From a virus: DNA of 64,000 nt. The notes beneath the pieces are model-generated. The model saw only the letters and a list, made by a program, of their open reading frames with translations, made no database searches and had not been told where the DNA came from. Shown here one piece after another: positions 1-64,000 of the stretch. The position numbers and the translations under genes are program-made. How positions within the stretch are numbered: position 1 is the stretch's first letter; each line of letters opens with the position of its first letter. The stretch is from IMG/VR virus record IMGVR_UViG_3300010346_000998, one strand, 5' to 3'.

Positions 1-30
1 AATTCCTATTATGGATGGATTTACATGCAT

Positions 31-1398
31 TTAATCTTGTTTATTATATGTTCCAATAACCGTATTAAAATCATATGCTCTTAGCCATATTATTGCTTTT
101 TTACCTTTATTAATGCGGGTAGGCCAACTTCCCGCTACATTTATCCATTCAGAAGGAAATGATAAAGAAGCTGAATTTTCTCCTTCAAATGTATTATTAA
201 TATATAAAATAATATCAGCATATTGTCCATCTGAAGGATGGTCACTTGATGTAAAAGCATAAATTACAGACCCGGTTTTAAAATCTACAATTTGACTAGA
301 TGTAAGAAAACTACATGTTATCCAATGCATCGAAGAAGTATAAATTGTAGAATATAAAGAATAATTTGTAATAGAAATATATGAGGCTGTATTAGATATT
401 TCTGAGCTATAAGCATTTTCCGCATATGATGCACTTTCCGCATAAGATGCGGTCAAAGCATACGAAGCGGATTCAACGGACTCCACGTAAGATGCACTTT
501 CCGCATACGATGCGGACAAGGCATATGACGCGGACTCTACGGACTCCGCATATGATGCACTTTCCGCATAGGAAGCGGACAAGGCATACGAAGCGGACTC
601 TACTGTCTCCACGTAAGATGCACTTTCCGCATACGATGCGGACAAGGCATATGACGCGGACTCTACGGACTCCGCATATGATGCACTTTCCGCATAGGAA
701 GCGGACAAGGCATACGAAGCGGACTCTACTGTCTCCACGTAAGATGCACTTTCCGCATACGATGCGGACAAGGCATATGACGCGGACTCTACGGACTCCG
801 CATATGATGCACTTTCCGCATAGGAAGCGGACAAGGCATACGAAGCGGACTCTACTGTCTCCACGTAAGATGCACTTTCCGCATAGGAAGCGGACAAGGC
901 ATACGAAGCGGACTCTACTGTCTCCACGTAAGATGCACTTTCCGCATACGATGCGGACAAGGCATACGAAGCGGATTCAACGGACTCCGCATATGATGCA
1001 CTTTCCGCATAGGAAGCGGACAAGGCATACGAAGCGGACTCTACTGTCTCCACGTAAGATGCACTTTCCGCATACGATGCGGACAAGGCATACGAAGCGG
1101 ACTCTACGGACTCCGCATATGATGCGCTTTCCGCATAGGAAGCGGACAAGGCATACGAAGCGGATTCAACGGACTCCGCATATGATGCACTTTCCGCATA
1201 CGATGCGGTCAAAGCATAAGAGGAAGAAATTGTATTATTAGAAGATGCTTCCCAAAAAGAAGAAGTTGATATAATTACTAAATTTCCATATGAATCGGTA
1301 ACAACAACACCATTTTGTTGAGTACGAAGAGCATATTCTTCAAAAGTTTTATTTGCTGTTGCTCGTTCTAAAAAAATATCTTTTACATTATAATTCAT
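31..1398 (-). CDS. Repeat-rich putative virion structural/fibre protein (SASYA repeats)
   Basis: 455 aa ORF with 13 tandem 21-aa units SASYALSASYAESASY(AES/VET)VE and a compact C-terminal domain; lies directly downstream of the neck/tail-completion genes. Confidence 0.7.
   Translation of the reverse strand: MNYNVKDIFLERATANKTFEEYALRTQQNGVVVTDSYGNLVIISTSSFWEASSNNTISSSYALTASYAESASYAESVESASYALSASYAESASYAESVESASYALSASYAESASYVETVESASYALSASYAESASYAESVESASYALSASYAESASYVETVESASYALSASYAESASYVETVESASYALSASYAESASYAESVESASYALSASYAESASYVETVESASYALSASYAESASYAESVESASYALSASYAESASYVETVESASYALSASYAESASYAESVESASYALSASYAESASYVESVESASYALTASYAESASYAENAYSSEISNTASYISITNYSLYSTIYTSSMHWITCSFLTSSQIVDFKTGSVIYAFTSSDHPSDGQYADIILYINNTFEGENSASLSFPSEWINVAGSWPTRINKGKKAIIWLRAYDFNTVIGTYNKQD
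409..1227 (-). repeat. 13 x 63-nt coding tandem repeat
   Basis: Period 63 nt read from the sequence; units alternate irregularly between ...YAESVE and ...YVETVE variants. Confidence 0.95.
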
Positions 1399-1404
1399 AT
1401 TGTC

Positions 1405-2871
1405 TTATTGGGTCGTAGATAATACAAGTTTTGAAAATCCTTCGGGCGGATATCCTTCGGGAGACGGCTTTTCCAAGCAACTTGTTGTATTTGATTTAAG
1501 TGATGCTAATGCCACTCGCTTCCATTGTCCGCCTGTAAAGAGATAGAAATAATTAGTATCAAACATTACATCTCCCGGATGACCATTTGCACCCGAACCA
1601 AATTCGGACAAAGCAACTTTTCTCCACATTCCTTTACTATAAATATAGAAAAAATTATTATTAAATTCGATAGAGCCTGGGGTTCCAAATAGAGGCATAC
1701 CGTCTTCACATGAGTTTGTGAATTCTGAAATAGCTACCCATTTCCATTGGTGGTCAATATGAACATATAAATATTTATCGTCATAAGATATATCTCCGTC
1801 TTGACCGCCTGCGTTTTGAGAAGTAGGAACGGGAACAATTCGCAAAAACAAAGGAGAATTATCTACTTTAATTCCTACGTGGGGGCCGGCCTCAAGGAAA
1901 CTATTATCTTTAATTGTTGTATCTACTGTTATACCGGGTTCGGGAATAACAGTATCATATCTTAAATTGGGATATTTTGGACTTCTCCATTTTTCTTGAT
2001 AATTTAATTGTTGTGATAATTCAAAATCTGATTTAACGACTTCTATACCCATAATAAATTTTTTCTTAGTCATTCGTTTTTGGGTAGTCATTTTATGACG
2101 TTCTAAATGAGTTACTGTATCGGGCAAGATATATCCATGAGTACGTAAATCAAATTCGGTTTTTACAGAACGTTCGTCGCCAGATTGAATTTCAATATTA
2201 TGAGTATAATTTCCTTCAATATTTACACGAAATCGAAATCCTTTTTTACTGCCCCAGTAATCTTGAGTATTATAAAGAATGGTTTGTATTACTTCGTTCA
2301 TTTGTTCAACTAAAGCAGTCCATACAATACAATGGTAAGTAAGAATCATATGTTTAGGAACAAGGACATTAAAAATTTCATTAACGGGTGCATTTTGTCC
2401 CGTCAGCGCACTAAATTTGGTATATTTATTTTTTTCAGAATATAATTTTATAGATGGGGTATCAAGATATCGGTTAAAAAACATTAGAGATTGGTCATTT
2501 TCTGAATTAGACCTTTTAATAATCATGGCGGGTTGCATGATTTTACCTTGTTTATCTCTGATATATCCATCTCTTTGAGCCGAGACCCATCGCTCCGGTG
2601 GTCCAAAGAAAATGGGAACATTAACTCGTTTTCCTATATCTGTAATTTGAATTTGGAGTCGTTGGAGATGAGTAAGAATAGTTTCATCTATATCATAAAA
2701 AGTGATAGTGAAATCTTTTTGATTATCTTTATCACGCCGTACTTGTTCAGCTCGGTTATTACTAACGAAAGCAGTGGGGTCATTGTCAGTGATAAATTTT
2801 TCACTTCGTTCAATAGTTTCTTTAACCGCATTTGGAGCGGGATTTTTTATATTGCCTTGCCAGCGACCCAT
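1405..2871 (-). CDS. T4 gp15-like tail terminator/sheath stabiliser with a C-terminal triple repeat
   Basis: VPIFFGPPERW...QPAMIIKR and VPKHMILTYHCIVWT resemble gp15-family motifs; follows gp13- and gp14-like genes; C-terminus has 3 x G-x-x-G-x-[IV]-x-[YF]-[DN]-x-x-[YF]-x-Y...W[KR]xVA. Confidence 0.65.
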   Translation of the reverse strand: MGRWQGNIKNPAPNAVKETIERSEKFITDNDPTAFVSNNRAEQVRRDKDNQKDFTITFYDIDETILTHLQRLQIQITDIGKRVNVPIFFGPPERWVSAQRDGYIRDKQGKIMQPAMIIKRSNSENDQSLMFFNRYLDTPSIKLYSEKNKYTKFSALTGQNAPVNEIFNVLVPKHMILTYHCIVWTALVEQMNEVIQTILYNTQDYWGSKKGFRFRVNIEGNYTHNIEIQSGDERSVKTEFDLRTHGYILPDTVTHLERHKMTTQKRMTKKKFIMGIEVVKSDFELSQQLNYQEKWRSPKYPNLRYDTVIPEPGITVDTTIKDNSFLEAGPHVGIKVDNSPLFLRIVPVPTSQNAGGQDGDISYDDKYLYVHIDHQWKWVAISEFTNSCEDGMPLFGTPGSIEFNNNFFYIYSKGMWRKVALSEFGSGANGHPGDVMFDTNYFYLFTGGQWKRVALASLKSNTTSCLEKPSPEGYPPEGFSKLVLSTTQ

Positions 2872-2874
2872 AGA

Positions 2875-3348
2875 TTATGACTGCCTTTCTACCAAATCAA
2901 TTTTGCTAAGACTGGTATAATGAGTATTTACAATTATACTAAAGGATTTATCTGGAATTCCTCCTAAAAATTGTTCTTGAACTATATCATCTACTTCATG
3001 ATAACGGTCATTAAAATGTACTAAATCTCCTGTTTGAGGATAAAAATTAAGAGCTTGTAAATCTTTTTCCATGAATTTAAAAACTACATTTTGTTTACGG
3101 TCGGGTCCAAAATCATCGGCATCAGTAGAAATATCGGCCCGGTCAACCAAACAAACTAATTGTACGGGTGGGTAATATTGTTTACCTGATTTGGCACTGC
3201 TTTCACCATAGATATTTATTTTTGTAGCATCCGCACACATTTTAAAACAAAGTACTTCTGTTTGAATAACATCGCCTAATAATTCATCATTAATACCATT
3301 GATGAATGAAATGTCTCTTTCTGAAAAATATCTTCCGGGTAAATTCAT
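2875..3348 (-). CDS. T4 gp14-like neck / head-closure protein
   Basis: NIYGES...YYPPV motif and GDLVHF; synteny between gp13- and gp15-like genes; start moved to the ATG at 3348, just after the upstream stop. Confidence 0.65.
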   Translation of the reverse strand: MNLPGRYFSERDISFINGINDELLGDVIQTEVLCFKMCADATKINIYGESSAKSGKQYYPPVQLVCLVDRADISTDADDFGPDRKQNVVFKFMEKDLQALNFYPQTGDLVHFNDRYHEVDDIVQEQFLGGIPDKSFSIIVNTHYTSLSKIDLVERQS

Positions 3349-3350
3349 AT

Positions 3351-4556
3351 TTATATACCAATAATTATTGCACAAAACATCCAAAGGCCCACATAAATAA
3401 GTAAAGGAACTCCCTTTAATGTATTTTGAATTTGTTCAGACATTGCTGCTTGTTTTTCTATTTGGCTGAACCTTCCCGCTGCCTCGAGTTGTTCTTTCAA
3501 AATATCTAACAGACGTTCCTTGGTTTGTTGTGCTTCCGAGCGAAGTTCGGCTCCATCAAGAGTCACTTCACCTCCGGGAATTGGAATAACTTGATGCTTT
3601 TGTCGAATAGCTCCAAGAATTTCTTTACAATTAGCAAGGAAATAATCTCGAATCCATTGTTTTCCAGCGTCATTAATGGTTGAATAAGGATGATTTACAT
3701 ATGGTATATTTGCAAAATCTGATGAAACTTGTCCCGCAGACCCGGCTGGAGAAAGAGCAGATGCTTCATATCTTTCTCGTTCATTAATATATTCAATCCA
3801 TAATTTAAAGCTAGTAGTTGGAATTGGCATAATTCGAAGCCGATTATTTACCATTTCAAATGAAAAAGCTGATTTACGAACCAAATCATTAAATTGTATG
3901 GCTTGTCCTCGCAGTAAATCTTCAAAAATTGGTGTCATTAAAAATTGAACGGCCGGAGAATACGCACCAAATCCTAGCTCTTGTAAAACGTTAGAATAGC
4001 TCATACCCGTCATAGAAAACGGGTCATAGATACGAGCAAAAGCGGGGGGGCGATAATGAAATACTCTTTTAACTTCAATACGGTCACAATTTTCAAAAAC
4101 ATCTCCTATAAGAGCCTGTAAATCGTAATCTTGTTGCATCGGATTAATTTGAATACTTACCTTTTTCCAATCAATTTTTCCGCCCGTTCCTGCTTCAGAC
4201 CCATAATCTTTAGCAATATTTATAATTTGTGTAAGGCCAGACCCTTGTACAACCCTCCCCGTAATACTTGTATTTCGATTAAGCCCCTGTAAAGCCAACA
4301 TATTATTAATCATATTGTACTCATTAACTTTGGCATTATAAACGTTACAGGCTTCTTCAAAAGCAGCATAAAACTGTATATCTATCATTTCAATAGCAAC
4401 GGTAGGATACCCGAGCCGGCGAGCAGCCCAAATCATAGAATTATAACAATCTTTTTGAAATTGGGGGTCGTTGTCATACATACCAAAGGCAGTATTTCCT
4501 GCGACGGCTGACCCGCTACCAGGAAAACGAATTAGAGCTTGATTACTTATGGCCAT
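3351..4556 (-). CDS. T4 gp13-like neck / head-tail connector protein
   Basis: ARRLGYPTVAIEM...FEEACNVY and WIRDYFLANCKEILG.IRQK...IPGGEVTLDG match recalled gp13 motifs (RRLGAP...; WVKDY...PGGVTIDG). Confidence 0.8.
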   Translation of the reverse strand: MAISNQALIRFPGSGSAVAGNTAFGMYDNDPQFQKDCYNSMIWAARRLGYPTVAIEMIDIQFYAAFEEACNVYNAKVNEYNMINNMLALQGLNRNTSITGRVVQGSGLTQIINIAKDYGSEAGTGGKIDWKKVSIQINPMQQDYDLQALIGDVFENCDRIEVKRVFHYRPPAFARIYDPFSMTGMSYSNVLQELGFGAYSPAVQFLMTPIFEDLLRGQAIQFNDLVRKSAFSFEMVNNRLRIMPIPTTSFKLWIEYINERERYEASALSPAGSAGQVSSDFANIPYVNHPYSTINDAGKQWIRDYFLANCKEILGAIRQKHQVIPIPGGEVTLDGAELRSEAQQTKERLLDILKEQLEAAGRFSQIEKQAAMSEQIQNTLKGVPLLIYVGLWMFCAIIIGI

Positions 4557-4585
4557 AAAATTATTATCTATAAAATTCTCTTTCT

Positions 4586-4593
4586 TATAAATA
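4586..4593 (-). promoter_or_regulatory. TATTTATA upstream motif (putative late promoter) for the neck operon
   Basis: Reads TATTTATA on the coding strand about 30 nt upstream of the gp13-like start; recurrent, strand-oriented motif. Confidence 0.5.
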
Positions 4594-4701
4594 TAAAGAC
4601 ATGTAATTAAGAGAAAACATTTTGATATTACTATAATAACTTATTTGTGATAATAAATAAAACATCTTCTTTAAAATGAAATATTTAGCAATTTATTTTT
4701 C

Positions 4702-4709
4702 TATTTATA
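4702..4709 (+). promoter_or_regulatory. TATTTATA upstream motif for the + strand effector operon
   Basis: TATTTATA on the + strand 18 nt upstream of ATG 4728. Confidence 0.5.
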
Positions 4710-4727
4710 TTATATCTATTAACCTAT

Positions 4728-6110
4728 ATGAAATTTTTACCATATAAATTATATCTTAATGAAGATGAAGATGAAGATGAATATAACGATTTAGATTCCT
4801 CCAGTATTAATAAAAAATATTGGGACGATGGGCGGGGAGCAGTAGGAGGCATTTTTATTGCCGAAGACACGGGTCGTATTTTGTTGGCCCATCGTAGTAG
4901 CGAAGTTGATTTTGAACCTCTTACATGGGGAACTTGGGGAGGAAAAATAGATAAAAATGAATCGCCCGAAAATGCTCTTATAAGAGAAATTAAAGAAGAA
5001 ACTAAATATAATGGAAATTATAAAATAGTTTATCTTTGGACTTTTACTGATAAAAAATATAACTTTAAATGTCATAATTATCTTATACTTGTCCCATTTC
5101 AATTTTATCCTCGACTTAATTGGGAAAATGATAATTTTAAATGGGTAGAATGGGGAAAATGGCCTTATCCAATGCATTTTGGACTAGAAGAGCTCATTAA
5201 AAATGCTGGACAATCACTTATAAAAATTATAGAGTTGATTAAACAAAAACAATCCAATATGCACGAATCTATAGATATGCCACCAGCTATAGTGCAAGTT
5301 GTATCAACTACTTCACCTAAAACTTATAATATTACAAATGAATATATTTTAGCTGCAACTTTATGGAAGGAAGCTCGAGGTGAAGGCGAACGGGGAATGC
5401 AAGCTGTAATGAATGTTATTATGAATAGAGCTAAAGGAGATTTTAAAAAAGCCAAAGATATTGCATTAGCTTCTAAACAATTTTCGGCTTGGAATAATAT
5501 ATCTAATCCAGAACAAGTAGCTTTAACATTTGCTAAACAAGTTAAAAATGATGAACAGTGGAAACAAGCTATTAAAATTGTATATCAAGCATCTAAAGGT
5601 AACCTTCCTGATATTACAAAAGGAGCCATATGTTATTTTAATCCAAAATTAGTACATCCATCATGGATGAGAAGTATGATAAAAACTACAGAAATTGGGA
5701 ATCATTCTTTTTATAAACCTAATAATACTATAAAAAAGAAAAAATCTACTTCTATGCGTGAAGAAATTGAAACTCAAGATTTAAATCAGATTACAATCCA
5801 AAAAAAATCTTTGGTTGGGGATGGTATTTGGGAATATGAATTAAAAACTCCAAAATCATATTTAAGATATAGATATGAGCCAGTTGCCCGTATATTTTAT
5901 CTTGATAATATTTGTACTCCTAAACAAGAAGATAAAAATAAAGGATATGCTAAATCTCTTTTAGAATCTTTTTTTCGTCTTATTAAAAAATACGGTGGAG
6001 TTTTAGATACAGGTCCTTATACAACATCTGGTACATCTTATATAAAACATGTTGTTGAAAGATTATCAAAACAATATGGAGTAAGGATTGTAAAAGGAAA
6101 TTATGATTAA
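4728..6110 (+). CDS. Nudix hydrolase + SleB-type cell-wall hydrolase + GNAT-like fusion protein
   Basis: Nudix box GGKIDKNESPENALIREIKEET; Hydrolase_2 motifs ATLWKEARGE...AVMNVIMNR, KQFSAWN and IGNHSFYK; C-terminal YLDNI...NKGYAKSLL resembles the GNAT acetyl-CoA loop. Confidence 0.8.
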   Translation: MKFLPYKLYLNEDEDEDEYNDLDSSSINKKYWDDGRGAVGGIFIAEDTGRILLAHRSSEVDFEPLTWGTWGGKIDKNESPENALIREIKEETKYNGNYKIVYLWTFTDKKYNFKCHNYLILVPFQFYPRLNWENDNFKWVEWGKWPYPMHFGLEELIKNAGQSLIKIIELIKQKQSNMHESIDMPPAIVQVVSTTSPKTYNITNEYILAATLWKEARGEGERGMQAVMNVIMNRAKGDFKKAKDIALASKQFSAWNNISNPEQVALTFAKQVKNDEQWKQAIKIVYQASKGNLPDITKGAICYFNPKLVHPSWMRSMIKTTEIGNHSFYKPNNTIKKKKSTSMREEIETQDLNQITIQKKSLVGDGIWEYELKTPKSYLRYRYEPVARIFYLDNICTPKQEDKNKGYAKSLLESFFRLIKKYGGVLDTGPYTTSGTSYIKHVVERLSKQYGVRIVKGNYD

Positions 6111-8217
6111 GCTTAAAAATATTTTGGAATTTAGCTGGTGTGATAAAGATTATGGCGGAATTCCACCCGGAGGAGGATTTGGATATAATACTGAATATGA
6201 AGTGGGGTTACAAACAATTTTGGAAGCTGCTCATTGTATTCTTGGTTCTATTGACCGCAGTTTAGGGAAATCTACCTCTATTACATCAACCGAAGCAGAA
6301 CATATAGCTCAAGAAATATACATTATAAAAAAGACTCTTTTAGAATATGGCAAGCCTCTTTATTTAAATTTACAACGTAATGAATTTTCACAAAATATTA
6401 TATCTAATTTAATTAATGTTTCTCAAAAAATTTCTCCATCAGTAAAAAAATATATGAATTCTTTTTCAAATTTAAAAGATAAGATTGATAAAATTACTTT
6501 TGAAATTGGAATGGAAACTTATCGTTTTGCTTTAATGGTTTATTCCGCCGCGGCTAAAACATTTGAAGAAACTCCTCCTAAATCAGCATTTCGAGATATA
6601 GGAGTTTGGAATTCTTTTGAAAAATTAGATAAATTAATAAATTTCCTTACATCAAAAGATAAATCTTTACTTACAGAAGCAATAACCGATGAACAAGCCA
6701 AAGCGGCAATAGACTTTTTAAAGGAAAAAGTTAATACAGGGCCATTTAAAAATATGGTTTATTTGGCCGGCGGCCCTGTTCGAGATATGATTATGGGAAA
6801 AACTCCCAAGGATATTGATTTAACTATAGTCAGCAATTCTATTTTTGGAGCTTTAAAATTTACTTCATGGTTAGCTAAAGAAATGGGTAATTATAAGGGA
6901 CCAACTACGCCCCCGCCAACTTTTCCATCTCATATTGAAGTCGATGATTATGGTGCGCCTAAATCTACTCCTTTAGAAAATGACCCCGCCTTTATTAAAG
7001 CAGTTAAAGATTATAATAATTATTATTCATTATATTCTAATCCTGTTGTTTTTCCGAGATTTGGAACCGCTAAAGTTGATTTAACGGGGATTTATAATGG
7101 AGTAAACTTAGAAGGCGTGGATGTAGAAGCAGTTTCGGCTCGTAAAGAATTTTATGAAAAAGGTAATCGAAAACCGATTAAGGTTCTTCCCGGAACATTG
7201 TCCGATGATGTTTTTCGCCGAGATTTTCGTTGTAACAGTTTGATGTTAGATTTAACATCCGGGCAAATACACGACTTAACTGGGGAGGGAATTAATGATA
7301 TTAAAAAAGGGAAACTTGTTACTACTTCGGACCCCGAAATTATTTTTAGGGAAGACCCTTTACGAATGTTACGTGCCATTCGATTTATGGTTCAAAAAGG
7401 ATTTTCCCTTTCTAAAGAAACCGAAGAAAATATCAAGAAAAATGCAGAGTGGCTTAAATTTATTTCTCGGGAACGAATTCGTGATGAGTTAGATAAAATA
7501 ATTGTTACCAAAGACCCAAGCACCGCTTTTCGAAAATTAAACGAATTGGGATTATTAAAATATGTTTCTCCGGAACTAGCTCAAATGATTGGCATGACGC
7601 AAAATGCTCATCATACCGATGATGTATTTGACCATACAATGGCAGTTCTTGATAAAACACCGCCTGAATTAATTCGTAGGCGAATGGCTCTTTTTCATGA
7701 TATTGGCAAGCTTGTTACGCGCACCGTAACAAAAACCGGAGTTCATTTTTATGGACACGAAGAGGCCGGACCCGACGTTATTCAAAAGGTTATGTCGAAT
7801 CTTAAATATCCACAAATAGATATTGACGCGGTTAAACTTGGGTGTAAATATCATATGAAATTAAAACACGGAGGCGATGATGCTTCAAAATTATCTGACG
7901 CCACTCTGCGCGAATTTAAAATTGAAATGGGAGAGTATTTAGAACATTTATTGGATGTTATACATGCTGATAATATATCTCATGCGGATTCTTCAACTAT
8001 GCCCGGACAAATTGAAATGGTTCGGCAACGTTTGCGACAAGAAAATATGAAAATGGATAAAGTAACTCTTCCTATTACAGGAGAAGATTTAATTGCTATG
8101 GGTATAGAACCCGGTCCGCGTATTGGAAAAATTATGAAATCTCTTCGTAAAGCGTGGTATAAAAATCCTTATATGACAAAACAACAAGCATTGAATATTG
8201 CTAAAGGAATACGGTAA
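6103..8217 (+). CDS. cca: CCA-adding tRNA nucleotidyltransferase (class II) with HD domain and N-terminal leader/extension
   Basis: LAGGPVRD...DIDL, RRDF, EDPLRMLRAIRF, ISRERIRDEL, HD-domain DHT...LFHDIGK and C-terminal ITGEDL...GPRIG; the first ~190 aa are an extra region starting MIKLKNILE. Confidence 0.9.
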   Translation: MIKLKNILEFSWCDKDYGGIPPGGGFGYNTEYEVGLQTILEAAHCILGSIDRSLGKSTSITSTEAEHIAQEIYIIKKTLLEYGKPLYLNLQRNEFSQNIISNLINVSQKISPSVKKYMNSFSNLKDKIDKITFEIGMETYRFALMVYSAAAKTFEETPPKSAFRDIGVWNSFEKLDKLINFLTSKDKSLLTEAITDEQAKAAIDFLKEKVNTGPFKNMVYLAGGPVRDMIMGKTPKDIDLTIVSNSIFGALKFTSWLAKEMGNYKGPTTPPPTFPSHIEVDDYGAPKSTPLENDPAFIKAVKDYNNYYSLYSNPVVFPRFGTAKVDLTGIYNGVNLEGVDVEAVSARKEFYEKGNRKPIKVLPGTLSDDVFRRDFRCNSLMLDLTSGQIHDLTGEGINDIKKGKLVTTSDPEIIFREDPLRMLRAIRFMVQKGFSLSKETEENIKKNAEWLKFISRERIRDELDKIIVTKDPSTAFRKLNELGLLKYVSPELAQMIGMTQNAHHTDDVFDHTMAVLDKTPPELIRRRMALFHDIGKLVTRTVTKTGVHFYGHEEAGPDVIQKVMSNLKYPQIDIDAVKLGCKYHMKLKHGGDDASKLSDATLREFKIEMGEYLEHLLDVIHADNISHADSSTMPGQIEMVRQRLRQENMKMDKVTLPITGEDLIAMGIEPGPRIGKIMKSLRKAWYKNPYMTKQQALNIAKGIR

Positions 8218-8218
8218 T

Positions 8219-8941
8219 ATGATAAAGCTTAAATCTATTTTAAGAGAAAATGAACAATTAAATATTACTATTGAAGATGTTGAATCTCTTATAGCAAGTA
8301 AATGGACTAGCCAGGATGTTATTAGTTTATTAAGAACTATCGAAGAATTTTATTATTCGGATAATCCTAAAGAAAATGGATGGGCCAAAGATTATTTGAA
8401 TTTATTAAATGAAGTTATGACTAAGGTTATTAAATTGACTAAAAATTTAAATGTTCCTCATATCAATATAAAATTTATTAAAAATAATTTACTGGAACAA
8501 CAAGGAGAATTTAAATTTAAAGTAGAAGAATTTTTTCCATTTCCTGTTTATGTTTCTGCCAAACCAAATGTAGATGGATATTGGGCAGAAATAGGAATAT
8601 TAATAGACCAAAATGGAAAAGTATTAGAAATTTTTGAAGGCAATGATGAAGCTTCAGTTGAAACAATACAATTAGTAAATCAATTGGTTAATCCCGCCGG
8701 AAAATCGGTTCGTATATATGGATTACATAATACTAATTTATGTCATAAAATAAAAGAAGAAGGGTATTTGCCTCCTAATTTATATGTATCGCCCGATAAA
8801 GAACATGCTAGCCGACATTGGGACAATACAGATAGGTCTATGTTTACAGGAATGGTTAATATTAATGATTTATCTCAAGAAAGCGAAATAGATTGGAAAA
8901 CCATTAAAAAAACTAAAATAGATAAATTTAAATGGATATGA
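8219..8941 (+). CDS. MIKL-leader protein with degenerate ADP-ribosyltransferase-like C-terminal domain
   Basis: Starts MIKLKSILRE at ATG 8219, just after the upstream stop; C-terminal RIYGLH...IKEEGYLP..LYVSP...HA pattern resembles ART strands. Confidence 0.5.
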   Translation: MIKLKSILRENEQLNITIEDVESLIASKWTSQDVISLLRTIEEFYYSDNPKENGWAKDYLNLLNEVMTKVIKLTKNLNVPHINIKFIKNNLLEQQGEFKFKVEEFFPFPVYVSAKPNVDGYWAEIGILIDQNGKVLEIFEGNDEASVETIQLVNQLVNPAGKSVRIYGLHNTNLCHKIKEEGYLPPNLYVSPDKEHASRHWDNTDRSMFTGMVNINDLSQESEIDWKTIKKTKIDKFKWI

Positions 8942-9315
8942 TAAAATTAAAAAATGTCATTTTAGAAAGGCGTATAAAAATATACCGGGGAGTATCTTAT
9001 TCAAATGAGGGAGGAGAATTTTATGCTACGTCTATAGAACAGGCACGTGGATATTCGTTAACAGGAAAAGAGATAGAAACAGCTGAAATCGACTCTAGTA
9101 GAATTTATCGAGCTCCTAAGCTTCCATTCGGCGGAGATGAAAGAGAAATAGAATCGGCAATTGAACAAGCCAATGAAAATGGGTATTCTGCTTTCTGGGT
9201 ATATGAAGGACAATTTGAGGCTCCTTCTATTTATGTTATAAATCCAGATATTCTATTTAATAGAAAATCAATTAAACTTCCTCCGCAAAGAAGAAAAAAA
9301 CATAAAGAAATTTAA
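8938..9315 (+). CDS. MIKL-leader protein, ADP-ribosyltransferase-like domain
   Basis: MIKLKNVILE leader (ATGA overlap with upstream stop); IYRG...GEFYATSIEQARGY pattern typical of phage ART folds. Confidence 0.6.
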   Translation: MIKLKNVILERRIKIYRGVSYSNEGGEFYATSIEQARGYSLTGKEIETAEIDSSRIYRAPKLPFGGDEREIESAIEQANENGYSAFWVYEGQFEAPSIYVINPDILFNRKSIKLPPQRRKKHKEI

Positions 9316-9316
9316 T

Positions 9317-9508
9317 ATGTTAAAATTAAAAAATATTATTTTAGAACAATATATAGAAATATATCGGGGGCCGGGCAAAAAGCTGAACGCCCCCGCCGCC
9401 GAACTATTTATATCTTTTTGTGGTGGCGATACTTGGGGTGACGTGTCTTCTCAAAAAGCTCGATTTTTCAAGAATGCAATACAAAAATTTAACGAGATAT
9501 GGCAATAA
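9317..9508 (+). pseudogene. Short MIKL-leader ORF; probable truncated or frameshifted ART-like paralogue
   Basis: MLKLKNIILEQYIEIYRG parallels the previous gene, then diverges and stops at 63 aa; a shifted frame continues FSRMQYKNLTRYGNKFKGIINKSYI to 9543. Confidence 0.4.
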
Positions 9509-9665
9509 ATTTAAAGGTATTATTAATAAAAGCTATATATAAAATGTTACAAAATTAAATTTAGAAATAAATATTAAAATTTAATTTATACAATTAAATG
9601 AAATATTTATAAAAGTATGGCTATTATTTGTACTAGATATCAAATTCAACTATTTTATAAATATT

Positions 9666-10451
9666 ATGATTAAACTAGCTTCTTTATTAAAAACAATAAA
9701 ATCCCATAAAAGAATCCAAAGAATTACTGAAGATAAATATGATTCCGTGGATAAATGGGATAACTGGTTAGATTATCTCAAAGAAGATGGGTATGGTATT
9801 GATATAGTAATTATTAAACAACTTATAAAAAAATTTAATATAAATATCAAAGGATATTTTAAACATAAAATTCTTCGTATATGGGATGAAAAACAAGTCG
9901 CATATCTTTATAATGATGATACAGAAAATGTAGAATATATGTATGTCGAAGATATTAAAGAATTTATTGATTTGTTTGATGTTGACAATGCTGATGAATT
10001 AGGAATTGACCCCGAAAAAATTTATAATCCTTGGATTGAATCTTCATTATATGATTTAAAAAGAAATCCAGGAATAGTTTATCATTGGACAACAAAAGAA
10101 AAATGGGAAGAAATACAAAAATCAGGTAAAATTCTTCAATCGAATGGTACAAGTCTTACTAATCAAAATTATCGTGGTATTTTTACTACATCTAATCCCG
10201 AAGAATATGATACCGGCATATATGGCAATATTTGTTTAGAAATAAACTTAAATGCATTTATGGAATCGGTTGGATATGCATTTCTTACTCTGGAGTTTGA
10301 ACCCGAAACAACAGAATATTTATTAAAGGATTATATTTATAGAGGTTTAGATTTAACTGGCGAAGTTCATTTTCCAAATAGTGATGGCGTTTCTCCTTAT
10401 ACAATTATTGTTGGTCATAATATACCAATAAAATTTATTAAGCCAATATGA
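9666..10451 (+). CDS. MIKL-leader protein with C-terminal ADP-ribosyltransferase-like domain
   Basis: MIKLASLLK leader; from about aa 137 IVYHWT...IQKSG...GIFTT...YGNICLEI, an ART-type strand pattern. Confidence 0.6.
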   Translation: MIKLASLLKTIKSHKRIQRITEDKYDSVDKWDNWLDYLKEDGYGIDIVIIKQLIKKFNINIKGYFKHKILRIWDEKQVAYLYNDDTENVEYMYVEDIKEFIDLFDVDNADELGIDPEKIYNPWIESSLYDLKRNPGIVYHWTTKEKWEEIQKSGKILQSNGTSLTNQNYRGIFTTSNPEEYDTGIYGNICLEINLNAFMESVGYAFLTLEFEPETTEYLLKDYIYRGLDLTGEVHFPNSDGVSPYTIIVGHNIPIKFIKPI

Positions 10452-12187
10452 TTAAATTAGTATCATTATTAGAAAGAGTCGAAATAACTCCTGAAGGAAA
10501 TCTAAGAATTCCCAGTGTGGATGATATTTCTCTTTCTCAATGGGCACGAATTAATCGTATTATGGTTCAAAAGGGATATGATATGCGAGGGGCCGAAGAT
10601 TGTAAACAATCCGTTACTAAATTTCTTACTAATCCACATAATAGTGCTCCAGATGTTATTGATAGAAAAATTTATAAAGATTGGGTAGAAACTATTGCAA
10701 CTGTTATGCACCTTAAAGACAAATCAAATGTTGTTAAAGGTGATTATGATTGTAAACAAGTTTTACGAGCCGCTATGCGTCACTTTGGAGCCGCATATAA
10801 TATATTAAATGCAGGCTATATTCTTCCTAATGGATTCCTTATAAATCTGAGCTCTGGAACAGGAGGCGGACGAGATTTAGACCATCGAGAAATTGCGACG
10901 ATATATTCTAAACTTGGAATCAAACTATTCAATGATAATGAAGGCTCGGCCTTTGTTTATGTAAAAGCTTTTATGAGAGATTGTCGGGCAATTCGAACAG
11001 GCGGAAATCAACCATTTGTAGAAATGTGGCACGAGCCCACTCAACAACAAATTGAACAACTTCGGCATTTATTTAAAATTTTTAATGGTTATATAATATT
11101 AGTTGTAAAATCACAGAAATATGGCAATGCCGAACAACAATATAAAAAAGGAACGTCCCCCAATAAAATTTTACAAGATATTATAACTTTTTATCGGACG
11201 GGGGAGTTTCCTGATAAATTATTCGAAAATATAATTCTTAAAGAATTAAAGGAAACAGATTTGTCTTCAAAAGATAAAGACCATAAATATATTTTAATTT
11301 ATAAAGAAAATTTATTTATTTTAGATGAAAATAGTAATTTTACCAGTGCATTAGGAACATTAGAATTACATCCTGGATACGATAAATATGTATCGCATTC
11401 GACTGATGTATATGATTTTCTTCAAATGGCTTCTGATATGGGGCCTGATGTTTTAGTAGGAGAATGGCTACCGAATAATAAAGCTCTTATTGTATGGAGT
11501 TCAAGTGAAATTATTCCACAAACATCACTACAAGTTAAAAAAGCTGCTCAACATCTTGGTGTTAAAGTTATTACTTATCGATATCTTGGAAGTGTTGAAA
11601 GTGGCGATATGATGGAAAAAGACATTCCTATTAAAAAAATTAAGGGTGAAATTCCAAGGGTGATGTATCATGGAACTTCTAATAGAGAATTAGAAAGTAT
11701 TTTAAAATGGGGTCTTGACCCAACAAGAGGTACATCAAATTTTACCCGCCAGGGAATTTATCATCCATATCATATTTTCTTAGCAGCAAATTTTGAAGCA
11801 GCTCAATTTTATGCTTGGAATGCTGCTCAAAATAATAAATCTTCTTATTATAGATATCCTGTCATTCTTGAAATTAAAGTACCGGACCCTAATTTACTTG
11901 CTCCTGATTATGATGCTGATATCACAGCAGGTCAAAATTCTTATTATGACAGAGATAATTTATTTATAGACAAAGCATCAATGAAAGCAACGGGACTTTC
12001 CAGAGAAACAGGAAAATGGGGTTATAAAGGACGAATTCCCGCTACTTTTATTACATGGATACATTATTATAATGCGCATCAACGTAAATGGCATAAAATT
12101 AGGAGAGAAACATTAATTCGACTTATGGAAAAATATGATTGGGAAATTATTTCATTAAAACTTGGAATAGAAACCATAGATTCTTAA
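10448..12187 (+). CDS. MIKL-leader multidomain protein with C-terminal ART/Tpt1(KptA)-like domain
   Basis: MIKLVSLLE leader; from about aa 405 VMYHGTS...SILKWGL...IFLAANFEAAQFYA...PVILEI...GRIPATFI. Confidence 0.7.
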   Translation: MIKLVSLLERVEITPEGNLRIPSVDDISLSQWARINRIMVQKGYDMRGAEDCKQSVTKFLTNPHNSAPDVIDRKIYKDWVETIATVMHLKDKSNVVKGDYDCKQVLRAAMRHFGAAYNILNAGYILPNGFLINLSSGTGGGRDLDHREIATIYSKLGIKLFNDNEGSAFVYVKAFMRDCRAIRTGGNQPFVEMWHEPTQQQIEQLRHLFKIFNGYIILVVKSQKYGNAEQQYKKGTSPNKILQDIITFYRTGEFPDKLFENIILKELKETDLSSKDKDHKYILIYKENLFILDENSNFTSALGTLELHPGYDKYVSHSTDVYDFLQMASDMGPDVLVGEWLPNNKALIVWSSSEIIPQTSLQVKKAAQHLGVKVITYRYLGSVESGDMMEKDIPIKKIKGEIPRVMYHGTSNRELESILKWGLDPTRGTSNFTRQGIYHPYHIFLAANFEAAQFYAWNAAQNNKSSYYRYPVILEIKVPDPNLLAPDYDADITAGQNSYYDRDNLFIDKASMKATGLSRETGKWGYKGRIPATFITWIHYYNAHQRKWHKIRRETLIRLMEKYDWEIISLKLGIETIDS

Positions 12188-12229
12188 ATAGATTAATTAT
12201 AAATATTATAATATTATTAAAAATTAAAT

Positions 12230-13069
12230 TTAACCTTGATGAGTAAAATTAACAGCATCTATGCAAGGCGCGGGTTTTCCTTGTACTTCAGCCGGATACC
12301 CCGCATCATCAAATACTTTTTGGTGATGAGATTGTCGAATATATTCTTTAAGTTTAGGATGTTTAAGCGCCTCTTGAAAACTTTCTTTCCATGTTTTTTG
12401 TACCGGATTTCCAACTTCTGTTAATTGAACATTTCGGTGAATTTCATTTGCAATTGATTTCCAACAAGTAAGGGCTCGTCGACGCCATGTATCTCGGTCT
12501 TTTCCGTGGTTATTCCGAAAATGAATTTCAAACATTAAACGGCTGCCATCATTAAACATAGCAACAATATGTCTATCTCCTTCATATAAACGATATTCTT
12601 TATGATAATGGTGGAAGCTTTTATTTTCATTCATTGTATTTTTAGAATTTAATATTTTTCCTTTATCATAATTTTTTAACCAAGAAGGAAGACGATTTTT
12701 AAGAATTTCAAATGGAATATTTTTAAATTGTTTATTTTTTTTCTTTACTAAAATATCTATTCGAGGACCAATATAACCATCTTTACCAACTTCCATATCG
12801 GGGTCATTTTCTATAGAATTAATTTTTATAATTTTTTCAATGCCCAGTATAATAATATTTAAATCTTCAGGTTGAAGTGACCAAGTTAAAATTTCAATTT
12901 TATTCTCAGAAGATTTCATATGTTTGTACCCATCTTTTAAAGCTAAATTGGACGATTTAATTTTTTCATGAGAAATTTCCCCCGTACTATCAATCCACCA
13001 TTCTCCTTTTTCATGGGCTTCTTTAACAATTTCTAAAAGATGGCTTAATTTAATTGGATTCATCTTCAT
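12230..13069 (-). CDS. Hypothetical protein with IKL-type leader
   Basis: 279 aa ORF beginning MKMNPIKLSHLLE; no recognised catalytic motif. Confidence 0.6.
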   Translation of the reverse strand: MKMNPIKLSHLLEIVKEAHEKGEWWIDSTGEISHEKIKSSNLALKDGYKHMKSSENKIEILTWSLQPEDLNIIILGIEKIIKINSIENDPDMEVGKDGYIGPRIDILVKKKNKQFKNIPFEILKNRLPSWLKNYDKGKILNSKNTMNENKSFHHYHKEYRLYEGDRHIVAMFNDGSRLMFEIHFRNNHGKDRDTWRRRALTCWKSIANEIHRNVQLTEVGNPVQKTWKESFQEALKHPKLKEYIRQSHHQKVFDDAGYPAEVQGKPAPCIDAVNFTHQG

Positions 13070-13697
13070 ACATTACAATAAATTCGGGATTTTCTTTCAC
13101 AAAATTTTCAAATCGTTCATAAAGAATTTCTCTTTTTATATTTTCAGATAAAGTATCAAACCCAGAGCGACTGTCTGTATAAGAATCATTTGAATCTGAA
13201 ATATCAGGTGACAATTTAGTTTTTAAGTATTTTCCAAGGGCAAGTAAATGCTTACACATACCTATTCCATAATCTCCTACGCCCCCCTCGCTTCGAGGAC
13301 GCCATTTTTGACCATTATTTTCATTCCCAAATTTCCACTCTGGATGTTTTCCTATACGACCAACTCCCGCCTGTGCATTATTATATGCATATCGAAATCG
13401 ATAATCGGGACAATCACAATCGACCATGCATTCGAGTTGAGCAGCATTTTGGGACGCTCTTACATTTTCTTTAAAAAATTGAATATATCCATGCCATCGC
13501 ATTCCAGTAGTCGAGGGAGATGATTTGTAAGAAAATGCCCATGCCTCATTTTCATCTAAGGTCATAACTCGCATGGGTTTTACACCTACATCAGTACGAG
13601 AACGTTCTTTTCTTCCTTCTTCACTTCTATTCCATAAAGATTGAAATGAAATTCTTTCAGTAAGGACTTCTTTAAGAATATTATAAAATGAAATCAT
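13050..13697 (-). CDS. SWIM zinc-finger protein with leader-like N-terminus
   Basis: CDCPD...MCKHLLAL is the CxC-x(n)-CxH SWIM signature; N-terminus MISFYNILKEVLTE. Confidence 0.7.
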   Translation of the reverse strand: MISFYNILKEVLTERISFQSLWNRSEEGRKERSRTDVGVKPMRVMTLDENEAWAFSYKSSPSTTGMRWHGYIQFFKENVRASQNAAQLECMVDCDCPDYRFRYAYNNAQAGVGRIGKHPEWKFGNENNGQKWRPRSEGGVGDYGIGMCKHLLALGKYLKTKLSPDISDSNDSYTDSRSGFDTLSENIKREILYERFENFVKENPEFIVMYEDESN

Positions 13698-13704
13698 AGC
13701 TATA

Positions 13705-13712
13705 TATAAATA
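13705..13712 (-). promoter_or_regulatory. TATTTATA upstream motif
   Basis: Coding-strand TATTTATA 7 nt upstream of ATG 13697. Confidence 0.5.
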
Positions 13713-13723
13713 TTAGATTCGTT

Positions 13724-14593
13724 TCAATTAGGTGGAAACTTTTTAAGGTATTCCATTTCAGCAATCTCGGAAACGCCCCTTATCACTGATTTTTTGTCCA
13801 TAGCATACAGACCCGCCGATGAGAAGCTGGTTAGCTCCATCAACCAACAATTCTTGTCATTATCTTGGCATATGTCGTAACAGAACACGGGGTCGGGTTC
13901 ATAATCTACTTCCTTGAGCAGAAGATTGACAAATCTGGTACATTCTGCGGGGACACTGGGGATTATACAAACATTCCCTTGAAACTTGTAAGTCGAAGAT
14001 GCGATAATACCCCTTTGTTTGGACACCACAAAACGACCTTCCCATAAAATGTTCTTAGGCGTCGACACCAGCATCAATTCATGTTCAACATCTTTATTGG
14101 AATCGTGCAATTGAGCCAAATCTACGATATCCAACAGCCCTGCTCGAAAGGTCTTTTCGCCCGAGTCGGGGCGAATGAAGATAAGGCACTCTTTACCATA
14201 TTGACCCCACACGTCATACTTCTGCCGCACTATTTCCTTAAGCGACATCATACAATACTTATCATTGAACAGATAAGGACCGAAATGCGAGTAGTAGGCA
14301 GAACACTTATACTTTTCCATCGTGGAGAACACAACAGGGGCGCACTCATTCTTTAATTCTTCTGCCATATTTTTGCATAACTTAATGGTCCCAGTAATCA
14401 TAACACATTGTTTATCATAAACGGCAGATTTCTCAATAAAATGGGAACTCTGTTTTAAATGTTTACGTATTATTTCATTTGTGTAGTTACCATTAATTTC
14501 AACAACGGGATATCCAAGCTCTTTAGCAGCCACTATAAGCTCTCTATATGAAGGGTCTTTTTCGAAATTTTCAATTATCCATGTAGTTTTCAT
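13724..14593 (-). CDS. ATP-grasp domain protein (R2K / DUF4343-like)
   Basis: FIRPDSGEKTF, EGRFVV, FCYDIC and LMELTSFSSAGLY match the R2K-clade ATP-grasp pattern (FI[RK]P...K.F; E.R; D; E.N/T...SSGLY). Confidence 0.7.
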   Translation of the reverse strand: MKTTWIIENFEKDPSYRELIVAAKELGYPVVEINGNYTNEIIRKHLKQSSHFIEKSAVYDKQCVMITGTIKLCKNMAEELKNECAPVVFSTMEKYKCSAYYSHFGPYLFNDKYCMMSLKEIVRQKYDVWGQYGKECLIFIRPDSGEKTFRAGLLDIVDLAQLHDSNKDVEHELMLVSTPKNILWEGRFVVSKQRGIIASSTYKFQGNVCIIPSVPAECTRFVNLLLKEVDYEPDPVFCYDICQDNDKNCWLMELTSFSSAGLYAMDKKSVIRGVSEIAEMEYLKKFPPN

Positions 14594-14601
14594 TTAGACA
14601 G

Positions 14602-14629
14602 ATAATATCAGAAATACGACATGGGTCAA
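14602..14629 (-). promoter_or_regulatory. Sigma70-like promoter of the ATP-grasp gene
   Basis: Minus strand TTGACC-N16-TATTAT with TG extended -10, just upstream of ATG 14593. Confidence 0.55.
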
Positions 14630-14666
14630 TAAAAAATACTACTAATAATAGGATTATAAATATTAA

Positions 14667-15455
14667 TTATCCTGTCAAAGCTACTGTCCAAAAATCTGAA
14701 ACTAAATTCCAATTAGACATATATTCATAAGGCATAGTAAAATATCCGGCATTATTTCCTTTAAGTCCCCATTTTTTACCCCATGAATTTTTAATTAAAA
14801 ATCGTTTTTGATAATCATTATATCCTACTCCTAATACAGCATGACCGCCTAAACATTTTTCATTTGGCTTAGGCATTTGTGCAATACCTGTCTTTTCCAT
14901 TTCTTTGCTCATAAAAGATTCATAAACCAGAAATCCAAATACAAAACATTGTCCATTAGCTATACATGTTTTCATATCAGCCAAAGAATTTAATGCATAA
15001 TAGCTATGAATTCGTCTTTCTAATGCTTTATTATAACAATCAATTTTAGGTTTAACTTTAAATTTAGAAATTTTATATGGCCAAATTTTTTCTACACATA
15101 CACCTTCTGTTGCTAAAGTTTTTGCACCATCTCGAAGATAAGCGCCCGAATCTTGGTCCACTGTTCCTTCTAAAAGCCGCTCATTATAATAAATAAATAA
15201 ACGACTTAAATCTTGATATTGTTTTCCTCCAAATCCATTTCTACAAGCATTATATTCCAATAAACCAGCCCATGCATTAGCAGTACAACTTCCTAATTCA
15301 CCTTGGTCTTCTACTTCCGAACACCAATATCGATTATTTACTACTGGCGGAAGGTCTTTATAAATATAATTTTTAAGCCGGAGTAATCGTTCAAACCCAA
15401 AGTCTCTAGGGTCATCCTTTTGTGGTTTCCATCCAAATTTTCGTTTAATATTCAT
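14667..15455 (-). CDS. Papain-like cysteine protease (peptidase C1A)
   Basis: Catalytic motifs DQGELGSCTANA (Q, C), GGHAVLGVGY (H) and IKNSWG (N). Confidence 0.92.
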   Translation of the reverse strand: MNIKRKFGWKPQKDDPRDFGFERLLRLKNYIYKDLPPVVNNRYWCSEVEDQGELGSCTANAWAGLLEYNACRNGFGGKQYQDLSRLFIYYNERLLEGTVDQDSGAYLRDGAKTLATEGVCVEKIWPYKISKFKVKPKIDCYNKALERRIHSYYALNSLADMKTCIANGQCFVFGFLVYESFMSKEMEKTGIAQMPKPNEKCLGGHAVLGVGYNDYQKRFLIKNSWGKKWGLKGNNAGYFTMPYEYMSNWNLVSDFWTVALTG

Positions 15456-15557
15456 AAGAGTTTAATTAAACATAAATATTTAAGTTATCTTTATAAAAAA
15501 TAAAGAATATTGTAAGAATTATATTTTTATTTTATTTAAATATTATAATATGTGTAC

Positions 15558-15587
15558 AAAAAAAGAACCCCGCCAACGCGGGGTTCT
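15558..15587 (-). terminator. Rho-independent terminator after the major capsid gene
   Basis: Perfect 10-bp stem AGAACCCCGC/GCGGGGTTCT (15564-15573 / 15578-15587), 4-nt loop, followed on the minus strand by a T-run. Confidence 0.9.
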
Positions 15588-15611
15588 GCGATTTGATAAA
15601 TAAGCTTTCGC

Positions 15612-17348
15612 TTATACTTGGTTTGTATCAGATACGTAGATTAGACCGTAGAACTCGGGACGCACAATCTTCTTGGCGTAGCGAGTCATAACTCCACGTC
15701 TCGGCGTGAAGTTTACCGGGTCATAGACTAACGGCGTCTGGATAAGAGGAATGTACGGAGAGTACACAGCACCCGTTTCTAGGAAGTTGTTTCCCCGGAA
15801 TCCCATAAGAATCAGGTTTTCCTGCATATATGGGTTCTTATAAACTTGGAACCTAGAAGCAAAGTTTCCAACTCGGCTTACGCCCATTGCAAACTTAGCA
15901 CTGTCACCATCAGTATTAACCACATATCCGGGGATGGATTCCAGAATGGTTGCTACATCCGGTCCTACAACCAAGAAGTTAGCGCCACCTCGGAGAGTCA
16001 GCTGGTGAATCTTGTTGGATACCTTTTGAATCTTGTTACCAAGAGTCTGGTACCAAGTTGCCTTGGTATAGTATCCACCCGCTCCTGCTGTTACTTGGTC
16101 CACAACCGCATAACTATTCAGTCCGGTCTTGATGATTTCTCGGTTGAGACGAGCCGACCAACGTTCCTTGTTAATTGCCGGAGCGTTGTTAATAAGCATA
16201 TCAAGAATTTCAAGGTCGATTTCCATTGATACGTATTCGGACAATAGAGCCGTCAATTCGGCCTCGGCATCAATCGAGTGGTATGCATTAAGGTCTTGAG
16301 CCAGCTCGGGGGTCCAGACTGCTTTTAACCTACGAGTCTTTGCAACGATTGGCTCGCTGCGAAGCTCGAGGTTGACTTCAGGAATACCGATATCTCGGTT
16401 TAGTCCCGTCTGTGTTCCAAGAGAATCTTTAGTATCCCATTTCCCAAGTCGGTCTTCAAAGTCACCACGACTCGTATCCTTCGGCTGCAAGCTATAATTT
16501 ATAGATGCAGTTGGCGAAGCACTGGTTTTAAGCTCTCCCATGAAATCAACCGAAGAGCTAATTATAAATACAGCCTCAGGTCCATTGAATCTTGAGAATC
16601 CGGGGAACCAAGTCACCATACCATTAACCGCAGGCATGAATGAACGTACGGCATTAAGGTCCGGATACGACCCTCCCTTGGATGCTGTTGCCGTAAACCC
16701 AACGGTTGTTATTGTATAGAGCTGACCGGCAGCAAGTGATGCGGACAAGCTCGCAGCAACGGGGTCATTGCTATTTCCACTATCAAAGTTGATGTCTGCA
16801 AAGGATGCTGTATCAACCGAAACAGCTACAACACTTGCAGTATCATTAATAGTATATCCATACCTTCCCGGACCATAAAGACCACCTACCGGAGCGTTGG
16901 TTGAACCAAGCTTCCATGAATTGTAAAGGTCTTCTGAACCCGAGACACCACCGAAGAGCGAATCTTGCGATGATGGCTGTGATTTAAACACGTTTTGGTT
17001 CGTTCCGTACTTAAAGTCCAGATAGAACACCAGTCCGCTTGGGAGATTCATCGGCTGTACCGATACAAATTCCTTAGCGGCGATTTCTGCGAACACGCGG
17101 CGCACCAACGGAAGTGCCACGCCGGCCCATTGCTCAGAATTAGTCTGAGTCCCGGTTACGGATGACTCTTCAATTAATTGCTTTGCTTGGTTTTCAAGCA
17201 AAATTGACATGTTCGACTTTTCAATGTCATTTTTAAGCCCTTCAAGCAGTCCGGTCTTTTCCCATTTGTTCACAAGTCCACGGGTTTCGGCCATAAGACG
17301 TGCCTGAGGATTTAATGCATTGGTCAACAATTCTTTTACAGTTTCCAT
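15612..17348 (-). CDS. Major capsid protein, T4 gp23-like
   Basis: LPLVRRVF, VSVQPMNLPSGLVFYL, KTRRLKAVWTPELAQDLNAYHSIDAEAEL, GAVYSPYIPL and PRRGVMTRY are gp23-family motifs. Confidence 0.97.
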   Translation of the reverse strand: METVKELLTNALNPQARLMAETRGLVNKWEKTGLLEGLKNDIEKSNMSILLENQAKQLIEESSVTGTQTNSEQWAGVALPLVRRVFAEIAAKEFVSVQPMNLPSGLVFYLDFKYGTNQNVFKSQPSSQDSLFGGVSGSEDLYNSWKLGSTNAPVGGLYGPGRYGYTINDTASVVAVSVDTASFADINFDSGNSNDPVAASLSASLAAGQLYTITTVGFTATASKGGSYPDLNAVRSFMPAVNGMVTWFPGFSRFNGPEAVFIISSSVDFMGELKTSASPTASINYSLQPKDTSRGDFEDRLGKWDTKDSLGTQTGLNRDIGIPEVNLELRSEPIVAKTRRLKAVWTPELAQDLNAYHSIDAEAELTALLSEYVSMEIDLEILDMLINNAPAINKERWSARLNREIIKTGLNSYAVVDQVTAGAGGYYTKATWYQTLGNKIQKVSNKIHQLTLRGGANFLVVGPDVATILESIPGYVVNTDGDSAKFAMGVSRVGNFASRFQVYKNPYMQENLILMGFRGNNFLETGAVYSPYIPLIQTPLVYDPVNFTPRRGVMTRYAKKIVRPEFYGLIYVSDTNQV

Positions 17349-17380
17349 ACTTATTATTTCCTAGTTATCTCGCATTCAGT

Positions 17381-18892
17381 TTACTTCTTTGTTGGTTCGC
17401 TTCGAATGCCTGCGAGTTGTTTCATTCTACTGGCGAACTTACCCTCGGTTATAATAGCCTTGGGTTTGGTTGAAGCGACTACGCCCGATGCGAGACCTTC
17501 GGTGATAGATTGAACCGAAGAAGCAGTATTAACTTTCTTCTTCACTTCTTTTCCACCAAAATTTAATGCCTCCGTGATATTGGCGTAAGTCAACTTGACT
17601 TCACGAATATTTTTGGCGAGGTCAAACATTTCAATGATACGCATTTTTTGCTCATTATTCATGTTGTATTGCTTATATAGCTTATTCGTGTAAAGCAGCT
17701 TAGCATTCAACAAATTAACCTCATTAAGCTGTCCCTTAACATAGCGAATAACATTTTCTGCTTCGCTAAGTTGTTGTTTAAGATATAAATTTTCCGAAAT
17801 CGTATTTGGGCGAGAATCCTTAGTTACCTTGGGCTGCCCGATGTTTGGCATACCTGTCTCGGATTGTCCACCATATCCATCTCCTCCTCCCATCGAGGGG
17901 GTTGAGAGATTTGTTTTAGTAGCACGAGGACCCCGATTTGGGCGAGCCGCGTCGGAAATCTTCTTCGACTGTTCAATGCTCGGGAACCCTTCATCACTAG
18001 TATCATCGGATTCAATCCTAGAAGTAGAGCTTGAGGCAGTAGTTGGTCTCTTATTAGGAGAACCGCCCGCCACTCCGCCTCCAATTCCCGAGGAGGCAAG
18101 TTTTGTTTGTTCATAAAGACTTACGTTTTCAGGAATTTCAGGCATATCTGGGTCATCTACTTCTCCCTCTTCTTTTTCATATTCTGCTCGAAGTTCATCT
18201 TCTAAACTTTCTAAAAGTTCATCTAAATCAACTTCATCCATTTCATTTTTGTCTTGTGGATTTTCTGGAGGTGGCGGCGGAGCGCCGGCTCCAAAGTTTT
18301 GCTCTCCACCCATTGGAGGCGGAGGAGGAGCGCCGGCTCCAAAGTTTTGCTCTCCGCCCATTGGAGGCGGAGGAGGAGCGCCGGCTCCAAAGTTTTGCTC
18401 TCCGCCCATTGGAGGCGGAGGAGGAGCGCCGGCTCCAAAGTTTTGCTCTCCACCCATTGGAGATGGTCCTTGGGGGATTGGTTGTCCGCCCGGTGCTCCT
18501 GGACACGGAATTGTACCCGGAGGGCAAACGGCCGGTGCCGCACCTACTGATGGAGTTCCCGCTTCGGGCGCACCCATATCTCCAGCATTCGCCGGTGGCG
18601 CGGTCGCACCCGCGTCAGTCCCGGACGAGTCTTCAACTTCAGATTCCAGCTCTGCGATAAGCTCATCCAGTTCTTCTGTATTGCATCCCGAACCACACTC
18701 ATCCGCTAAATCCGGAGTGTCCATATCAGGTGTGGCACATTCTTCTTCAGTTTCTTCTCTGAGTTTTTCAGCAAACATTTTCTGGTATCTTTCGGAAAAT
18801 GCTTCTTCTAAGGCTACCTTAGCATTGGCAAGCGCAGTTTGACGAACCGCCTTGGCATCAGCAATAGCTTCTTTAAAAAGGTTACTATTCAT
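17381..18892 (-). CDS. Prohead core / scaffold protein (gp22-like)
   Basis: Directly upstream of the capsid gene; acidic and coiled-coil; LFKEAIADAK...ALEEAF, LNEVNLLNAKLLYTNKL, RMKQLAGI; several [LI]-x-E sites. Confidence 0.8.
   Translation of the reverse strand: MNSNLFKEAIADAKAVRQTALANAKVALEEAFSERYQKMFAEKLREETEEECATPDMDTPDLADECGSGCNTEELDELIAELESEVEDSSGTDAGATAPPANAGDMGAPEAGTPSVGAAPAVCPPGTIPCPGAPGGQPIPQGPSPMGGEQNFGAGAPPPPPMGGEQNFGAGAPPPPPMGGEQNFGAGAPPPPPMGGEQNFGAGAPPPPPENPQDKNEMDEVDLDELLESLEDELRAEYEKEEGEVDDPDMPEIPENVSLYEQTKLASSGIGGGVAGGSPNKRPTTASSSTSRIESDDTSDEGFPSIEQSKKISDAARPNRGPRATKTNLSTPSMGGGDGYGGQSETGMPNIGQPKVTKDSRPNTISENLYLKQQLSEAENVIRYVKGQLNEVNLLNAKLLYTNKLYKQYNMNNEQKMRIIEMFDLAKNIREVKLTYANITEALNFGGKEVKKKVNTASSVQSITEGLASGVVASTKPKAIITEGKFASRMKQLAGIRSEPTKK
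18267..18458 (-). repeat. 4 x 48-nt coding tandem repeat (MGGEQNFGAGAPPPPP)
   Basis: Four near-identical 48-nt units read from the sequence, inside the scaffold gene. Confidence 0.95.
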
Positions 18893-19003
18893 ATTTATTT
18901 ATTCCTTATAGATTTTTAAAGCTATTAAAGCTTCAATGAAAATTATTAAAACGAAGACCCTTATTGGGTCAGTTGGCGGCAAAAAATTGCGGCATTTCTA
19001 AAA

Positions 19004-19011
19004 TATAAATA
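19004..19011 (-). promoter_or_regulatory. TATTTATA upstream motif for the scaffold-capsid operon
   Basis: Coding-strand TATTTATA about 110 nt upstream of the scaffold ATG. Confidence 0.45.
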
Positions 19012-19128
19012 TATTAAATAAAATGAAAATGCAAAAAATATTTATTTTTATATAAAAATTTTTAAAATTATATTAGATAAAATTTATAAAAATAAATAGA
19101 TTAAGATTAAGCTAACATATTTATTAGA

Positions 19129-19767
19129 ATGAACAAAAATATACTTGAAAAAATTAAAAAGTATAAGAATACCTTAACTATAGAACAAAAGCGTAAGCTT
19201 TTGGTTGGTTTGAAAACTATTAGAGAAAATATGGGTATTCAGGGTGGAGTAACAGATATTTCTAATCCTGATAATTTATTAGTTAATGAAAATGAATTTA
19301 CAAATAAAAATTCCACATATGAACCAAAAACAATTGCAAAAACTATGGTTACTAATGCTGATTTTGATAGTTACATAAATCAACGACGGGGCATTGAATT
19401 TACACCGAAAGAATTACAAGCAGTTTATAATTATTTACATGCTCGCCCGTCACAACAAGATAAATTTTTTGTTAAATATGAAACTACCGATGGATTCGGA
19501 AACAACGAAACCACGGTTATTAAAAAATGGAAAGAAAATAACCAATTTGTTTGGATTGCATTTACAAAACATGAAGCGGCCGAAGAATCAAATTCTGAAA
19601 TTGAAAAGAAAGCCGAAGCACAATCTCAAGGAATGGATTCAGCCAAATCATCTAATGGTGAAATGACAATAGATGACCAAATACATATTTCTAAAACAAT
19701 CCCTTTTATAGATGATACCCAAGGAGCAAATATTTTATCAAATTTTCTTTCCGCTTTAGATTTATAA
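19129..19767 (+). CDS. Hypothetical protein
   Basis: 212 aa ORF with TATTTATT 3 nt before the ATG; no recognised motif. Confidence 0.7.
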   Translation: MNKNILEKIKKYKNTLTIEQKRKLLVGLKTIRENMGIQGGVTDISNPDNLLVNENEFTNKNSTYEPKTIAKTMVTNADFDSYINQRRGIEFTPKELQAVYNYLHARPSQQDKFFVKYETTDGFGNNETTVIKKWKENNQFVWIAFTKHEAAEESNSEIEKKAEAQSQGMDSAKSSNGEMTIDDQIHISKTIPFIDDTQGANILSNFLSALDL

Positions 19768-19772
19768 AAAAT

Positions 19773-20096
19773 ATGAAATTAACTGAGCTTTTAAATTCAA
19801 TCGATGCCCAAAAAGAAATGGGACTTATTAATATCGAAGATTGGCGATGGCCCGAAGTAGCTCACTTAACAGATATGGGATTTAAAATTATAGACGAATA
19901 TCATATGGAGACAGAAAAACCTCCTAAAATGACAATTTATAAAAAGAAATCAAAAGATGAATCAATGGGCGAATCAATATCTCATTTTTATATTGAAGAA
20001 CCAAATAAACCCATTAAAAGATTTAAAAGCTTCGATGAAGTTATTCATTTTTTTGATTCTTATGAACAGCCCCAATTTAATCCGGATGATTTTTAA
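19773..20096 (+). CDS. Hypothetical protein (MKLTE leader-like)
   Basis: 107 aa ORF closely coupled to the previous gene. Confidence 0.65.
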   Translation: MKLTELLNSIDAQKEMGLINIEDWRWPEVAHLTDMGFKIIDEYHMETEKPPKMTIYKKKSKDESMGESISHFYIEEPNKPIKRFKSFDEVIHFFDSYEQPQFNPDDF

Positions 20097-20141
20097 TATA
20101 ATATAAGAATAAGAAAAGCTAATAAATAACTTTTTAGAATA

Positions 20142-20149
20142 TATTTATA
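20142..20149 (+). promoter_or_regulatory. TATTTATA upstream motif
   Basis: + strand TATTTATA 5 nt before ATG 20155. Confidence 0.5.
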
Positions 20150-20154
20150 AACAT

Positions 20155-20832
20155 ATGAATGTTAAAGAACCAAATAAACTTACTCTAAAATGTATTGTTG
20201 AATCGTTGCCTGCTAATTCTGGATTTGACAATAGAGCTTCTAAAATGGCTATTGAACAGAAAAAACGATTAAGAGAATTAGCATCTAATTTTAGAATATT
20301 TGGAGAATGTTTACAAAATGAACAGGCACTAATAGACTCTGCAAATAATATTGCAGAATTATGTGAACTTGCTGCAAATTATGCTGTCAATGAAGGTAGC
20401 AAAATGTTTCAAGACAGAATTATAGTTAAAGACATGGATAACTTAAATAGACGAGCAAATGAATTTAAAAAAATTATGATGGAACTTCATAGTAAATATC
20501 AACAAGCTGCCATTGCATATGAAGATATAGGCCATATTATGGGGCGTTATTATGAGTTATCCGATAAATCGGGAAATAATTTTACATCTAATAAAGGTGG
20601 GTCTTCTTTATCAAAAAAAGTAATTGAAAATAATGAAAATGAAGAGGATGTGGGTTTTAAACGAATATGTGGTTGGTGTAAAAAACCACTAGGGAGTCCA
20701 GAAGAAATTAAAAGTACGGCCAACAGCTCAAGAATAACTCATGGAATTTGTCCTGCTTGTTATAAAAACATGGAAGACGAAATAAAAAATTTAAAACCCC
20801 AAAAAAATCAAGTGTCGTCCCACGACGCATAA
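20155..20832 (+). CDS. Hypothetical coiled-coil protein with C-terminal Zn finger
   Basis: 225 aa; CGWC...HGICPAC near the C-terminus. Confidence 0.7.
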   Translation: MNVKEPNKLTLKCIVESLPANSGFDNRASKMAIEQKKRLRELASNFRIFGECLQNEQALIDSANNIAELCELAANYAVNEGSKMFQDRIIVKDMDNLNRRANEFKKIMMELHSKYQQAAIAYEDIGHIMGRYYELSDKSGNNFTSNKGGSSLSKKVIENNENEEDVGFKRICGWCKKPLGSPEEIKSTANSSRITHGICPACYKNMEDEIKNLKPQKNQVSSHDA

Positions 20833-20871
20833 AATAAAAAGATATTAAAATTTACGGAGTCCAAGAAAAAA

Positions 20872-21453
20872 TTAATTTATTTTTTCATAGACACTATAAC
20901 ACCTTATTCGATTACAAAACCCTGATATTACCCCTACACAAGCTACAAATATAGACCCCTGTGGTTTTGGCGGATAATAGCATATTATACCCACCCGTCC
21001 TCCTATAGGTAATACTTCAAGAGCATTTTTTATTAATAAATTTGGATTAGGATATTTATCTGCTCCTGGTGCATAATGTTTAGCATCTTGTTCAGTATAA
21101 GGCGGGTCTATAAGAATACCAGCCCACGGAACATTCTCAACATATTTATTTTGATTAGTAGGTAAAGGATAAAATGGACAATGCGGAAATGGTTCACGCG
21201 CATCTTGTAAAAAATCCGGGTCACATGAGGGGTCGAGGTCAAGAGTTTTATCATTTGGACCAAAGGCTCTTTTATAAGGATAGTCTTTAGCGCAACCGCC
21301 ACAGACATGTAATACTGGTTCGGTTATTTTACATCCAAGTAATGCCCTCGCTCGCTCTGGGAATCCTCCTAGATAAGCTCCATAATATTTTTTTCCTCCT
21401 TTAAGTTTGGCTCTAGCCAAAATCCACATATCTGTAATAGGTCTGTAACTCAT
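20872..21453 (-). CDS. Small divergent amino-methyltransferase-like protein
   Basis: VLHVCGG (SAM-binding-like), LDLDP and ILIDPPY motifs. Confidence 0.55.
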   Translation of the reverse strand: MSYRPITDMWILARAKLKGGKKYYGAYLGGFPERARALLGCKITEPVLHVCGGCAKDYPYKRAFGPNDKTLDLDPSCDPDFLQDAREPFPHCPFYPLPTNQNKYVENVPWAGILIDPPYTEQDAKHYAPGADKYPNPNLLIKNALEVLPIGGRVGIICYYPPKPQGSIFVACVGVISGFCNRIRCYSVYEKIN

Positions 21454-21456
21454 ATA

Positions 21457-21639
21457 TTATTCTAAAATATATTTAATCCAATAAAGGGGCCATAATATTC
21501 CTGTATTAATAGCTCCAACAATTCGTTTTTTGACATTTATTTTGGGACTAAATTGAGATGTAAATATCCAATCGGCAATTCCATGTAATATACCAATGAT
21601 AACATAAATAATAAAAAAGATTATTTCAATATTATTCAT
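21457..21639 (-). CDS. Small membrane protein
   Basis: 60 aa with two hydrophobic segments; in register with neighbouring genes. Confidence 0.55.
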   Translation of the reverse strand: MNNIEIIFFIIYVIIGILHGIADWIFTSQFSPKINVKKRIVGAINTGILWPLYWIKYILE

Positions 21640-21640
21640 T

Positions 21641-21970
21641 TTATTCTGCTTGTTTGATGCTAAGTAAACTCCCAGTCATAGTTTGAATATATTTATTAAT
21701 TCGAGACCAATATGAATTCCACTTTATCTTATATTTTTCTTCATCTATTTTTGGAGGGTCTTGAGAATCGAACATCATAACATGAAAGAAACAACATCCT
21801 CGGTCGGGGTGTTGTTTCTCAGACCCCTGCATTTCTCCAATAAGAAAAAGTTGTCGGTCATACTTTTTAAATAAAGAAAAAAGCTTTTGACTTTCTTCCA
21901 TTAAAATAGCATCGACATCTGGCAAATTATTAGTTTCAACAATATCACCTTCTACATGTGTAATTTTCAT
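21641..21970 (-). CDS. Hypothetical protein
   Basis: 109 aa ORF in a co-directional run. Confidence 0.6.
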   Translation of the reverse strand: MKITHVEGDIVETNNLPDVDAILMEESQKLFSLFKKYDRQLFLIGEMQGSEKQHPDRGCCFFHVMMFDSQDPPKIDEEKYKIKWNSYWSRINKYIQTMTGSLLSIKQAE

Positions 21971-21984
21971 AATTTTAATTTATA

Positions 21985-24177
21985 TTAACTCCAATATTCA
22001 TTCCAATATTCATTATAAAGTTCATGATACAAATCATTTAATTTTACTTTATCTACTTCTCGAGGAATGGGCGTTGGTTTTCCTTTCGCTATAAGATTCT
22101 TTTGGCGAAGATATTCCAATTCAAGTTTTTCTTCCATTTCTTCTTTAAATTCCATTACTTTTTCAAAAGACCAAGCTCCATTTTTAATGGCTAATAGCTC
22201 TTCGGCATCGGGGCGTTTTACTATAACTTTTCCTGTAGAAATAATTTCATATCCCATTCGCATAAGCCGTACAAGGTGTGACGCATGTTTTGAATTTCCT
22301 TGTATTGCAATTTTTCCATTTCTTCGAGTTACAAGTAAATGATTCGGAACTGTAAAACAAACAATTCGTTGATTTTGACAATTTTCTTTTTTAATAGAAC
22401 GCCTGACAATTTCTTTTTCTAATGTTCTTGTTCGATTTATATGAACATGATACATTCCATTATATGGTCCCCAAATACTGGTTTCAAATCCACACAAAAA
22501 TGCTAATTCTTGAACATCATTAGCTAATTGAATGCTAGACGTATAATAAATTTCGCTATTATCTTTAGGACGACGTGTTCCATCGCCGCCCATCATAGCA
22601 TTTAAAATAATTTCTTTATCGCGTTTTGAAAGAGTCATTACCAATCGAGGTAATTTTTTATTATCTGAATAACGACCGCAATTTTGAAGAAACCATTCTC
22701 CTATTTGAGCATTATATATATTCCATATTAATTCATATCTATTTTTTTCTTTTCGAAAATGACAATATTCATATAATATATCAGACAATTTATTATCTTC
22801 CGACATACATTTTGCAATATGATTATGAATACGGCCGCCTTTTAATTGAGAAATACTAATTCCTTTTATTCGTTCTCCGTCAACTAATATACAACCTTCT
22901 GAAACATACCATCCAATTAAACGCAATAAATTATGCCGCTTAATATTTTTAGTAATAATATTATCTTGTAATCCTGACAATTTATTTTTTTTAAATTCTC
23001 GTTTTAAGGGTATAATTAATCTTAATATATTAAAAGCATTGGACAAATGAGCTGCTTCAATAAATTGCCATTCATGTAATTTATGAGTATTTCTTTCTCG
23101 TGGACGAACCCACATCTTATGATTTGGCGTTACTAATATATCCGTATGAGTTCCACCAAAATGATACATATCTCCATTAAAAATTCCATCGAATTTATCA
23201 ATATATTTATGATATTCTATTTTTTGAGTATTTGGATTAACAGTAGCAAGTTTAGTTTGTGGAGTAATATCATCAAAATGTTTCCACCCATCTACAGTTA
23301 AAAATTGAGTATCTCCACTATAACAATCATATCCACACTTTTCTTCTAATTCGCGTCGTGCAGGATTGCGTTCTTTTTTCCACGAAACCCAAGATTCATA
23401 AATTTGTTTAGCTTTATTAAATTGGCGCTCAGCATAGATATATTTAACAAGTTCATTCCTAAGATTATAGTCTTTAGCCATCTTATGAATTACAGCCTCG
23501 GTATATACATCTGACCAATTAGCCACTGAAATTTCTTTGTCTATTACTTCTGAAATAATCTCCCAAATTGTATTTTTAAGTTCAGCCCGAGACATTTCAT
23601 CCATTGGAAATTGATTGAGATTCCATTGTTCAACTTTTGATTTAACATAGCCAAATACTTCTGAAATGGAACCTTTTTGAATAGGCGGAAGGCCAAATTG
23701 TTCCCGGGTGGGCGGCTTCAATTCCCCGAGTTTAATCCATTTTTGATGTCGCTCAATTTTTTTTGCTTGAGAACAAGCATATCCAGCAAAAGTATATCTC
23801 GCCTTATTAGAAAGAAACATATTTCGATTTAACAAAAGTTTCTCCATAAGGGGATGTTTAATAAAATGATGTTCGGGGTCAGTAAAAAGTAACTCTATAA
23901 TGTTTGGATTAACTTCAGCAGCAAGCAGAAAAAATTTTCGCAATGAATAAATTTCACTTTCAAATTTAGGATTTTTTGGATTTTTTAAATGAGAAAGTTT
24001 CTCTTCAACCCACTTTGAATTTTGAGCTTGTTCAAAACGATGATATAAATTGTATTCTATTTTGGGCGGAGGGATACAAATTCCTTTAACATCTATATCA
24101 GAAAATTCATTGGCTAATCCGTAAGCCTGAGAACCATGTAATGTAACATAAATTGTATGATTTGATAACCAATTCAT
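21985..24177 (-). CDS. Pol-beta-superfamily nucleotidyltransferase (RlaP / T4 NrdC.11-like) interrupted by an intein
   Basis: HGSQAYGL...SDIDVKGI nucleotidyltransferase motif; the exteins rejoin as KCGYD-SKHASHLVRL, matching the family GYDxKHAxHLVRL motif. Confidence 0.85.
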   Translation of the reverse strand: MNWLSNHTIYVTLHGSQAYGLANEFSDIDVKGICIPPPKIEYNLYHRFEQAQNSKWVEEKLSHLKNPKNPKFESEIYSLRKFFLLAAEVNPNIIELLFTDPEHHFIKHPLMEKLLLNRNMFLSNKARYTFAGYACSQAKKIERHQKWIKLGELKPPTREQFGLPPIQKGSISEVFGYVKSKVEQWNLNQFPMDEMSRAELKNTIWEIISEVIDKEISVANWSDVYTEAVIHKMAKDYNLRNELVKYIYAERQFNKAKQIYESWVSWKKERNPARRELEEKCGYDCYSGDTQFLTVDGWKHFDDITPQTKLATVNPNTQKIEYHKYIDKFDGIFNGDMYHFGGTHTDILVTPNHKMWVRPRERNTHKLHEWQFIEAAHLSNAFNILRLIIPLKREFKKNKLSGLQDNIITKNIKRHNLLRLIGWYVSEGCILVDGERIKGISISQLKGGRIHNHIAKCMSEDNKLSDILYEYCHFRKEKNRYELIWNIYNAQIGEWFLQNCGRYSDNKKLPRLVMTLSKRDKEIILNAMMGGDGTRRPKDNSEIYYTSSIQLANDVQELAFLCGFETSIWGPYNGMYHVHINRTRTLEKEIVRRSIKKENCQNQRIVCFTVPNHLLVTRRNGKIAIQGNSKHASHLVRLMRMGYEIISTGKVIVKRPDAEELLAIKNGAWSFEKVMEFKEEMEEKLELEYLRQKNLIAKGKPTPIPREVDKVKLNDLYHELYNEYWNEYWS
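22294..23325 (-). mobile_element. Intein (344 aa) with LAGLIDADG homing endonuclease
   Basis: Begins CYSGDTQFLT; block B VTPNHKM; LAGLIDADG-like LIGWYVSEG and MMGGDG; ends ...VCFTVPNHLLVTRRNGKIAIQGN followed by Ser. Confidence 0.9.
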
Positions 24178-24188
24178 AATATAACTTT

Positions 24189-24217
24189 AATGTATCACCA
24201 AACATGTATATTGTCAA
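24189..24217 (-). promoter_or_regulatory. Sigma70-like promoter of the nucleotidyltransferase gene
   Basis: Minus strand TTGACA-N17-TACATT, 11 nt before ATG 24177. Confidence 0.7.
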
Positions 24218-24242
24218 CTGTTTTTTTAAAACAATAAAAATA

Positions 24243-24764
24243 TTATTTTATTTCAGTAAAAGGAGCAACACAAAGTAAATCTACAAATTCCATTACTTTT
24301 TTATATTTAGGATGGTCTTTTGTAATTCCCCAGTGCTTAATACCTTCATTATTAATCCAATCTCTTAAAGATGTTCCAAACTCTTCACTTCTAGCTTTAA
24401 TATCACAAACCATTTCAGCAATGTACACATCAGGCATTTCAATGATTCCTTTGCTCCAATATTCTACATGATGTGGATTTGTTTTTCGATGATGATAAAT
24501 AGCCAGTTTAAGCTTCAGCTTTTTATTTTCATCGGCTGGATTGCTCAACGATAAATATTCATATTCAATACCATGAAATTTACTTGCATCATGAATATAT
24601 CCATTAGCAATAAGATTACGCCCCAAATCTATAAATCCCAATTCAATTAATTTTTTACCCAGAAGCAAACAATTATCTTCCACATTTCGAATATGACGAG
24701 TAATAAATTCAATTTTAGAAAGAGCTAGTTCTGCTTGACGTTTTATACGTGTACTGGTTTTCAT
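24243..24764 (-). CDS. DUF5662-like HD-type protein
   Basis: HDASKF, HHRKTNPHHVEYW and MPDVYIAEMVCD motifs. Confidence 0.7.
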   Translation of the reverse strand: MKTSTRIKRQAELALSKIEFITRHIRNVEDNCLLLGKKLIELGFIDLGRNLIANGYIHDASKFHGIEYEYLSLSNPADENKKLKLKLAIYHHRKTNPHHVEYWSKGIIEMPDVYIAEMVCDIKARSEEFGTSLRDWINNEGIKHWGITKDHPKYKKVMEFVDLLCVAPFTEIK

Positions 24765-24785
24765 TATTATAATATAAAAACATTA

Positions 24786-24963
24786 TGAACTACCCACCCG
24801 CTAAAGCAGGGGGTTTCCCACCAAGCAATAGTTGTGAGTTTCTATAGGGTAATTCCTACCCCACAATAAAGATTGCGCACAGATATATCTGTTTTTGACA
24901 ATGTTAATTCTAATGATAGCTTCATATGTTATCAACATACATTATAACATAATTGTTTGTCAA
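24786..24963 (-). mobile_element. IS200/IS605-family (TnpB/IscB-type) end hairpin remnant with a 27-codon mini-ORF
   Basis: Minus strand GAAACCCCCTGCTTTAGCGGGTGGGTAGTTCA resembles the recalled CTTTAG-loop terminal hairpin of IS605/IS1341 ends; preceded by mini-ORF 24842-24925 MKLSLELTLSKTDISVRNLYCGVGITL. Confidence 0.6.
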
Positions 24964-25022
24964 GTTAAATGTACTACTTACTTGTTAAATCTAGTAAGAT
25001 TTTGTTAAAAGACCATTTTTTA

Positions 25023-25051
25023 TTGACATACAAGGTTAAATATGCTAGGTT
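25023..25051 (+). promoter_or_regulatory. Sigma70-like promoter
   Basis: TTGACA-N17-TAGGTT with TG extended -10, 6 nt before ATG 25058. Confidence 0.6.
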
Positions 25052-25057
25052 CATAAT

Positions 25058-25420
25058 ATGAAAAAAGCATCAAATACATATACGGTTGCCGCAGCATGTG
25101 AAAGAATATTTTGCACCAGAAAAGAATATAACAAATTAAAAATTTTACTTAAATCTAGGTTTTTTGAGCATGGATTTAAAATGAAATACATTGAAAATGG
25201 TGCGTTTTTATATTCCAAAAATCCAGATTCTATGAATCCCGAATGTTTACCAAAGCCATTTTTAAGTTTTTTATCTAAATTACTTAGGAATATTGACAAA
25301 ACAAGCTTAACTGTGGGATATGCTTATTTTGATGATATTAATTGTACGGCATCTTGCGGCGGGGGAGATTTTAAAATTACAGATAATGGAGATGTAATTT
25401 TTCCAGTTTGTTATTATTAA
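25058..25420 (+). CDS. Hypothetical protein
   Basis: 120 aa ORF with its own sigma70-like promoter. Confidence 0.65.
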   Translation: MKKASNTYTVAAACERIFCTRKEYNKLKILLKSRFFEHGFKMKYIENGAFLYSKNPDSMNPECLPKPFLSFLSKLLRNIDKTSLTVGYAYFDDINCTASCGGGDFKITDNGDVIFPVCYY

Positions 25421-25423
25421 ATT

Positions 25424-26902
25424 TTATGATTTAAGAATATTTTTAGTTGAGTAACAATTAATGACTTCAGTATAAATTTTTCTATCCAGATGCAAGTCTT
25501 TAATTTCTTTACCACAATGTTCACATTCAGAGCAAACTATATAGTCTGACGGGGTTTTAAATTCTACTTGAAGTTTAGAATTTTTACCACAATGAGAACA
25601 TGGCCATTTAACCTCAGTAAATAAAGTTTCTGGTTCGGGAAGTTCTTCATCGCCAATATTTCCTCCGAAAAGAGATTCGTCTCCCCTTACATTTTTCTGT
25701 AGCTTTAATACATGGTTAATAATATTTTTTGCTAAAGATGGGTCATATTTTTCAGGTATTGGGAATTTATTATTTATATGTTTACCCGGCATATTATCTA
25801 CTTTTTCATTATCATAATAACGTTCCAGATGAACACAATAATCCCGATAACTGAAACCTACATTAATTGTTGCAAACCCCATTGAATACCATTCCATATA
25901 ATCTTGCGGAGCATCTCCTTTGAGGCGAAAACCATGTTTTTTTAATACGGAAAATACTTCTTTTTTAACTTTTGTAATTGTATCATCGTGCTCGTTTTCT
26001 TTTATAATTGTTTTTCTCCTTGCTTTATTTTCTGTAATGTTCCAGGGGTCATCTGGAATTCCTAATATAGCTATATTATCTTCAATATGATTTTTTAATT
26101 TTAAACAAATTTCAACTATCTTTTTTACAATACGAGGGTCGTAAGTTTCAGGAATTGGATATTTTTTTACCACTTGATATCCTGGCATATCATTCCAATA
26201 TTCACTGTCATAATAACGTTCAATCTGAACTTGTTTCTTTTCATTTTCAAAATTTATAGAAACGGTTGCTACACCATTTGCATAATATTCCATATAATCA
26301 TTTGGTGTATTACCTAAAAGACGAAAATGGTGCTTTTTTAATTCTTCAAATACTTCTTCTTTAATTCTTATAATTGTAGGTTTTTGTTCTTTGTTTTTTG
26401 CAATATTTGAATCTAAAATAACATTAGGACTATTGTCATCATAATTTCTCCAATGACATACGTTACAGCGTGCTCTTCCATCGGGGTATCGACTTATTTC
26501 TTTCTCATTAGAATTTTTACAATTAGGGCATAGAGCATTAGGGAAGGTTCTTTCACTTTCAAATTTTTTAATAATTTCATAATTTTTAAGACGTGACAAA
26601 GGCTCACCATCAGGAGTAATTGTATAAATGTCCGGAGTTTTCTTTCCTAAATTTATATCAACATACAGTCGTCCCGTTTTATCTTGATAAATAGGACGTC
26701 CAAATTCATCCTCTTCTCCTGTTGCGTATAAATGTATTTTTTTTGCACCGCTTTCTTCCATCCTAGCCATTTTTTTATTCCATGCCGGATATGGATTTTC
26801 ACTAGGAATATTTGGACCTTGAGAAGTTGGTTCAAACGATTCCATTAAGAGGTTTTCTTTTAAAACTTCCAAGATACATTCTTTAATAAAATTATGAAGC
26901 AT
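25424..26902 (-). CDS. Multidomain hypothetical protein with FIKEC leader, a duplicated ~90-aa domain and Zn ribbons
   Basis: MLHNFIKECILEVLKE; two copies of EVF..LKKH.FRL.G..P.DYME.Y...ERYYD.E....MPG...PIPE.YDP; CPNC/CNVC and CSHC/CEHC. Confidence 0.75.
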   Translation of the reverse strand: MLHNFIKECILEVLKENLLMESFEPTSQGPNIPSENPYPAWNKKMARMEESGAKKIHLYATGEEDEFGRPIYQDKTGRLYVDINLGKKTPDIYTITPDGEPLSRLKNYEIIKKFESERTFPNALCPNCKNSNEKEISRYPDGRARCNVCHWRNYDDNSPNVILDSNIAKNKEQKPTIIRIKEEVFEELKKHHFRLLGNTPNDYMEYYANGVATVSINFENEKKQVQIERYYDSEYWNDMPGYQVVKKYPIPETYDPRIVKKIVEICLKLKNHIEDNIAILGIPDDPWNITENKARRKTIIKENEHDDTITKVKKEVFSVLKKHGFRLKGDAPQDYMEWYSMGFATINVGFSYRDYCVHLERYYDNEKVDNMPGKHINNKFPIPEKYDPSLAKNIINHVLKLQKNVRGDESLFGGNIGDEELPEPETLFTEVKWPCSHCGKNSKLQVEFKTPSDYIVCSECEHCGKEIKDLHLDRKIYTEVINCYSTKNILKS

Positions 26903-28175
26903 AAGCTAAAATTTCAAAGTTGGTTGGTTGCCCCGGTTGAGATTTATTATACCAAGAAAATACAATACGACTATTTATAATTTCTGGTTTTTCAGTAAAA
27001 GGGTCGGCTCCTGGGTCATTAATTCTACGATAAGTTAAATTATCTATATGGCCGCTATCACCCATAATCCTATCGGCGGTTACCATATCAAGGATAAATC
27101 CCAATGAATCTAAAGCATTTGTTATGGCTAAAAGGCCATGTTCTTTTTTTTCAAATCGACCATTGCCATCTAATCCCAAATTTACAAATTTTTTATTAAT
27201 ATCTCTTCGTTCATTATTTGTAATTTTATGGTCATTTTTAATATTTTCTTTAAGTTTTACTAAATTTTTAGCAACGTTTTCATTTTTATCGCATAACTTC
27301 TTTGCTAATTCCCAAGAACCCATACCTTTATTTTTATCGCATAACTTCTTTGCTAATTCCCAAGAACCCATACCTTTTTCAGAAGGTAATTCTTTAGTTG
27401 GGTCAGCCATATGAATTTTCGGTTTTTTAGTATCTATATTAGAAGGAGAATTATGTGGAATTGATTTTGCTGCGGCTAAACCAAGCAACCCGGCCAAAGC
27501 TAAAGACGAATACTTTCCTTCTTCTATTGGTTCGGGCTCAATTAAAACTTCCGCGATACAACGACGTATAAAAGAATTAAGTTTTTTATTTTTCATTTGA
27601 TGAGATTCTGTAAAAAATTTATTTTTAAGTTGAGGATTAGATTCCATAATTGACTTGCGTTTCGGGTCATATACGAATAGAGCACGTCCAATACAATCAT
27701 ACAAACCTACCTTTAATCTCGGACATTTGTCAACATAATCTTTAAATATTTCAATAGCAATATCTACATTATCAAAATTATCTATTGATTTAAGATACTC
27801 ATCTGTCTTTGGAGTACGAAGTTCTATACTAAGAGGTAATTTATATTCTTCGCCTCTACATATACATGTTTTAGGTTTAGTTGGAGGTTGATGTTCTAAT
27901 AGAGTACGTCCAATATAATCATACAAACCTATCTTTAATTTTGGATGTCTATCAACAACTTTTTTAAATATTTCAAGAGCTATTACTAAATTATCAAATT
28001 CTATTGATTTAATATATTTATCTGTCTTTGGTCTGCGGAAAGTTATACGAAGGGGGAACTCATATTCTTTACCATTGTATGTACATGTGTCCCTATATTC
28101 ATTAATTTGAAATGGTCCAGAATTAGAAAATTTAATTTCTGAGCCTTTATTTAAAAATGAATGTATTTTTTCCAT
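26892..28175 (-). CDS. Multidomain hypothetical protein (duplicated N-terminal domain; C-terminal ILAYAS domain)
   Basis: Two copies of C...G.EY..PL.I..R.PKTD.Y.KSI...GLYD.IGR; internal leader FIRRCIAEVLIE; C-terminal domain paralogous to 28832-29245. Confidence 0.75.
   Translation of the reverse strand: MEKIHSFLNKGSEIKFSNSGPFQINEYRDTCTYNGKEYEFPLRITFRRPKTDKYIKSIEFDNLVIALEIFKKVVDRHPKLKIGLYDYIGRTLLEHQPPTKPKTCICRGEEYKLPLSIELRTPKTDEYLKSIDNFDNVDIAIEIFKDYVDKCPRLKVGLYDCIGRALFVYDPKRKSIMESNPQLKNKFFTESHQMKNKKLNSFIRRCIAEVLIEPEPIEEGKYSSLALAGLLGLAAAKSIPHNSPSNIDTKKPKIHMADPTKELPSEKGMGSWELAKKLCDKNKGMGSWELAKKLCDKNENVAKNLVKLKENIKNDHKITNNERRDINKKFVNLGLDGNGRFEKKEHGLLAITNALDSLGFILDMVTADRIMGDSGHIDNLTYRRINDPGADPFTEKPEIINSRIVFSWYNKSQPGQPTNFEILAYAS
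27282..27377. repeat. Perfect 2 x 48-nt tandem duplication (KGMGSWELAKKLCDKN)
   Basis: 27282-27329 is identical to 27330-27377. Confidence 0.95.
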
Positions 28176-28190
28176 ATCCTGATAAAATTG

Positions 28191-28817
28191 TTATCCTATT
28201 TCAGAAAGAATGTTACGAATAATATCGTCAGTACGTTCCCAACGATTAGTTGTTGGATTTTTATATTCAACTCCCTCGGAAAGTGAAACTTGCCCTACTG
28301 GACTCATAAATGCCCCCTGTGTTGATGGATTTGATACAAAATCAAAAGCAATTAATTCAAAGTCATCTCCGACGACGGCGGCATTCTCAGAGATTTTTTT
28401 AAGAGTACCAAGTCCACGACTCGATATACCAAGTTTAATTCCATTTCGAAAAAGCTCGCGTAAAATGTTTCCGTTAGGAGTTGTAAGAACTTCAACAGTT
28501 CCAACAAGGTCATCGCCATCCCAATGCATTTCTGTTACTGTATGAGATACATTTTTAAGATTGACGACGGATGATTCGGGATGGTCCAATTCTCCCATAG
28601 CTCGTCGGTCAGCAATAAATGTTCGGGCATATTTATCGGCCTCACGTATAAGAACTTCGTCTGGATAAATTCTTCCATTCTGATTTTTCTTTCCTTTTCG
28701 TTGCAAAATTCCTCGCACCATAAAAGGCTGATTTGGATTTGCCGCAGATTCTTTAAGCATTTGCTGGTCTGCCTCAAATGTAATGCATTCGACTAAAAGT
28801 TTTCTATCTGAGTTCAT
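28191..28817 (-). CDS. Prohead core protease, T4 gp21-like
   Basis: NQNGRIYP, AMGELDHP (His), LGISSRGLG (Ser) and FDFVSNPST motifs. Confidence 0.95.
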   Translation of the reverse strand: MNSDRKLLVECITFEADQQMLKESAANPNQPFMVRGILQRKGKKNQNGRIYPDEVLIREADKYARTFIADRRAMGELDHPESSVVNLKNVSHTVTEMHWDGDDLVGTVEVLTTPNGNILRELFRNGIKLGISSRGLGTLKKISENAAVVGDDFELIAFDFVSNPSTQGAFMSPVGQVSLSEGVEYKNPTTNRWERTDDIIRNILSEIG

Positions 28818-28831
28818 ATTTTTAAAATAAT

Positions 28832-29245
28832 TTATGAAGCATAAGCTAAAATTTTATATTTTTCTCCACTGGGAAATAAATGTGTTGGTGCATATAATGA
28901 TTCCCATTGGAATATTATTTGGCTGTTAGAAATTTCAGGTAAATTATTAAACGGCGTTTGTCCCTCTAATTTTTTACGATAAAAATTAAATTTCCTGTTG
29001 CCACTGGCTCCCATAAGTAAATCAAGAGTTGCTGTTTCAATTTGAAACCCGAGGTCCCACAAAGCCATTGCCGCCAATTGAAATCCATGTTCTGGTTTTC
29101 TAAAAATTTTATCTTTATTAAGCCCTATATTTTCAAACTTATTATTAATAAGAAAACGTTCTTTTTTAGTTAAAATGTTACGAGTTTTATTTTCAATAAT
29201 GACCTCAGATATACATTCTTTTATAAATGTTTTAATATGTTTCAT
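28832..29245 (-). CDS. Hypothetical protein with FIKEC leader (ILAYAS domain)
   Basis: Start moved to ATG 29245, just after the upstream stop: MKHIKTFIKECISEVIIE; paralogous to the C-terminus of 26892-28175. Confidence 0.7.
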   Translation of the reverse strand: MKHIKTFIKECISEVIIENKTRNILTKKERFLINNKFENIGLNKDKIFRKPEHGFQLAAMALWDLGFQIETATLDLLMGASGNRKFNFYRKKLEGQTPFNNLPEISNSQIIFQWESLYAPTHLFPSGEKYKILAYAS

Positions 29246-29247
29246 AT

Positions 29248-30123
29248 TTATGAAAACGTTTTCTTTATACGAACAATCCATTTTCCTTCTTCTAATACGG
29301 GGTCAAATTTAACTAATGAATATTGAGCTCTTTCATTTTTTTCTGGATTTGAAATTGTATTATTTCTTTTCAATATATCTTGTATCATTTGAGCATTAAT
29401 TTTAGTTTTAACCATATCAAATGGTATTTGTAATTCAAATATTGCTACAGATGTACGATTATCAAGCTTTTTTTTCCACCCCTGTTTTTTAATAAATTCT
29501 TGAATTTGAGTTTCTGGATTTTTAAAAAAGACGGGCAACCATTGTTTAACATCTTCTACAATATTATCTACTGAATAAGCATCAAAAACATTATTTTTGT
29601 TTTCCGATTCCTTTATCTTAGTTTCAGGAGGGGTTTGTCCCGCCGGTGCTAAAGCCATAGGTTGTGACTGAGATATATTAGAATTCTGCCCTGGCTGAGT
29701 CGTCGTCGGGTCCGTTGGTTTCGATTTTTCAAAGCGAGGGTCTCCGCCTTTCTGCGGAGAAGGTTTTCCTGTAGAAGGTCCGAGAATTTGAACCTTACGT
29801 CCAAATCCCGTTTTAAGGAAATACTCCTTTGGTTTTGGGGTTGTATTATCATATGCTATTACAACAAAATTATCATAACCATCTTCAATTTTAATATTCG
29901 CAACATCGAATTCATATTCTTTAACAAATTGCTTATATCCGCGAGAAGCACTTGCTTTTATTCTTTTCCCCACAAGATACGTGGCCATTTTCTTTTCATA
30001 GGTTTGTTTTATTTGCTGATTAGACCCTTCTATCATTCTATTGAAAGCCGCAAAATCCGCCCCAATATCATAATATTGATTCTCAGCCCCGTATTGCTCT
30101 ATAATATGTGATAATTTAATCAT
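29248..30123 (-). CDS. MIKL-leader hypothetical protein
   Basis: Begins MIKLSHIIE; lies in the head module. Confidence 0.7.
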   Translation of the reverse strand: MIKLSHIIEQYGAENQYYDIGADFAAFNRMIEGSNQQIKQTYEKKMATYLVGKRIKASASRGYKQFVKEYEFDVANIKIEDGYDNFVVIAYDNTTPKPKEYFLKTGFGRKVQILGPSTGKPSPQKGGDPRFEKSKPTDPTTTQPGQNSNISQSQPMALAPAGQTPPETKIKESENKNNVFDAYSVDNIVEDVKQWLPVFFKNPETQIQEFIKKQGWKKKLDNRTSVAIFELQIPFDMVKTKINAQMIQDILKRNNTISNPEKNERAQYSLVKFDPVLEEGKWIVRIKKTFS

Positions 30124-31556
30124 TATACAAATCCACCCAATATTTCTCCTTTATTTGTCATTAAATCAACATTTCCACGTTCATTAATATGCCAAATATT
30201 TAAAGAAATTCCGTTTTTCTCAAACCATTGATTAATTAATTGAAATTTTTCTTCATCTTCTGTACCCCGAGAAGCTATTGTTTCCTTTACACTTCCATGT
30301 GCTACATAATAAGCAGCTCCATTATCATCAACATAAATATATTCCCCGTCTCGGTCTTCTTTCCACATCTGGTAAAGTTTTTCTGCACTATATTCTCTTG
30401 ACTCTTTCAATTTTTGTTTTGAAGATTTAAAATTAAATCTTGAGGATTCATATAGTCTATCGGCTGGCCGCTGTAATTCTTCTCTCCCATCGGAAGTCAG
30501 TGTATATTCACTAGGTTTTATATTACTTTTTCGGCGAGATGAATTATTACCTGCAAATGCTCCCGGTATATTATATCCTTGAACATTACCAGTTGTTGTT
30601 ATTTCATCAATATCCTTTTTGCGGGGAATTGTTTTCTTTTTATTTTTTGAACTATTCTTTTTTATTTCTTTAATAGTTCCCTTGATAATATATTCTAAAA
30701 GAGATTTGAATTGTTGTTTAGTTATATATCCTTCTTCTAAAGGTTGAATGACTCCGCTTTTAAGAAAATCTATTATGATTTTTTTATCAACAGGATGTAA
30801 AGTTAAAGCTCTTTGATGTAAATCAATAATTTCATCTGCGGGCATACGGATAGGATGTGGTTTTTCGGGGTTATAATGATATATTTTAAATAATGTGTTT
30901 AATAGATTTCTAGCCACATCTCCCGGCTTATATGAAATTGAATTTCCTACTTTAGAACGGGTTGGAGGAAGAATTGACGATGAAGGTTTAGATGACTTAC
31001 CCGTAGTTAATGTTGAATTTTCTTCTTCTTCTTCTTCGGATTGTTTTAATATTTTTTGAATATCTGACGGGGAATAATCTTTCCCAGATTTTTCTTCTTT
31101 AGAAGGTTCCGTAGCCACTCCTCCCTCTTCTTCATCGGTGAATGTTTCACCAGCAGGAATATTATCTCCCGCCTCTTCTCCTGTTCCAAAGTCTTGTCCT
31201 GTAAGTTTTCCATATACAATAAAGAACGCATTGGCCTTTCCCATTGGATATTCGTCATTACCCGATATCCATTTTTTAATATTATTAATACTTAATAACC
31301 GGACAAGAGTGTTTTTAAAAACCCAAATAATTAATTCATTAGGAGCAATATAAATGGATTGATTTCCATATTTATATGCATTATCTTCTTCATCCCATTC
31401 ATATTCAGCATCCGTTAAAATGGATTCGTATTGGTCTGGAAGTTTTATAAAATAATGTGAAAATTTAAGTGCGTTTTTAATATCTGGTAATCTGGACAGG
31501 GGTGCAACTCCAAACCTATTATTTAATTTCTTGAGAACGTTAATATCTATTATCAT
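30123..31556 (-). CDS. Hypothetical head-module protein
   Basis: 477 aa with acidic linkers; IDEITTTGNVQGYNIPGAF motif; several [LI]-x-E sites. Confidence 0.7.
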   Translation of the reverse strand: MIIDINVLKKLNNRFGVAPLSRLPDIKNALKFSHYFIKLPDQYESILTDAEYEWDEEDNAYKYGNQSIYIAPNELIIWVFKNTLVRLLSINNIKKWISGNDEYPMGKANAFFIVYGKLTGQDFGTGEEAGDNIPAGETFTDEEEGGVATEPSKEEKSGKDYSPSDIQKILKQSEEEEEENSTLTTGKSSKPSSSILPPTRSKVGNSISYKPGDVARNLLNTLFKIYHYNPEKPHPIRMPADEIIDLHQRALTLHPVDKKIIIDFLKSGVIQPLEEGYITKQQFKSLLEYIIKGTIKEIKKNSSKNKKKTIPRKKDIDEITTTGNVQGYNIPGAFAGNNSSRRKSNIKPSEYTLTSDGREELQRPADRLYESSRFNFKSSKQKLKESREYSAEKLYQMWKEDRDGEYIYVDDNGAAYYVAHGSVKETIASRGTEDEEKFQLINQWFEKNGISLNIWHINERGNVDLMTNKGEILGGFV

Positions 31557-31576
31557 TGTATTTTCCTCGTTTAAAT

Positions 31577-32461
31577 TTATTTTTCTTTAAGCTGCTTATT
31601 TACTTCCCTCAATAATTCATAAGATAACATTAATACCATTACATGATTATCTTTAACAATTTTACCAGGATTAATTTTATCTATCTGATTAATAATTTCC
31701 CGAATTTTAATTTTCATTACATCTGAATCTTTAATTTTATCTATTATTTCTGTTAAAGATTTTTTAATTTCTGTAATTTTTTGTTTTACATATATACTAA
31801 AATTATTTGTATTTGCAATATTACAAATATATTCTCGCAAAACTTCTTTCTGGTCATCACTTAAAGTACTTGCATATTTATTATTAAATTTTTCACACAA
31901 AAGCTTATAAGTAAGCAATCGTATATCTTCGGATTGGGATTTATAATAATTAATAATCTCTTCATCCGTTTGTTTAGTTTTTGGGCGGTCAATAATATGT
32001 TCTACTATACAATTTTTAGCTTGATACACTTCTTTAATATCAAATTTACTTTCAGAAGCCGAAATATCTTCAAAAACTTTATATATGGAAGCTAAAACAC
32101 GATAATTTCGCACTGGAGCCTTTAACAGTTCTTCAATTGGATATGTTTCTTTAATTTCTTTAATTAAATTATATTTAAGAAGAGCAAGCTTTTTATTATT
32201 TAATTTTTTTCGGGATTCTAAAATTACAGAAAAAAATCGTTCTGCATGGGATTCATCTTTAATTTTATCATTTAAAAGAGTATTATATAATTGCCATTCT
32301 CGTCCAAGTTCAGTAGATTCTTTAAAATATTTATGCAGCAAATCTTTAGCTGGCGAAAAATCCCTTCCTGTAATAATATCTGCGGTTACTTGTTTAGTAA
32401 GTAGCTCGAATAAAATTCCAGTATTTCGGAATTTAGAATGACGCTTTTTCTTAAGTACCAT
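31577..32461 (-). CDS. Hypothetical helical protein downstream of the portal gene
   Basis: 294 aa, HSKFRNTGILFELL N-terminus; head-module position. Confidence 0.75.
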   Translation of the reverse strand: MVLKKKRHSKFRNTGILFELLTKQVTADIITGRDFSPAKDLLHKYFKESTELGREWQLYNTLLNDKIKDESHAERFFSVILESRKKLNNKKLALLKYNLIKEIKETYPIEELLKAPVRNYRVLASIYKVFEDISASESKFDIKEVYQAKNCIVEHIIDRPKTKQTDEEIINYYKSQSEDIRLLTYKLLCEKFNNKYASTLSDDQKEVLREYICNIANTNNFSIYVKQKITEIKKSLTEIIDKIKDSDVMKIKIREIINQIDKINPGKIVKDNHVMVLMLSYELLREVNKQLKEK

Positions 32462-32486
32462 ATATTTTTTATTTTATTCTTTATAT

Positions 32487-32494
32487 TATAAATA
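32487..32494 (-). promoter_or_regulatory. TATTTATA upstream motif
   Basis: Coding-strand TATTTATA about 25 nt upstream of ATG 32461. Confidence 0.45.
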
Positions 32495-32566
32495 TAAACA
32501 AATAAAAGGAAACTTATAACATTATAAGAATAGATTAATGTTTATATTTATATTGTCAAATTTACA

Positions 32567-35500
32567 TTATTCTAATATCTGAGATTCATCTAGCAGGGAT
32601 TTACTTCCGGTAAGACGATTTTCTTCCAAAAGTTCTTTTTTGGTCTCTGATTGAGATTTTTTAAGAAAATTTGAAAGGCTTGTAATCATTCCATCATCTA
32701 CAGTACGAGTTTTCCGCTCTTTTAGACTTAATGGCGAACCTCCCGCATAATTGTGACCAATGGCACTTGAAGATTTCCCTTCGCTTTTTTCCTTATGTGT
32801 TTCATCGGTTGCTAATGCTCCCAGGGGGTCTTCCGAAATATTCGGAGATTTCTTTTCACCCGTTTGGTCTCGGCCACTTGGGTATCGGTCTCTACGGTCT
32901 CGCTTACGGTCCCTTTTACGTTCTTTATGGAGTTCCATCCTTTTCTTTTCTGTAATTTCTTTTATGGCCGAAAGGTCCGGTGCTTTTCCTGCCTCGCCGC
33001 CGCCGCCACCGCCACCTCCTCCTTCTTTTCCAAGGTCTCCTAAATCTGGTAGGGGTTTGTCAAGACCTCCCCCGCCGCCTAACAGGTCTCCTAAATCGGA
33101 CTCTCCTCCCCCTCCTCCACCTTCCTCTTCTTCATCCCCCCCAAGTTTAATTTTCTTGTACGGCTTGGCCGGGTCATCCCCATCTTCTTCTATCCTCGTG
33201 AAACGAAAACGTTGCTTGGCATCTTCAACAATTTCTTCTTGTACCTGTTTTATATCATCTTCAGACATATTGAATATATTTCTATAAATCCATTTATAAG
33301 GAAAAATTTTATTATCAATCATATCAATGGATACGCTAACTTTATCTTGCCAAATTTCAATTTTTTCTTTTTCAAAAATAGTAGATGGATTAGTTAATTC
33401 AATTTCAAAATCAACAAGCGACTCGTCCCGATATCCTTGAGCATATAAATGAATAATAGCTATTTTGCTTAATTCGGATGCAATAATACGTTGTAAACGT
33501 TGAATAGTGCGAGCAAAACGAACATCTTCTGAAGCTAAAGTTGCTTTACCAGAAATACCCTCTTCAAATCCCAAAAATGCTTTGGGAATTTTAAGAGCAG
33601 ACATCATTTTTGTTTTAATATATTCTAAATCATCAATTCCGGTCCATTCCATTCCGGATAAAGTATCAATTCGCGTTCCACTATCTCCTCCACGAACAGG
33701 AATGTAATAATCTTCAATCATATTCTGAAGATTAAATCGTAAGTTATATTCTCCCGTTTTTTCATCAATATATGGTACTTTTTTCAATTTATCCATCATT
33801 TTTTGCATGTAAGCATCGACTTCATTGGGAGGGATATTTGCAATATCAGTATAAAAAATTCGCCTCTCAGGAGCACGCATGATTCGGCTAATAAGCATAG
33901 CATCTTCCATAAGTGAAAGCTGTTTCCAAACACGACGAGCCCCCTCAATCATAGAATTATGTACAATAATTCCGTTTGATATAAAATTAGAATTGGAAGA
34001 ATCCACCTGAATATCGAATGTTTCTTGTTCACCGATATTTTCTATTTTTGTTACTGGATATAAGAAAATATTATTTGAATGGACAAAATCATATTTTTTG
34101 AGTTGAGATTTTTCTTCTCCATCAAGATAGAAATAAATATAATAAGACTTGTTGCGATTACATTTGATTCCACAAATTTCCGTCTCTCCTTCAAACCCCC
34201 GAGTTTTTACGTTGGAACATTTTATGTTTAATCTTCCGAGTAAAGATTTAATATCTTCTACTAACTCTTTATTATTTAATTCAATGGAATAGCGATTAAC
34301 ATTCCATTTATCTGTAAAAATGCTTCCGTCTGCATCTACTAACCCTTGAATAAATTCCCGCTGAAATTCATCAGACATTTCATAAACCCAATGTGGTATT
34401 CGCTTTGTGGTCACAGTCCCTCTAAAACCATTAACATAAAGAAATTCTGCTAATAATTTAGAATCAACATATGATTGTCCTCCTGAATTTTCTCCGGGGG
34501 GTAAAACAATTACATTTTTACCACTATATTTGGCAAGAATGCTATCATATTTTGAATTTGTAGTTTCATTTATTCCTCTTGCAAAGCTTACTCGATTGAA
34601 GTCTTGATTTATCCATCCATCCCCTATCATAAATCCAAAAAATCTTGCAAATTCTAAATCGATATAGTCTGGAAGATTTAATATATTATTTTTCCATCCA
34701 TTATGATTTCCCTCAGTCAATAAAGTTTTATTAAGAGGCATTTTGTTTGCTTTTCGATGCTTATTGGATGTTATAACCAACAAATCATTTATATTGATAT
34801 CTTTAGCCTGTTTATATTCTAAACATGACTTATTATTTTGAAATACCAAAATCGGATGAGTAGCACTACATTCTATTTCATTATGTTGTGTTGAAATTTT
34901 TAATGTTTCTTTAACACCCGAATTACATATATTTAATACATTGGAAAGTTCATAAATTTTGGTGTTCGTATTAAATGTCCATACTTTATCTCCAACTTCT
35001 ATTTCATTTATTCGTTTACATCCAAATTCTGTTTCCACATAGTTATTAGCAGTTAAACATTTACCATATGGCAAAAAATTACTATCTGAAATAAGACGAA
35101 AATGAGCCACCTCATAATTTTCTAAAATTTCAGCCTGTGATGTATCGGCAGGACGAACCTGAAATTTTACATAGCGTTTATTGAACGGGTCAGAATTCTC
35201 AATTCGCTCTACATTATACGCCGATATTGGTTCGACCATATAAATTCCATATTCCGGGGTAATGTATAATTTAAGGTAAAAATCTCCATATTTACACATG
35301 TTACGAACCCAAGACCATAAGTTAAAACGAACATTGAGAATTTCATCATATAAATTTTCAAGAATTCGTTTTACGTTATCATTATTTGAATGTACCGTAA
35401 TCATCTTACCCAATTCATTATAGGTAAGACACTCGTCGGCGTAGATATCGAGTGCTGATGAAAGGATGGGGTCCATGTCCATAGTGTTTCCTACGAAACA

Positions 35501-36682
35501 ACTGTCTGTGGCGAAGTTATGATATTTCTCTACGGTAACATCATAAACTTCAATCTCACCAATACATTCAATAGATACTATTTTATGATTCAATGACAAT
35601 TCAACTTCATTCTTAAAAGATTTCCAATTATATCCTTTCTTTTTCAAACGATTCTGAAGGGTAGAATGGTCACAATGTATATGTTTAATAAAATCCCACA
35701 AATTTATTTTAGAGTTTTCTTTATAAAATTCTAATGCTTTTTCTTTAACATTAGAAAAAGTTATATCCCCTCGATATTTTGGATTATGTTCTCCCGTTTG
35801 ATTTCTATTCTTAAATACTTTTTTAAGAGTTTTAGAACGAATTTCGTTTGATTTTTTCGGGTGGGGGTTTCCAAAAATATGTTCATTCTTCGTCATTATT
35901 TGTAAATTATCAGGAGAATTGTCATACCCATTGAAATTTTTATGATGAACTACTTCATTGTTATTTAACGGACGCATAAATTGCTCAGCAATAATAACAT
36001 GTTCAGACTGCCATCCCTTGGAAAAATTGTACAGTTTTCTATATTTATTATATTTACAATTGTAATTTTTCTGATAAAAAGGCATTACCGAGTCGCCAAC
36101 CCTAAGTTCGTATATCATTTTATATGACCCATCTCTCATCATAAATGGATGCTTTAAACTTCCAATGACATATTGTCCATTATCAAATGTTACCTTATAT
36201 CCTAAACGAGTTCCTTTTTTCTTGCGAGGATGATATGCTTTCCCAAGTTTTACCGAGTTGGTTTCATAATCATATGAAAAGACCCAAAAACGTTCTTGAG
36301 GATTATTTTTGTATTTTTCGGTCAATTCTGCTATAGTTGGGTTAGACCCATCCGGCAACGGTATAATGGTATCTGGCCCAATGCAATCATAATCACGAAA
36401 CAAATCCATACGAGCTGCTTGATAGGATAAAGCAAAATCTCGGGTGTATGCATTATAAGCGGTACTACGAATTCGATTAAAGCGGTCTCGAAGACTATTT
36501 CTATCCGTAGCATACATTATGCTATCGGTATCTTTTATTTTCAGCTGTTTCCCACCAACATTACGAACAATAACATCTGTAGAAAACAGTCTTTTTAACC
36601 TCGCGTATAGCGATTGCCTTTTTACATCGAGAACATCATCCTCAAATGGTTTAGTAATTTTATGATTTGGAGTCGTTGGCAT
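32567..36682 (-). CDS. Portal protein, T4 gp20-like, with two inteins (spliced length 703 aa)
   Basis: DPILSSALDIYADE, YGDFYL, EDAMLISRIMRAPERRIF, EDYYIPVRGG...IDTL and ALKIPKAFL; follows the terminase gene. Confidence 0.95.
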   Translation of the reverse strand: MPTTPNHKITKPFEDDVLDVKRQSLYARLKRLFSTDVIVRNVGGKQLKIKDTDSIMYATDRNSLRDRFNRIRSTAYNAYTRDFALSYQAARMDLFRDYDCIGPDTIIPLPDGSNPTIAELTEKYKNNPQERFWVFSYDYETNSVKLGKAYHPRKKKGTRLGYKVTFDNGQYVIGSLKHPFMMRDGSYKMIYELRVGDSVMPFYQKNYNCKYNKYRKLYNFSKGWQSEHVIIAEQFMRPLNNNEVVHHKNFNGYDNSPDNLQIMTKNEHIFGNPHPKKSNEIRSKTLKKVFKNRNQTGEHNPKYRGDITFSNVKEKALEFYKENSKINLWDFIKHIHCDHSTLQNRLKKKGYNWKSFKNEVELSLNHKIVSIECIGEIEVYDVTVEKYHNFATDSCFVGNTMDMDPILSSALDIYADECLTYNELGKMITVHSNNDNVKRILENLYDEILNVRFNLWSWVRNMCKYGDFYLKLYITPEYGIYMVEPISAYNVERIENSDPFNKRYVKFQVRPADTSQAEILENYEVAHFRLISDSNFLPYGKCLTANNYVETEFGCKRINEIEVGDKVWTFNTNTKIYELSNVLNICNSGVKETLKISTQHNEIECSATHPILVFQNNKSCLEYKQAKDININDLLVITSNKHRKANKMPLNKTLLTEGNHNGWKNNILNLPDYIDLEFARFFGFMIGDGWINQDFNRVSFARGINETTNSKYDSILAKYSGKNVIVLPPGENSGGQSYVDSKLLAEFLYVNGFRGTVTTKRIPHWVYEMSDEFQREFIQGLVDADGSIFTDKWNVNRYSIELNNKELVEDIKSLLGRLNIKCSNVKTRGFEGETEICGIKCNRNKSYYIYFYLDGEEKSQLKKYDFVHSNNIFLYPVTKIENIGEQETFDIQVDSSNSNFISNGIIVHNSMIEGARRVWKQLSLMEDAMLISRIMRAPERRIFYTDIANIPPNEVDAYMQKMMDKLKKVPYIDEKTGEYNLRFNLQNMIEDYYIPVRGGDSGTRIDTLSGMEWTGIDDLEYIKTKMMSALKIPKAFLGFEEGISGKATLASEDVRFARTIQRLQRIIASELSKIAIIHLYAQGYRDESLVDFEIELTNPSTIFEKEKIEIWQDKVSVSIDMIDNKIFPYKWIYRNIFNMSEDDIKQVQEEIVEDAKQRFRFTRIEEDGDDPAKPYKKIKLGGDEEEEGGGGGGESDLGDLLGGGGGLDKPLPDLGDLGKEGGGGGGGGGEAGKAPDLSAIKEITEKKRMELHKERKRDRKRDRRDRYPSGRDQTGEKKSPNISEDPLGALATDETHKEKSEGKSSSAIGHNYAGGSPLSLKERKTRTVDDGMITSLSNFLKKSQSETKKELLEENRLTGSKSLLDESQILE
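33956..35059 (-). mobile_element. Portal intein 2 (368 aa), LAGLIDADG type
   Basis: Starts CLTANNYV after LPYGK; FFGFMIGDG and GLVDADG motifs; ends NFISNGIIVHN followed by Ser. Confidence 0.93.
35486..36385 (-). mobile_element. Portal intein 1 (300 aa), HNH-endonuclease type
   Basis: Starts CIGPDTIIPL after RDYD; block B SLKHPF; HNH-like EHVII...VHHKNFNGYDNSPDNL...H; ends HNFATDSCFVGN followed by Thr. Confidence 0.9.
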
Positions 36683-36735
36683 AATCTTTCTTATATTTTA
36701 GTATGTATGTGTCAAAAATGCTTTTAAAATCTTCT

Positions 36736-36743
36736 TATAAATA
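36736..36743 (-). promoter_or_regulatory. TATTTATA upstream motif for the portal gene
   Basis: Coding-strand TATTTATA about 53 nt upstream of ATG 36682. Confidence 0.45.
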
Positions 36744-36799
36744 TTAACTTAAATGCCATTATTTTAATAATATACACTTTCTATTTTATAAATTTTAGG

Positions 36800-38446
36800 T
36801 TATGATAATAACCATGTTAAATCCTCTTGAATTTTAGTTCCGTGTTTTTGAGGTCCTATATCCATTGTCCACGAGCTATGCCCCATTTGAGCTTGTCTTA
36901 CCTTATAAAACGGAGTTTGGTCCATGCGGTTTGCAGATATTTTTCCTACTGCTAATTTAGTCAATTCAATGCCTTCTTGTCGAAGACGAAGAGCTGTATC
37001 TCGTACCCAAAGACCAATACATAAAGACATAACTAAGTCATCATTATATCCATCCATTGCAACTGCTTTACCATTTTTCCAGATAAAAGTTTCCATTTCA
37101 GCCAGAGTTCTTTTAGAACGAATTTCAATGGCCATATGTCGCATATAATGTTCCATGTTATCAATGATAAGAGGACGAGTTTTAATATTGGTACTAAATC
37201 CCGGCACTAGTTTTTTATCTTGTGCTGACCAGTTATTATTCAATTGACGCTGTACATCAACATATTTAAGGTCTGCGGAACTATAAAAAGTATTCGAATA
37301 TCCCCGGTCAATGACTTCTTGAATAGTTCCCCATCCTACGTTTTCTCGTTCAATAACTAACAAACAGCTATTATACTCGGTGGCTAATGCTACAAGAAAA
37401 TCACCAAAATCTTTAGTACTAATCTTCCCTTTATATTCCGCAACTTGAACGGGTTTTTCTTTACTAATATCTAAAACATGGCAGGCCGAATAATCTTGAC
37501 TATCTCCCCGGGCTACGTCTGCGGCAATTACATAAGCGTGACTTCTATCTGGATATTCCCATATCCAAAGATTTTTATCCATTCCGCGAATTTCAATCGG
37601 GTCACAAGCTTTATTTTTCTTATAAAATTCAATAATATTGAGGTCTATGATATTATCCCCGCTAGCCAAGAAGTTACAATCATATTCTTGTGATGCATGT
37701 TTTGGATTTCCTATCTTTTCTCCTTCAATTCTTCTCCATTCTTCATCTCGTTCTGGATGTAAATTCCACGGTAAAGAAATGGGGTGAAATCCGTTTTTTC
37801 CCGTTTTATTATATGGGTTCTCGGTTTCGGCCCCTACCCACATTTTATGAAACCAATTGCCAATACCTCGCGGGGTTGAAAGTATAATAGCATTTCCTCC
37901 TGTAGACAGGGTTGGTTGAGCAGAAGTCCAAAGGTCTTCAGCATCATCAATAAGAGCTGCTTCGTCAATAATTAAAAGCGAAAGGGCCTGTCCAACGCCC
38001 GATTTTTTCGTGGTTGATGCCGCCTGGATACGAGACCCGTTAGCAAAACGCATGGATAATCGGTTATCTTCAAGCATTTTGACTTTAAGCCATGATGGTA
38101 GCTCTTTAAAAGCATCTCTTACTTTAGTCAATACATCTTTCGCATCATCTTGTTTTAATGAAATTAATAAAATATTTTTATCATTAAAAAAAAGCATTGT
38201 CCACAGTGAATAAGCAGCTACAAGGGTAGAAATTCCCATTTGGCGAGATTTAAGTATTATATTAAATTGATAATCATGAAAAGCTTGTAAAGTTTCTTCT
38301 TGAAATTTAAATAAATCAAATAAAATTGTTCCGCGAATTGGATGTTTAATTTTAACATATTGTCGCATAAAATATACTGGCGACTCTAAACATTTTTTAT
38401 ACTCCGCTTTAATTAAATCTTGATAAGAAATTTTTTCTTGTTTCAT
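36800..38446 (-). CDS. terL: Terminase large subunit, T4 gp17-like
   Basis: Walker A KSRQMGIST, Walker B LIIDEAA, coupling motif LSTPRG, nuclease AADVARG and NDDLVMSL. Confidence 0.95.
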   Translation of the reverse strand: MKQEKISYQDLIKAEYKKCLESPVYFMRQYVKIKHPIRGTILFDLFKFQEETLQAFHDYQFNIILKSRQMGISTLVAAYSLWTMLFFNDKNILLISLKQDDAKDVLTKVRDAFKELPSWLKVKMLEDNRLSMRFANGSRIQAASTTKKSGVGQALSLLIIDEAALIDDAEDLWTSAQPTLSTGGNAIILSTPRGIGNWFHKMWVGAETENPYNKTGKNGFHPISLPWNLHPERDEEWRRIEGEKIGNPKHASQEYDCNFLASGDNIIDLNIIEFYKKNKACDPIEIRGMDKNLWIWEYPDRSHAYVIAADVARGDSQDYSACHVLDISKEKPVQVAEYKGKISTKDFGDFLVALATEYNSCLLVIERENVGWGTIQEVIDRGYSNTFYSSADLKYVDVQRQLNNNWSAQDKKLVPGFSTNIKTRPLIIDNMEHYMRHMAIEIRSKRTLAEMETFIWKNGKAVAMDGYNDDLVMSLCIGLWVRDTALRLRQEGIELTKLAVGKISANRMDQTPFYKVRQAQMGHSSWTMDIGPQKHGTKIQEDLTWLLS

Positions 38447-39075
38447 AATATTTCTAATTTATATTTTTCACAAGCATTAATATATTTTTCTTTTTGTTCA
38501 TTTTGAATTCTCTTCAGAGCATCTATAAAACGTTCGGCTTGTTTTAAATCTTCATTAGCATTCTCTAAAATTTGGTCGACATTTGTTGTTTTCCATCTTT
38601 CTATAAAACCTTCAGAATTACATAACATAGTTACATCAGTATTTTCGGATTTAAAATAATTAATGGTTTCTTGAATCTTATTTTTCATATCTAACATAGC
38701 TCCCAATTCATTAGAAGCAAGTTTATATTGTTCATATACATTATAAATTCCTAAAACTCTTAATTTAGTTTCATAATTAATAAGACATTCCTCACATAAA
38801 TTCGTTTTTCTATAAAATAATTGGTCTGATTTATTTCCCCATTTTATATTTTGTCCACATTTACATTTTTGCTCTCCTATTGCCGACCGAATTGTATCAG
38901 CAGTTTTATTAACTTTCCTGGGACCATATTTTTCCTGAATCCATTCCTGTCCATTATTATCCGTCCAAGTTTCTCCTATAGTTCTCGGAGCATATTTTTT
39001 CCCCGTGTACCCAACCATTGTTATCGGGCGGACGCCATCTAAATAATCTCGTATTATATCAATATTTTTTTTCAT
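38443..39075 (-). CDS. Hypothetical protein upstream of terminase (Zn-binding, coiled-coil)
   Basis: IGETWTD..GQEW, CKCG...LCEEC; 4-nt overlap with terL. Confidence 0.7.
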   Translation of the reverse strand: MKKNIDIIRDYLDGVRPITMVGYTGKKYAPRTIGETWTDNNGQEWIQEKYGPRKVNKTADTIRSAIGEQKCKCGQNIKWGNKSDQLFYRKTNLCEECLINYETKLRVLGIYNVYEQYKLASNELGAMLDMKNKIQETINYFKSENTDVTMLCNSEGFIERWKTTNVDQILENANEDLKQAERFIDALKRIQNEQKEKYINACEKYKLEIL

Positions 39076-39168
39076 AGCTACATATTCAATTTATTATTTT
39101 TATACATTTGGTTGTTAATATTGTTCTATTTAAAAATATAATTCTAGCATTATAAAAATGCAAAATGA

Positions 39169-41808
39169 TTATAAAAATGTATGCTTTATTCCTGCTTGGT
39201 CCACATAAATTCGGCGGCCATAAACGTGGGGTGCGCTTCCACTATAACGTACTGCTATTGAACGCCCTATATGCTGACCATCGCTTTCTTCAGTAACTAC
39301 ATTAATATAATCTTTAGTTAAAACATTTGCATTAGTTGAAACAAGAGATATGTTAGAAATATTAGTAGCAGCAACAATTCCAGTTCCAGTATTAATTCCA
39401 AGTATTCGATTTGTATATCCACTTCCAATATTCGAAATTTTAAGATTTCCACCAATTGTAAAATCTTGTATGGCATAGGTAGGAATTCCTTCTGAACTAA
39501 TTACACCCGTTTCTCCTCTTGAATCAAAGGTTTGCATTGCTTCAAGACCCGAATAAACTGTTACTGCTGAATTATCATACAACTCAGCTTTAAATTGAAC
39601 CCCTTCGTTTGCCATGTGAACGGAAAATGGAATTCGACAAACATATGTATCGGGTGAAAACGCATAATCTCCATATATTTTTAAAGATAATCCTGATACT
39701 ATAAAATCAGAATGATACGGTACTATTACCAATGTTCCAAAATAATCTTCTTTAGGTGTAAAAAATAACAATTGATTTTCAAATACTGTCATAGATTCAT
39801 TTATATCTGAAAATAACTCTCCAATTTTTAAACCATATTGTTTTGAATATGCCGGCTCTCCTATAATTGAGGGCGTAGAACTAGTAAAATAAAACGATAC
39901 TTTTGCTTCTGTATCAGACGAAGAATTTAAAAGTCTAGCATAAGGAACCGATAATACATAAAGTGTATCTTTATACAAATGTAATGGATTGGATGAATAA
40001 CTTGACCCAGAAAGATTGCGATGGCACTCTTTATCAAAGGGATAATAATTTGAATCATTGACTACTCCCGGCGCGGCGGTTTTCATAATTACATATTGAT
40101 TTCCGTCGGATAAAGAATAATCATTAACCGAAGATATAATCATTGCATCGGGAATATTTGTATATTTAAGAACATTTAAAAAATCAGAATTATTTTGAAT
40201 CCAATATTTTTTAATTTGTTGTTGACTATAAAACCCGCCAATATATTGAGATGCTTTTGAAGCCAGAGGGTCCATTAACATTTCCTTATTGGATATTTCT
40301 TCATCTATAATTACTTCCCACTGAGGCGGAGAATAAATTAAACTATTCATGAATAACTTATGTCGGCTAACAAATCCAGAAAAAGTAGTAAGGTTTCTAT
40401 ATACTATTTCCGCATAAGAAGTAGCTAAAGAAGCTGTAGTAGTAATTGATGGTGTTGGTGTTGTAGGGGTATCTTTTACTTCATACCACGCCCACATAAT
40501 ATCAGCAATAGGATATTGGCCAGGTTTACCTTGATATTTTGTAAAAGGCATAGTTGTTTGAAGAGTTCCAGTATCTAAAACTTTTTTAATTGTAAATGAC
40601 TGTGTAGATGAATATGGTATGTGAATCTCGCCGCCGGGTTCATATCTTAGATAAGTTGTATGAAGCTCTATTATTTTTCCATTCATAGAACTATCAAAAA
40701 GCTTAGCCCATTGTGGAGCAATATAAACTCGATAATCTAAAGTATTATAATCAAAATTATTTGGGATGACCGACCCAAGAGGAGGCGTAACTGCGCCTGT
40801 ACCACAATAACCTTGTGCTAATACCGACCCGCTTGCTTTAGCCTGATAATTAGAACGTATATTATCATCTATAAATACATATGTCGCTTTAAATCTTCCT
40901 AAACATTCTCGCACTACTTCTCCATTAAGCGGGCTTATTACATTTCTGTCTAATTTTAACTTATTATATTGCTGAATTTGAGATACTTTGAAAGATTGAG
41001 TAGAATTTACTTCTATTTTCTCCCCAAATGTTCCTGCAACTTGAGATTTAGTACTTATATGAGTAATATATAACTCTATATTTTGACCAACCATTTGAGA
41101 ATTAAATGAAGCCGTAGGATATAATAGGGGGTCGAGTGTAAAATCGTCGGTTTGAATAGTATAATATGTTCCTCCTCGAGTAACTGATTTACCCATTAAA
41201 TAATCTCGTCCCACAAAATTTCCAGTTATTGTAACCAAATGAGACGTTCCTTCTTGTGAAGACCCATAATCAGTTGAGCCAGATACAACAGGATAAATTA
41301 ATGAATTAATTTCTAATGTAGGCTCTTTATAAAAACGAACTCGAGACAAATTGGTCGAAGCTATATCAATGTATATGTTTCCAATCCACCTGACAATTTC
41401 ATCTTTAACTGTCGTACCAACAAGAATAATTTTTCCCGGGCCTCCTACCGTTTCTTTATTTATATGAATGGCTGTAGTAAAATTTGCTAAATCAATATAA
41501 TGAATTTCCATCGGAGGAGAATCAATATACAAGGAATTTCTTTCACTATCAAGAACTTGCATTTTAATTTCAGTTCCATCTTTAAGAAAGTCCGTGCCAT
41601 TGAAAGAAAAAGAATTTTTTCCAGCAGTAAAAGAAGGACTAAACTCTACCACTTGAAAATATTTGGATAAATGAGATTTATCTTCTATATCTACTTGAAT
41701 TTCATCAAGGTCAGGAGTAGGTACATTAAGACGGGCAAATACCTTCTCACTAGGATTAAAATTTGTTTTGCCTCGTTTACCAAAACCTGTAAGTAATTGT
41801 TTTGCCAT
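39169..41808 (-). CDS. Large putative virion structural protein
   Basis: 879 aa, beta-rich Ser/Thr/Tyr composition; no enzymatic motif recognised. Confidence 0.55.
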   Translation of the reverse strand: MAKQLLTGFGKRGKTNFNPSEKVFARLNVPTPDLDEIQVDIEDKSHLSKYFQVVEFSPSFTAGKNSFSFNGTDFLKDGTEIKMQVLDSERNSLYIDSPPMEIHYIDLANFTTAIHINKETVGGPGKIILVGTTVKDEIVRWIGNIYIDIASTNLSRVRFYKEPTLEINSLIYPVVSGSTDYGSSQEGTSHLVTITGNFVGRDYLMGKSVTRGGTYYTIQTDDFTLDPLLYPTASFNSQMVGQNIELYITHISTKSQVAGTFGEKIEVNSTQSFKVSQIQQYNKLKLDRNVISPLNGEVVRECLGRFKATYVFIDDNIRSNYQAKASGSVLAQGYCGTGAVTPPLGSVIPNNFDYNTLDYRVYIAPQWAKLFDSSMNGKIIELHTTYLRYEPGGEIHIPYSSTQSFTIKKVLDTGTLQTTMPFTKYQGKPGQYPIADIMWAWYEVKDTPTTPTPSITTTASLATSYAEIVYRNLTTFSGFVSRHKLFMNSLIYSPPQWEVIIDEEISNKEMLMDPLASKASQYIGGFYSQQQIKKYWIQNNSDFLNVLKYTNIPDAMIISSVNDYSLSDGNQYVIMKTAAPGVVNDSNYYPFDKECHRNLSGSSYSSNPLHLYKDTLYVLSVPYARLLNSSSDTEAKVSFYFTSSTPSIIGEPAYSKQYGLKIGELFSDINESMTVFENQLLFFTPKEDYFGTLVIVPYHSDFIVSGLSLKIYGDYAFSPDTYVCRIPFSVHMANEGVQFKAELYDNSAVTVYSGLEAMQTFDSRGETGVISSEGIPTYAIQDFTIGGNLKISNIGSGYTNRILGINTGTGIVAATNISNISLVSTNANVLTKDYINVVTEESDGQHIGRSIAVRYSGSAPHVYGRRIYVDQAGIKHTFL

Positions 41809-41868
41809 AAAAAGAAGTTAAAAATACAATAATACATATCTTTTTACTTTTAATTTACATGTAAGAAG

Positions 41869-43068
41869 TTAAAGAATTTGTGCTTTTTGAAGAGATTCTT
41901 GTAAATGAACTTCATTTTTATAGAACATGCCTTTATGTAATATCCATAAATATTCTTTGGTTTTAAGAGGTCGAAATCGAAGATTTCTTGATGCGCGAAA
42001 TGTATTATATTCTTTAAATGCCAATTCAACGGTCCCGAATTGTTTTAATAATTTTGAAAAATCAAGGGCGGGAATAATGCCTTCATTATTATATGAAATA
42101 AAAATTATATTTGCCTTAGTATTTTTAATTAAAGATTCCATCGCTATTTCAGCATTTCCTCGTTTATTATACGCCGACCGATTCCAATTGACAGGAATTC
42201 CACTTACTTTACTAATAATTGCTGGTTCCTTATAATCATTAATAACATTTAACATAAAATAATTAGAACCATATGGATGTTGATTATATGGCGGGTCATA
42301 ATATGCTAAATCAACATGAGGCAAAAGTTTTATTAAATCGTTAATATCTTCATTATAAATTTTAACTTCACATGGAGTATCTGAAAAAATAGGAACTTCT
42401 AGCTCAATTTCTTGACATATTCGCCGAAGCGCATTTTTACCTTCGCCTCCAAATTGGCCAATTCCTTTTTTATTTTTATAAAATCCTTTAAATACTCCTG
42501 ATGTATTGACATGAATACTCGCCTCAATAAGCAATGGTGCTAGAAGATATGGCTTTAATTTTAATGAATATTTTTCAATTTGTTGACGAATATTATCTAT
42601 AATTTTGGCATTGTTAATTGTATAAAAGACTCGTTCTCCGCGCTGAATATTTTTATCATTTTTAGGAGCATAAAATTTTTGTATTATTCCTTCTGAATAT
42701 ACAGTGGAATTAAATTTATTACGATTAAGAATTTTTATTTGTTTTGATATTTCACTAAAATCTATTTCGGATAAACGACTTAAATAACATTCATTAATGG
42801 TTTTAACATATGGTTCAAGGTCATTAGTATAAAGAGTAGTTGAATATTCTCTTAATAAGCGGGAAACAACACCGCTTCCACTGAATCCATCTAAGCTTGT
42901 TATTCGGTCTTTCCCGAGGATATGTCTTGCTTTATCAATATTTTCTTTTAAAAAAGATAATAAAGACCGTTTATTTCCAAGATAAGTTATTAAATGAGAA
43001 GTAAAATATGCAGAAGTAATATCTATATCCTTTTTTTCCCATTGTTTAAGTGTATTGAATAAAATCAT
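41869..43068 (-). CDS. DNA adenine methyltransferase (D12 class)
   Basis: YLGNKRSL, LDGFSGSGVVS and YYDPPYNQHPY. Confidence 0.9.
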   Translation of the reverse strand: MILFNTLKQWEKKDIDITSAYFTSHLITYLGNKRSLLSFLKENIDKARHILGKDRITSLDGFSGSGVVSRLLREYSTTLYTNDLEPYVKTINECYLSRLSEIDFSEISKQIKILNRNKFNSTVYSEGIIQKFYAPKNDKNIQRGERVFYTINNAKIIDNIRQQIEKYSLKLKPYLLAPLLIEASIHVNTSGVFKGFYKNKKGIGQFGGEGKNALRRICQEIELEVPIFSDTPCEVKIYNEDINDLIKLLPHVDLAYYDPPYNQHPYGSNYFMLNVINDYKEPAIISKVSGIPVNWNRSAYNKRGNAEIAMESLIKNTKANIIFISYNNEGIIPALDFSKLLKQFGTVELAFKEYNTFRASRNLRFRPLKTKEYLWILHKGMFYKNEVHLQESLQKAQIL

Positions 43069-43922
43069 GAATAAGAATTTATATTATCGAGAAAAATAAA
43101 TCCGTTCTTCTCATATCGGATAGGATAATTTATTGCTTTTTCAACTCCTTTAAGACGTTCATTGGCAATGTCGCAATATTCTTTACTAAGCTCGCTTCCA
43201 AACCATTTACGACCATGTATAATAGACATTTTGGCTGTGGTCCCGCTCCCTATAAATGGGTCATAAACAATATCATCCGGCTTAGTCCATGTTAAAATAT
43301 GTCTTTCGGCAAGCTCTTCAGGAAAAATGGCGGGGTGTTTAAATGCTATTTTATCTTTGGTAGATTTAAACATACCATTTTGTATTCGCCAAATATTATT
43401 TTCAATACCCAATTCATTTATAGCTTTTCCATTGAATCCGGGGACCATAGACCCATCCGTTTGTCTAAATTTTCGACTGTGTCGAATTGCTCCGGCTGTT
43501 ACATTCTTTTTTAACAGGGGACAAAAAGTATTTGGTTTTTGTCCTTTAGTAAAAACAAACATATATTCAAAAGATTGATTATACCGATGCCGAGAAGGAA
43601 ATGGGGTTCCTGTTTTTTGATAAATCATGGTATCATATAAATTAACTCCCAAGCTCATGAAATATAATGCTTGACGAAAACTAGTACCAGTTTCTGAACC
43701 TTTTATTGTAGCATCTCCCACAACCCACACTATAACTCCACCGGGTTTTAAAATTCGAACAAGTTCTTTTGCAATATTTTCAAATGGAAAAGAATATCCT
43801 TTATACGAACGAAGGTCATCATAAGGAGGTGAGGTTAAAATTAAATCTACTATTGGAGTATCAATAACAGACATTGTATTTAAACAATTTTCGTTGTGAA
43901 TTTTACCAATAAGGTTTAACAT
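43065..43922 (-). CDS. DNA methyltransferase, beta class (N4-C/N6-A)
   Basis: LILTSPPY, HPAIFPEEL and VYDPFIGSGTT. Confidence 0.92.
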   Translation of the reverse strand: MLNLIGKIHNENCLNTMSVIDTPIVDLILTSPPYDDLRSYKGYSFPFENIAKELVRILKPGGVIVWVVGDATIKGSETGTSFRQALYFMSLGVNLYDTMIYQKTGTPFPSRHRYNQSFEYMFVFTKGQKPNTFCPLLKKNVTAGAIRHSRKFRQTDGSMVPGFNGKAINELGIENNIWRIQNGMFKSTKDKIAFKHPAIFPEELAERHILTWTKPDDIVYDPFIGSGTTAKMSIIHGRKWFGSELSKEYCDIANERLKGVEKAINYPIRYEKNGFIFLDNINSYS

Positions 43923-44767
43923 ATTTTTAATCGTTGTTTCGCTATACTACAATATTCTTTGGAACAATCTATTCCAATATAATTTCTATTTAAATTTTTA
44001 GCAGCTACACATGTTGTTCCTGTACCATTAAATGGGTCGAGCACAATATCATTTTTAAACGAAAACAATTTTATAACTCGTGTGGCTAATTCTTCGGGAA
44101 ACATGGCAGGATGTCCAAATTCTTTCATTTTTCGTTCTGGCCCTATATTCCACTTAGCTACCGTCCATTTTTTAAATTCTTCTCCACTAATATCGCTGTT
44201 ATCTTTTTTTCCCTCTTTTTTTAAATTTCCCTTACAAAAAATTTCAATAAATTCCCACGTATATTTAAGATACGGATTAGAAGGACTTTTCCAACTACCC
44301 CACGCAGTATATTTACAATTGTAATTATTTTTTTCCCATAAAATTTCTCCTTTCCATATAAGTTTTTTTCCCATTAAATAATTACTAATAATATGATGAG
44401 TAGGAATATAATCCGAAAAAAGAGGCTGAATATTTATAATAAGTCTCCCCCCATATTTTAAAATACGAATGCATTCATCTAAAATTTTAAAGAGTTTAGT
44501 ATAATAATCTTCCCATTTTTTAGCATCCGATTTGTTATTTTTATATTCGAGTCCAAAATTATATGGGGGAGATGTAAATACCAAATCAATAGTATTAGAT
44601 GGTATTTTTGTTAATACTTGTTCACTATCTCCGCAAATAATCTTATTAAGAAATATAGTAGGACATTCTATATTATTACGAGAAAAACATTCCCCTTCTG
44701 TATAATAAAATCGCCCTCTATATTTTTCTTTTAATTTTCGATTAATTACTTTCCGTTCAATTATCAT
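43916..44767 (-). CDS. DNA methyltransferase, beta class (N4-C/N6-A)
   Basis: VFTSPPYN, HPAMFPEEL and VLDPFNGTGTT. Confidence 0.92.
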   Translation of the reverse strand: MIIERKVINRKLKEKYRGRFYYTEGECFSRNNIECPTIFLNKIICGDSEQVLTKIPSNTIDLVFTSPPYNFGLEYKNNKSDAKKWEDYYTKLFKILDECIRILKYGGRLIINIQPLFSDYIPTHHIISNYLMGKKLIWKGEILWEKNNYNCKYTAWGSWKSPSNPYLKYTWEFIEIFCKGNLKKEGKKDNSDISGEEFKKWTVAKWNIGPERKMKEFGHPAMFPEELATRVIKLFSFKNDIVLDPFNGTGTTCVAAKNLNRNYIGIDCSKEYCSIAKQRLKIC

Positions 44768-47700
44768 TCAAATATTAATTTACTAAAATTGCCTTCTTTA
44801 GTTATTTCTATTTGTTTATCAACAGCATCTTTCAATGCATCAAGATGAGAAATAATTAAAATAAAATCAAAATTATTTTTCAAAAACTGGAACAAAGAAA
44901 ACATAGAAGACAAATTATCTGAATCAAGAGTTCCAAACCCTTCATCTAATGCACAGAAATTACATTTGGGAAGGTTTGAAAAATTAGTTAGAGCTACTCG
45001 TATGGCTACGCTTGCTACAAATCGTTCAAATCCAGAAGTTAATTCTATTGGCCAACGTCCATGTTCATACACAACATAGGGAATTACATTTTTGCCATCA
45101 GTTTCAAATTGTATAGTATAATCTGCAACTTGACTTAGAATAGAGTTTACTTCCTTTTCAATTTCAGGAACCGTATTGCAAATAACTTGATATGGAATAC
45201 CATCTCGCCCCACCGCCGTAAAATAATGTTGATAAGATTCCGATTCCAATTCTAAGGCAGCTACTTCTTTAATAGTTTCTTTAATTCTTTTAACATTTGA
45301 TTTGAACAATTCTCTCTTACCAGAAATTTCCATTAGTTTCTGTTGTTGAGCTTGAAATTGAACATTTATCTTATCTATCATATTACGTAAATCATTAATT
45401 CTTGATTGAATTTTTGTATTATGTTCTACTGCCGCTTTATTTTGATGATAAATTTCAATTTGTTGATTAATATTCTTAAGAGCAATATCAAGACGTTCAA
45501 GCTCATTAGTTATAACAATAATATTTTTACTTAATTTATCACAAGTATCTTTAATGATTCCGCGTTTATTTAATAATTTAGTATAAGTCTCGTAAGATTT
45601 TTCTACCCATGCTATTTTTTCAAACTCAGAATTTAATACTTTTAAATTTTCAATCATTTGTTCGGCTTCTTTTTTATCATCTTCTAATTCTCGTTTGGCT
45701 TTAGTGGCATCTTTAACAAATGCATTATTAACACAGTACTTACAATTGGGGTCATATTCATGTTTATCAAGACGCGCTACTTTTTCAAGCTTAACTTTCA
45801 CTTCAGCCTTTTTAAGCTCTATCTTTTGTTTTTCCGAAGAAATTTTATTAGAAATTTCTCTGTATTTTTTAAGAGATTGTTCAAGGTCTTGTTTTTCTAA
45901 TGCAATAATTTCGGCATTCACTAAATCTAATTGTTTTTCTTGGTCTTTATTAGACTTTTGAATTTCTATAATATCTTGATTTTTAGATTTAATGGTTTTT
46001 TCGGTTTTTTCTCGCTGTAATTCTAATATTGTAAGGTCCGATGGAACGCTTGTATCTAATTTGATAAAATTAGAAGTAGCTGCTACAATTTGCTCATTAA
46101 ATCTATCAATTTGTTTTTTTAAATTTTCAGATTGCTGATTAGCAGAAGCAAATAGTTCTTCAGCATGAGTCAGCGCAGATTCATTCTGTTGCAATTCAAT
46201 CTGATAATTTTTATCCTTATGAGTTTTAAGAATTGCTATTAGCTCTTTATTACGTTCGCCCGCCGATTCGTGAAGCCGGTCAAATATATTAAGTCCAATA
46301 AATTGAACAAGCAAATCTTTGCGTTCACTATTGGTCATATCAATGAATGACGTTAGGTTTTTGGCATTTTGAAATGATGCTGCTGTAATAATGAAATCTT
46401 CATAGGTTCCAATGTAATCACGAATAATATCATTGGTATCTCTCCTCGCAGTTCCCTGTAAATCTTCCTCTACTCCATTAACAACTTTCCAGAATCTTAC
46501 ATCAACCCGTACATTACCCGAACGGGTTAATGTCCCCTTCCTTTCAATGAAATAACGTACATCCGAAATTTCAAACTCCATTTTACAGCGGAAAGATTCT
46601 TTTTGAACATTAAGAACATGCAATCCTTTATATCCACGGTCGAACTTATCAAATAAGCAGAATATGATAGATGACAAAATACTCGATTTTCCGCAGCGGT
46701 TTGGACCAAAAATGCCATAAACTCCGTTCATATCCGTAAAATCAATAACATTTCCTTCTCCATAAGAAAACATATTATCCCATTCAAATCGAATAGGTTT
46801 CCATTTTAAATTACGAGAAAATTCATCTCGTTTAATAAGCTGATTAATATCCCGGTTAATTTTAAAAATAGAATCAATTTTTGATTGGTCTGTTATTTCT
46901 AATTTCTTATTTAAAAATTCTGCCAATAATTTTTCTTGATAATCAATATTTGATAAATCAGTAAGAACTATATCTTTACAAAGAGGAATAACATCTTTTT
47001 TATCTCTTTCTTGGTCCATTCGAACATAAGAAGTTTCAATGACCTGAGATTTCAGTTTAATATCAGATAAAACCTTTTTTATATCTGAAATAATGCTTTC
47101 ATAGCTTTTTATACGAAGACGAACATTTTTTGGTAAATCAGTTAAATCAGTAATTAATTCTCCTTTTTTAACTTCAACTGTAAAATAACCATAATTGTTT
47201 GGTATTTCTATAAATTTATAAGTTCTCGTTTGTAAATCCCATAAAGAAACCCCATGCTCCCGCAAGCTTTCTCCGTGATTTTGTTGTAACAAACTTCCCA
47301 CATAATGAATACATGGCTTGAAATTGTCGGGGTCATAATTTTGCATGTTTTGATGTTTATGTATATCTCCTAACATTGCAATATCATGATGGTCAAACAA
47401 AGAATTATTGATGGCAGGATTGTTAATTGAATATCCCGTTTCAAGAGACGCCTTATCTACGGCTCCATGAAATAAAGCAATGATATGTTCATATTGATTT
47501 TTATAAATCGCCGGAATATTTTTTCCCAAAATGTAATTCGAAGGAGTATCAAATACCCCCATATTATTAAATAAAACATTTCGAATTCCATATAATCCTG
47601 TAGTTTTCAAATAAAACAAATTGGGATGATTAAGAGCATCAACGATGGGAGTCAAACTATCTAATCTGGATTTATTTGATAGAGTAGCATCGTGATTTCC

Positions 47701-47970
47701 CGCAACAAGAATTAAAGGTCTTAAATTAGCAATATTTTTAAATAGATTGGATGCCATTTCTACACTCTCGGGAGATAAGTCACTTTTCGAGTGAAATACA
47801 TCTCCAACGAGAACCACAATTGTAGATGCAGGAGTCTTCTCTATTTCTTTATATAGCTTAGAAAATACTTCTTTAAATTCATCATGCCGTTTAGTTAAAC
47901 GAATATGAATATCTGCTATTTGTAATACATGAGTAAACTTTTCAATGTTTGTTTTAAGAATATGTATCAT
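44764..47970 (-). CDS. Fused SbcD/Mre11 (gp47-like) nuclease and SbcC/Rad50 (gp46-like) ATPase
   Basis: Phosphoesterase motifs ADIH, GDVFH, GNHD and GDIH; Walker A GPNRCGKS; Zn hook CKYC; signature TSGFE; LDEGFGTLD; ISH. Confidence 0.92.
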   Translation of the reverse strand: MIHILKTNIEKFTHVLQIADIHIRLTKRHDEFKEVFSKLYKEIEKTPASTIVVLVGDVFHSKSDLSPESVEMASNLFKNIANLRPLILVAGNHDATLSNKSRLDSLTPIVDALNHPNLFYLKTTGLYGIRNVLFNNMGVFDTPSNYILGKNIPAIYKNQYEHIIALFHGAVDKASLETGYSINNPAINNSLFDHHDIAMLGDIHKHQNMQNYDPDNFKPCIHYVGSLLQQNHGESLREHGVSLWDLQTRTYKFIEIPNNYGYFTVEVKKGELITDLTDLPKNVRLRIKSYESIISDIKKVLSDIKLKSQVIETSYVRMDQERDKKDVIPLCKDIVLTDLSNIDYQEKLLAEFLNKKLEITDQSKIDSIFKINRDINQLIKRDEFSRNLKWKPIRFEWDNMFSYGEGNVIDFTDMNGVYGIFGPNRCGKSSILSSIIFCLFDKFDRGYKGLHVLNVQKESFRCKMEFEISDVRYFIERKGTLTRSGNVRVDVRFWKVVNGVEEDLQGTARRDTNDIIRDYIGTYEDFIITAASFQNAKNLTSFIDMTNSERKDLLVQFIGLNIFDRLHESAGERNKELIAILKTHKDKNYQIELQQNESALTHAEELFASANQQSENLKKQIDRFNEQIVAATSNFIKLDTSVPSDLTILELQREKTEKTIKSKNQDIIEIQKSNKDQEKQLDLVNAEIIALEKQDLEQSLKKYREISNKISSEKQKIELKKAEVKVKLEKVARLDKHEYDPNCKYCVNNAFVKDATKAKRELEDDKKEAEQMIENLKVLNSEFEKIAWVEKSYETYTKLLNKRGIIKDTCDKLSKNIIVITNELERLDIALKNINQQIEIYHQNKAAVEHNTKIQSRINDLRNMIDKINVQFQAQQQKLMEISGKRELFKSNVKRIKETIKEVAALELESESYQHYFTAVGRDGIPYQVICNTVPEIEKEVNSILSQVADYTIQFETDGKNVIPYVVYEHGRWPIELTSGFERFVASVAIRVALTNFSNLPKCNFCALDEGFGTLDSDNLSSMFSLFQFLKNNFDFILIISHLDALKDAVDKQIEITKEGNFSKLIFE

Positions 47971-48910
47971 AATTCCAAATTAATAATTCTTTACCCTTTT
48001 TTCCTGATTTCTTAATGGTAGTGATATCAACATTTTTTTCAGAAGCTAAATTTCCATCAACCGTGCGTTTTGCTGCTTTCATAGTATATTGAAGTTCCCA
48101 CGGATATTGATGATATTGAGAAAACCATTCTTCAATATCTTTATCTTGATTATAAGTAATCATCCATTTATGAGAACATTCTTTTACATTTTCCACAAAT
48201 CGTTGATGATTAAATTGTTCATGAAGATTACCTTCTTTTCCATAAAGTTTGTGTGGGATTTTATAGGGAGGGTCTAAAAATATAAATACATTATCTCCGG
48301 GTTCTATAAGTAAAAGATTATAATCTTCGTTAGTAATATTAAATTTAACAGTATTTAATAATTTTGAAGTTTCAGGTAGATTGGAAATGCATTTATCTGT
48401 AAAATTTTGGTCCCATGCGAGCGGCGCATAAGACCCAATCATAGACATGCCCGAGTAAGACAATTTATTTAAAATATACCACAAACAAGCCGTTTCAAAT
48501 TCTTCTTTTTGGTCAATGCTTTCTTCAATTTTTTTACGAGCTTCCAAATGAAGTTCTCGCCCGGCCTGTGCGCTTTTAGATGGTATTCGTTTCCCATCGG
48601 GGAGTCGTTGAACTATATTATCATCCTTAACAATGTATTTTGCCTTAATACTTTGTATTTTTTTTACCATTTGATTTGGATGTTCATAAAGAACTTTCCA
48701 AAAACAATAAACCGGATAAAATAAATCATTAACCCAAAATTTCTTTCCCGGATGCATTTGCATTAAATATAGTCCAATCGAACCTCCACCAAAAAAAGGT
48801 TCTCGGTATTCTTTAAAATTCATTAAAAAATATTTATCAATATGTTTAATGGCATTAGATTTTCCGCCGGGATAACGAACTGGCGTTAGTTTAGATTTTA
48901 AATTATTCAT
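47954..48910 (-). CDS. Dam-like (D12 class) DNA adenine methyltransferase
   Basis: RYPGGKS, EPFFGGGS and FLDPPY. Confidence 0.9.
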   Translation of the reverse strand: MNNLKSKLTPVRYPGGKSNAIKHIDKYFLMNFKEYREPFFGGGSIGLYLMQMHPGKKFWVNDLFYPVYCFWKVLYEHPNQMVKKIQSIKAKYIVKDDNIVQRLPDGKRIPSKSAQAGRELHLEARKKIEESIDQKEEFETACLWYILNKLSYSGMSMIGSYAPLAWDQNFTDKCISNLPETSKLLNTVKFNITNEDYNLLLIEPGDNVFIFLDPPYKIPHKLYGKEGNLHEQFNHQRFVENVKECSHKWMITYNQDKDIEEWFSQYHQYPWELQYTMKAAKRTVDGNLASEKNVDITTIKKSGKKGKELLIWNYDTYS

Positions 48911-48918
48911 TTGAGAGA

Positions 48919-48946
48919 AGTATAACAGAAATTAAAAATTTGTCAA
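48919..48946 (-). promoter_or_regulatory. Sigma70-like promoter of the Dam-like gene
   Basis: Minus strand TTGACA-N16-TATACT with TG extended -10. Confidence 0.65.
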
Positions 48947-49593
48947 TTATATTGAAATTTTAATAAGTTTCTGATTGGTAAAAGAGATTCATAATTTATT
49001 TCATAATTAACCCATTTTCTTTTAACTATGGGAGATTGTTCAATCATTTTTTTTGTCGAAGCTCCCCAAAATCTGACTGTGGCCACACACCGAGACCGGT
49101 CTTCAGATTCGGTCCATCCAAAAACATATAAATCCTGTCTGATTGGCAAAGTTTTTCCATATCCGGTTTGATGCCGGACTTGCCCTACTCCGTATGGTTT
49201 AGACTGATTCTTAACATTAGTCTTTTTTCCCAAATAAATCGTATCTCCGAAAACATCACCGCCGGAAATATTTCGAAAATCAACTGCCGTACCAGTTAAT
49301 TTGCAAAATGCCAATTCCCCTATACGACCTCTTCGTTCAACTTTTCTGGGGTCATTTGGAGTATTAATATATCCTCGTTTCCATTTATCTTCTTTTATAT
49401 TATTACTTTTCCATGTATTAGCTCCCATATTTTCTGATGACCATACACAAAATTGATATTCATCTTCTTTTACAATAACAGTAGCCGTTTCTATTGGTTG
49501 TCTTTTATTGGGAAAATACATATATGGACCGTAATAAAACGAATAAATCGGAGTAACTTGAATTGGTATATAAAAATCCGGGGGTATTTTCAT
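48943..49593 (-). CDS. Hypothetical protein, possibly PD-(D/E)XK nuclease fold
   Basis: GRIGELAF...GGDVFGD...KTNVKN loosely resembles a restriction-endonuclease-like E..D..(D/E)xK pattern. Confidence 0.4.
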   Translation of the reverse strand: MKIPPDFYIPIQVTPIYSFYYGPYMYFPNKRQPIETATVIVKEDEYQFCVWSSENMGANTWKSNNIKEDKWKRGYINTPNDPRKVERRGRIGELAFCKLTGTAVDFRNISGGDVFGDTIYLGKKTNVKNQSKPYGVGQVRHQTGYGKTLPIRQDLYVFGWTESEDRSRCVATVRFWGASTKKMIEQSPIVKRKWVNYEINYESLLPIRNLLKFQYN

Positions 49594-50552
49594 AATTGTA
49601 AATTATATTTTAATAAATCTGTTTCATCAAATTCTCTGGAATTTTGAATAAGTGCATGAATATTTTCAAATCCAATTGTAGAAGGGTCTTTTTCATTTAA
49701 TTTTATAATATGAATTTCAATTTCAGGTACTTCTTTATGTAATCGTTTGTATATATTAATTGAATCCGCTTCTGCATCTGAATCTAAAACTATATTAACC
49801 CGTTTAACATGATATCGATTCATATTAGTACGAAGTGTTGCAGAAGGATATTTTCCAAATAAAGGAATTGCATTATTTCGAATCGCAATAGCATCAAAAA
49901 CCCCCTCGCATAAAGTAAGGGGTTCACGATAATTTATAAAACATTCAAATCCTACAATATCCATTGAGACATTGGGTTTTTTATGAGGAATTACTCCCTC
50001 GGCATTATAGTAACGCCGTCCTATAAAAAAATTAAGATTGCCTTGAGCATCATAAGAAGGTACAATAATATGTTGGTCATATTCTCCGCCTTCACAATAT
50101 CCAATATTATATCTAAGTATATCTTCTTGTATAATGCCCCGTTTTTTTAAATATGCCATTGCATTTCTATATTCTATGCTTTTTTTAGGCTTATACATGG
50201 GGTGAAATTCGGGCGGAAGTTGTAAAAAATTTAATTTCTTTTCTTTTTGAGAATACCGTGTAAGCTTAATTTCAGGAAGTAACTTTTTAATTTCATTCCA
50301 ATAAAAAGGCGGAGCCTGTAACTTTTTAAGAAGAGTACCAAAAGAAACTCCTTTGGTGTCACATCTCCAACAATGATATGCCCCAATACGTGGTCCTTTA
50401 ACAGCAATTTCCAATTTGCGTGTTATGGGATTTTTATCAACACAAAAGGGACAATGATAAGTAAGTTGAGCTCCATCTTTTCGGAGCCTAGCTTTTTGCC
50501 CAAATAATTTATTAAAAATAACTTCTAATTCGTATTGTACCATTTTTGGCAC
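49590..50552 (-). CDS. DNA primase-like protein (Zn finger + TOPRIM)
   Basis: HCPFC...HCWRC zinc finger; LCEGVFDA and VLDSDA TOPRIM motifs. Confidence 0.88.
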   Translation of the reverse strand: MPKMVQYELEVIFNKLFGQKARLRKDGAQLTYHCPFCVDKNPITRKLEIAVKGPRIGAYHCWRCDTKGVSFGTLLKKLQAPPFYWNEIKKLLPEIKLTRYSQKEKKLNFLQLPPEFHPMYKPKKSIEYRNAMAYLKKRGIIQEDILRYNIGYCEGGEYDQHIIVPSYDAQGNLNFFIGRRYYNAEGVIPHKKPNVSMDIVGFECFINYREPLTLCEGVFDAIAIRNNAIPLFGKYPSATLRTNMNRYHVKRVNIVLDSDAEADSINIYKRLHKEVPEIEIHIIKLNEKDPSTIGFENIHALIQNSREFDETDLLKYNLQL

Positions 50553-50594
50553 AAGTTACTAAATCACACGTCAAACATCAATTTTTTATACTCT

Positions 50595-50888
50595 TTATTT
50601 TAATCTTGCTTCTTCAACTTCTTCTTCTAACCGTGAAATAGCCATATGTAATGGAATTTCATACCATTCATTTTTCTGAGAAAAAGCAAAATGCTTCATA
50701 GATTCTTTAATACGCTTTTCAGCCGCAAAACAATCGGGATGTTCAATATTATAAACCATTTTATATCCTCTGTTAGGGTCAGAAGTTTGATAAGCACGAA
50801 GACGCGAATTTAAATTTTCAGTACATCCCACCTTAACAAATCCTGGAAATGCATCGTTTGTAACTATATAAAGATATCCTGCCTTCAT
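50595..50888 (-). CDS. GIY-YIG (T5orf172-like) domain protein
   Basis: GYLYIV...VKVG...RL.AYQTS...E...EW. Confidence 0.75.
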   Translation of the reverse strand: MKAGYLYIVTNDAFPGFVKVGCTENLNSRLRAYQTSDPNRGYKMVYNIEHPDCFAAEKRIKESMKHFAFSQKNEWYEIPLHMAISRLEEEVEEARLK

Positions 50889-51094
50889 GAATTGTATAAA
50901 CTTTTATATTTTGGGTCAGAATGCATACATTCTTCACATATGTATTCTTCATCATCTCGACGGAAATCTTTCCAATTTCCTTCTGATACAATATAATAAC
51001 CGTTTGTAATTATTACTCCGGTTTTAGCACAGAGACTTATTGTTCCTTTAATTTCTCTGTCACATCTGTCACATATTATTTGTACCGTTTTCAC
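50885..51094 (-). CDS. Small Zn-binding protein
   Basis: CDRC...CEEC; GTG start overlapping the upstream TGA. Confidence 0.6.
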   Translation of the reverse strand: MKTVQIICDRCDREIKGTISLCAKTGVIITNGYYIVSEGNWKDFRRDDEEYICEECMHSDPKYKSLYNS

Positions 51095-51591
51095 GTACTA
51101 TAAATATAGCACGAAGCAACAATAGCATCATAAACATCTTCCATTCTTTTATCTGGAACTCCGTTACGATTTAATTTTATCCACGGAGTAATATCATATT
51201 TTTCCTCGATTTGTTGCTTTACATATTCTTTGGGTTTGATTCCTTTAATACGACTTTTTCCAAATAGTTGTTTTCGCATAGTCGTGGCATTAGCATAAAT
51301 TATTGGAAGATGAAAATGTTCCTCTAAAATATAACAAATAACAGCTTTATTTTTTGCCAGTTTCAAAAGAGTTTGTTGCGAAGTTTTTCCAAAAACAAAA
51401 CCAGATAAAGTTTCTTCAACAATAATTTGATGAAATTCTTTCCCCCCCAATCCCTCTATAATAATTTTAGATTTATCTTTATAACTTTCAAATTTAGATA
51501 TATCAAAAAATCCAGCATCTAATAATTTTTTATTCTCAGTTATAGCAAATCCACACGTAGTACATGATAAATCTAATCCCAACGATTTCAT
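51091..51591 (-). CDS. RuvC-like Holliday junction resolvase
   Basis: LGLDLS...GFA, IIVEE and EDVYDAI acidic catalytic pattern. Confidence 0.8.
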   Translation of the reverse strand: MKSLGLDLSCTTCGFAITENKKLLDAGFFDISKFESYKDKSKIIIEGLGGKEFHQIIVEETLSGFVFGKTSQQTLLKLAKNKAVICYILEEHFHLPIIYANATTMRKQLFGKSRIKGIKPKEYVKQQIEEKYDITPWIKLNRNGVPDKRMEDVYDAIVASCYIYST

Positions 51592-51637
51592 TTATATATC
51601 ACTTTATTTGTAACCTTCATTATTTAAAAAAATAATT

Positions 51638-51931
51638 TTATCCGTGATATTTTCTTGTATCTAATCCTTGAATATAAAGTGAAAGGCTACTATTTCCTGC
51701 TTGAACATCTCTTAATTGAGATACGAGTGGCATCATTTTAACTTGAAATCCATTAGGATTTTGGAAGATAGCTCCGTTTTGACTAGCAGCATCAATTACT
51801 TGTCCGGGGATTGGTACTGCGCCGGGCGGTCCGAGAACGTCCTTAACTTCAAATGCGCCTCCCGCATGTTGCCGTGCATATCTCTGGTCGAGAGTAGTTG
51901 TTAATGATGGTCTTTCATTAGGTATTGGCAT
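51638..51931 (-). CDS. Hypothetical protein
   Basis: 97 aa with an AAGGA Shine-Dalgarno-like site upstream. Confidence 0.65.
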   Translation of the reverse strand: MPIPNERPSLTTTLDQRYARQHAGGAFEVKDVLGPPGAVPIPGQVIDAASQNGAIFQNPNGFQVKMMPLVSQLRDVQAGNSSLSLYIQGLDTRKYHG

Positions 51932-52051
51932 ATTAATATTCCTTTTTATACTAAATGTATATTATTCTTCTTAAAAATATTTTTTATAGGTCACATTTTT
52001 ATCACACGTCTTATCAAACGCGGGATTTGATTTCATCAAATATAAATATAA

Positions 52052-54478
52052 TTAAAAGTCCATTTTCACCACGAAATTTATAGGTAATTCGGGTGTTATT
52101 TTAATGGGCGTTCCTAATTTGGCGACAGCTACCAATTCTAACCCATCATAAAGTCCAATTGTAGTGACCATTGGAGCTAAATATGAGCCGGTTTTATCAA
52201 ATGCCGTTAAACGTTCATAATCTAAAAAATTACTTTTAATTGCAGGCTTAGTATGTTTTTGACTTAAACCATTAAGATAATCCATAATATCATTAAAAAA
52301 ACGACGGTGACAAGCAGGCGTAATATATGTAGAATAATTTTCTTGATTTAAACGATTAGAAAAATATTTCCATATAATATTCATATCTCGATAATCAATA
52401 CGAGAATCTTCATTAAGGTCTAAAATAAATTGCATTTCTGTATCTATTGTTTCCCAACGCAACAAACTTTCACTAATTAATTGTGCAGTCACCGTATTAT
52501 TAGTAATAGATTTATAATAATTAAGTAAGCTTATTTCATCATCCGACTTTACAATAGAAGAGCTCCAATCAGTTGAAACAGGAACTCCAAGTATAGCCGT
52601 ATTCTTATATTGCATATAACTTAAAATAACATCCGCATCTTGAAAATCAAATTTTCCATTTTTATTAATATCAAATATAGAATATGAATTCACAATAGCT
52701 GTTGGATTTTGACTTACATTAAATTCTCCCGGCTCAACCGTACAAATAATTTGTTTTTCATGAATTGTATGTTGACTCTTAAATCTTAAATCATATTCAT
52801 AGGTGTAAGTATTAATAGGAGAATAAAATAAACCATCAAATACAGACCCCGAAGTCATAATAATGAATTTTCCATTTCTATAAAAAACATTACCTACATG
52901 AAAAGTGTCTCGAAGATTATGAAAGTTATAAATATAGGCTTTTCCTGTAATATCATCTAAATCTGTATTAGAGCTATGAGTTACCTCAATATTTATCAGC
53001 CGATTTTCATCACAAAGATACATTGGAGCACCTACAACCATTGAAAAATCTGCAATTTCTACGTCAAACCCATATTCTCGATATGGACTTAGATACTTTT
53101 TCTTTTTCTGATAAACATTTGTAATTTCCCATATTCCTGACCCAGTGTTTTTTTGAAGAAGCATAGCTTGCCCACAAAGTATATTTTCTAATTCAGAACT
53201 ACAATATCGTAATTGATTTAGAGTTCCTTCAATGTAACACGAATCCTTGCTGGTTACATCTAATTTTGGAATGCCTACTATAGCACTTCCGCTAAATATA
53301 TCCACAGACCACCCCATACGATTATTGTAAAGAGTAGTTGGTGTTCCATAAGTCTTTAAAACTTGTTCCCATCCTTCTAATTCAGGCGGGCACCGTTCAA
53401 AAATATACGCAGACCCCTGCTGATATAATGTTGACCCGTTATATTCATAAAACATACGGTCATAAGGTTCTCCTACTATAACCGTATCTCCATAAATTCC
53501 TACTGAATATCCAAATCCATTATAAACATTCATGGTAATATTATCAGGCTGAGGAATATATTTGGAATTGAATGTCATGGGATAAACACTCAAATCGGGC
53601 CGAAATACATAAGTTTGTATCCATGTATTATTAACATATTCAAAAAGGTAAGCTTTAGAACTCATTGGATTTCCACATCCAACTACTAAGCTATAACTGT
53701 GAGGTCCCTCGTATTTATTTAATTTTAAACTCCATCCAAATTGAGACTTATCAACTCCATCTGTTAAAGTTATTTTTTGAAACAATGACCAAGAATAATT
53801 ATTATTTGTGGATTCATTTTTGTATAAATAAACGGCTCCATTTGATGCACTATAATATGGAGCTCCAATAGCAATCCAATCTTTATTAATAGATACTGCC
53901 ATGCCAAAAGACCCCGTTTCTACAAGGGACGAGTGTAAATCCGGGTCATCAATAATAAAAGCCGCAGCACTGCTGCTTTTTGCAGTCCATTCCGTACGAG
54001 CTAAATCATAGACTTCGGTCATGGCCCAAGAAGCGGTAATAAAACTGGCTGATGTTTGGCATACTTCTGTAAGATACGGCGTTCCTACTACCAATAATTT
54101 TTCATACATATCCAGAGAAACACCAAACCCATTTTCAAGAGATGCAGTGTAAAGGTCTTTATCAATACAAATGTTATATTCTGGATAAAAAACCAATGGA
54201 GAATTTTCTGCTGAAATGGGCGTCGAAGCAGAAATTGGGTTATTTTTTTCAGTAGTTAATCTAACATCAAATTCTCTCCATAATTGATATATAGTACCTA
54301 CATAATCATGTTCATCTTTAGATTTATTATAAAGAAATACATCCACCGACCCCGTACGTTCTTCTATACTGGCCGTGGCACGGTCCCACCGGAGAAGATT
54401 AGGATTAGAAACTACAACATAATCTCCATAAGTAGTAACAGCGTATCCGTAATTTACATTTTTAGCTTTAACATACAT
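52052..54478 (-). CDS. Virion structural protein: FG-GAP beta-propeller, EF-hand/dockerin-like loops and C-terminal GLY...ELVAVAKL domain
   Basis: Seven [FYM]G.[AS]V...[VI]G[AT]P-type blades; DINKNGKFDFQD and DLNEDSRIDYRD; TTIGLYDGLELVAVAKL. Confidence 0.7.
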   Translation of the reverse strand: MYVKAKNVNYGYAVTTYGDYVVVSNPNLLRWDRATASIEERTGSVDVFLYNKSKDEHDYVGTIYQLWREFDVRLTTEKNNPISASTPISAENSPLVFYPEYNICIDKDLYTASLENGFGVSLDMYEKLLVVGTPYLTEVCQTSASFITASWAMTEVYDLARTEWTAKSSSAAAFIIDDPDLHSSLVETGSFGMAVSINKDWIAIGAPYYSASNGAVYLYKNESTNNNYSWSLFQKITLTDGVDKSQFGWSLKLNKYEGPHSYSLVVGCGNPMSSKAYLFEYVNNTWIQTYVFRPDLSVYPMTFNSKYIPQPDNITMNVYNGFGYSVGIYGDTVIVGEPYDRMFYEYNGSTLYQQGSAYIFERCPPELEGWEQVLKTYGTPTTLYNNRMGWSVDIFSGSAIVGIPKLDVTSKDSCYIEGTLNQLRYCSSELENILCGQAMLLQKNTGSGIWEITNVYQKKKKYLSPYREYGFDVEIADFSMVVGAPMYLCDENRLINIEVTHSSNTDLDDITGKAYIYNFHNLRDTFHVGNVFYRNGKFIIMTSGSVFDGLFYSPINTYTYEYDLRFKSQHTIHEKQIICTVEPGEFNVSQNPTAIVNSYSIFDINKNGKFDFQDADVILSYMQYKNTAILGVPVSTDWSSSIVKSDDEISLLNYYKSITNNTVTAQLISESLLRWETIDTEMQFILDLNEDSRIDYRDMNIIWKYFSNRLNQENYSTYITPACHRRFFNDIMDYLNGLSQKHTKPAIKSNFLDYERLTAFDKTGSYLAPMVTTIGLYDGLELVAVAKLGTPIKITPELPINFVVKMDF

Positions 54479-54507
54479 AATTATCGTCTATACATATCGG
54501 ACTTAAA

Positions 54508-55959
54508 TTATGTTACAGGAATGCTTCCTAAAACAAAAATTTTATTAAGTGAAGCATCATAAATTAATCTTTTTATATAATTGTAATATAACCCATTATA
54601 TTCAATATGAGGATTAATTGTATCTAATGTCCAAACAAGTCTATCGGGTGATGTAAAAATATAACCAGTACGATTACTAACAGCAAAATGACCTTTTGCC
54701 GAATTCCATGTTACTCCTGTAATATCATTATCATATATAGGAGGTAGTTGATTTAAATCAGTCCAGTCAATGCCATCTCCCGAAGAGGCCATCATTCCCA
54801 TTTCTCCTACGGCCAAAAACATATTAAGAGACGGGCTATAAGCCACACCTAAATAAGCATTGGTTGTAGGTTCAGGGAATGGATATACAGATTGCCATGT
54901 TTTAAGGTCTGTAGAAGTTAATATGAGACCCGTCCCCCCAGGACTTCCATAGATGCTCGGACCAACAATTACATATCTTGAACCATTAAAGGCAATTCGG
55001 AATGCACAGTCCGAAACCCCGGTAGATTCTAACCCCCATTCAATTCCATTTGAAGATGTAATTATCGTTCCGTTGTTTCCACATGCTATAAATCGAGAAC
55101 CATCATAAATCGCATCCCAAATAAATTCATCAGTAGGAATAGTAATTAAATTCCACGTTTCACCCCCATCATTAGACCACTGAGCGTTTGTTTCATTATC
55201 AGGCGCATTAAATCCTACATAAACCCCATTTCCATATACCATAGTTAATGGCAAATAAAGAGCAGTTCCAATATTTTCCCAATTTGTTCCATTCATAGAT
55301 TTCATAACCATATATTTTTCTTCTTCAGGAAGCATATCTATAGTTATAAATCCGTTGCTCCCACTTGAAATGGATTGAACATCTATATACCAATCTTCAT
55401 TATATGGAAGGTCAGTATTTGGAGGAATAAGAATATAATTTTCTGTATCAATTGATTCAGTTGAAGGACCTGTAATTGACCCCGAACTTTCATTAAAAGT
55501 TATATCATATACAATTCCAGTATTAGAAGTAACTTCTCCTTCCGGATAAATATCATGGTCATCCCCAACTAAAGACGAATCAAAAAATTGTTCGAAAGAA
55601 GCTTCATCCCCATAATATTCGGGGTCCGGATGATGTTTTGGGGTTTGTGTTGAAATAGTAGTACCATCAAATGGCTTAATATCTGGCTTAGCATCAACGG
55701 TTAAATATACTGTTACAATGGATGGACTGCTTAAATATACAGAATATTTGGCACTAAAAGACCCAGTTCCATATTCATTTGTTGCTGCTACTCGATACCA
55801 ATATGTATTTTCAATTTCAACATCTTCATCTGTATAAGTATATTGAAGACCCGTAGTTGGTAAATCTACCCACGAATCACCATCATCTGTAGATTTTTGT
55901 AATAAAAATCCATTATTATCTTCTAATTCGTAGCTCCAATTAATAATAATAGCTGTCAT
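54508..55959 (-). CDS. Fn3 + Asp-box/BNR beta-propeller virion protein
   Basis: N-terminal YWYRVAATNEYGTG Fn3; repeated S.DG..W (SDDGDSW, SNDGGETW, SSNGIEW, SGDGIDW). Confidence 0.7.
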   Translation of the reverse strand: MTAIIINWSYELEDNNGFLLQKSTDDGDSWVDLPTTGLQYTYTDEDVEIENTYWYRVAATNEYGTGSFSAKYSVYLSSPSIVTVYLTVDAKPDIKPFDGTTISTQTPKHHPDPEYYGDEASFEQFFDSSLVGDDHDIYPEGEVTSNTGIVYDITFNESSGSITGPSTESIDTENYILIPPNTDLPYNEDWYIDVQSISSGSNGFITIDMLPEEEKYMVMKSMNGTNWENIGTALYLPLTMVYGNGVYVGFNAPDNETNAQWSNDGGETWNLITIPTDEFIWDAIYDGSRFIACGNNGTIITSSNGIEWGLESTGVSDCAFRIAFNGSRYVIVGPSIYGSPGGTGLILTSTDLKTWQSVYPFPEPTTNAYLGVAYSPSLNMFLAVGEMGMMASSGDGIDWTDLNQLPPIYDNDITGVTWNSAKGHFAVSNRTGYIFTSPDRLVWTLDTINPHIEYNGLYYNYIKRLIYDASLNKIFVLGSIPVT

Positions 55960-55965
55960 ATTTAA

Positions 55966-56574
55966 TTAAGAAGGCTCTAAAACTATACTTCCTGAAATAT
56001 TCGGAATCCCTTGGGGAGGCTCATTCAAGGGTTCAATTGGATTTTCTGGTGAAACAAATGTAATACTTGCTGTATTACTAAAACTAGATGTTCCCGCCGA
56101 ATTTACGGAGGCAACCGAATACCAATAGGTATTTCCTCCCGGGCTGCTTGTTACATCTTCGTCAGTAAAATTATCTACTAGAGAAACATTAAAATCCGAA
56201 AAAATATTTCCATCAGTAGATTTTCGTATGGTGTAATAATCTTGTATAGAATGATTTTGGTCAGGAATCCCCGGCGTCCAACTAAGAATAGCCGAACCAC
56301 TTGAAACTTCTAATTCACTCGGAGGATTGGGAATGCCATAAGGTATAAAAATACTTCCTGTGTCACTAAAGCTTCCAGTACCATACTTATTTATAGCAGC
56401 AATACGATACCAGTACGTATGGGCAAGCAAAACATCATTATCAATATATGAAGATGCCGTAGCATCTAAAGTATAATTTGTTGTCCATGACGAACCCGAA
56501 TCTATTGACCGTTGCAATAAAAATCCCGTATTATCCGATAAAGTATAAGTCCAAGTTAATGATGTAGCATACAT
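55966..56574 (-). CDS. Fibronectin type III repeat virion protein
   Basis: Two Fn3 modules ending YWYRIAAINKYGTG and YWYSVASVNSAGTS. Confidence 0.75.
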   Translation of the reverse strand: MYATSLTWTYTLSDNTGFLLQRSIDSGSSWTTNYTLDATASSYIDNDVLLAHTYWYRIAAINKYGTGSFSDTGSIFIPYGIPNPPSELEVSSGSAILSWTPGIPDQNHSIQDYYTIRKSTDGNIFSDFNVSLVDNFTDEDVTSSPGGNTYWYSVASVNSAGTSSFSNTASITFVSPENPIEPLNEPPQGIPNISGSIVLEPS

Positions 56575-56585
56575 AGAATTTCTCT

Positions 56586-56593
56586 TATAAATA
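56586..56593 (-). promoter_or_regulatory. TATTTATA upstream motif
   Basis: Coding-strand TATTTATA 11 nt upstream of ATG 56574. Confidence 0.5.
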
Positions 56594-56664
56594 TAAAAAT
56601 TCTTAGGTTTTATTCATTAAATATTTGTTAAATTTAACTCAGAACTAATTCAATTTTCATAATA

Positions 56665-57984
56665 TTATGCGACATAACTTCTATCCCATTTCCATGTATA
56701 AGATATTGTTAATGTTTGTGTATTAAATGTTTCTTGTGGATTATTAAATACAAAACAAAACGCTTGATTATTAGGATGAGCAGGGTCGGTTCCTTTTCCA
56801 AATCCCATACTTCGAATTTGACTTCTATTGGCTTGACCATAAGTCGAAGATTTATTAATAGTATAAGAATTTAAAACATAAGCATTTTTATATGTGATAA
56901 CTTCACCAAGATATTCAGTTATAGGAGGAAAGGCGGGCTTAAGGCTCGTTCGTCTGTCCACCGCCGTATTAAAACTTTGAAGCGGAGTTGCGTCGGTAGA
57001 TATCCAGAACAAACAATCTAATCCTATAGAACAAGGTTCTAAAGTAGCTGTTCCATAAGAAGTTCCATTATAAATAACATAAGATAATAAAGTACTTTCC
57101 CATCTACCTTCAGAATCTTTGGTACCAGCAACAACTCTTTGAATTGATTCAGACCCTTCAGTATTGCTCCATCCTGTAATAGATGCATCTGGCCTGGATA
57201 TAGATTCGGTGGGATAAACCGATACTTGTAATTGATATGACAGTCGTATTCGTTGGTCGGGGTCGACATGTACTGGTACTGGAAGTAATAATCGGCTAAA
57301 AGTATTGCCGGGATTTCCAACGGCACTAGTCCATCCTACTCCTACTTCTTTATAATCAACAGGAGATACTTCCGGAGTAAAATCCCATGTTCTTGTCATC
57401 GACATAACGTTATCATTCCACGTAGAGCCACACAAACCACTACCACTTACTAAATTTGTGTTAATTATTCCAGACCCAGCTCTCTTAACTTCTGCTTGTA
57501 ATCCGGTCTGTGAAGTTTTCCATATTGTAAAATTCGTAGTGGAAATATTTACATTTTTATTTACAGTACATTCTGTTGCATCAATTCCACCAACTACTTG
57601 GACTGCGCTTACTCCATTTTCAGGCGTGTCAAATACAATAGTATCTCCAACCGCCATTGTTCCCCCCGGATAACCCGCCAAAGATTGTGTAAATGAAACA
57701 AAAGAATCGTCGGGTATTAATGTAACTTTTGTTCCTGTTTGAGATACAGTTGATGTATTTCCATATACACTATTTACTCGTGTCCCTGTTCCTACAATAC
57801 CATATTTCATTATATCAGCATAAGCTGTATAAGCTACTTGATTAAGACCAGTATTTAAAATTAAATTCTTTTGATATTCCGGCTGTTCCCAAACTACCTC
57901 TCCGTTAGCATCAACGACTGAAACTTTAAATGCGCCCCCGAGAGTTTGTTTTATTGAACCCACATTATATTTTTTATTATTCAT
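56665..57984 (-). CDS. Putative virion structural protein
   Basis: 439 aa; EYQKNLILNTGL and YKEVGVGW resemble tail/baseplate proteins; AAGGAG Shine-Dalgarno upstream. Confidence 0.55.
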   Translation of the reverse strand: MNNKKYNVGSIKQTLGGAFKVSVVDANGEVVWEQPEYQKNLILNTGLNQVAYTAYADIMKYGIVGTGTRVNSVYGNTSTVSQTGTKVTLIPDDSFVSFTQSLAGYPGGTMAVGDTIVFDTPENGVSAVQVVGGIDATECTVNKNVNISTTNFTIWKTSQTGLQAEVKRAGSGIINTNLVSGSGLCGSTWNDNVMSMTRTWDFTPEVSPVDYKEVGVGWTSAVGNPGNTFSRLLLPVPVHVDPDQRIRLSYQLQVSVYPTESISRPDASITGWSNTEGSESIQRVVAGTKDSEGRWESTLLSYVIYNGTSYGTATLEPCSIGLDCLFWISTDATPLQSFNTAVDRRTSLKPAFPPITEYLGEVITYKNAYVLNSYTINKSSTYGQANRSQIRSMGFGKGTDPAHPNNQAFCFVFNNPQETFNTQTLTISYTWKWDRSYVA

Positions 57985-58001
57985 TTTTATCTCCTTTGTT
58001 A

Positions 58002-59696
58002 TTAAGTAATAAATCCATCTTTAAATCCTATTGACCAATTTACATTGGCTTCATTCATTTGTGGAGTTTCTATTGAAATTAATTTTACATTTCCACTTAA
58101 AAATGTAATATTTGTAATAGATTGACTATCGCTTCCTCCTGGTTCAGGTACAATTGTATCAAAAACAGAACCGCTCAGGAATGAAATATTTGTAACAGAT
58201 TGACTATCGCTTCCTCCTGGTTCAGGTACAATTGTATCAAAAACAGAACCACTTAAAAAAGTTGAATATACTATAGAATTTTCTTCTGGTGTAGATACTG
58301 GCACCGGAATTTCTAAAATACTGCCCGATAAAAATCCTACACTTGATAATCCATATTCTTTAGTTATATAATTATCTATACTCCCGTATTGAAACCCTAT
58401 ATTAAATAGCGGAAAATCGGGGAAAGGTGGTGCGTTCCATATATCCCCGCTGTTAAATGCTATAGATACTGGAGCCGAATGTTCTATATTCATATTAACA
58501 TGTCCATTAGCCCAAGAACTGGTAACTTTACCGTACATATTACTAACCATAACCCGATAGCTTCCCGAGTCAGCAAGAGTAATATTATTAACTCGCAGAC
58601 AACTTGTATTACTTCCGCTATAATGACCGTTGTCAGATAATAAAGTACTGCCTGATTGCCATTGCCAATACATGGGAGATGACCCGCCAAGAACAGTTAC
58701 ACAAAAATCAAAATTAGAGCCAATGTCTTTAAATTCGTCATTGGGGTTACTAATAATTGGAGGATTTCTAATAATATATAAATGAGCCATAGAGCTTGTT
58801 GCTCCTTTAGTAGCTGCATTATGTGCGCGAACACTATAAGTACCTTCATTTTCAAAAGTAACATTATCAATATATAACGTTGGTCCAGTACTTCCCGAAA
58901 TTTGTCCTCCGTCGGTCATGGCATAACTACTAGAAAACCACTGAAAAGTAATGGGGCGGGGAGCTCCGCTTGCACTTACACTAAACAAAATATTTTCGCC
59001 GAGTTCAGCATAAACGTCAACGGGGTCAGTTAAAAGTATAAAATCATAAACTGGACAAAAATAATCTGATGAACCAGAATATATTTCATTTTCAATAAGC
59101 CAATCTCTTACTTCTTGAATTTTTGAAAATAAATTATATCCACCTATAAGATTTTGATATCCATCATCAAATATAATAACTTGGTCATCAAGGAGATTAT
59201 CATAAAATTTAACACTTTTTGGTTCTATCTTATCTCCAAACACACTATTAGGTACAGAAAACATTCTAAAGTGGTCCGAGAGATTTCGAAGAGTTTTACT
59301 TAATGGAAAATCAATATGTTCAACTCCGAAGATTTCTATAGGATTATTTCGAGTATTATAAAAAGCATTTTTTATTTGTCGATGTACCAGGCTTTTATAA
59401 GTTCCATTAATATTTCTTTCATCGGAAGAAGAATTGAAAGTTTTATATCCTGCTATTCCTTCTTCATATTCAATGGGGTCATCTCCTTGTTGTTCTAATG
59501 CAATATTACACTCTCTATTAAGAATGGGGTCCCCAAAATTATAATCAACATAATCTAAAGATACTTTAGTTTCGGAGGAGTAAATATTAGGCTCTGTTAT
59601 AACTACATCATCACCTTGAATATTGTATAAAGCTCGAGATTTAGCCGCAACAAACGGCGTAGTCAAAATATTTTGGTAATTGATATGTTTTAACAT
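58002..59696 (-). CDS. Ig-domain virion protein
   Basis: Two Ig-like modules (FQW...LYIDNVTFENEGTYSV; WQW...LRVNNITLADSGSYRV); C-terminal FLSG repeats. Confidence 0.7.
   Translation of the reverse strand: MLKHINYQNILTTPFVAAKSRALYNIQGDDVVITEPNIYSSETKVSLDYVDYNFGDPILNRECNIALEQQGDDPIEYEEGIAGYKTFNSSSDERNINGTYKSLVHRQIKNAFYNTRNNPIEIFGVEHIDFPLSKTLRNLSDHFRMFSVPNSVFGDKIEPKSVKFYDNLLDDQVIIFDDGYQNLIGGYNLFSKIQEVRDWLIENEIYSGSSDYFCPVYDFILLTDPVDVYAELGENILFSVSASGAPRPITFQWFSSSYAMTDGGQISGSTGPTLYIDNVTFENEGTYSVRAHNAATKGATSSMAHLYIIRNPPIISNPNDEFKDIGSNFDFCVTVLGGSSPMYWQWQSGSTLLSDNGHYSGSNTSCLRVNNITLADSGSYRVMVSNMYGKVTSSWANGHVNMNIEHSAPVSIAFNSGDIWNAPPFPDFPLFNIGFQYGSIDNYITKEYGLSSVGFLSGSILEIPVPVSTPEENSIVYSTFLSGSVFDTIVPEPGGSDSQSVTNISFLSGSVFDTIVPEPGGSDSQSITNITFLSGNVKLISIETPQMNEANVNWSIGFKDGFIT
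58119..58250. repeat. Two identical 54-nt blocks, period 78 nt (GSVFDTIVPEPGGSDSQS)
   Basis: 58119-58172 is identical to 58197-58250. Confidence 0.9.
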
Positions 59697-59702
59697 TCAA
59701 TG

Positions 59703-59710
59703 TATAAATA
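59703..59710 (-). promoter_or_regulatory. TATTTATA upstream motif
   Basis: Coding-strand TATTTATA 6 nt upstream of ATG 59696. Confidence 0.5.
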
Positions 59711-59765
59711 TCCTCGTATTATATGTTTAAGGAAATTTGTTACATATAATTTTATAAAAAACACA

Positions 59766-60923
59766 TTAAAAATCTAAACGAACTTTAATAAGCAATTCTT
59801 GGTCAAACGATTTAACAGCGGGTCGACTTAATTTTGCTACAGCGACAAGCTCGTGATTATCATTATATAAACCTACGGTAGTAATATATGTCCTGGGGTC
59901 AGAAATAAAATCGGCATTATAAATTTGCCCTTTAGGATGTGTTTTATCAGTTCCATCATAAACATATGTTGGATTATTACTATAATTAAAATCTCGATTT
60001 GTTACTCGAATGAAATAATGTCGTGCGGGAACATATTCTGATTTCCGAACATTCATTAACATTCCATTTGCCGCATTCATTGATGCAAAAAGAGTTTTAT
60101 GATTATATGTGTAGTCAATTTCTCCTGGTAATGTTCCGGAAATATATGGCCAAGATTCATTTTCACATGGTCCTCCCGTACCCGGCCCTGCTCCCGAGCC
60201 ACTGGAAATACCAACTCGATTTGCTAATAAAGAAGCATTAAGAATTACAATCCCCACTTGAGGATAAAATAAACCAAGTCCTTCATAAGTTGGACTGTTA
60301 GGAGGATTAGATATACTTCCAGTTACAAGTTGATAAACATATTGATTTTGAGTAGTATAAATTGAATCATCTATCAATGTTACAACGCCTTTAGAACCCG
60401 AAAAATTTAATTGTAATAGACCTTCATCAACCCGGTCTTTCATTTTATATGCTGAAAAATTTATAATCCAAATATCAGGCGCAGCTGTTGTAGTACTAGC
60501 ACTTAACATTGAAAACATTCCATTGGATATAGCAGTTACATCCGAATTAGCTAAAAGAATATTTTTATATTGAGTATAAATAGCTTTTGTTGGAGAGGCG
60601 GCTATATCTGAAATTTCTGTTTCAAAAGACCCACTTCCTAAATTTCCGTAAAAATTTCCATATGCAATAGAAAAATAAGGGTCATAATTGACATAAGAAG
60701 ATTCGTCGGGAAATACATTAAGATAATACATGGTATATCGAACATCATAATGTGAAGTTCCGTACGATGGAGATGGTGTATCTGGACCAGTAATTCGCCA
60801 AAAATCATCGATAAAATTTCCTTGGTCCCAACTTGGGGAACCATCTGGCCAAAATCCACTTGCTACACGAGTAGTACGTCCAGCTACTATGTCTCGATTG
60901 GAGTCAAATTTATTAAATATCAT
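59766..60923 (-). CDS. Putative virion (baseplate/fibre-collar) protein
   Basis: C-terminal YITTVGLYNDNHELVAVAKL shared with 52052-54478. Confidence 0.6.
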   Translation of the reverse strand: MIFNKFDSNRDIVAGRTTRVASGFWPDGSPSWDQGNFIDDFWRITGPDTPSPSYGTSHYDVRYTMYYLNVFPDESSYVNYDPYFSIAYGNFYGNLGSGSFETEISDIAASPTKAIYTQYKNILLANSDVTAISNGMFSMLSASTTTAAPDIWIINFSAYKMKDRVDEGLLQLNFSGSKGVVTLIDDSIYTTQNQYVYQLVTGSISNPPNSPTYEGLGLFYPQVGIVILNASLLANRVGISSGSGAGPGTGGPCENESWPYISGTLPGEIDYTYNHKTLFASMNAANGMLMNVRKSEYVPARHYFIRVTNRDFNYSNNPTYVYDGTDKTHPKGQIYNADFISDPRTYITTVGLYNDNHELVAVAKLSRPAVKSFDQELLIKVRLDF

Positions 60924-60927
60924 ATTT

Positions 60928-61569
60928 TTACTTTTGAGTTGGAACGGTTACGGTAACTTCAATTGCCGTACTTCCGCCCGATTCATTTCCATAAATTGTT
61001 AAATTAGTAGTCGTCGTTTTATTTAATCCGCTATTGGGTACAAAACGGAATGAATTTCCAACAACAACTTGAGCACTAGAAATATTAATGTCTCCCGCAA
61101 AAGTTGGGATTACATTTGAAACAGTATTAATTGCATTTGTTTTTTGAACTATTAATAATCCAACATTTTTATTTCCAAGAATGGCTGTATAACCCGCCTG
61201 CAAATTATAAGCCGGATTTGTTGAAGGATTAATAATAATATCGCCGGCATAATCCTTTGTTACTAATATTTTATCTTGAGCAATAGTAATAACAGGGATA
61301 GAAGTAACACCATGATTTAAAGTAACAAGCTTGTATTTCATGGTTTGGGTTTCATCCGTTAATGGTTCAAAAATAGGTGTGTTACGTAAAGCAATATCAT
61401 AAAAAGCACTTCCATTGGGATGATTTGGCTGATATAATGTATAATCAATCTCATCATCAGCCAACGCAAAATATGTAATATTTAAATTTCCATTTTTTGC
61501 TAAAAGCTGGCGTCCTTTTTGTGTTAAAATTGCATCTACTGTTATAGTTTGATTATCAATATATGCCAT
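60928..61569 (-). CDS. Putative virion structural protein
   Basis: AILTQKGRQLLAK...ITYFALADD resembles tail-collar N-terminal motifs. Confidence 0.55.
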   Translation of the reverse strand: MAYIDNQTITVDAILTQKGRQLLAKNGNLNITYFALADDEIDYTLYQPNHPNGSAFYDIALRNTPIFEPLTDETQTMKYKLVTLNHGVTSIPVITIAQDKILVTKDYAGDIIINPSTNPAYNLQAGYTAILGNKNVGLLIVQKTNAINTVSNVIPTFAGDINISSAQVVVGNSFRFVPNSGLNKTTTTNLTIYGNESGGSTAIEVTVTVPTQK

Positions 61570-61646
61570 AAATTATACTCCATATTTTTATTATTATATA
61601 TCTTATAAAAGGTATTCATCTATAAGTATCATTGAATTTACAATTT

Positions 61647-62483
61647 TTAATGATAAATTATATTGTCTGTTTTAATAAGATTAATATTTGTTACTTGTGC
61701 CACTTGAACTGGGTCACTACCATCACTAATTCCGTTAAATCCTATAGTTGTATTAGCTGTTTGTCTTCCTCTTTGATATGAAGAAGATATATTAATTTTT
61801 CCTATTTGTCCATAACTTGTAAATCTTTCCATAGAAAAATAACCCCGCTTATGAATATAATGATTTCTGGGGTATCCCCGCACAATTTCAAAATATGTAC
61901 CATCATCTCTATAAATTGGACGTTTCATTAATGCTTGATATTGTTCGGTTGTCATTCCATTATACGGTGGCGGAGGGATAAGTGGATTATATTGTTCATA
62001 ATATCCATAAACTGGATGGTTTAATAATGCACTTGCTCCTGGATTATATCGCCAAACAAAATTATTTATTTTAGAATTTGGACTATTATGCCATGTATTT
62101 GATTCATGTTCCCATACATGAAATCCATCGTCATTCGTACCTTTATAATAATTATTTAAAGCAGGGGTAGAATCTTGAGCACTAGATGTATAAACATTAC
62201 TTAAAAACCATTTATCACTGACTATTACATAATCATATAAATAAACAGAACAAGTAGAATAAACATTAGCTTTTGGACTATCTGGTATATTATAAGTTGC
62301 TGTTGCTGTTAATTGTCGAATGGAACTGCTACAAATAGAAATTTGCGAAGGATTGTCCGACCGAACATATGACCCCGATTTAGCATAAATCGTATATTTT
62401 TTCCATCGTTTAAGCAGGAATTCCGACTTTCCATAAAGCGGATGTATTTCCTTAAACATGTTAAAAGCAATTTCTCCATTCAT
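61647..62483 (-). CDS. Hypothetical protein
   Basis: 278 aa ORF within the structural gene run. Confidence 0.6.
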   Translation of the reverse strand: MNGEIAFNMFKEIHPLYGKSEFLLKRWKKYTIYAKSGSYVRSDNPSQISICSSSIRQLTATATYNIPDSPKANVYSTCSVYLYDYVIVSDKWFLSNVYTSSAQDSTPALNNYYKGTNDDGFHVWEHESNTWHNSPNSKINNFVWRYNPGASALLNHPVYGYYEQYNPLIPPPPYNGMTTEQYQALMKRPIYRDDGTYFEIVRGYPRNHYIHKRGYFSMERFTSYGQIGKINISSSYQRGRQTANTTIGFNGISDGSDPVQVAQVTNINLIKTDNIIYH

Positions 62484-62493
62484 AAATTAATAT

Positions 62494-63981
62494 TTAGTGT
62501 GGACAAGTTAATGTAGCCTCCCACGCAGTATTGTCTAATGGTGACCATATACGAAGTGTAGCATATATTGAATTTGTTTCTTTCTTAAATGTCGCACTCC
62601 CTCCTCCTGGAGTTTGTATTTGTTCATTATCTCCCAATAACTTCAATTTTGTCAATTGTTTTTTATATCCGCTATTATTTGCTCCCACCCATTTAGTATC
62701 TATTTTTATCTCTCCATCATAAATAACTTGGAATCTATCAGGAATAGTAAAAGAATTATATTGTAATGTTACAACTCCTGTTCCAGAACCAAGTTGTACA
62801 ACATAATCGGTATAATATGGCGGGTCTTTCTTTCTTCCACCACGAACTTCTAATGCTTGTCCGCACGGTGTTGAGGGCGGAGGAATAAATGGGGGCGGTT
62901 CTGGTGTTGGACAACTCATCGTAAAACTACAAGTTGTATTAAATGGATTATATACACTTACATATGTTAAATTATTAGTTTTATTCTTTGTAAAATAAAT
63001 TGTACCACTACCTGGAGTTTCAATAACATTACTAATTGGAGTTAAAGAAGCCGATAAATAAGAAGGTGTTGGATTTGGACCATATGGTAACAAAGCATCG
63101 TTAATATTATCCACTGCCGTTTGGTCAGCGCTTCCGCTATATAGCCATTTTGTATCTAATTGTACTTCTCCATCTATAGTAACTACATATCTGGAAGCAC
63201 TATTATTTACATTATAACTAAATGTTACTGGAGTTGTGAGAGAACCCAATGAATAAAGATATAATTTAGTAAATGATTTATCTCCAAAATTCCCACCCTC
63301 AAATTTTTCCATATAAGGTCCATTACAATTTTGTGGCGGAGCATTAACAGTAATATAACTATAACTAACATGAGTTGCCGTATAAATATTTTGAGTACTG
63401 CCGGGTCCTGGTACATGTGCGGTTGCAGTTAATTTAACACTATAAATACCAGGATTATAATAAATTAAAGTGGGTGAAATTTCGGTACTTGTGACAGAAG
63501 CAGACCCAAATTCCCACAGATAAGAATCGGCATTAAAACTAAAATTATCAAAATTAACTTCTAATGGAGCCATACCAACTGTAGGATTGGCTTCAAAATA
63601 TGCATTCATGTTATATTCAACTACTTTTATATAACTTTGACGAATTTTATGCAATCCATATTTTCCATAATATCCCATTAAAGTTACAGTATAAATACCG
63701 GGCGTTGTGTATATATGTACGGGGTTCTTTTCTGTGCTAGTTTGGCCATCCCCAAAATCCCAGCTATAATTACTAGCTCCAAAAGACTCATTATTAAAAT
63801 ATACTGTTAAAGGAGCATAACCATATAGAGGATTTCCGGTAAAATCTATAGTTCGAGTAGGAACGCCCCCAGCAAAATGACCAAATTCAAATGGGTCAGC
63901 AAGGTCTTGAATATAATTTCCACCATAATTCACCGGATAATCTCGTATGGGTAAGAAAACATAACCCGCATTTAAATTCAT
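62494..63981 (-). CDS. PKD-domain virion protein (probably 5'-truncated by the window edge)
   Basis: Two PKD modules (APLTVYFNN...YSWDFGDG...NPVHIYTTPGIYTVTL); the frame stays open from 63981 to the window end. Confidence 0.8.
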   Translation of the reverse strand: MNLNAGYVFLPIRDYPVNYGGNYIQDLADPFEFGHFAGGVPTRTIDFTGNPLYGYAPLTVYFNNESFGASNYSWDFGDGQTSTEKNPVHIYTTPGIYTVTLMGYYGKYGLHKIRQSYIKVVEYNMNAYFEANPTVGMAPLEVNFDNFSFNADSYLWEFGSASVTSTEISPTLIYYNPGIYSVKLTATAHVPGPGSTQNIYTATHVSYSYITVNAPPQNCNGPYMEKFEGGNFGDKSFTKLYLYSLGSLTTPVTFSYNVNNSASRYVVTIDGEVQLDTKWLYSGSADQTAVDNINDALLPYGPNPTPSYLSASLTPISNVIETPGSGTIYFTKNKTNNLTYVSVYNPFNTTCSFTMSCPTPEPPPFIPPPSTPCGQALEVRGGRKKDPPYYTDYVVQLGSGTGVVTLQYNSFTIPDRFQVIYDGEIKIDTKWVGANNSGYKKQLTKLKLLGDNEQIQTPGGGSATFKKETNSIYATLRIWSPLDNTAWEATLTCPH

Positions 63982-64000
63982 TGATTGTGAAGGAACAATC

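Follow-up and report, generated by a model that had tools for sequence, protein, structure and literature searches.

A short N-terminal leader on diverse proteins of T4-like phages, a candidate capsid-targeting propeptide

The window and its recurrent N-terminus

The window analysed here, a 64,000-nt stretch from an uncultured T4-like phage (IMG/VR record IMGVR_UViG_3300010346_000998), belongs to a distant T4-like myovirus and encodes a gp20 portal, a gp23-type major capsid protein (15612..17348, - strand; PF07068, 3.3e-72) and a prohead protease of the S77/T4 gp21 family (28191..28817, - strand; PHROG 207, 6e-51), the PF03420 match of which (5e-26) upholds the designation given to it in a preliminary description of this DNA. 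Nine or ten genes of the window share the N-terminus M-I-K-L-x-x-[LI]-[LIV]-(x)-E. The nine instances claimed previously were all found in the sequence, at or beside the places assigned to them. Most of them end in [LI]-x-E, as had been held for every one, but MIKLASLLK (9666) has no glutamate at position 9 or 10, its first [LIV]xE being ITE-22.

A strict regular expression for the leader matched 5 of 56 gene N-termini in the window versus none of 382 internal methionines; 2000 random draws with the N-terminal composition averaged 0.015 matches and never exceeded 2. The full motif occurred at six of the 2620 ATGs on both strands of the window, each of them the start of a long ORF. Since the leader codons vary between genes (ATT/ATA, AAG/AAA and CTT/TTA/CTA) and no relationship is seen among the 40-nt stretches upstream, the likeness lies at the level of the protein and not of the DNA. 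In pairwise BLASTP comparisons within the window the cargoes are mutually unrelated, the sole exception being the products of the genes at 8938 and 9317, which resemble each other only in residues 1-18 (72%, E 1.4e-5). By these comparisons the motif is real, far above chance and under protein-level selection.

The placement of the leader genes in or beside the head module proved fair: the gene starting at 30123 lies between portal and protease, and those starting at 13697 and 13069 are the third and fourth genes downstream of the capsid protein gene, on its strand, after genes for a C1 peptidase and an ATP-grasp protein. A cluster on the + strand (6103-12187) converges on these two leader genes. 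The coding-strand motif TATTTATA precedes leader operons (4728, 9666, 13697) and also portal, scaffold and tail-side genes, which weakly suggests that leader operons and structural genes may be co-regulated. The leader was found on none of the identifiable non-structural genes of the window (terminase, RlaP nucleotidyltransferase, DUF5662 and a methyltransferase-like gene).

Cargo on the + strand

The first gene of the + strand cluster (4728..6110) codes for NUDIX and SleB-type cell-wall hydrolase domains with a C-terminal tail (Pfam Hydrolase_2, 2e-17; NUDIX, 4.5e-13), and has no MIKL leader at its N-terminus, beginning MKFLPYKLYLNE-12. In the relative L086 its counterpart is fused with the CCA-adding enzyme in a single 1351-aa ORF. 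The window version of that enzyme (6103..8217, + strand), 704 aa long, combines the leader MIKLKNILE, a variable pro-region of ~190 aa, a class II CCA-adding/poly(A) polymerase-type nucleotidyltransferase and an HD domain; the matches to Pfam PolyA_pol_RNAbd (8.7e-20) and PolyA_pol (3.4e-17) and to PHROG 2244 (3.8e-54) bear out its earlier naming as leader cargo. A conserved LLTE-192 stands just ahead of the enzyme core, and this junction, LL[TM]E/A, is kept in L086 and L088 despite differing upstream parts, which are the pro-region in the window, a module with a ParB-like motif in L088 and a Nudix-hydrolase polyprotein in L086.

The next gene (8219..8941, + strand; leader MIKLKSILRE) matched no Pfam or PHROG family and encodes a two-module protein, the residues 86-240 of which match residues 1-154 of a stand-alone 154-aa protein of L086 (68% identity, E 1e-82, BLASTP). 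This homologue begins MIKGYLLDQ, the window equivalent being the internal relic FIKNNLLE-93. A comparable two-cassette fusion (10448..12187, + strand; leader MIKLVSLLE) matches a stand-alone 258-aa protein of L086 over residues 1-256, followed by an ADP-ribosyltransferase (ART)-fold module at residues ~262-579 (model pLDDT 76, pTM 0.75), the best 50 PDB matches of which are all ART folds (pertussis S1, 1.9e-5; Tpt1/KptA; DarT1). An Atlas search agrees with this fold. Residues 262-270 form an internal leader relic, NIILKELKE, and stand-alone homologues of the second module begin MI[EHRNK][LF]xx[LM]LxE. Relics or LLxE sites at the fusion points, together with stand-alone homologues that start with the leader, point to cleavage at module junctions.

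Several ARTs had been proposed among the cargo; the modelled module above substantiates one, whereas the others come from language-model leads. The 125-aa protein encoded at 8938..9315 (+ strand; leader MIKLKNVILE, with an alternative ATG two codons upstream) gave no match in a Pfam search and is possibly a small ART-PolyVal-like enzyme, a lead provided by its best Atlas feature-search clusters, which carry PF18760 ART-PolyVal (score 0.93, 172 shared features). The 261-aa cargo of the variant leader MIKLASLLK (9666..10451, + strand), which contains VYHWTT and matched no Pfam family, may also be ART-like on a weak Atlas lead (0.82). Between them lies a gene for a 63-aa protein with the leader MLKLKNIILE (9317..9508, + strand). 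Outside the cluster, a 107-aa protein (19773..20096, + strand) begins MKLTELLNS, and its 15 homologues mostly start MIKLTELLNS, MISLKEILNT or similar; leaders of this family, like that of 9666, lack a glutamate at position 9 or 10.

Cargo on the - strand and neighboring enzymes

The 279-aa protein encoded at 12230..13069 (- strand), for which Pfam and PHROG searches found no family, begins MKMNPIKLSHLLE, and its leader is therefore displaced by four residues (MKMNP-IKLSHLLE), starting at 13054. Offsets of 1-4 residues are seen in relatives too (MRISLKRIME, MSKQISLKHMLAE). The adjacent gene (13050..13697, - strand; PHROG 18980, 8.4e-5) encodes a 215-aa protein with a weak leader, MISFYNILKE, the homologue of which in L034 (42% identity) begins MIRLKDLLLE. 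It had been called a SWIM protein; the CxC...CxH motif is present but a Pfam SWIM match is absent, leaving this assignment a lead.

Directly beside these two genes, separating them from the capsid gene, are those for an R2K-type ATP-grasp protein (13724-14593) and a papain-like (C1) peptidase (14667-15455). Such neighbors raise the prospect that the leader is a recognition sequence for another enzyme, for example a peptide-modifying one comparable to the single maturase that serves RiPP leaders, with no connection to the capsid. However, no enzyme of this kind lies beside the leader arrays of G003 (207-216 kb and 268-270 kb), L086 or L088, the constant companion being the S77 protease with the head module, and the end of the leader is the cleavage motif of the S77 protease family. 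We regard this as the least probable of the alternatives considered here.

Immediately upstream of the protease gene is that for a conserved 291-aa head-module protein (29248..30123, - strand; leader MIKLSHIIE), which has 78 homologues at the equivalent position in relatives and whose I2, L4 and E9 show at least 90% conservation. In its structural model the leader forms a helix (residues 4-12) and is followed by two domains with a disordered linker (126-178); the model found no fold match in the PDB.

The protease, the capsid protein and a second leader class

The prohead protease, in which H79 and S132-S133 are invariant across 46 homologues, is presumed by analogy to be the processing enzyme for the leader. 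It bears KLLVE-10 at its own N-terminus (pattern KLL[VLM]E-10), and T4 gp21 likewise carries LIE-9 near its N-terminus (PMC9026906, PMC9958956). Three [LI]xE sites fall within residues 1-61 of the capsid protein, QLIEE-61 coming last, and LLEGL, ILLEN and QL[LI]xE/[SA] are conserved in aligned relatives including Mel-JY01 and immuto. In T4 the propeptide removed from gp23 is 65 residues long (PMC9026906), and the conserved QL[LI]xE/[SA] at about residue 60 corresponds to where T4 gp23 is cut.

Genes flanking the protease (25424..29281, - strand) display a second leader class, [LF][IV]K[EQ]C[IL]xEV[ILV]xE, at residue 5 of 25424-26902 and at residue 19 of 28832-29281, which probably starts in truth at Met13; a further copy lies inside 26892-28175, at residue 202. 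In the closest relatives the motif turns up 29 times, 19 of these in the opening 25 residues and 10 internally, with two or three copies per protein being common; the genes concerned follow directly on the protease gene.

Spread among relatives

In IMG/VR, 505 contigs encode a related protease. MIKL was the commonest N-terminal tetrapeptide of 80 fetched loci (64 of 2417 ORFs), and the gene directly upstream of the protease is tagged in relatives too. Across relatives, [LIVM]xE ends at positions 7-12 in 59 of 72 MIKL genes, the figure for the remaining genes being 228 of 1148. A set of 38 non-redundant N-termini, chosen for M[IL]KL alone, has L/I/F/M at position 7 throughout, an aliphatic residue (L/V/I/A/M) at position 8 in 35 cases and [LIVM]xE inside the first 12 residues in 34. 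A complete 296-kb relative has 18 pattern matches, in two arrays and the head module, against 3 in the control. The 255 unique leader ORFs of the relatives fall into 110 cargo clusters, which supports the portability first proposed for the tag. The comparisons establish the leader as lineage-wide and as marking the gene next to the protease. This spread, the second leader class at the protease and the relics inside fused genes were absent from the preliminary description.

The cargo is very broad, with ~110 families that include metabolic-looking enzymes (the CCA-adding enzyme, NT5C/HAD phosphatases and a P-loop kinase-like protein), and in a genome of ~32% G+C the AT-rich codons ATG-ATT-AAA-TTA could be an expression or stability feature, i.e. 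an AT-rich and Lys-rich start aiding initiation, or a degradation or chaperone signal, without a role in packaging. We consider this unlikely: positions 7, 8 and 9/10 are also conserved as a hydrophobic and Glu pattern across varied codons, the internal relics sit at module junctions where an effect on initiation is impossible, and the identifiable non-structural genes of the window are untagged while the conserved protease-adjacent gene is tagged.

A shared N-terminus might also be a mere trace of descent by tandem duplication and C-terminal replacement, the tag being functionless today. Leader genes are indeed clustered in arrays (window 6103-12187; G003 207-216 kb), and nine paralogues of G003 have ~35 N-terminal residues in common, beyond the leader alone. 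Yet, between relatives whose proteases share 60-87% identity, I2, L4 and E9 hardly vary, although the 10-20 residues after them are free to diverge; a functionless remnant would not keep these positions, nor would it recur on ~110 cargo clusters. We rate it a shade less probable than an expression feature, and as the T4 internal-protein loci also evolve by duplication and cargo swapping, descent is a route of origin and not a true alternative.

Among 21 contigs of at least 40 kb, picked solely for encoding MIKLKDLLxE, 10 have the S77 protease, and two others show a T4-type portal or gp23 no farther than 5 kb from the contig end. A MIKL cluster also occurs in G014 (207 kb, estimated complete), in which S77, S78, gp20 and gp23 were undetected. 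In the literature searched, neither a virion proteome nor an N-terminal mapping turned up for any member of the lineage, the nearest cultured phages immuto and Mel-JY01 included.

A capsid-targeting reading and its known parallels

The capsid-targeting principle in T4 reportedly goes back to work by Mullaney and Black in 1996, and T4 packages the ART Alt. We put at roughly 70% the probability that the leader is a capsid-targeting propeptide of the T4 type, which the prohead protease takes off. We count in its favor that the leader agrees with the mapping of the T4 IPIII tag, where residues 4 and 7 serve targeting and 8 and 10 processing (PMC9026906), that an intact S77/gp21 protease, gp20 portal and gp23 are encoded in the same genome, and that a leader protein of L060 is PF18760 ART-PolyVal (6.5e-19), a family of domains in proteins for which packaging and injection are predicted (PMC5512222). 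The sites in the capsid protein and the protease, the lineage-wide spread and portability of the tag, the module junctions and the S77 protease on contigs picked for the leader count in the same direction. Counted against it are the metabolic-looking cargo, G014 and the leaders without Glu at 9 or 10.

Since the leader resembles the load-then-cut head tag of T4, the enzymes bearing it are probably packed into the virus particle. From this analogy we infer that the tag targets its cargo and is cut off and that the proteins are kept in the virion and ejected, as we do any part they may play in counter-defence. The proteins would be made late, along with the head proteins, and the short amphipathic N-terminus would take them to the prohead scaffolding core, hydrophobic positions 4, 7 and 8 doing the targeting. 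After shell closure, the 28191-28817 protease would cut behind the Glu of [LIV]-x-E to take off the tag and, in fused cassettes, would also part the modules at leader relics or LLxE sites. The mature enzymes (CCA-adding, ART-fold and others) would then stay in the head with the DNA and probably reach the next host.

T4 is the textbook case of internal proteins that have a conserved capsid-targeting sequence in common but are otherwise unrelated (PMC3012670, PMC9026906). The principle being known, the leader is not a new kind of system, and to call it undescribed was an overstatement; what sets this lineage apart is a different tag sequence and far more cargo, often enzymatic. The two tags are alike by pattern, both being too short for homology testing: each is an N-terminal peptide of 9-10 residues, hydrophobic at 4, 7 and 8, with Glu at 9 or 10 giving an [LI]-x-E end. 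Shared besides are the S77 protease family, a tag common to otherwise unrelated proteins of variable clusters, an ART among the cargo (cf. Alt), and matching sites in the capsid protein and the protease itself. In contrast, the tag here is MIKLKxLLxE as against MKTYQEFIAE in T4 (PMC8442874), and the cargo, often large as in the CCA-adding enzyme, differs from the three small basic proteins of T4. Also unlike T4 are the second, Cys-containing leader class beside the protease and the persistence of leaders as internal sites of fused multi-module proteins, and the system here is known from sequence alone.

The polyvalent proteins of phages and conjugative elements (Iyer, Burroughs, Anand, de Souza and Aravind 2017; PMC5512222) are likewise multi-domain effector chains beside virion genes, predicted to be packaged and injected. 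They have a domain set in common with the present cargo, namely ART-PolyVal (the L060 leader protein), peptidoglycan hydrolases, NUDIX and GNAT, and the 1351-aa protein of L086 and the window gene 4728-6110 fit their pattern. However, their definition does not involve a common short N-terminal tag, and they are described as being processed by their own embedded peptidases (e.g. MPTase) or remaining unprocessed (PMC5512222), whereas here the cargo is mostly single-domain, each with its own leader, and the junctions resemble prohead-protease sites.

In the giant phages phiKZ, 201phi2-1 and SPN3US, propeptides of ejection or inner-body proteins are cut after Glu by gp21-related proteases (PMC5694885, PMC10052503), and the parallel lies in a related Glu-specific protease and many processed head-internal proteins. 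Their propeptides are mostly longer than 100 residues with the motif [SAG]-x-E, while those here are T4-sized with [LIV]-x-E. The giant-phage paralogues gp53 and gp54 have an identical 15-residue N-terminus, which their authors likened to the T4 capsid-targeting sequence (PMC5694885, PMC10052503).

The MIKL leader in the window

The preliminary description had singled out nine N-termini of the MIKL type as a candidate capsid-targeting system that loads injected effectors. All nine are found in the sequence, with three corrections: the gene at 13069 carries the leader as IKLSHLLE, but its true start adds MKMNP in front; the N-terminus at 13697 is a weak copy; and that at 9666 reaches its first glutamate only at ITE-22 (the number being that of the glutamate residue). 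The full motif, M-I-K-L-x-x-[LI]-[LIV]-(x)-E, occurs at 6 of the 2620 ATGs on both strands, each of the six opening a long ORF, and a strict form of the pattern at 5 of 56 gene starts as against 0 of 382 internal methionines. Random N-termini of equal composition gave a mean of 0.015 matches to the strict form. BLASTP comparisons among the tagged window proteins found them to be unrelated past the leader, with the sole exception of those starting at 8938 and 9317, which have 18 residues in common. As the leader codons differ from copy to copy and the preceding 40 nt show no relationship, the likeness lies at the protein level. On the same two grounds we rejected the idea that the shared start stems from a DNA repeat carrying, for example, a promoter or a ribosome-binding site.

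The leader across relatives

A related protease is encoded on 505 contigs in IMG/VR. Across 80 loci fetched from relatives, MIKL is the most frequent N-terminal tetrapeptide (64 of 2417 ORFs). We assembled 38 non-redundant N-termini with M[IL]KL as the sole selection criterion; in this set position 4 is leucine, position 7 is without exception L, I, F or M, 35 have an aliphatic residue (L/V/I/A/M) at position 8, glutamate stands at position 9 or 10 in most, and [LIVM]xE falls inside the first 12 residues in 34. Tagged genes show [LIVM]xE ending at positions 7-12 in 59 of 72 cases, against 228 of 1148 among untagged ones. The gene directly upstream of the protease is itself tagged in relatives with proteases 60-87% identical, and conservation of its I2, L4 and E9 is 90% or higher. 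A 296-kb contig, estimated to be complete (G003), contains 18 matches to the pattern against 3 in the control, with three in the head module, nine in one array and four in another. At least 120 stretches of IMG/VR DNA encode MIKLKDLLxE, for which 16 fixed bases give a chance expectation of well under one match.

Over all DNA fetched (2.3 Mb), the 255 unique tagged ORFs, with a median of 165 aa and a maximum of 767 aa, fall into 110 cargo clusters; a tag common to otherwise unrelated proteins is likewise a feature of the T4 system. Automatic start calls can hide such leaders: for the CCA enzyme gene of one relative (locus L088, 1386-3671) the public gene call opens at the third in-frame ATG, and 18 nt upstream of it lies the in-frame N-terminus MIKMKEMLPE. 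A literature search for the MIKL leader, or for MIKLKD, MIKLKN or similar strings, found no paper.

Likeness to the T4 capsid-targeting system and linkage to the protease

The phage that carries the leaders also encodes a prohead protease of the gp21 (S77) family (28191-28817, minus strand; PF03420 5e-26; PHROG 207 6e-51), in which His79 and Ser132/133 are invariant across 46 homologues. T4 gp21 cleaves after the glutamate of [LI]-x-E, and in the 10-residue tag of the T4 internal protein IPIII positions 4 and 7 serve targeting and positions 8 and 10 processing (PMC9026906). This layout recurs in the MIKL leader, a short N-terminal peptide ending in [LI]-x-Glu, the match being one of pattern only. 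Comparable sites recur in the head proteins of the clade. The capsid protein has conserved LLEGL, ILLEN and QL[LI]xE|[SA] sites, the last at about residue 60, and T4 gp23 sheds 65 residues (PMC9026906); the protease of the closest relatives begins ...KLL[VLM]E-10, and in T4 gp21, which has LIE-9, the presumed route of activation is self-removal of nine residues (PMC9026906, PMC9958956). We read the MIKL leader as a T4-type capsid-targeting and processing tag, with a probability of roughly 0.7. The tagged proteins would then be packaged, cleaved and ejected.

Encoding MIKLKDLLxE was the sole criterion by which 21 contigs of 40 kb or more were chosen; as a raw count, 10 of them encode an S77 protease. 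Two further contigs of this set are T4-like and have a gp23 or gp20 gene less than 5 kb from the contig end, so that a protease may lie past it. One genome does not fit the linkage: in IMGVR_UViG_3300042387_000948 (207 kb, estimated to be complete) we looked for S77, S78, gp20 and gp23 and detected none, and three adjacent genes bear MIKL leaders (locus L209, 4124-5895). This cluster adjoins tail-fibre-like genes. When the protease was modelled in complex with an N-terminal stretch (residues 1-45) of the 291-aa leader protein from the head module, using our own alignments, the prediction scored 0.00 and carries no weight either way.

A system of this kind is already known. It is established that in T4 and close relatives of T4 otherwise diverse internal proteins bear a conserved capsid-targeting sequence (PMC3012670, PMC9026906). 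Giant phages pair a related protease with longer propeptides (PMC5694885), and "polyvalent" effectors, packaged and with several domains each, are a published prediction from sequence (PMC5512222). Compared with the published record, the new elements are the leader's sequence, the scale of its use, the existence of a second class of leader, the reappearance of leaders at junctions and the enzymes among the cargo. In the cultured T4-like Vibrio phage KVP40, the homologue of an ADP-ribosyltransferase (ART) module, KVP40.0290 (locus L211, 5851-6969), has the N-terminus MKNLKSFMEE, seemingly intermediate between the MIKL tag and the T4 tag MKTYQEFIAE, ten residues being too few for a test of homology. 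A scan of KVP40 for tags of the T4/KVP40 type recovered only 2 N-termini, and this phage is therefore not useful as a cultured model for the arrays.

Leader relics at module junctions

The strongest indirect support for cleavage comes, we think, from the junctions between modules. Two of the tagged window proteins, 8219-8941 and 10448-12187, are two-module fusions. Residues 86-240 of the former correspond to a stand-alone 154-aa protein of a relative (locus L086) that opens MIKGYLLDQ, and FIKNNLLE-93 is kept in the window at the junction. Residues 1-256 of the latter correspond to a stand-alone 258-aa protein of the same relative; the remaining module has stand-alone homologues of 328-341 aa, from other assemblies, which start MIEFASLLNE, MIHLKPLLDE, MIRLKPLIKE, MINLKTLLTE and MIKLSPMLNE, and NIILKELKE is kept in the window at the fusion point.

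LL[TM]E stands ahead of the CCA enzyme core in each of three settings. In the window the core follows a leader and a 190-aa pro-region (LLTE-192); in L088 it follows the leader MIKMKEMLPE and a different module of ~290 aa; and in L086 it is part of a single 1351-aa ORF (5544-9599) that has the Nudix and cell-wall hydrolase part first. This chain is the homologue of window protein 4728-6110, which has NUDIX and Hydrolase_2 domains, and adds ~360 residues followed by the CCA enzyme, joined at ...TLLME|AITDEQ, where the window has LLTE-192. Such multi-domain layouts are shared with the polyvalent proteins, which carry two to fifteen effector domains per polypeptide and are encoded with virion genes (PMC5512222). 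The leader relics at the junctions suggest how polyprotein and single-domain effectors interconvert.

Cargo of the tagged proteins

The enzymatic labels given earlier to the cargo held to different degrees. The CCA label stands: 6103-8217 encodes a class II CCA-adding/poly(A) polymerase-type enzyme with an HD domain. The ART label is borne out for the C-terminal module of 10448-12187, which is predicted to fold as an ADP-ribosyltransferase: its model (pLDDT 76, pTM 0.75) has ART folds as all of its best 50 PDB matches, among them pertussis S1 (1.9e-5), Tpt1/KptA, DarT1 and Rhs TreX, and an Atlas search together with sub-threshold Pfam matches to Tpt1 and PARP agrees with this fold. For the two other proteins so labelled we obtained leads only, namely an Atlas lead (0.93) for 8938-9315 to ART-PolyVal and AcrIF11-type ARTs, with no Pfam match, and a weak lead for 9666-10451. 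The SWIM label of 13050-13697 retains its CxC...CxH motif and gains no Pfam SWIM match. Pfam searches at E-values up to 5 gave nothing useful for genes 8219, 8938, 9317, 9666, 13069 and 13697.

Pfam domains on the tagged cargo of relatives include ART-PolyVal, a signature of the polyvalent proteins (PF18760, 6.5e-19, in locus L060), DUF6267 (2e-32) and NT5C (4e-5, just under Pfam's cut-off). HAD-like and P-loop-like starts are also found among this cargo, and small tagged proteins show a YH[GLY]T motif right behind the leader. The array of nine in G003 (207.5-216.9 kb; locus L083, 4513-13904) consists of paralogues with ~35 N-terminal residues in common (MIKLKDLLLEN..IF[VI]PRR[MI]EDR) and divergent C-termini, in which hints of LRRs are weak and sub-threshold only. 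The arrangement is reminiscent of a polymorphic-effector array.

Provided that the tag functions as it does in T4, sequence alone would suffice to list the proteins brought into the cell together with the DNA of many uncultured phages. To our knowledge, the co-injected set of T4 comprises only IPI-III and the ART Alt. Such a set is where counter-defence and host-takeover functions of the first minute are to be expected. The cargo list assembles candidate effectors for trials against defence systems, among them the CCA-adding enzyme, phosphatases, and ART folds with kinship to DarT, Tpt1 and possibly enzymes of the AcrIF11 type. A wider proposal, which we rate below even odds, is more tentative. 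In it, a large and mostly uncultured aquatic branch of T4-like phages would use a protein "address code" of two leader classes, which doubles as a cleavage site where modules are fused, to load far more than 100 enzyme families into the capsid (the CCA-adding enzyme, several ART types, HAD/NT5C phosphatases, kinases and LRR-like arrays), including a ready-made tRNA-repair enzyme against tRNA-targeting host defences at entry. Were it true, the injected proteome of an uncultured phage would be readable directly from its sequence. The MIKL tag might also act as a packaging handle for phage engineering outside T4 and E. coli.

A second, cysteine-containing leader class

A different motif, [LF][IV]K[EQ]C[IL]xEV[ILV]xE, which also ends in [ILV]xE, heads proteins flanking the protease on the minus strand of the window (25424-29281). 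It lies at residue 5 of 25424-26902 and at residue 19 of 28832-29281, whose true start is probably Met13, and occurs internally at residue 202 of 26892-28175. In the closest relatives (L003-L020 and L041) we counted the motif 29 times, 19 of them close to the N-terminus and 10 inside the protein, often two to three per protein in genes just downstream of the protease. The cysteine is invariant. T4 core proteins are cut by gp21 into several pieces, and we would guess that the proteins with the cysteine-containing leader may correspond to them.

The 427-aa protein (26892-28175) and the 149-aa protein (28832-29281) stand on opposite sides of the protease gene and share the ending ILAYAS; over its final 133 residues the former is homologous to the latter (37% identity, E 7e-20). 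The 427-aa protein also contains two tandem repeats of ~70 residues and a duplicated KGMGSWELAKKLCDKN.

The head module and its upstream motif

The window (G+C ~32%) encodes a T4-type head module on its minus strand: the large terminase (36800-38446), a gp20 portal with two inteins (32567-36682; PF07230 4e-67), two genes on the portal side of the 291-aa gene (31577-32461 and 30123-31556), the 291-aa leader protein (29248-30123), the 149-aa protein, the protease and, past it, the 427-aa protein and 25424-26902. Beyond an insertion of non-structural genes follow, on the same strand, a scaffold-like protein (17381-18892), the gp23 capsid protein (15612-17348; PF07068 3e-72) and an R2K-type ATP-grasp protein (weak Pfam match; PHROG 7313 8e-33) with a papain-family C1 peptidase (PF00112 1.3e-12), together at 13724-15455. 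The latter two genes separate the leader genes from that of the capsid protein, and may constitute a protein-modification pair.

No close match to the window was found among GenBank phages; the nearest cultured ones are Flavobacterium phage immuto and Microcystis phage Mel-JY01, with terminases ~47-48% and proteases ~50% identical. Literature searches found no virion proteome of clade members, including the immuto phages, and no paper on Mel-JY01. The 291-aa protein had no match in GenBank phages by tblastn, nor did its model match the PDB below E 0.03 in Foldseek; likewise, a search of IMG/VR with 10448-12187 found no close relative.

The upstream DNA weakly suggests that leader operons are co-expressed with structural genes. 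Upstream of the leader operons 4728, 9666 and 13697, at a distance of no more than ~120 nt, stands the coding-strand motif TATTTATA; it is also found upstream of the portal (36682), the scaffold (18892), 31577-32461 (start 32461) and tail-side genes. The positions so preceded also include 14593, 20155, 51931, 56574 and 59696. Counting either strand of the window, there are 42 copies of TATAAATA where 17.9 would be expected.

In the scaffold-like protein PMGGEQNFGAGAPPPP is repeated four times in tandem, encoded by repeats at ~18250-18560 that are GC-rich (0.415 G+C against ~0.32 elsewhere); the protein also has 16 [LIV]xE sites.
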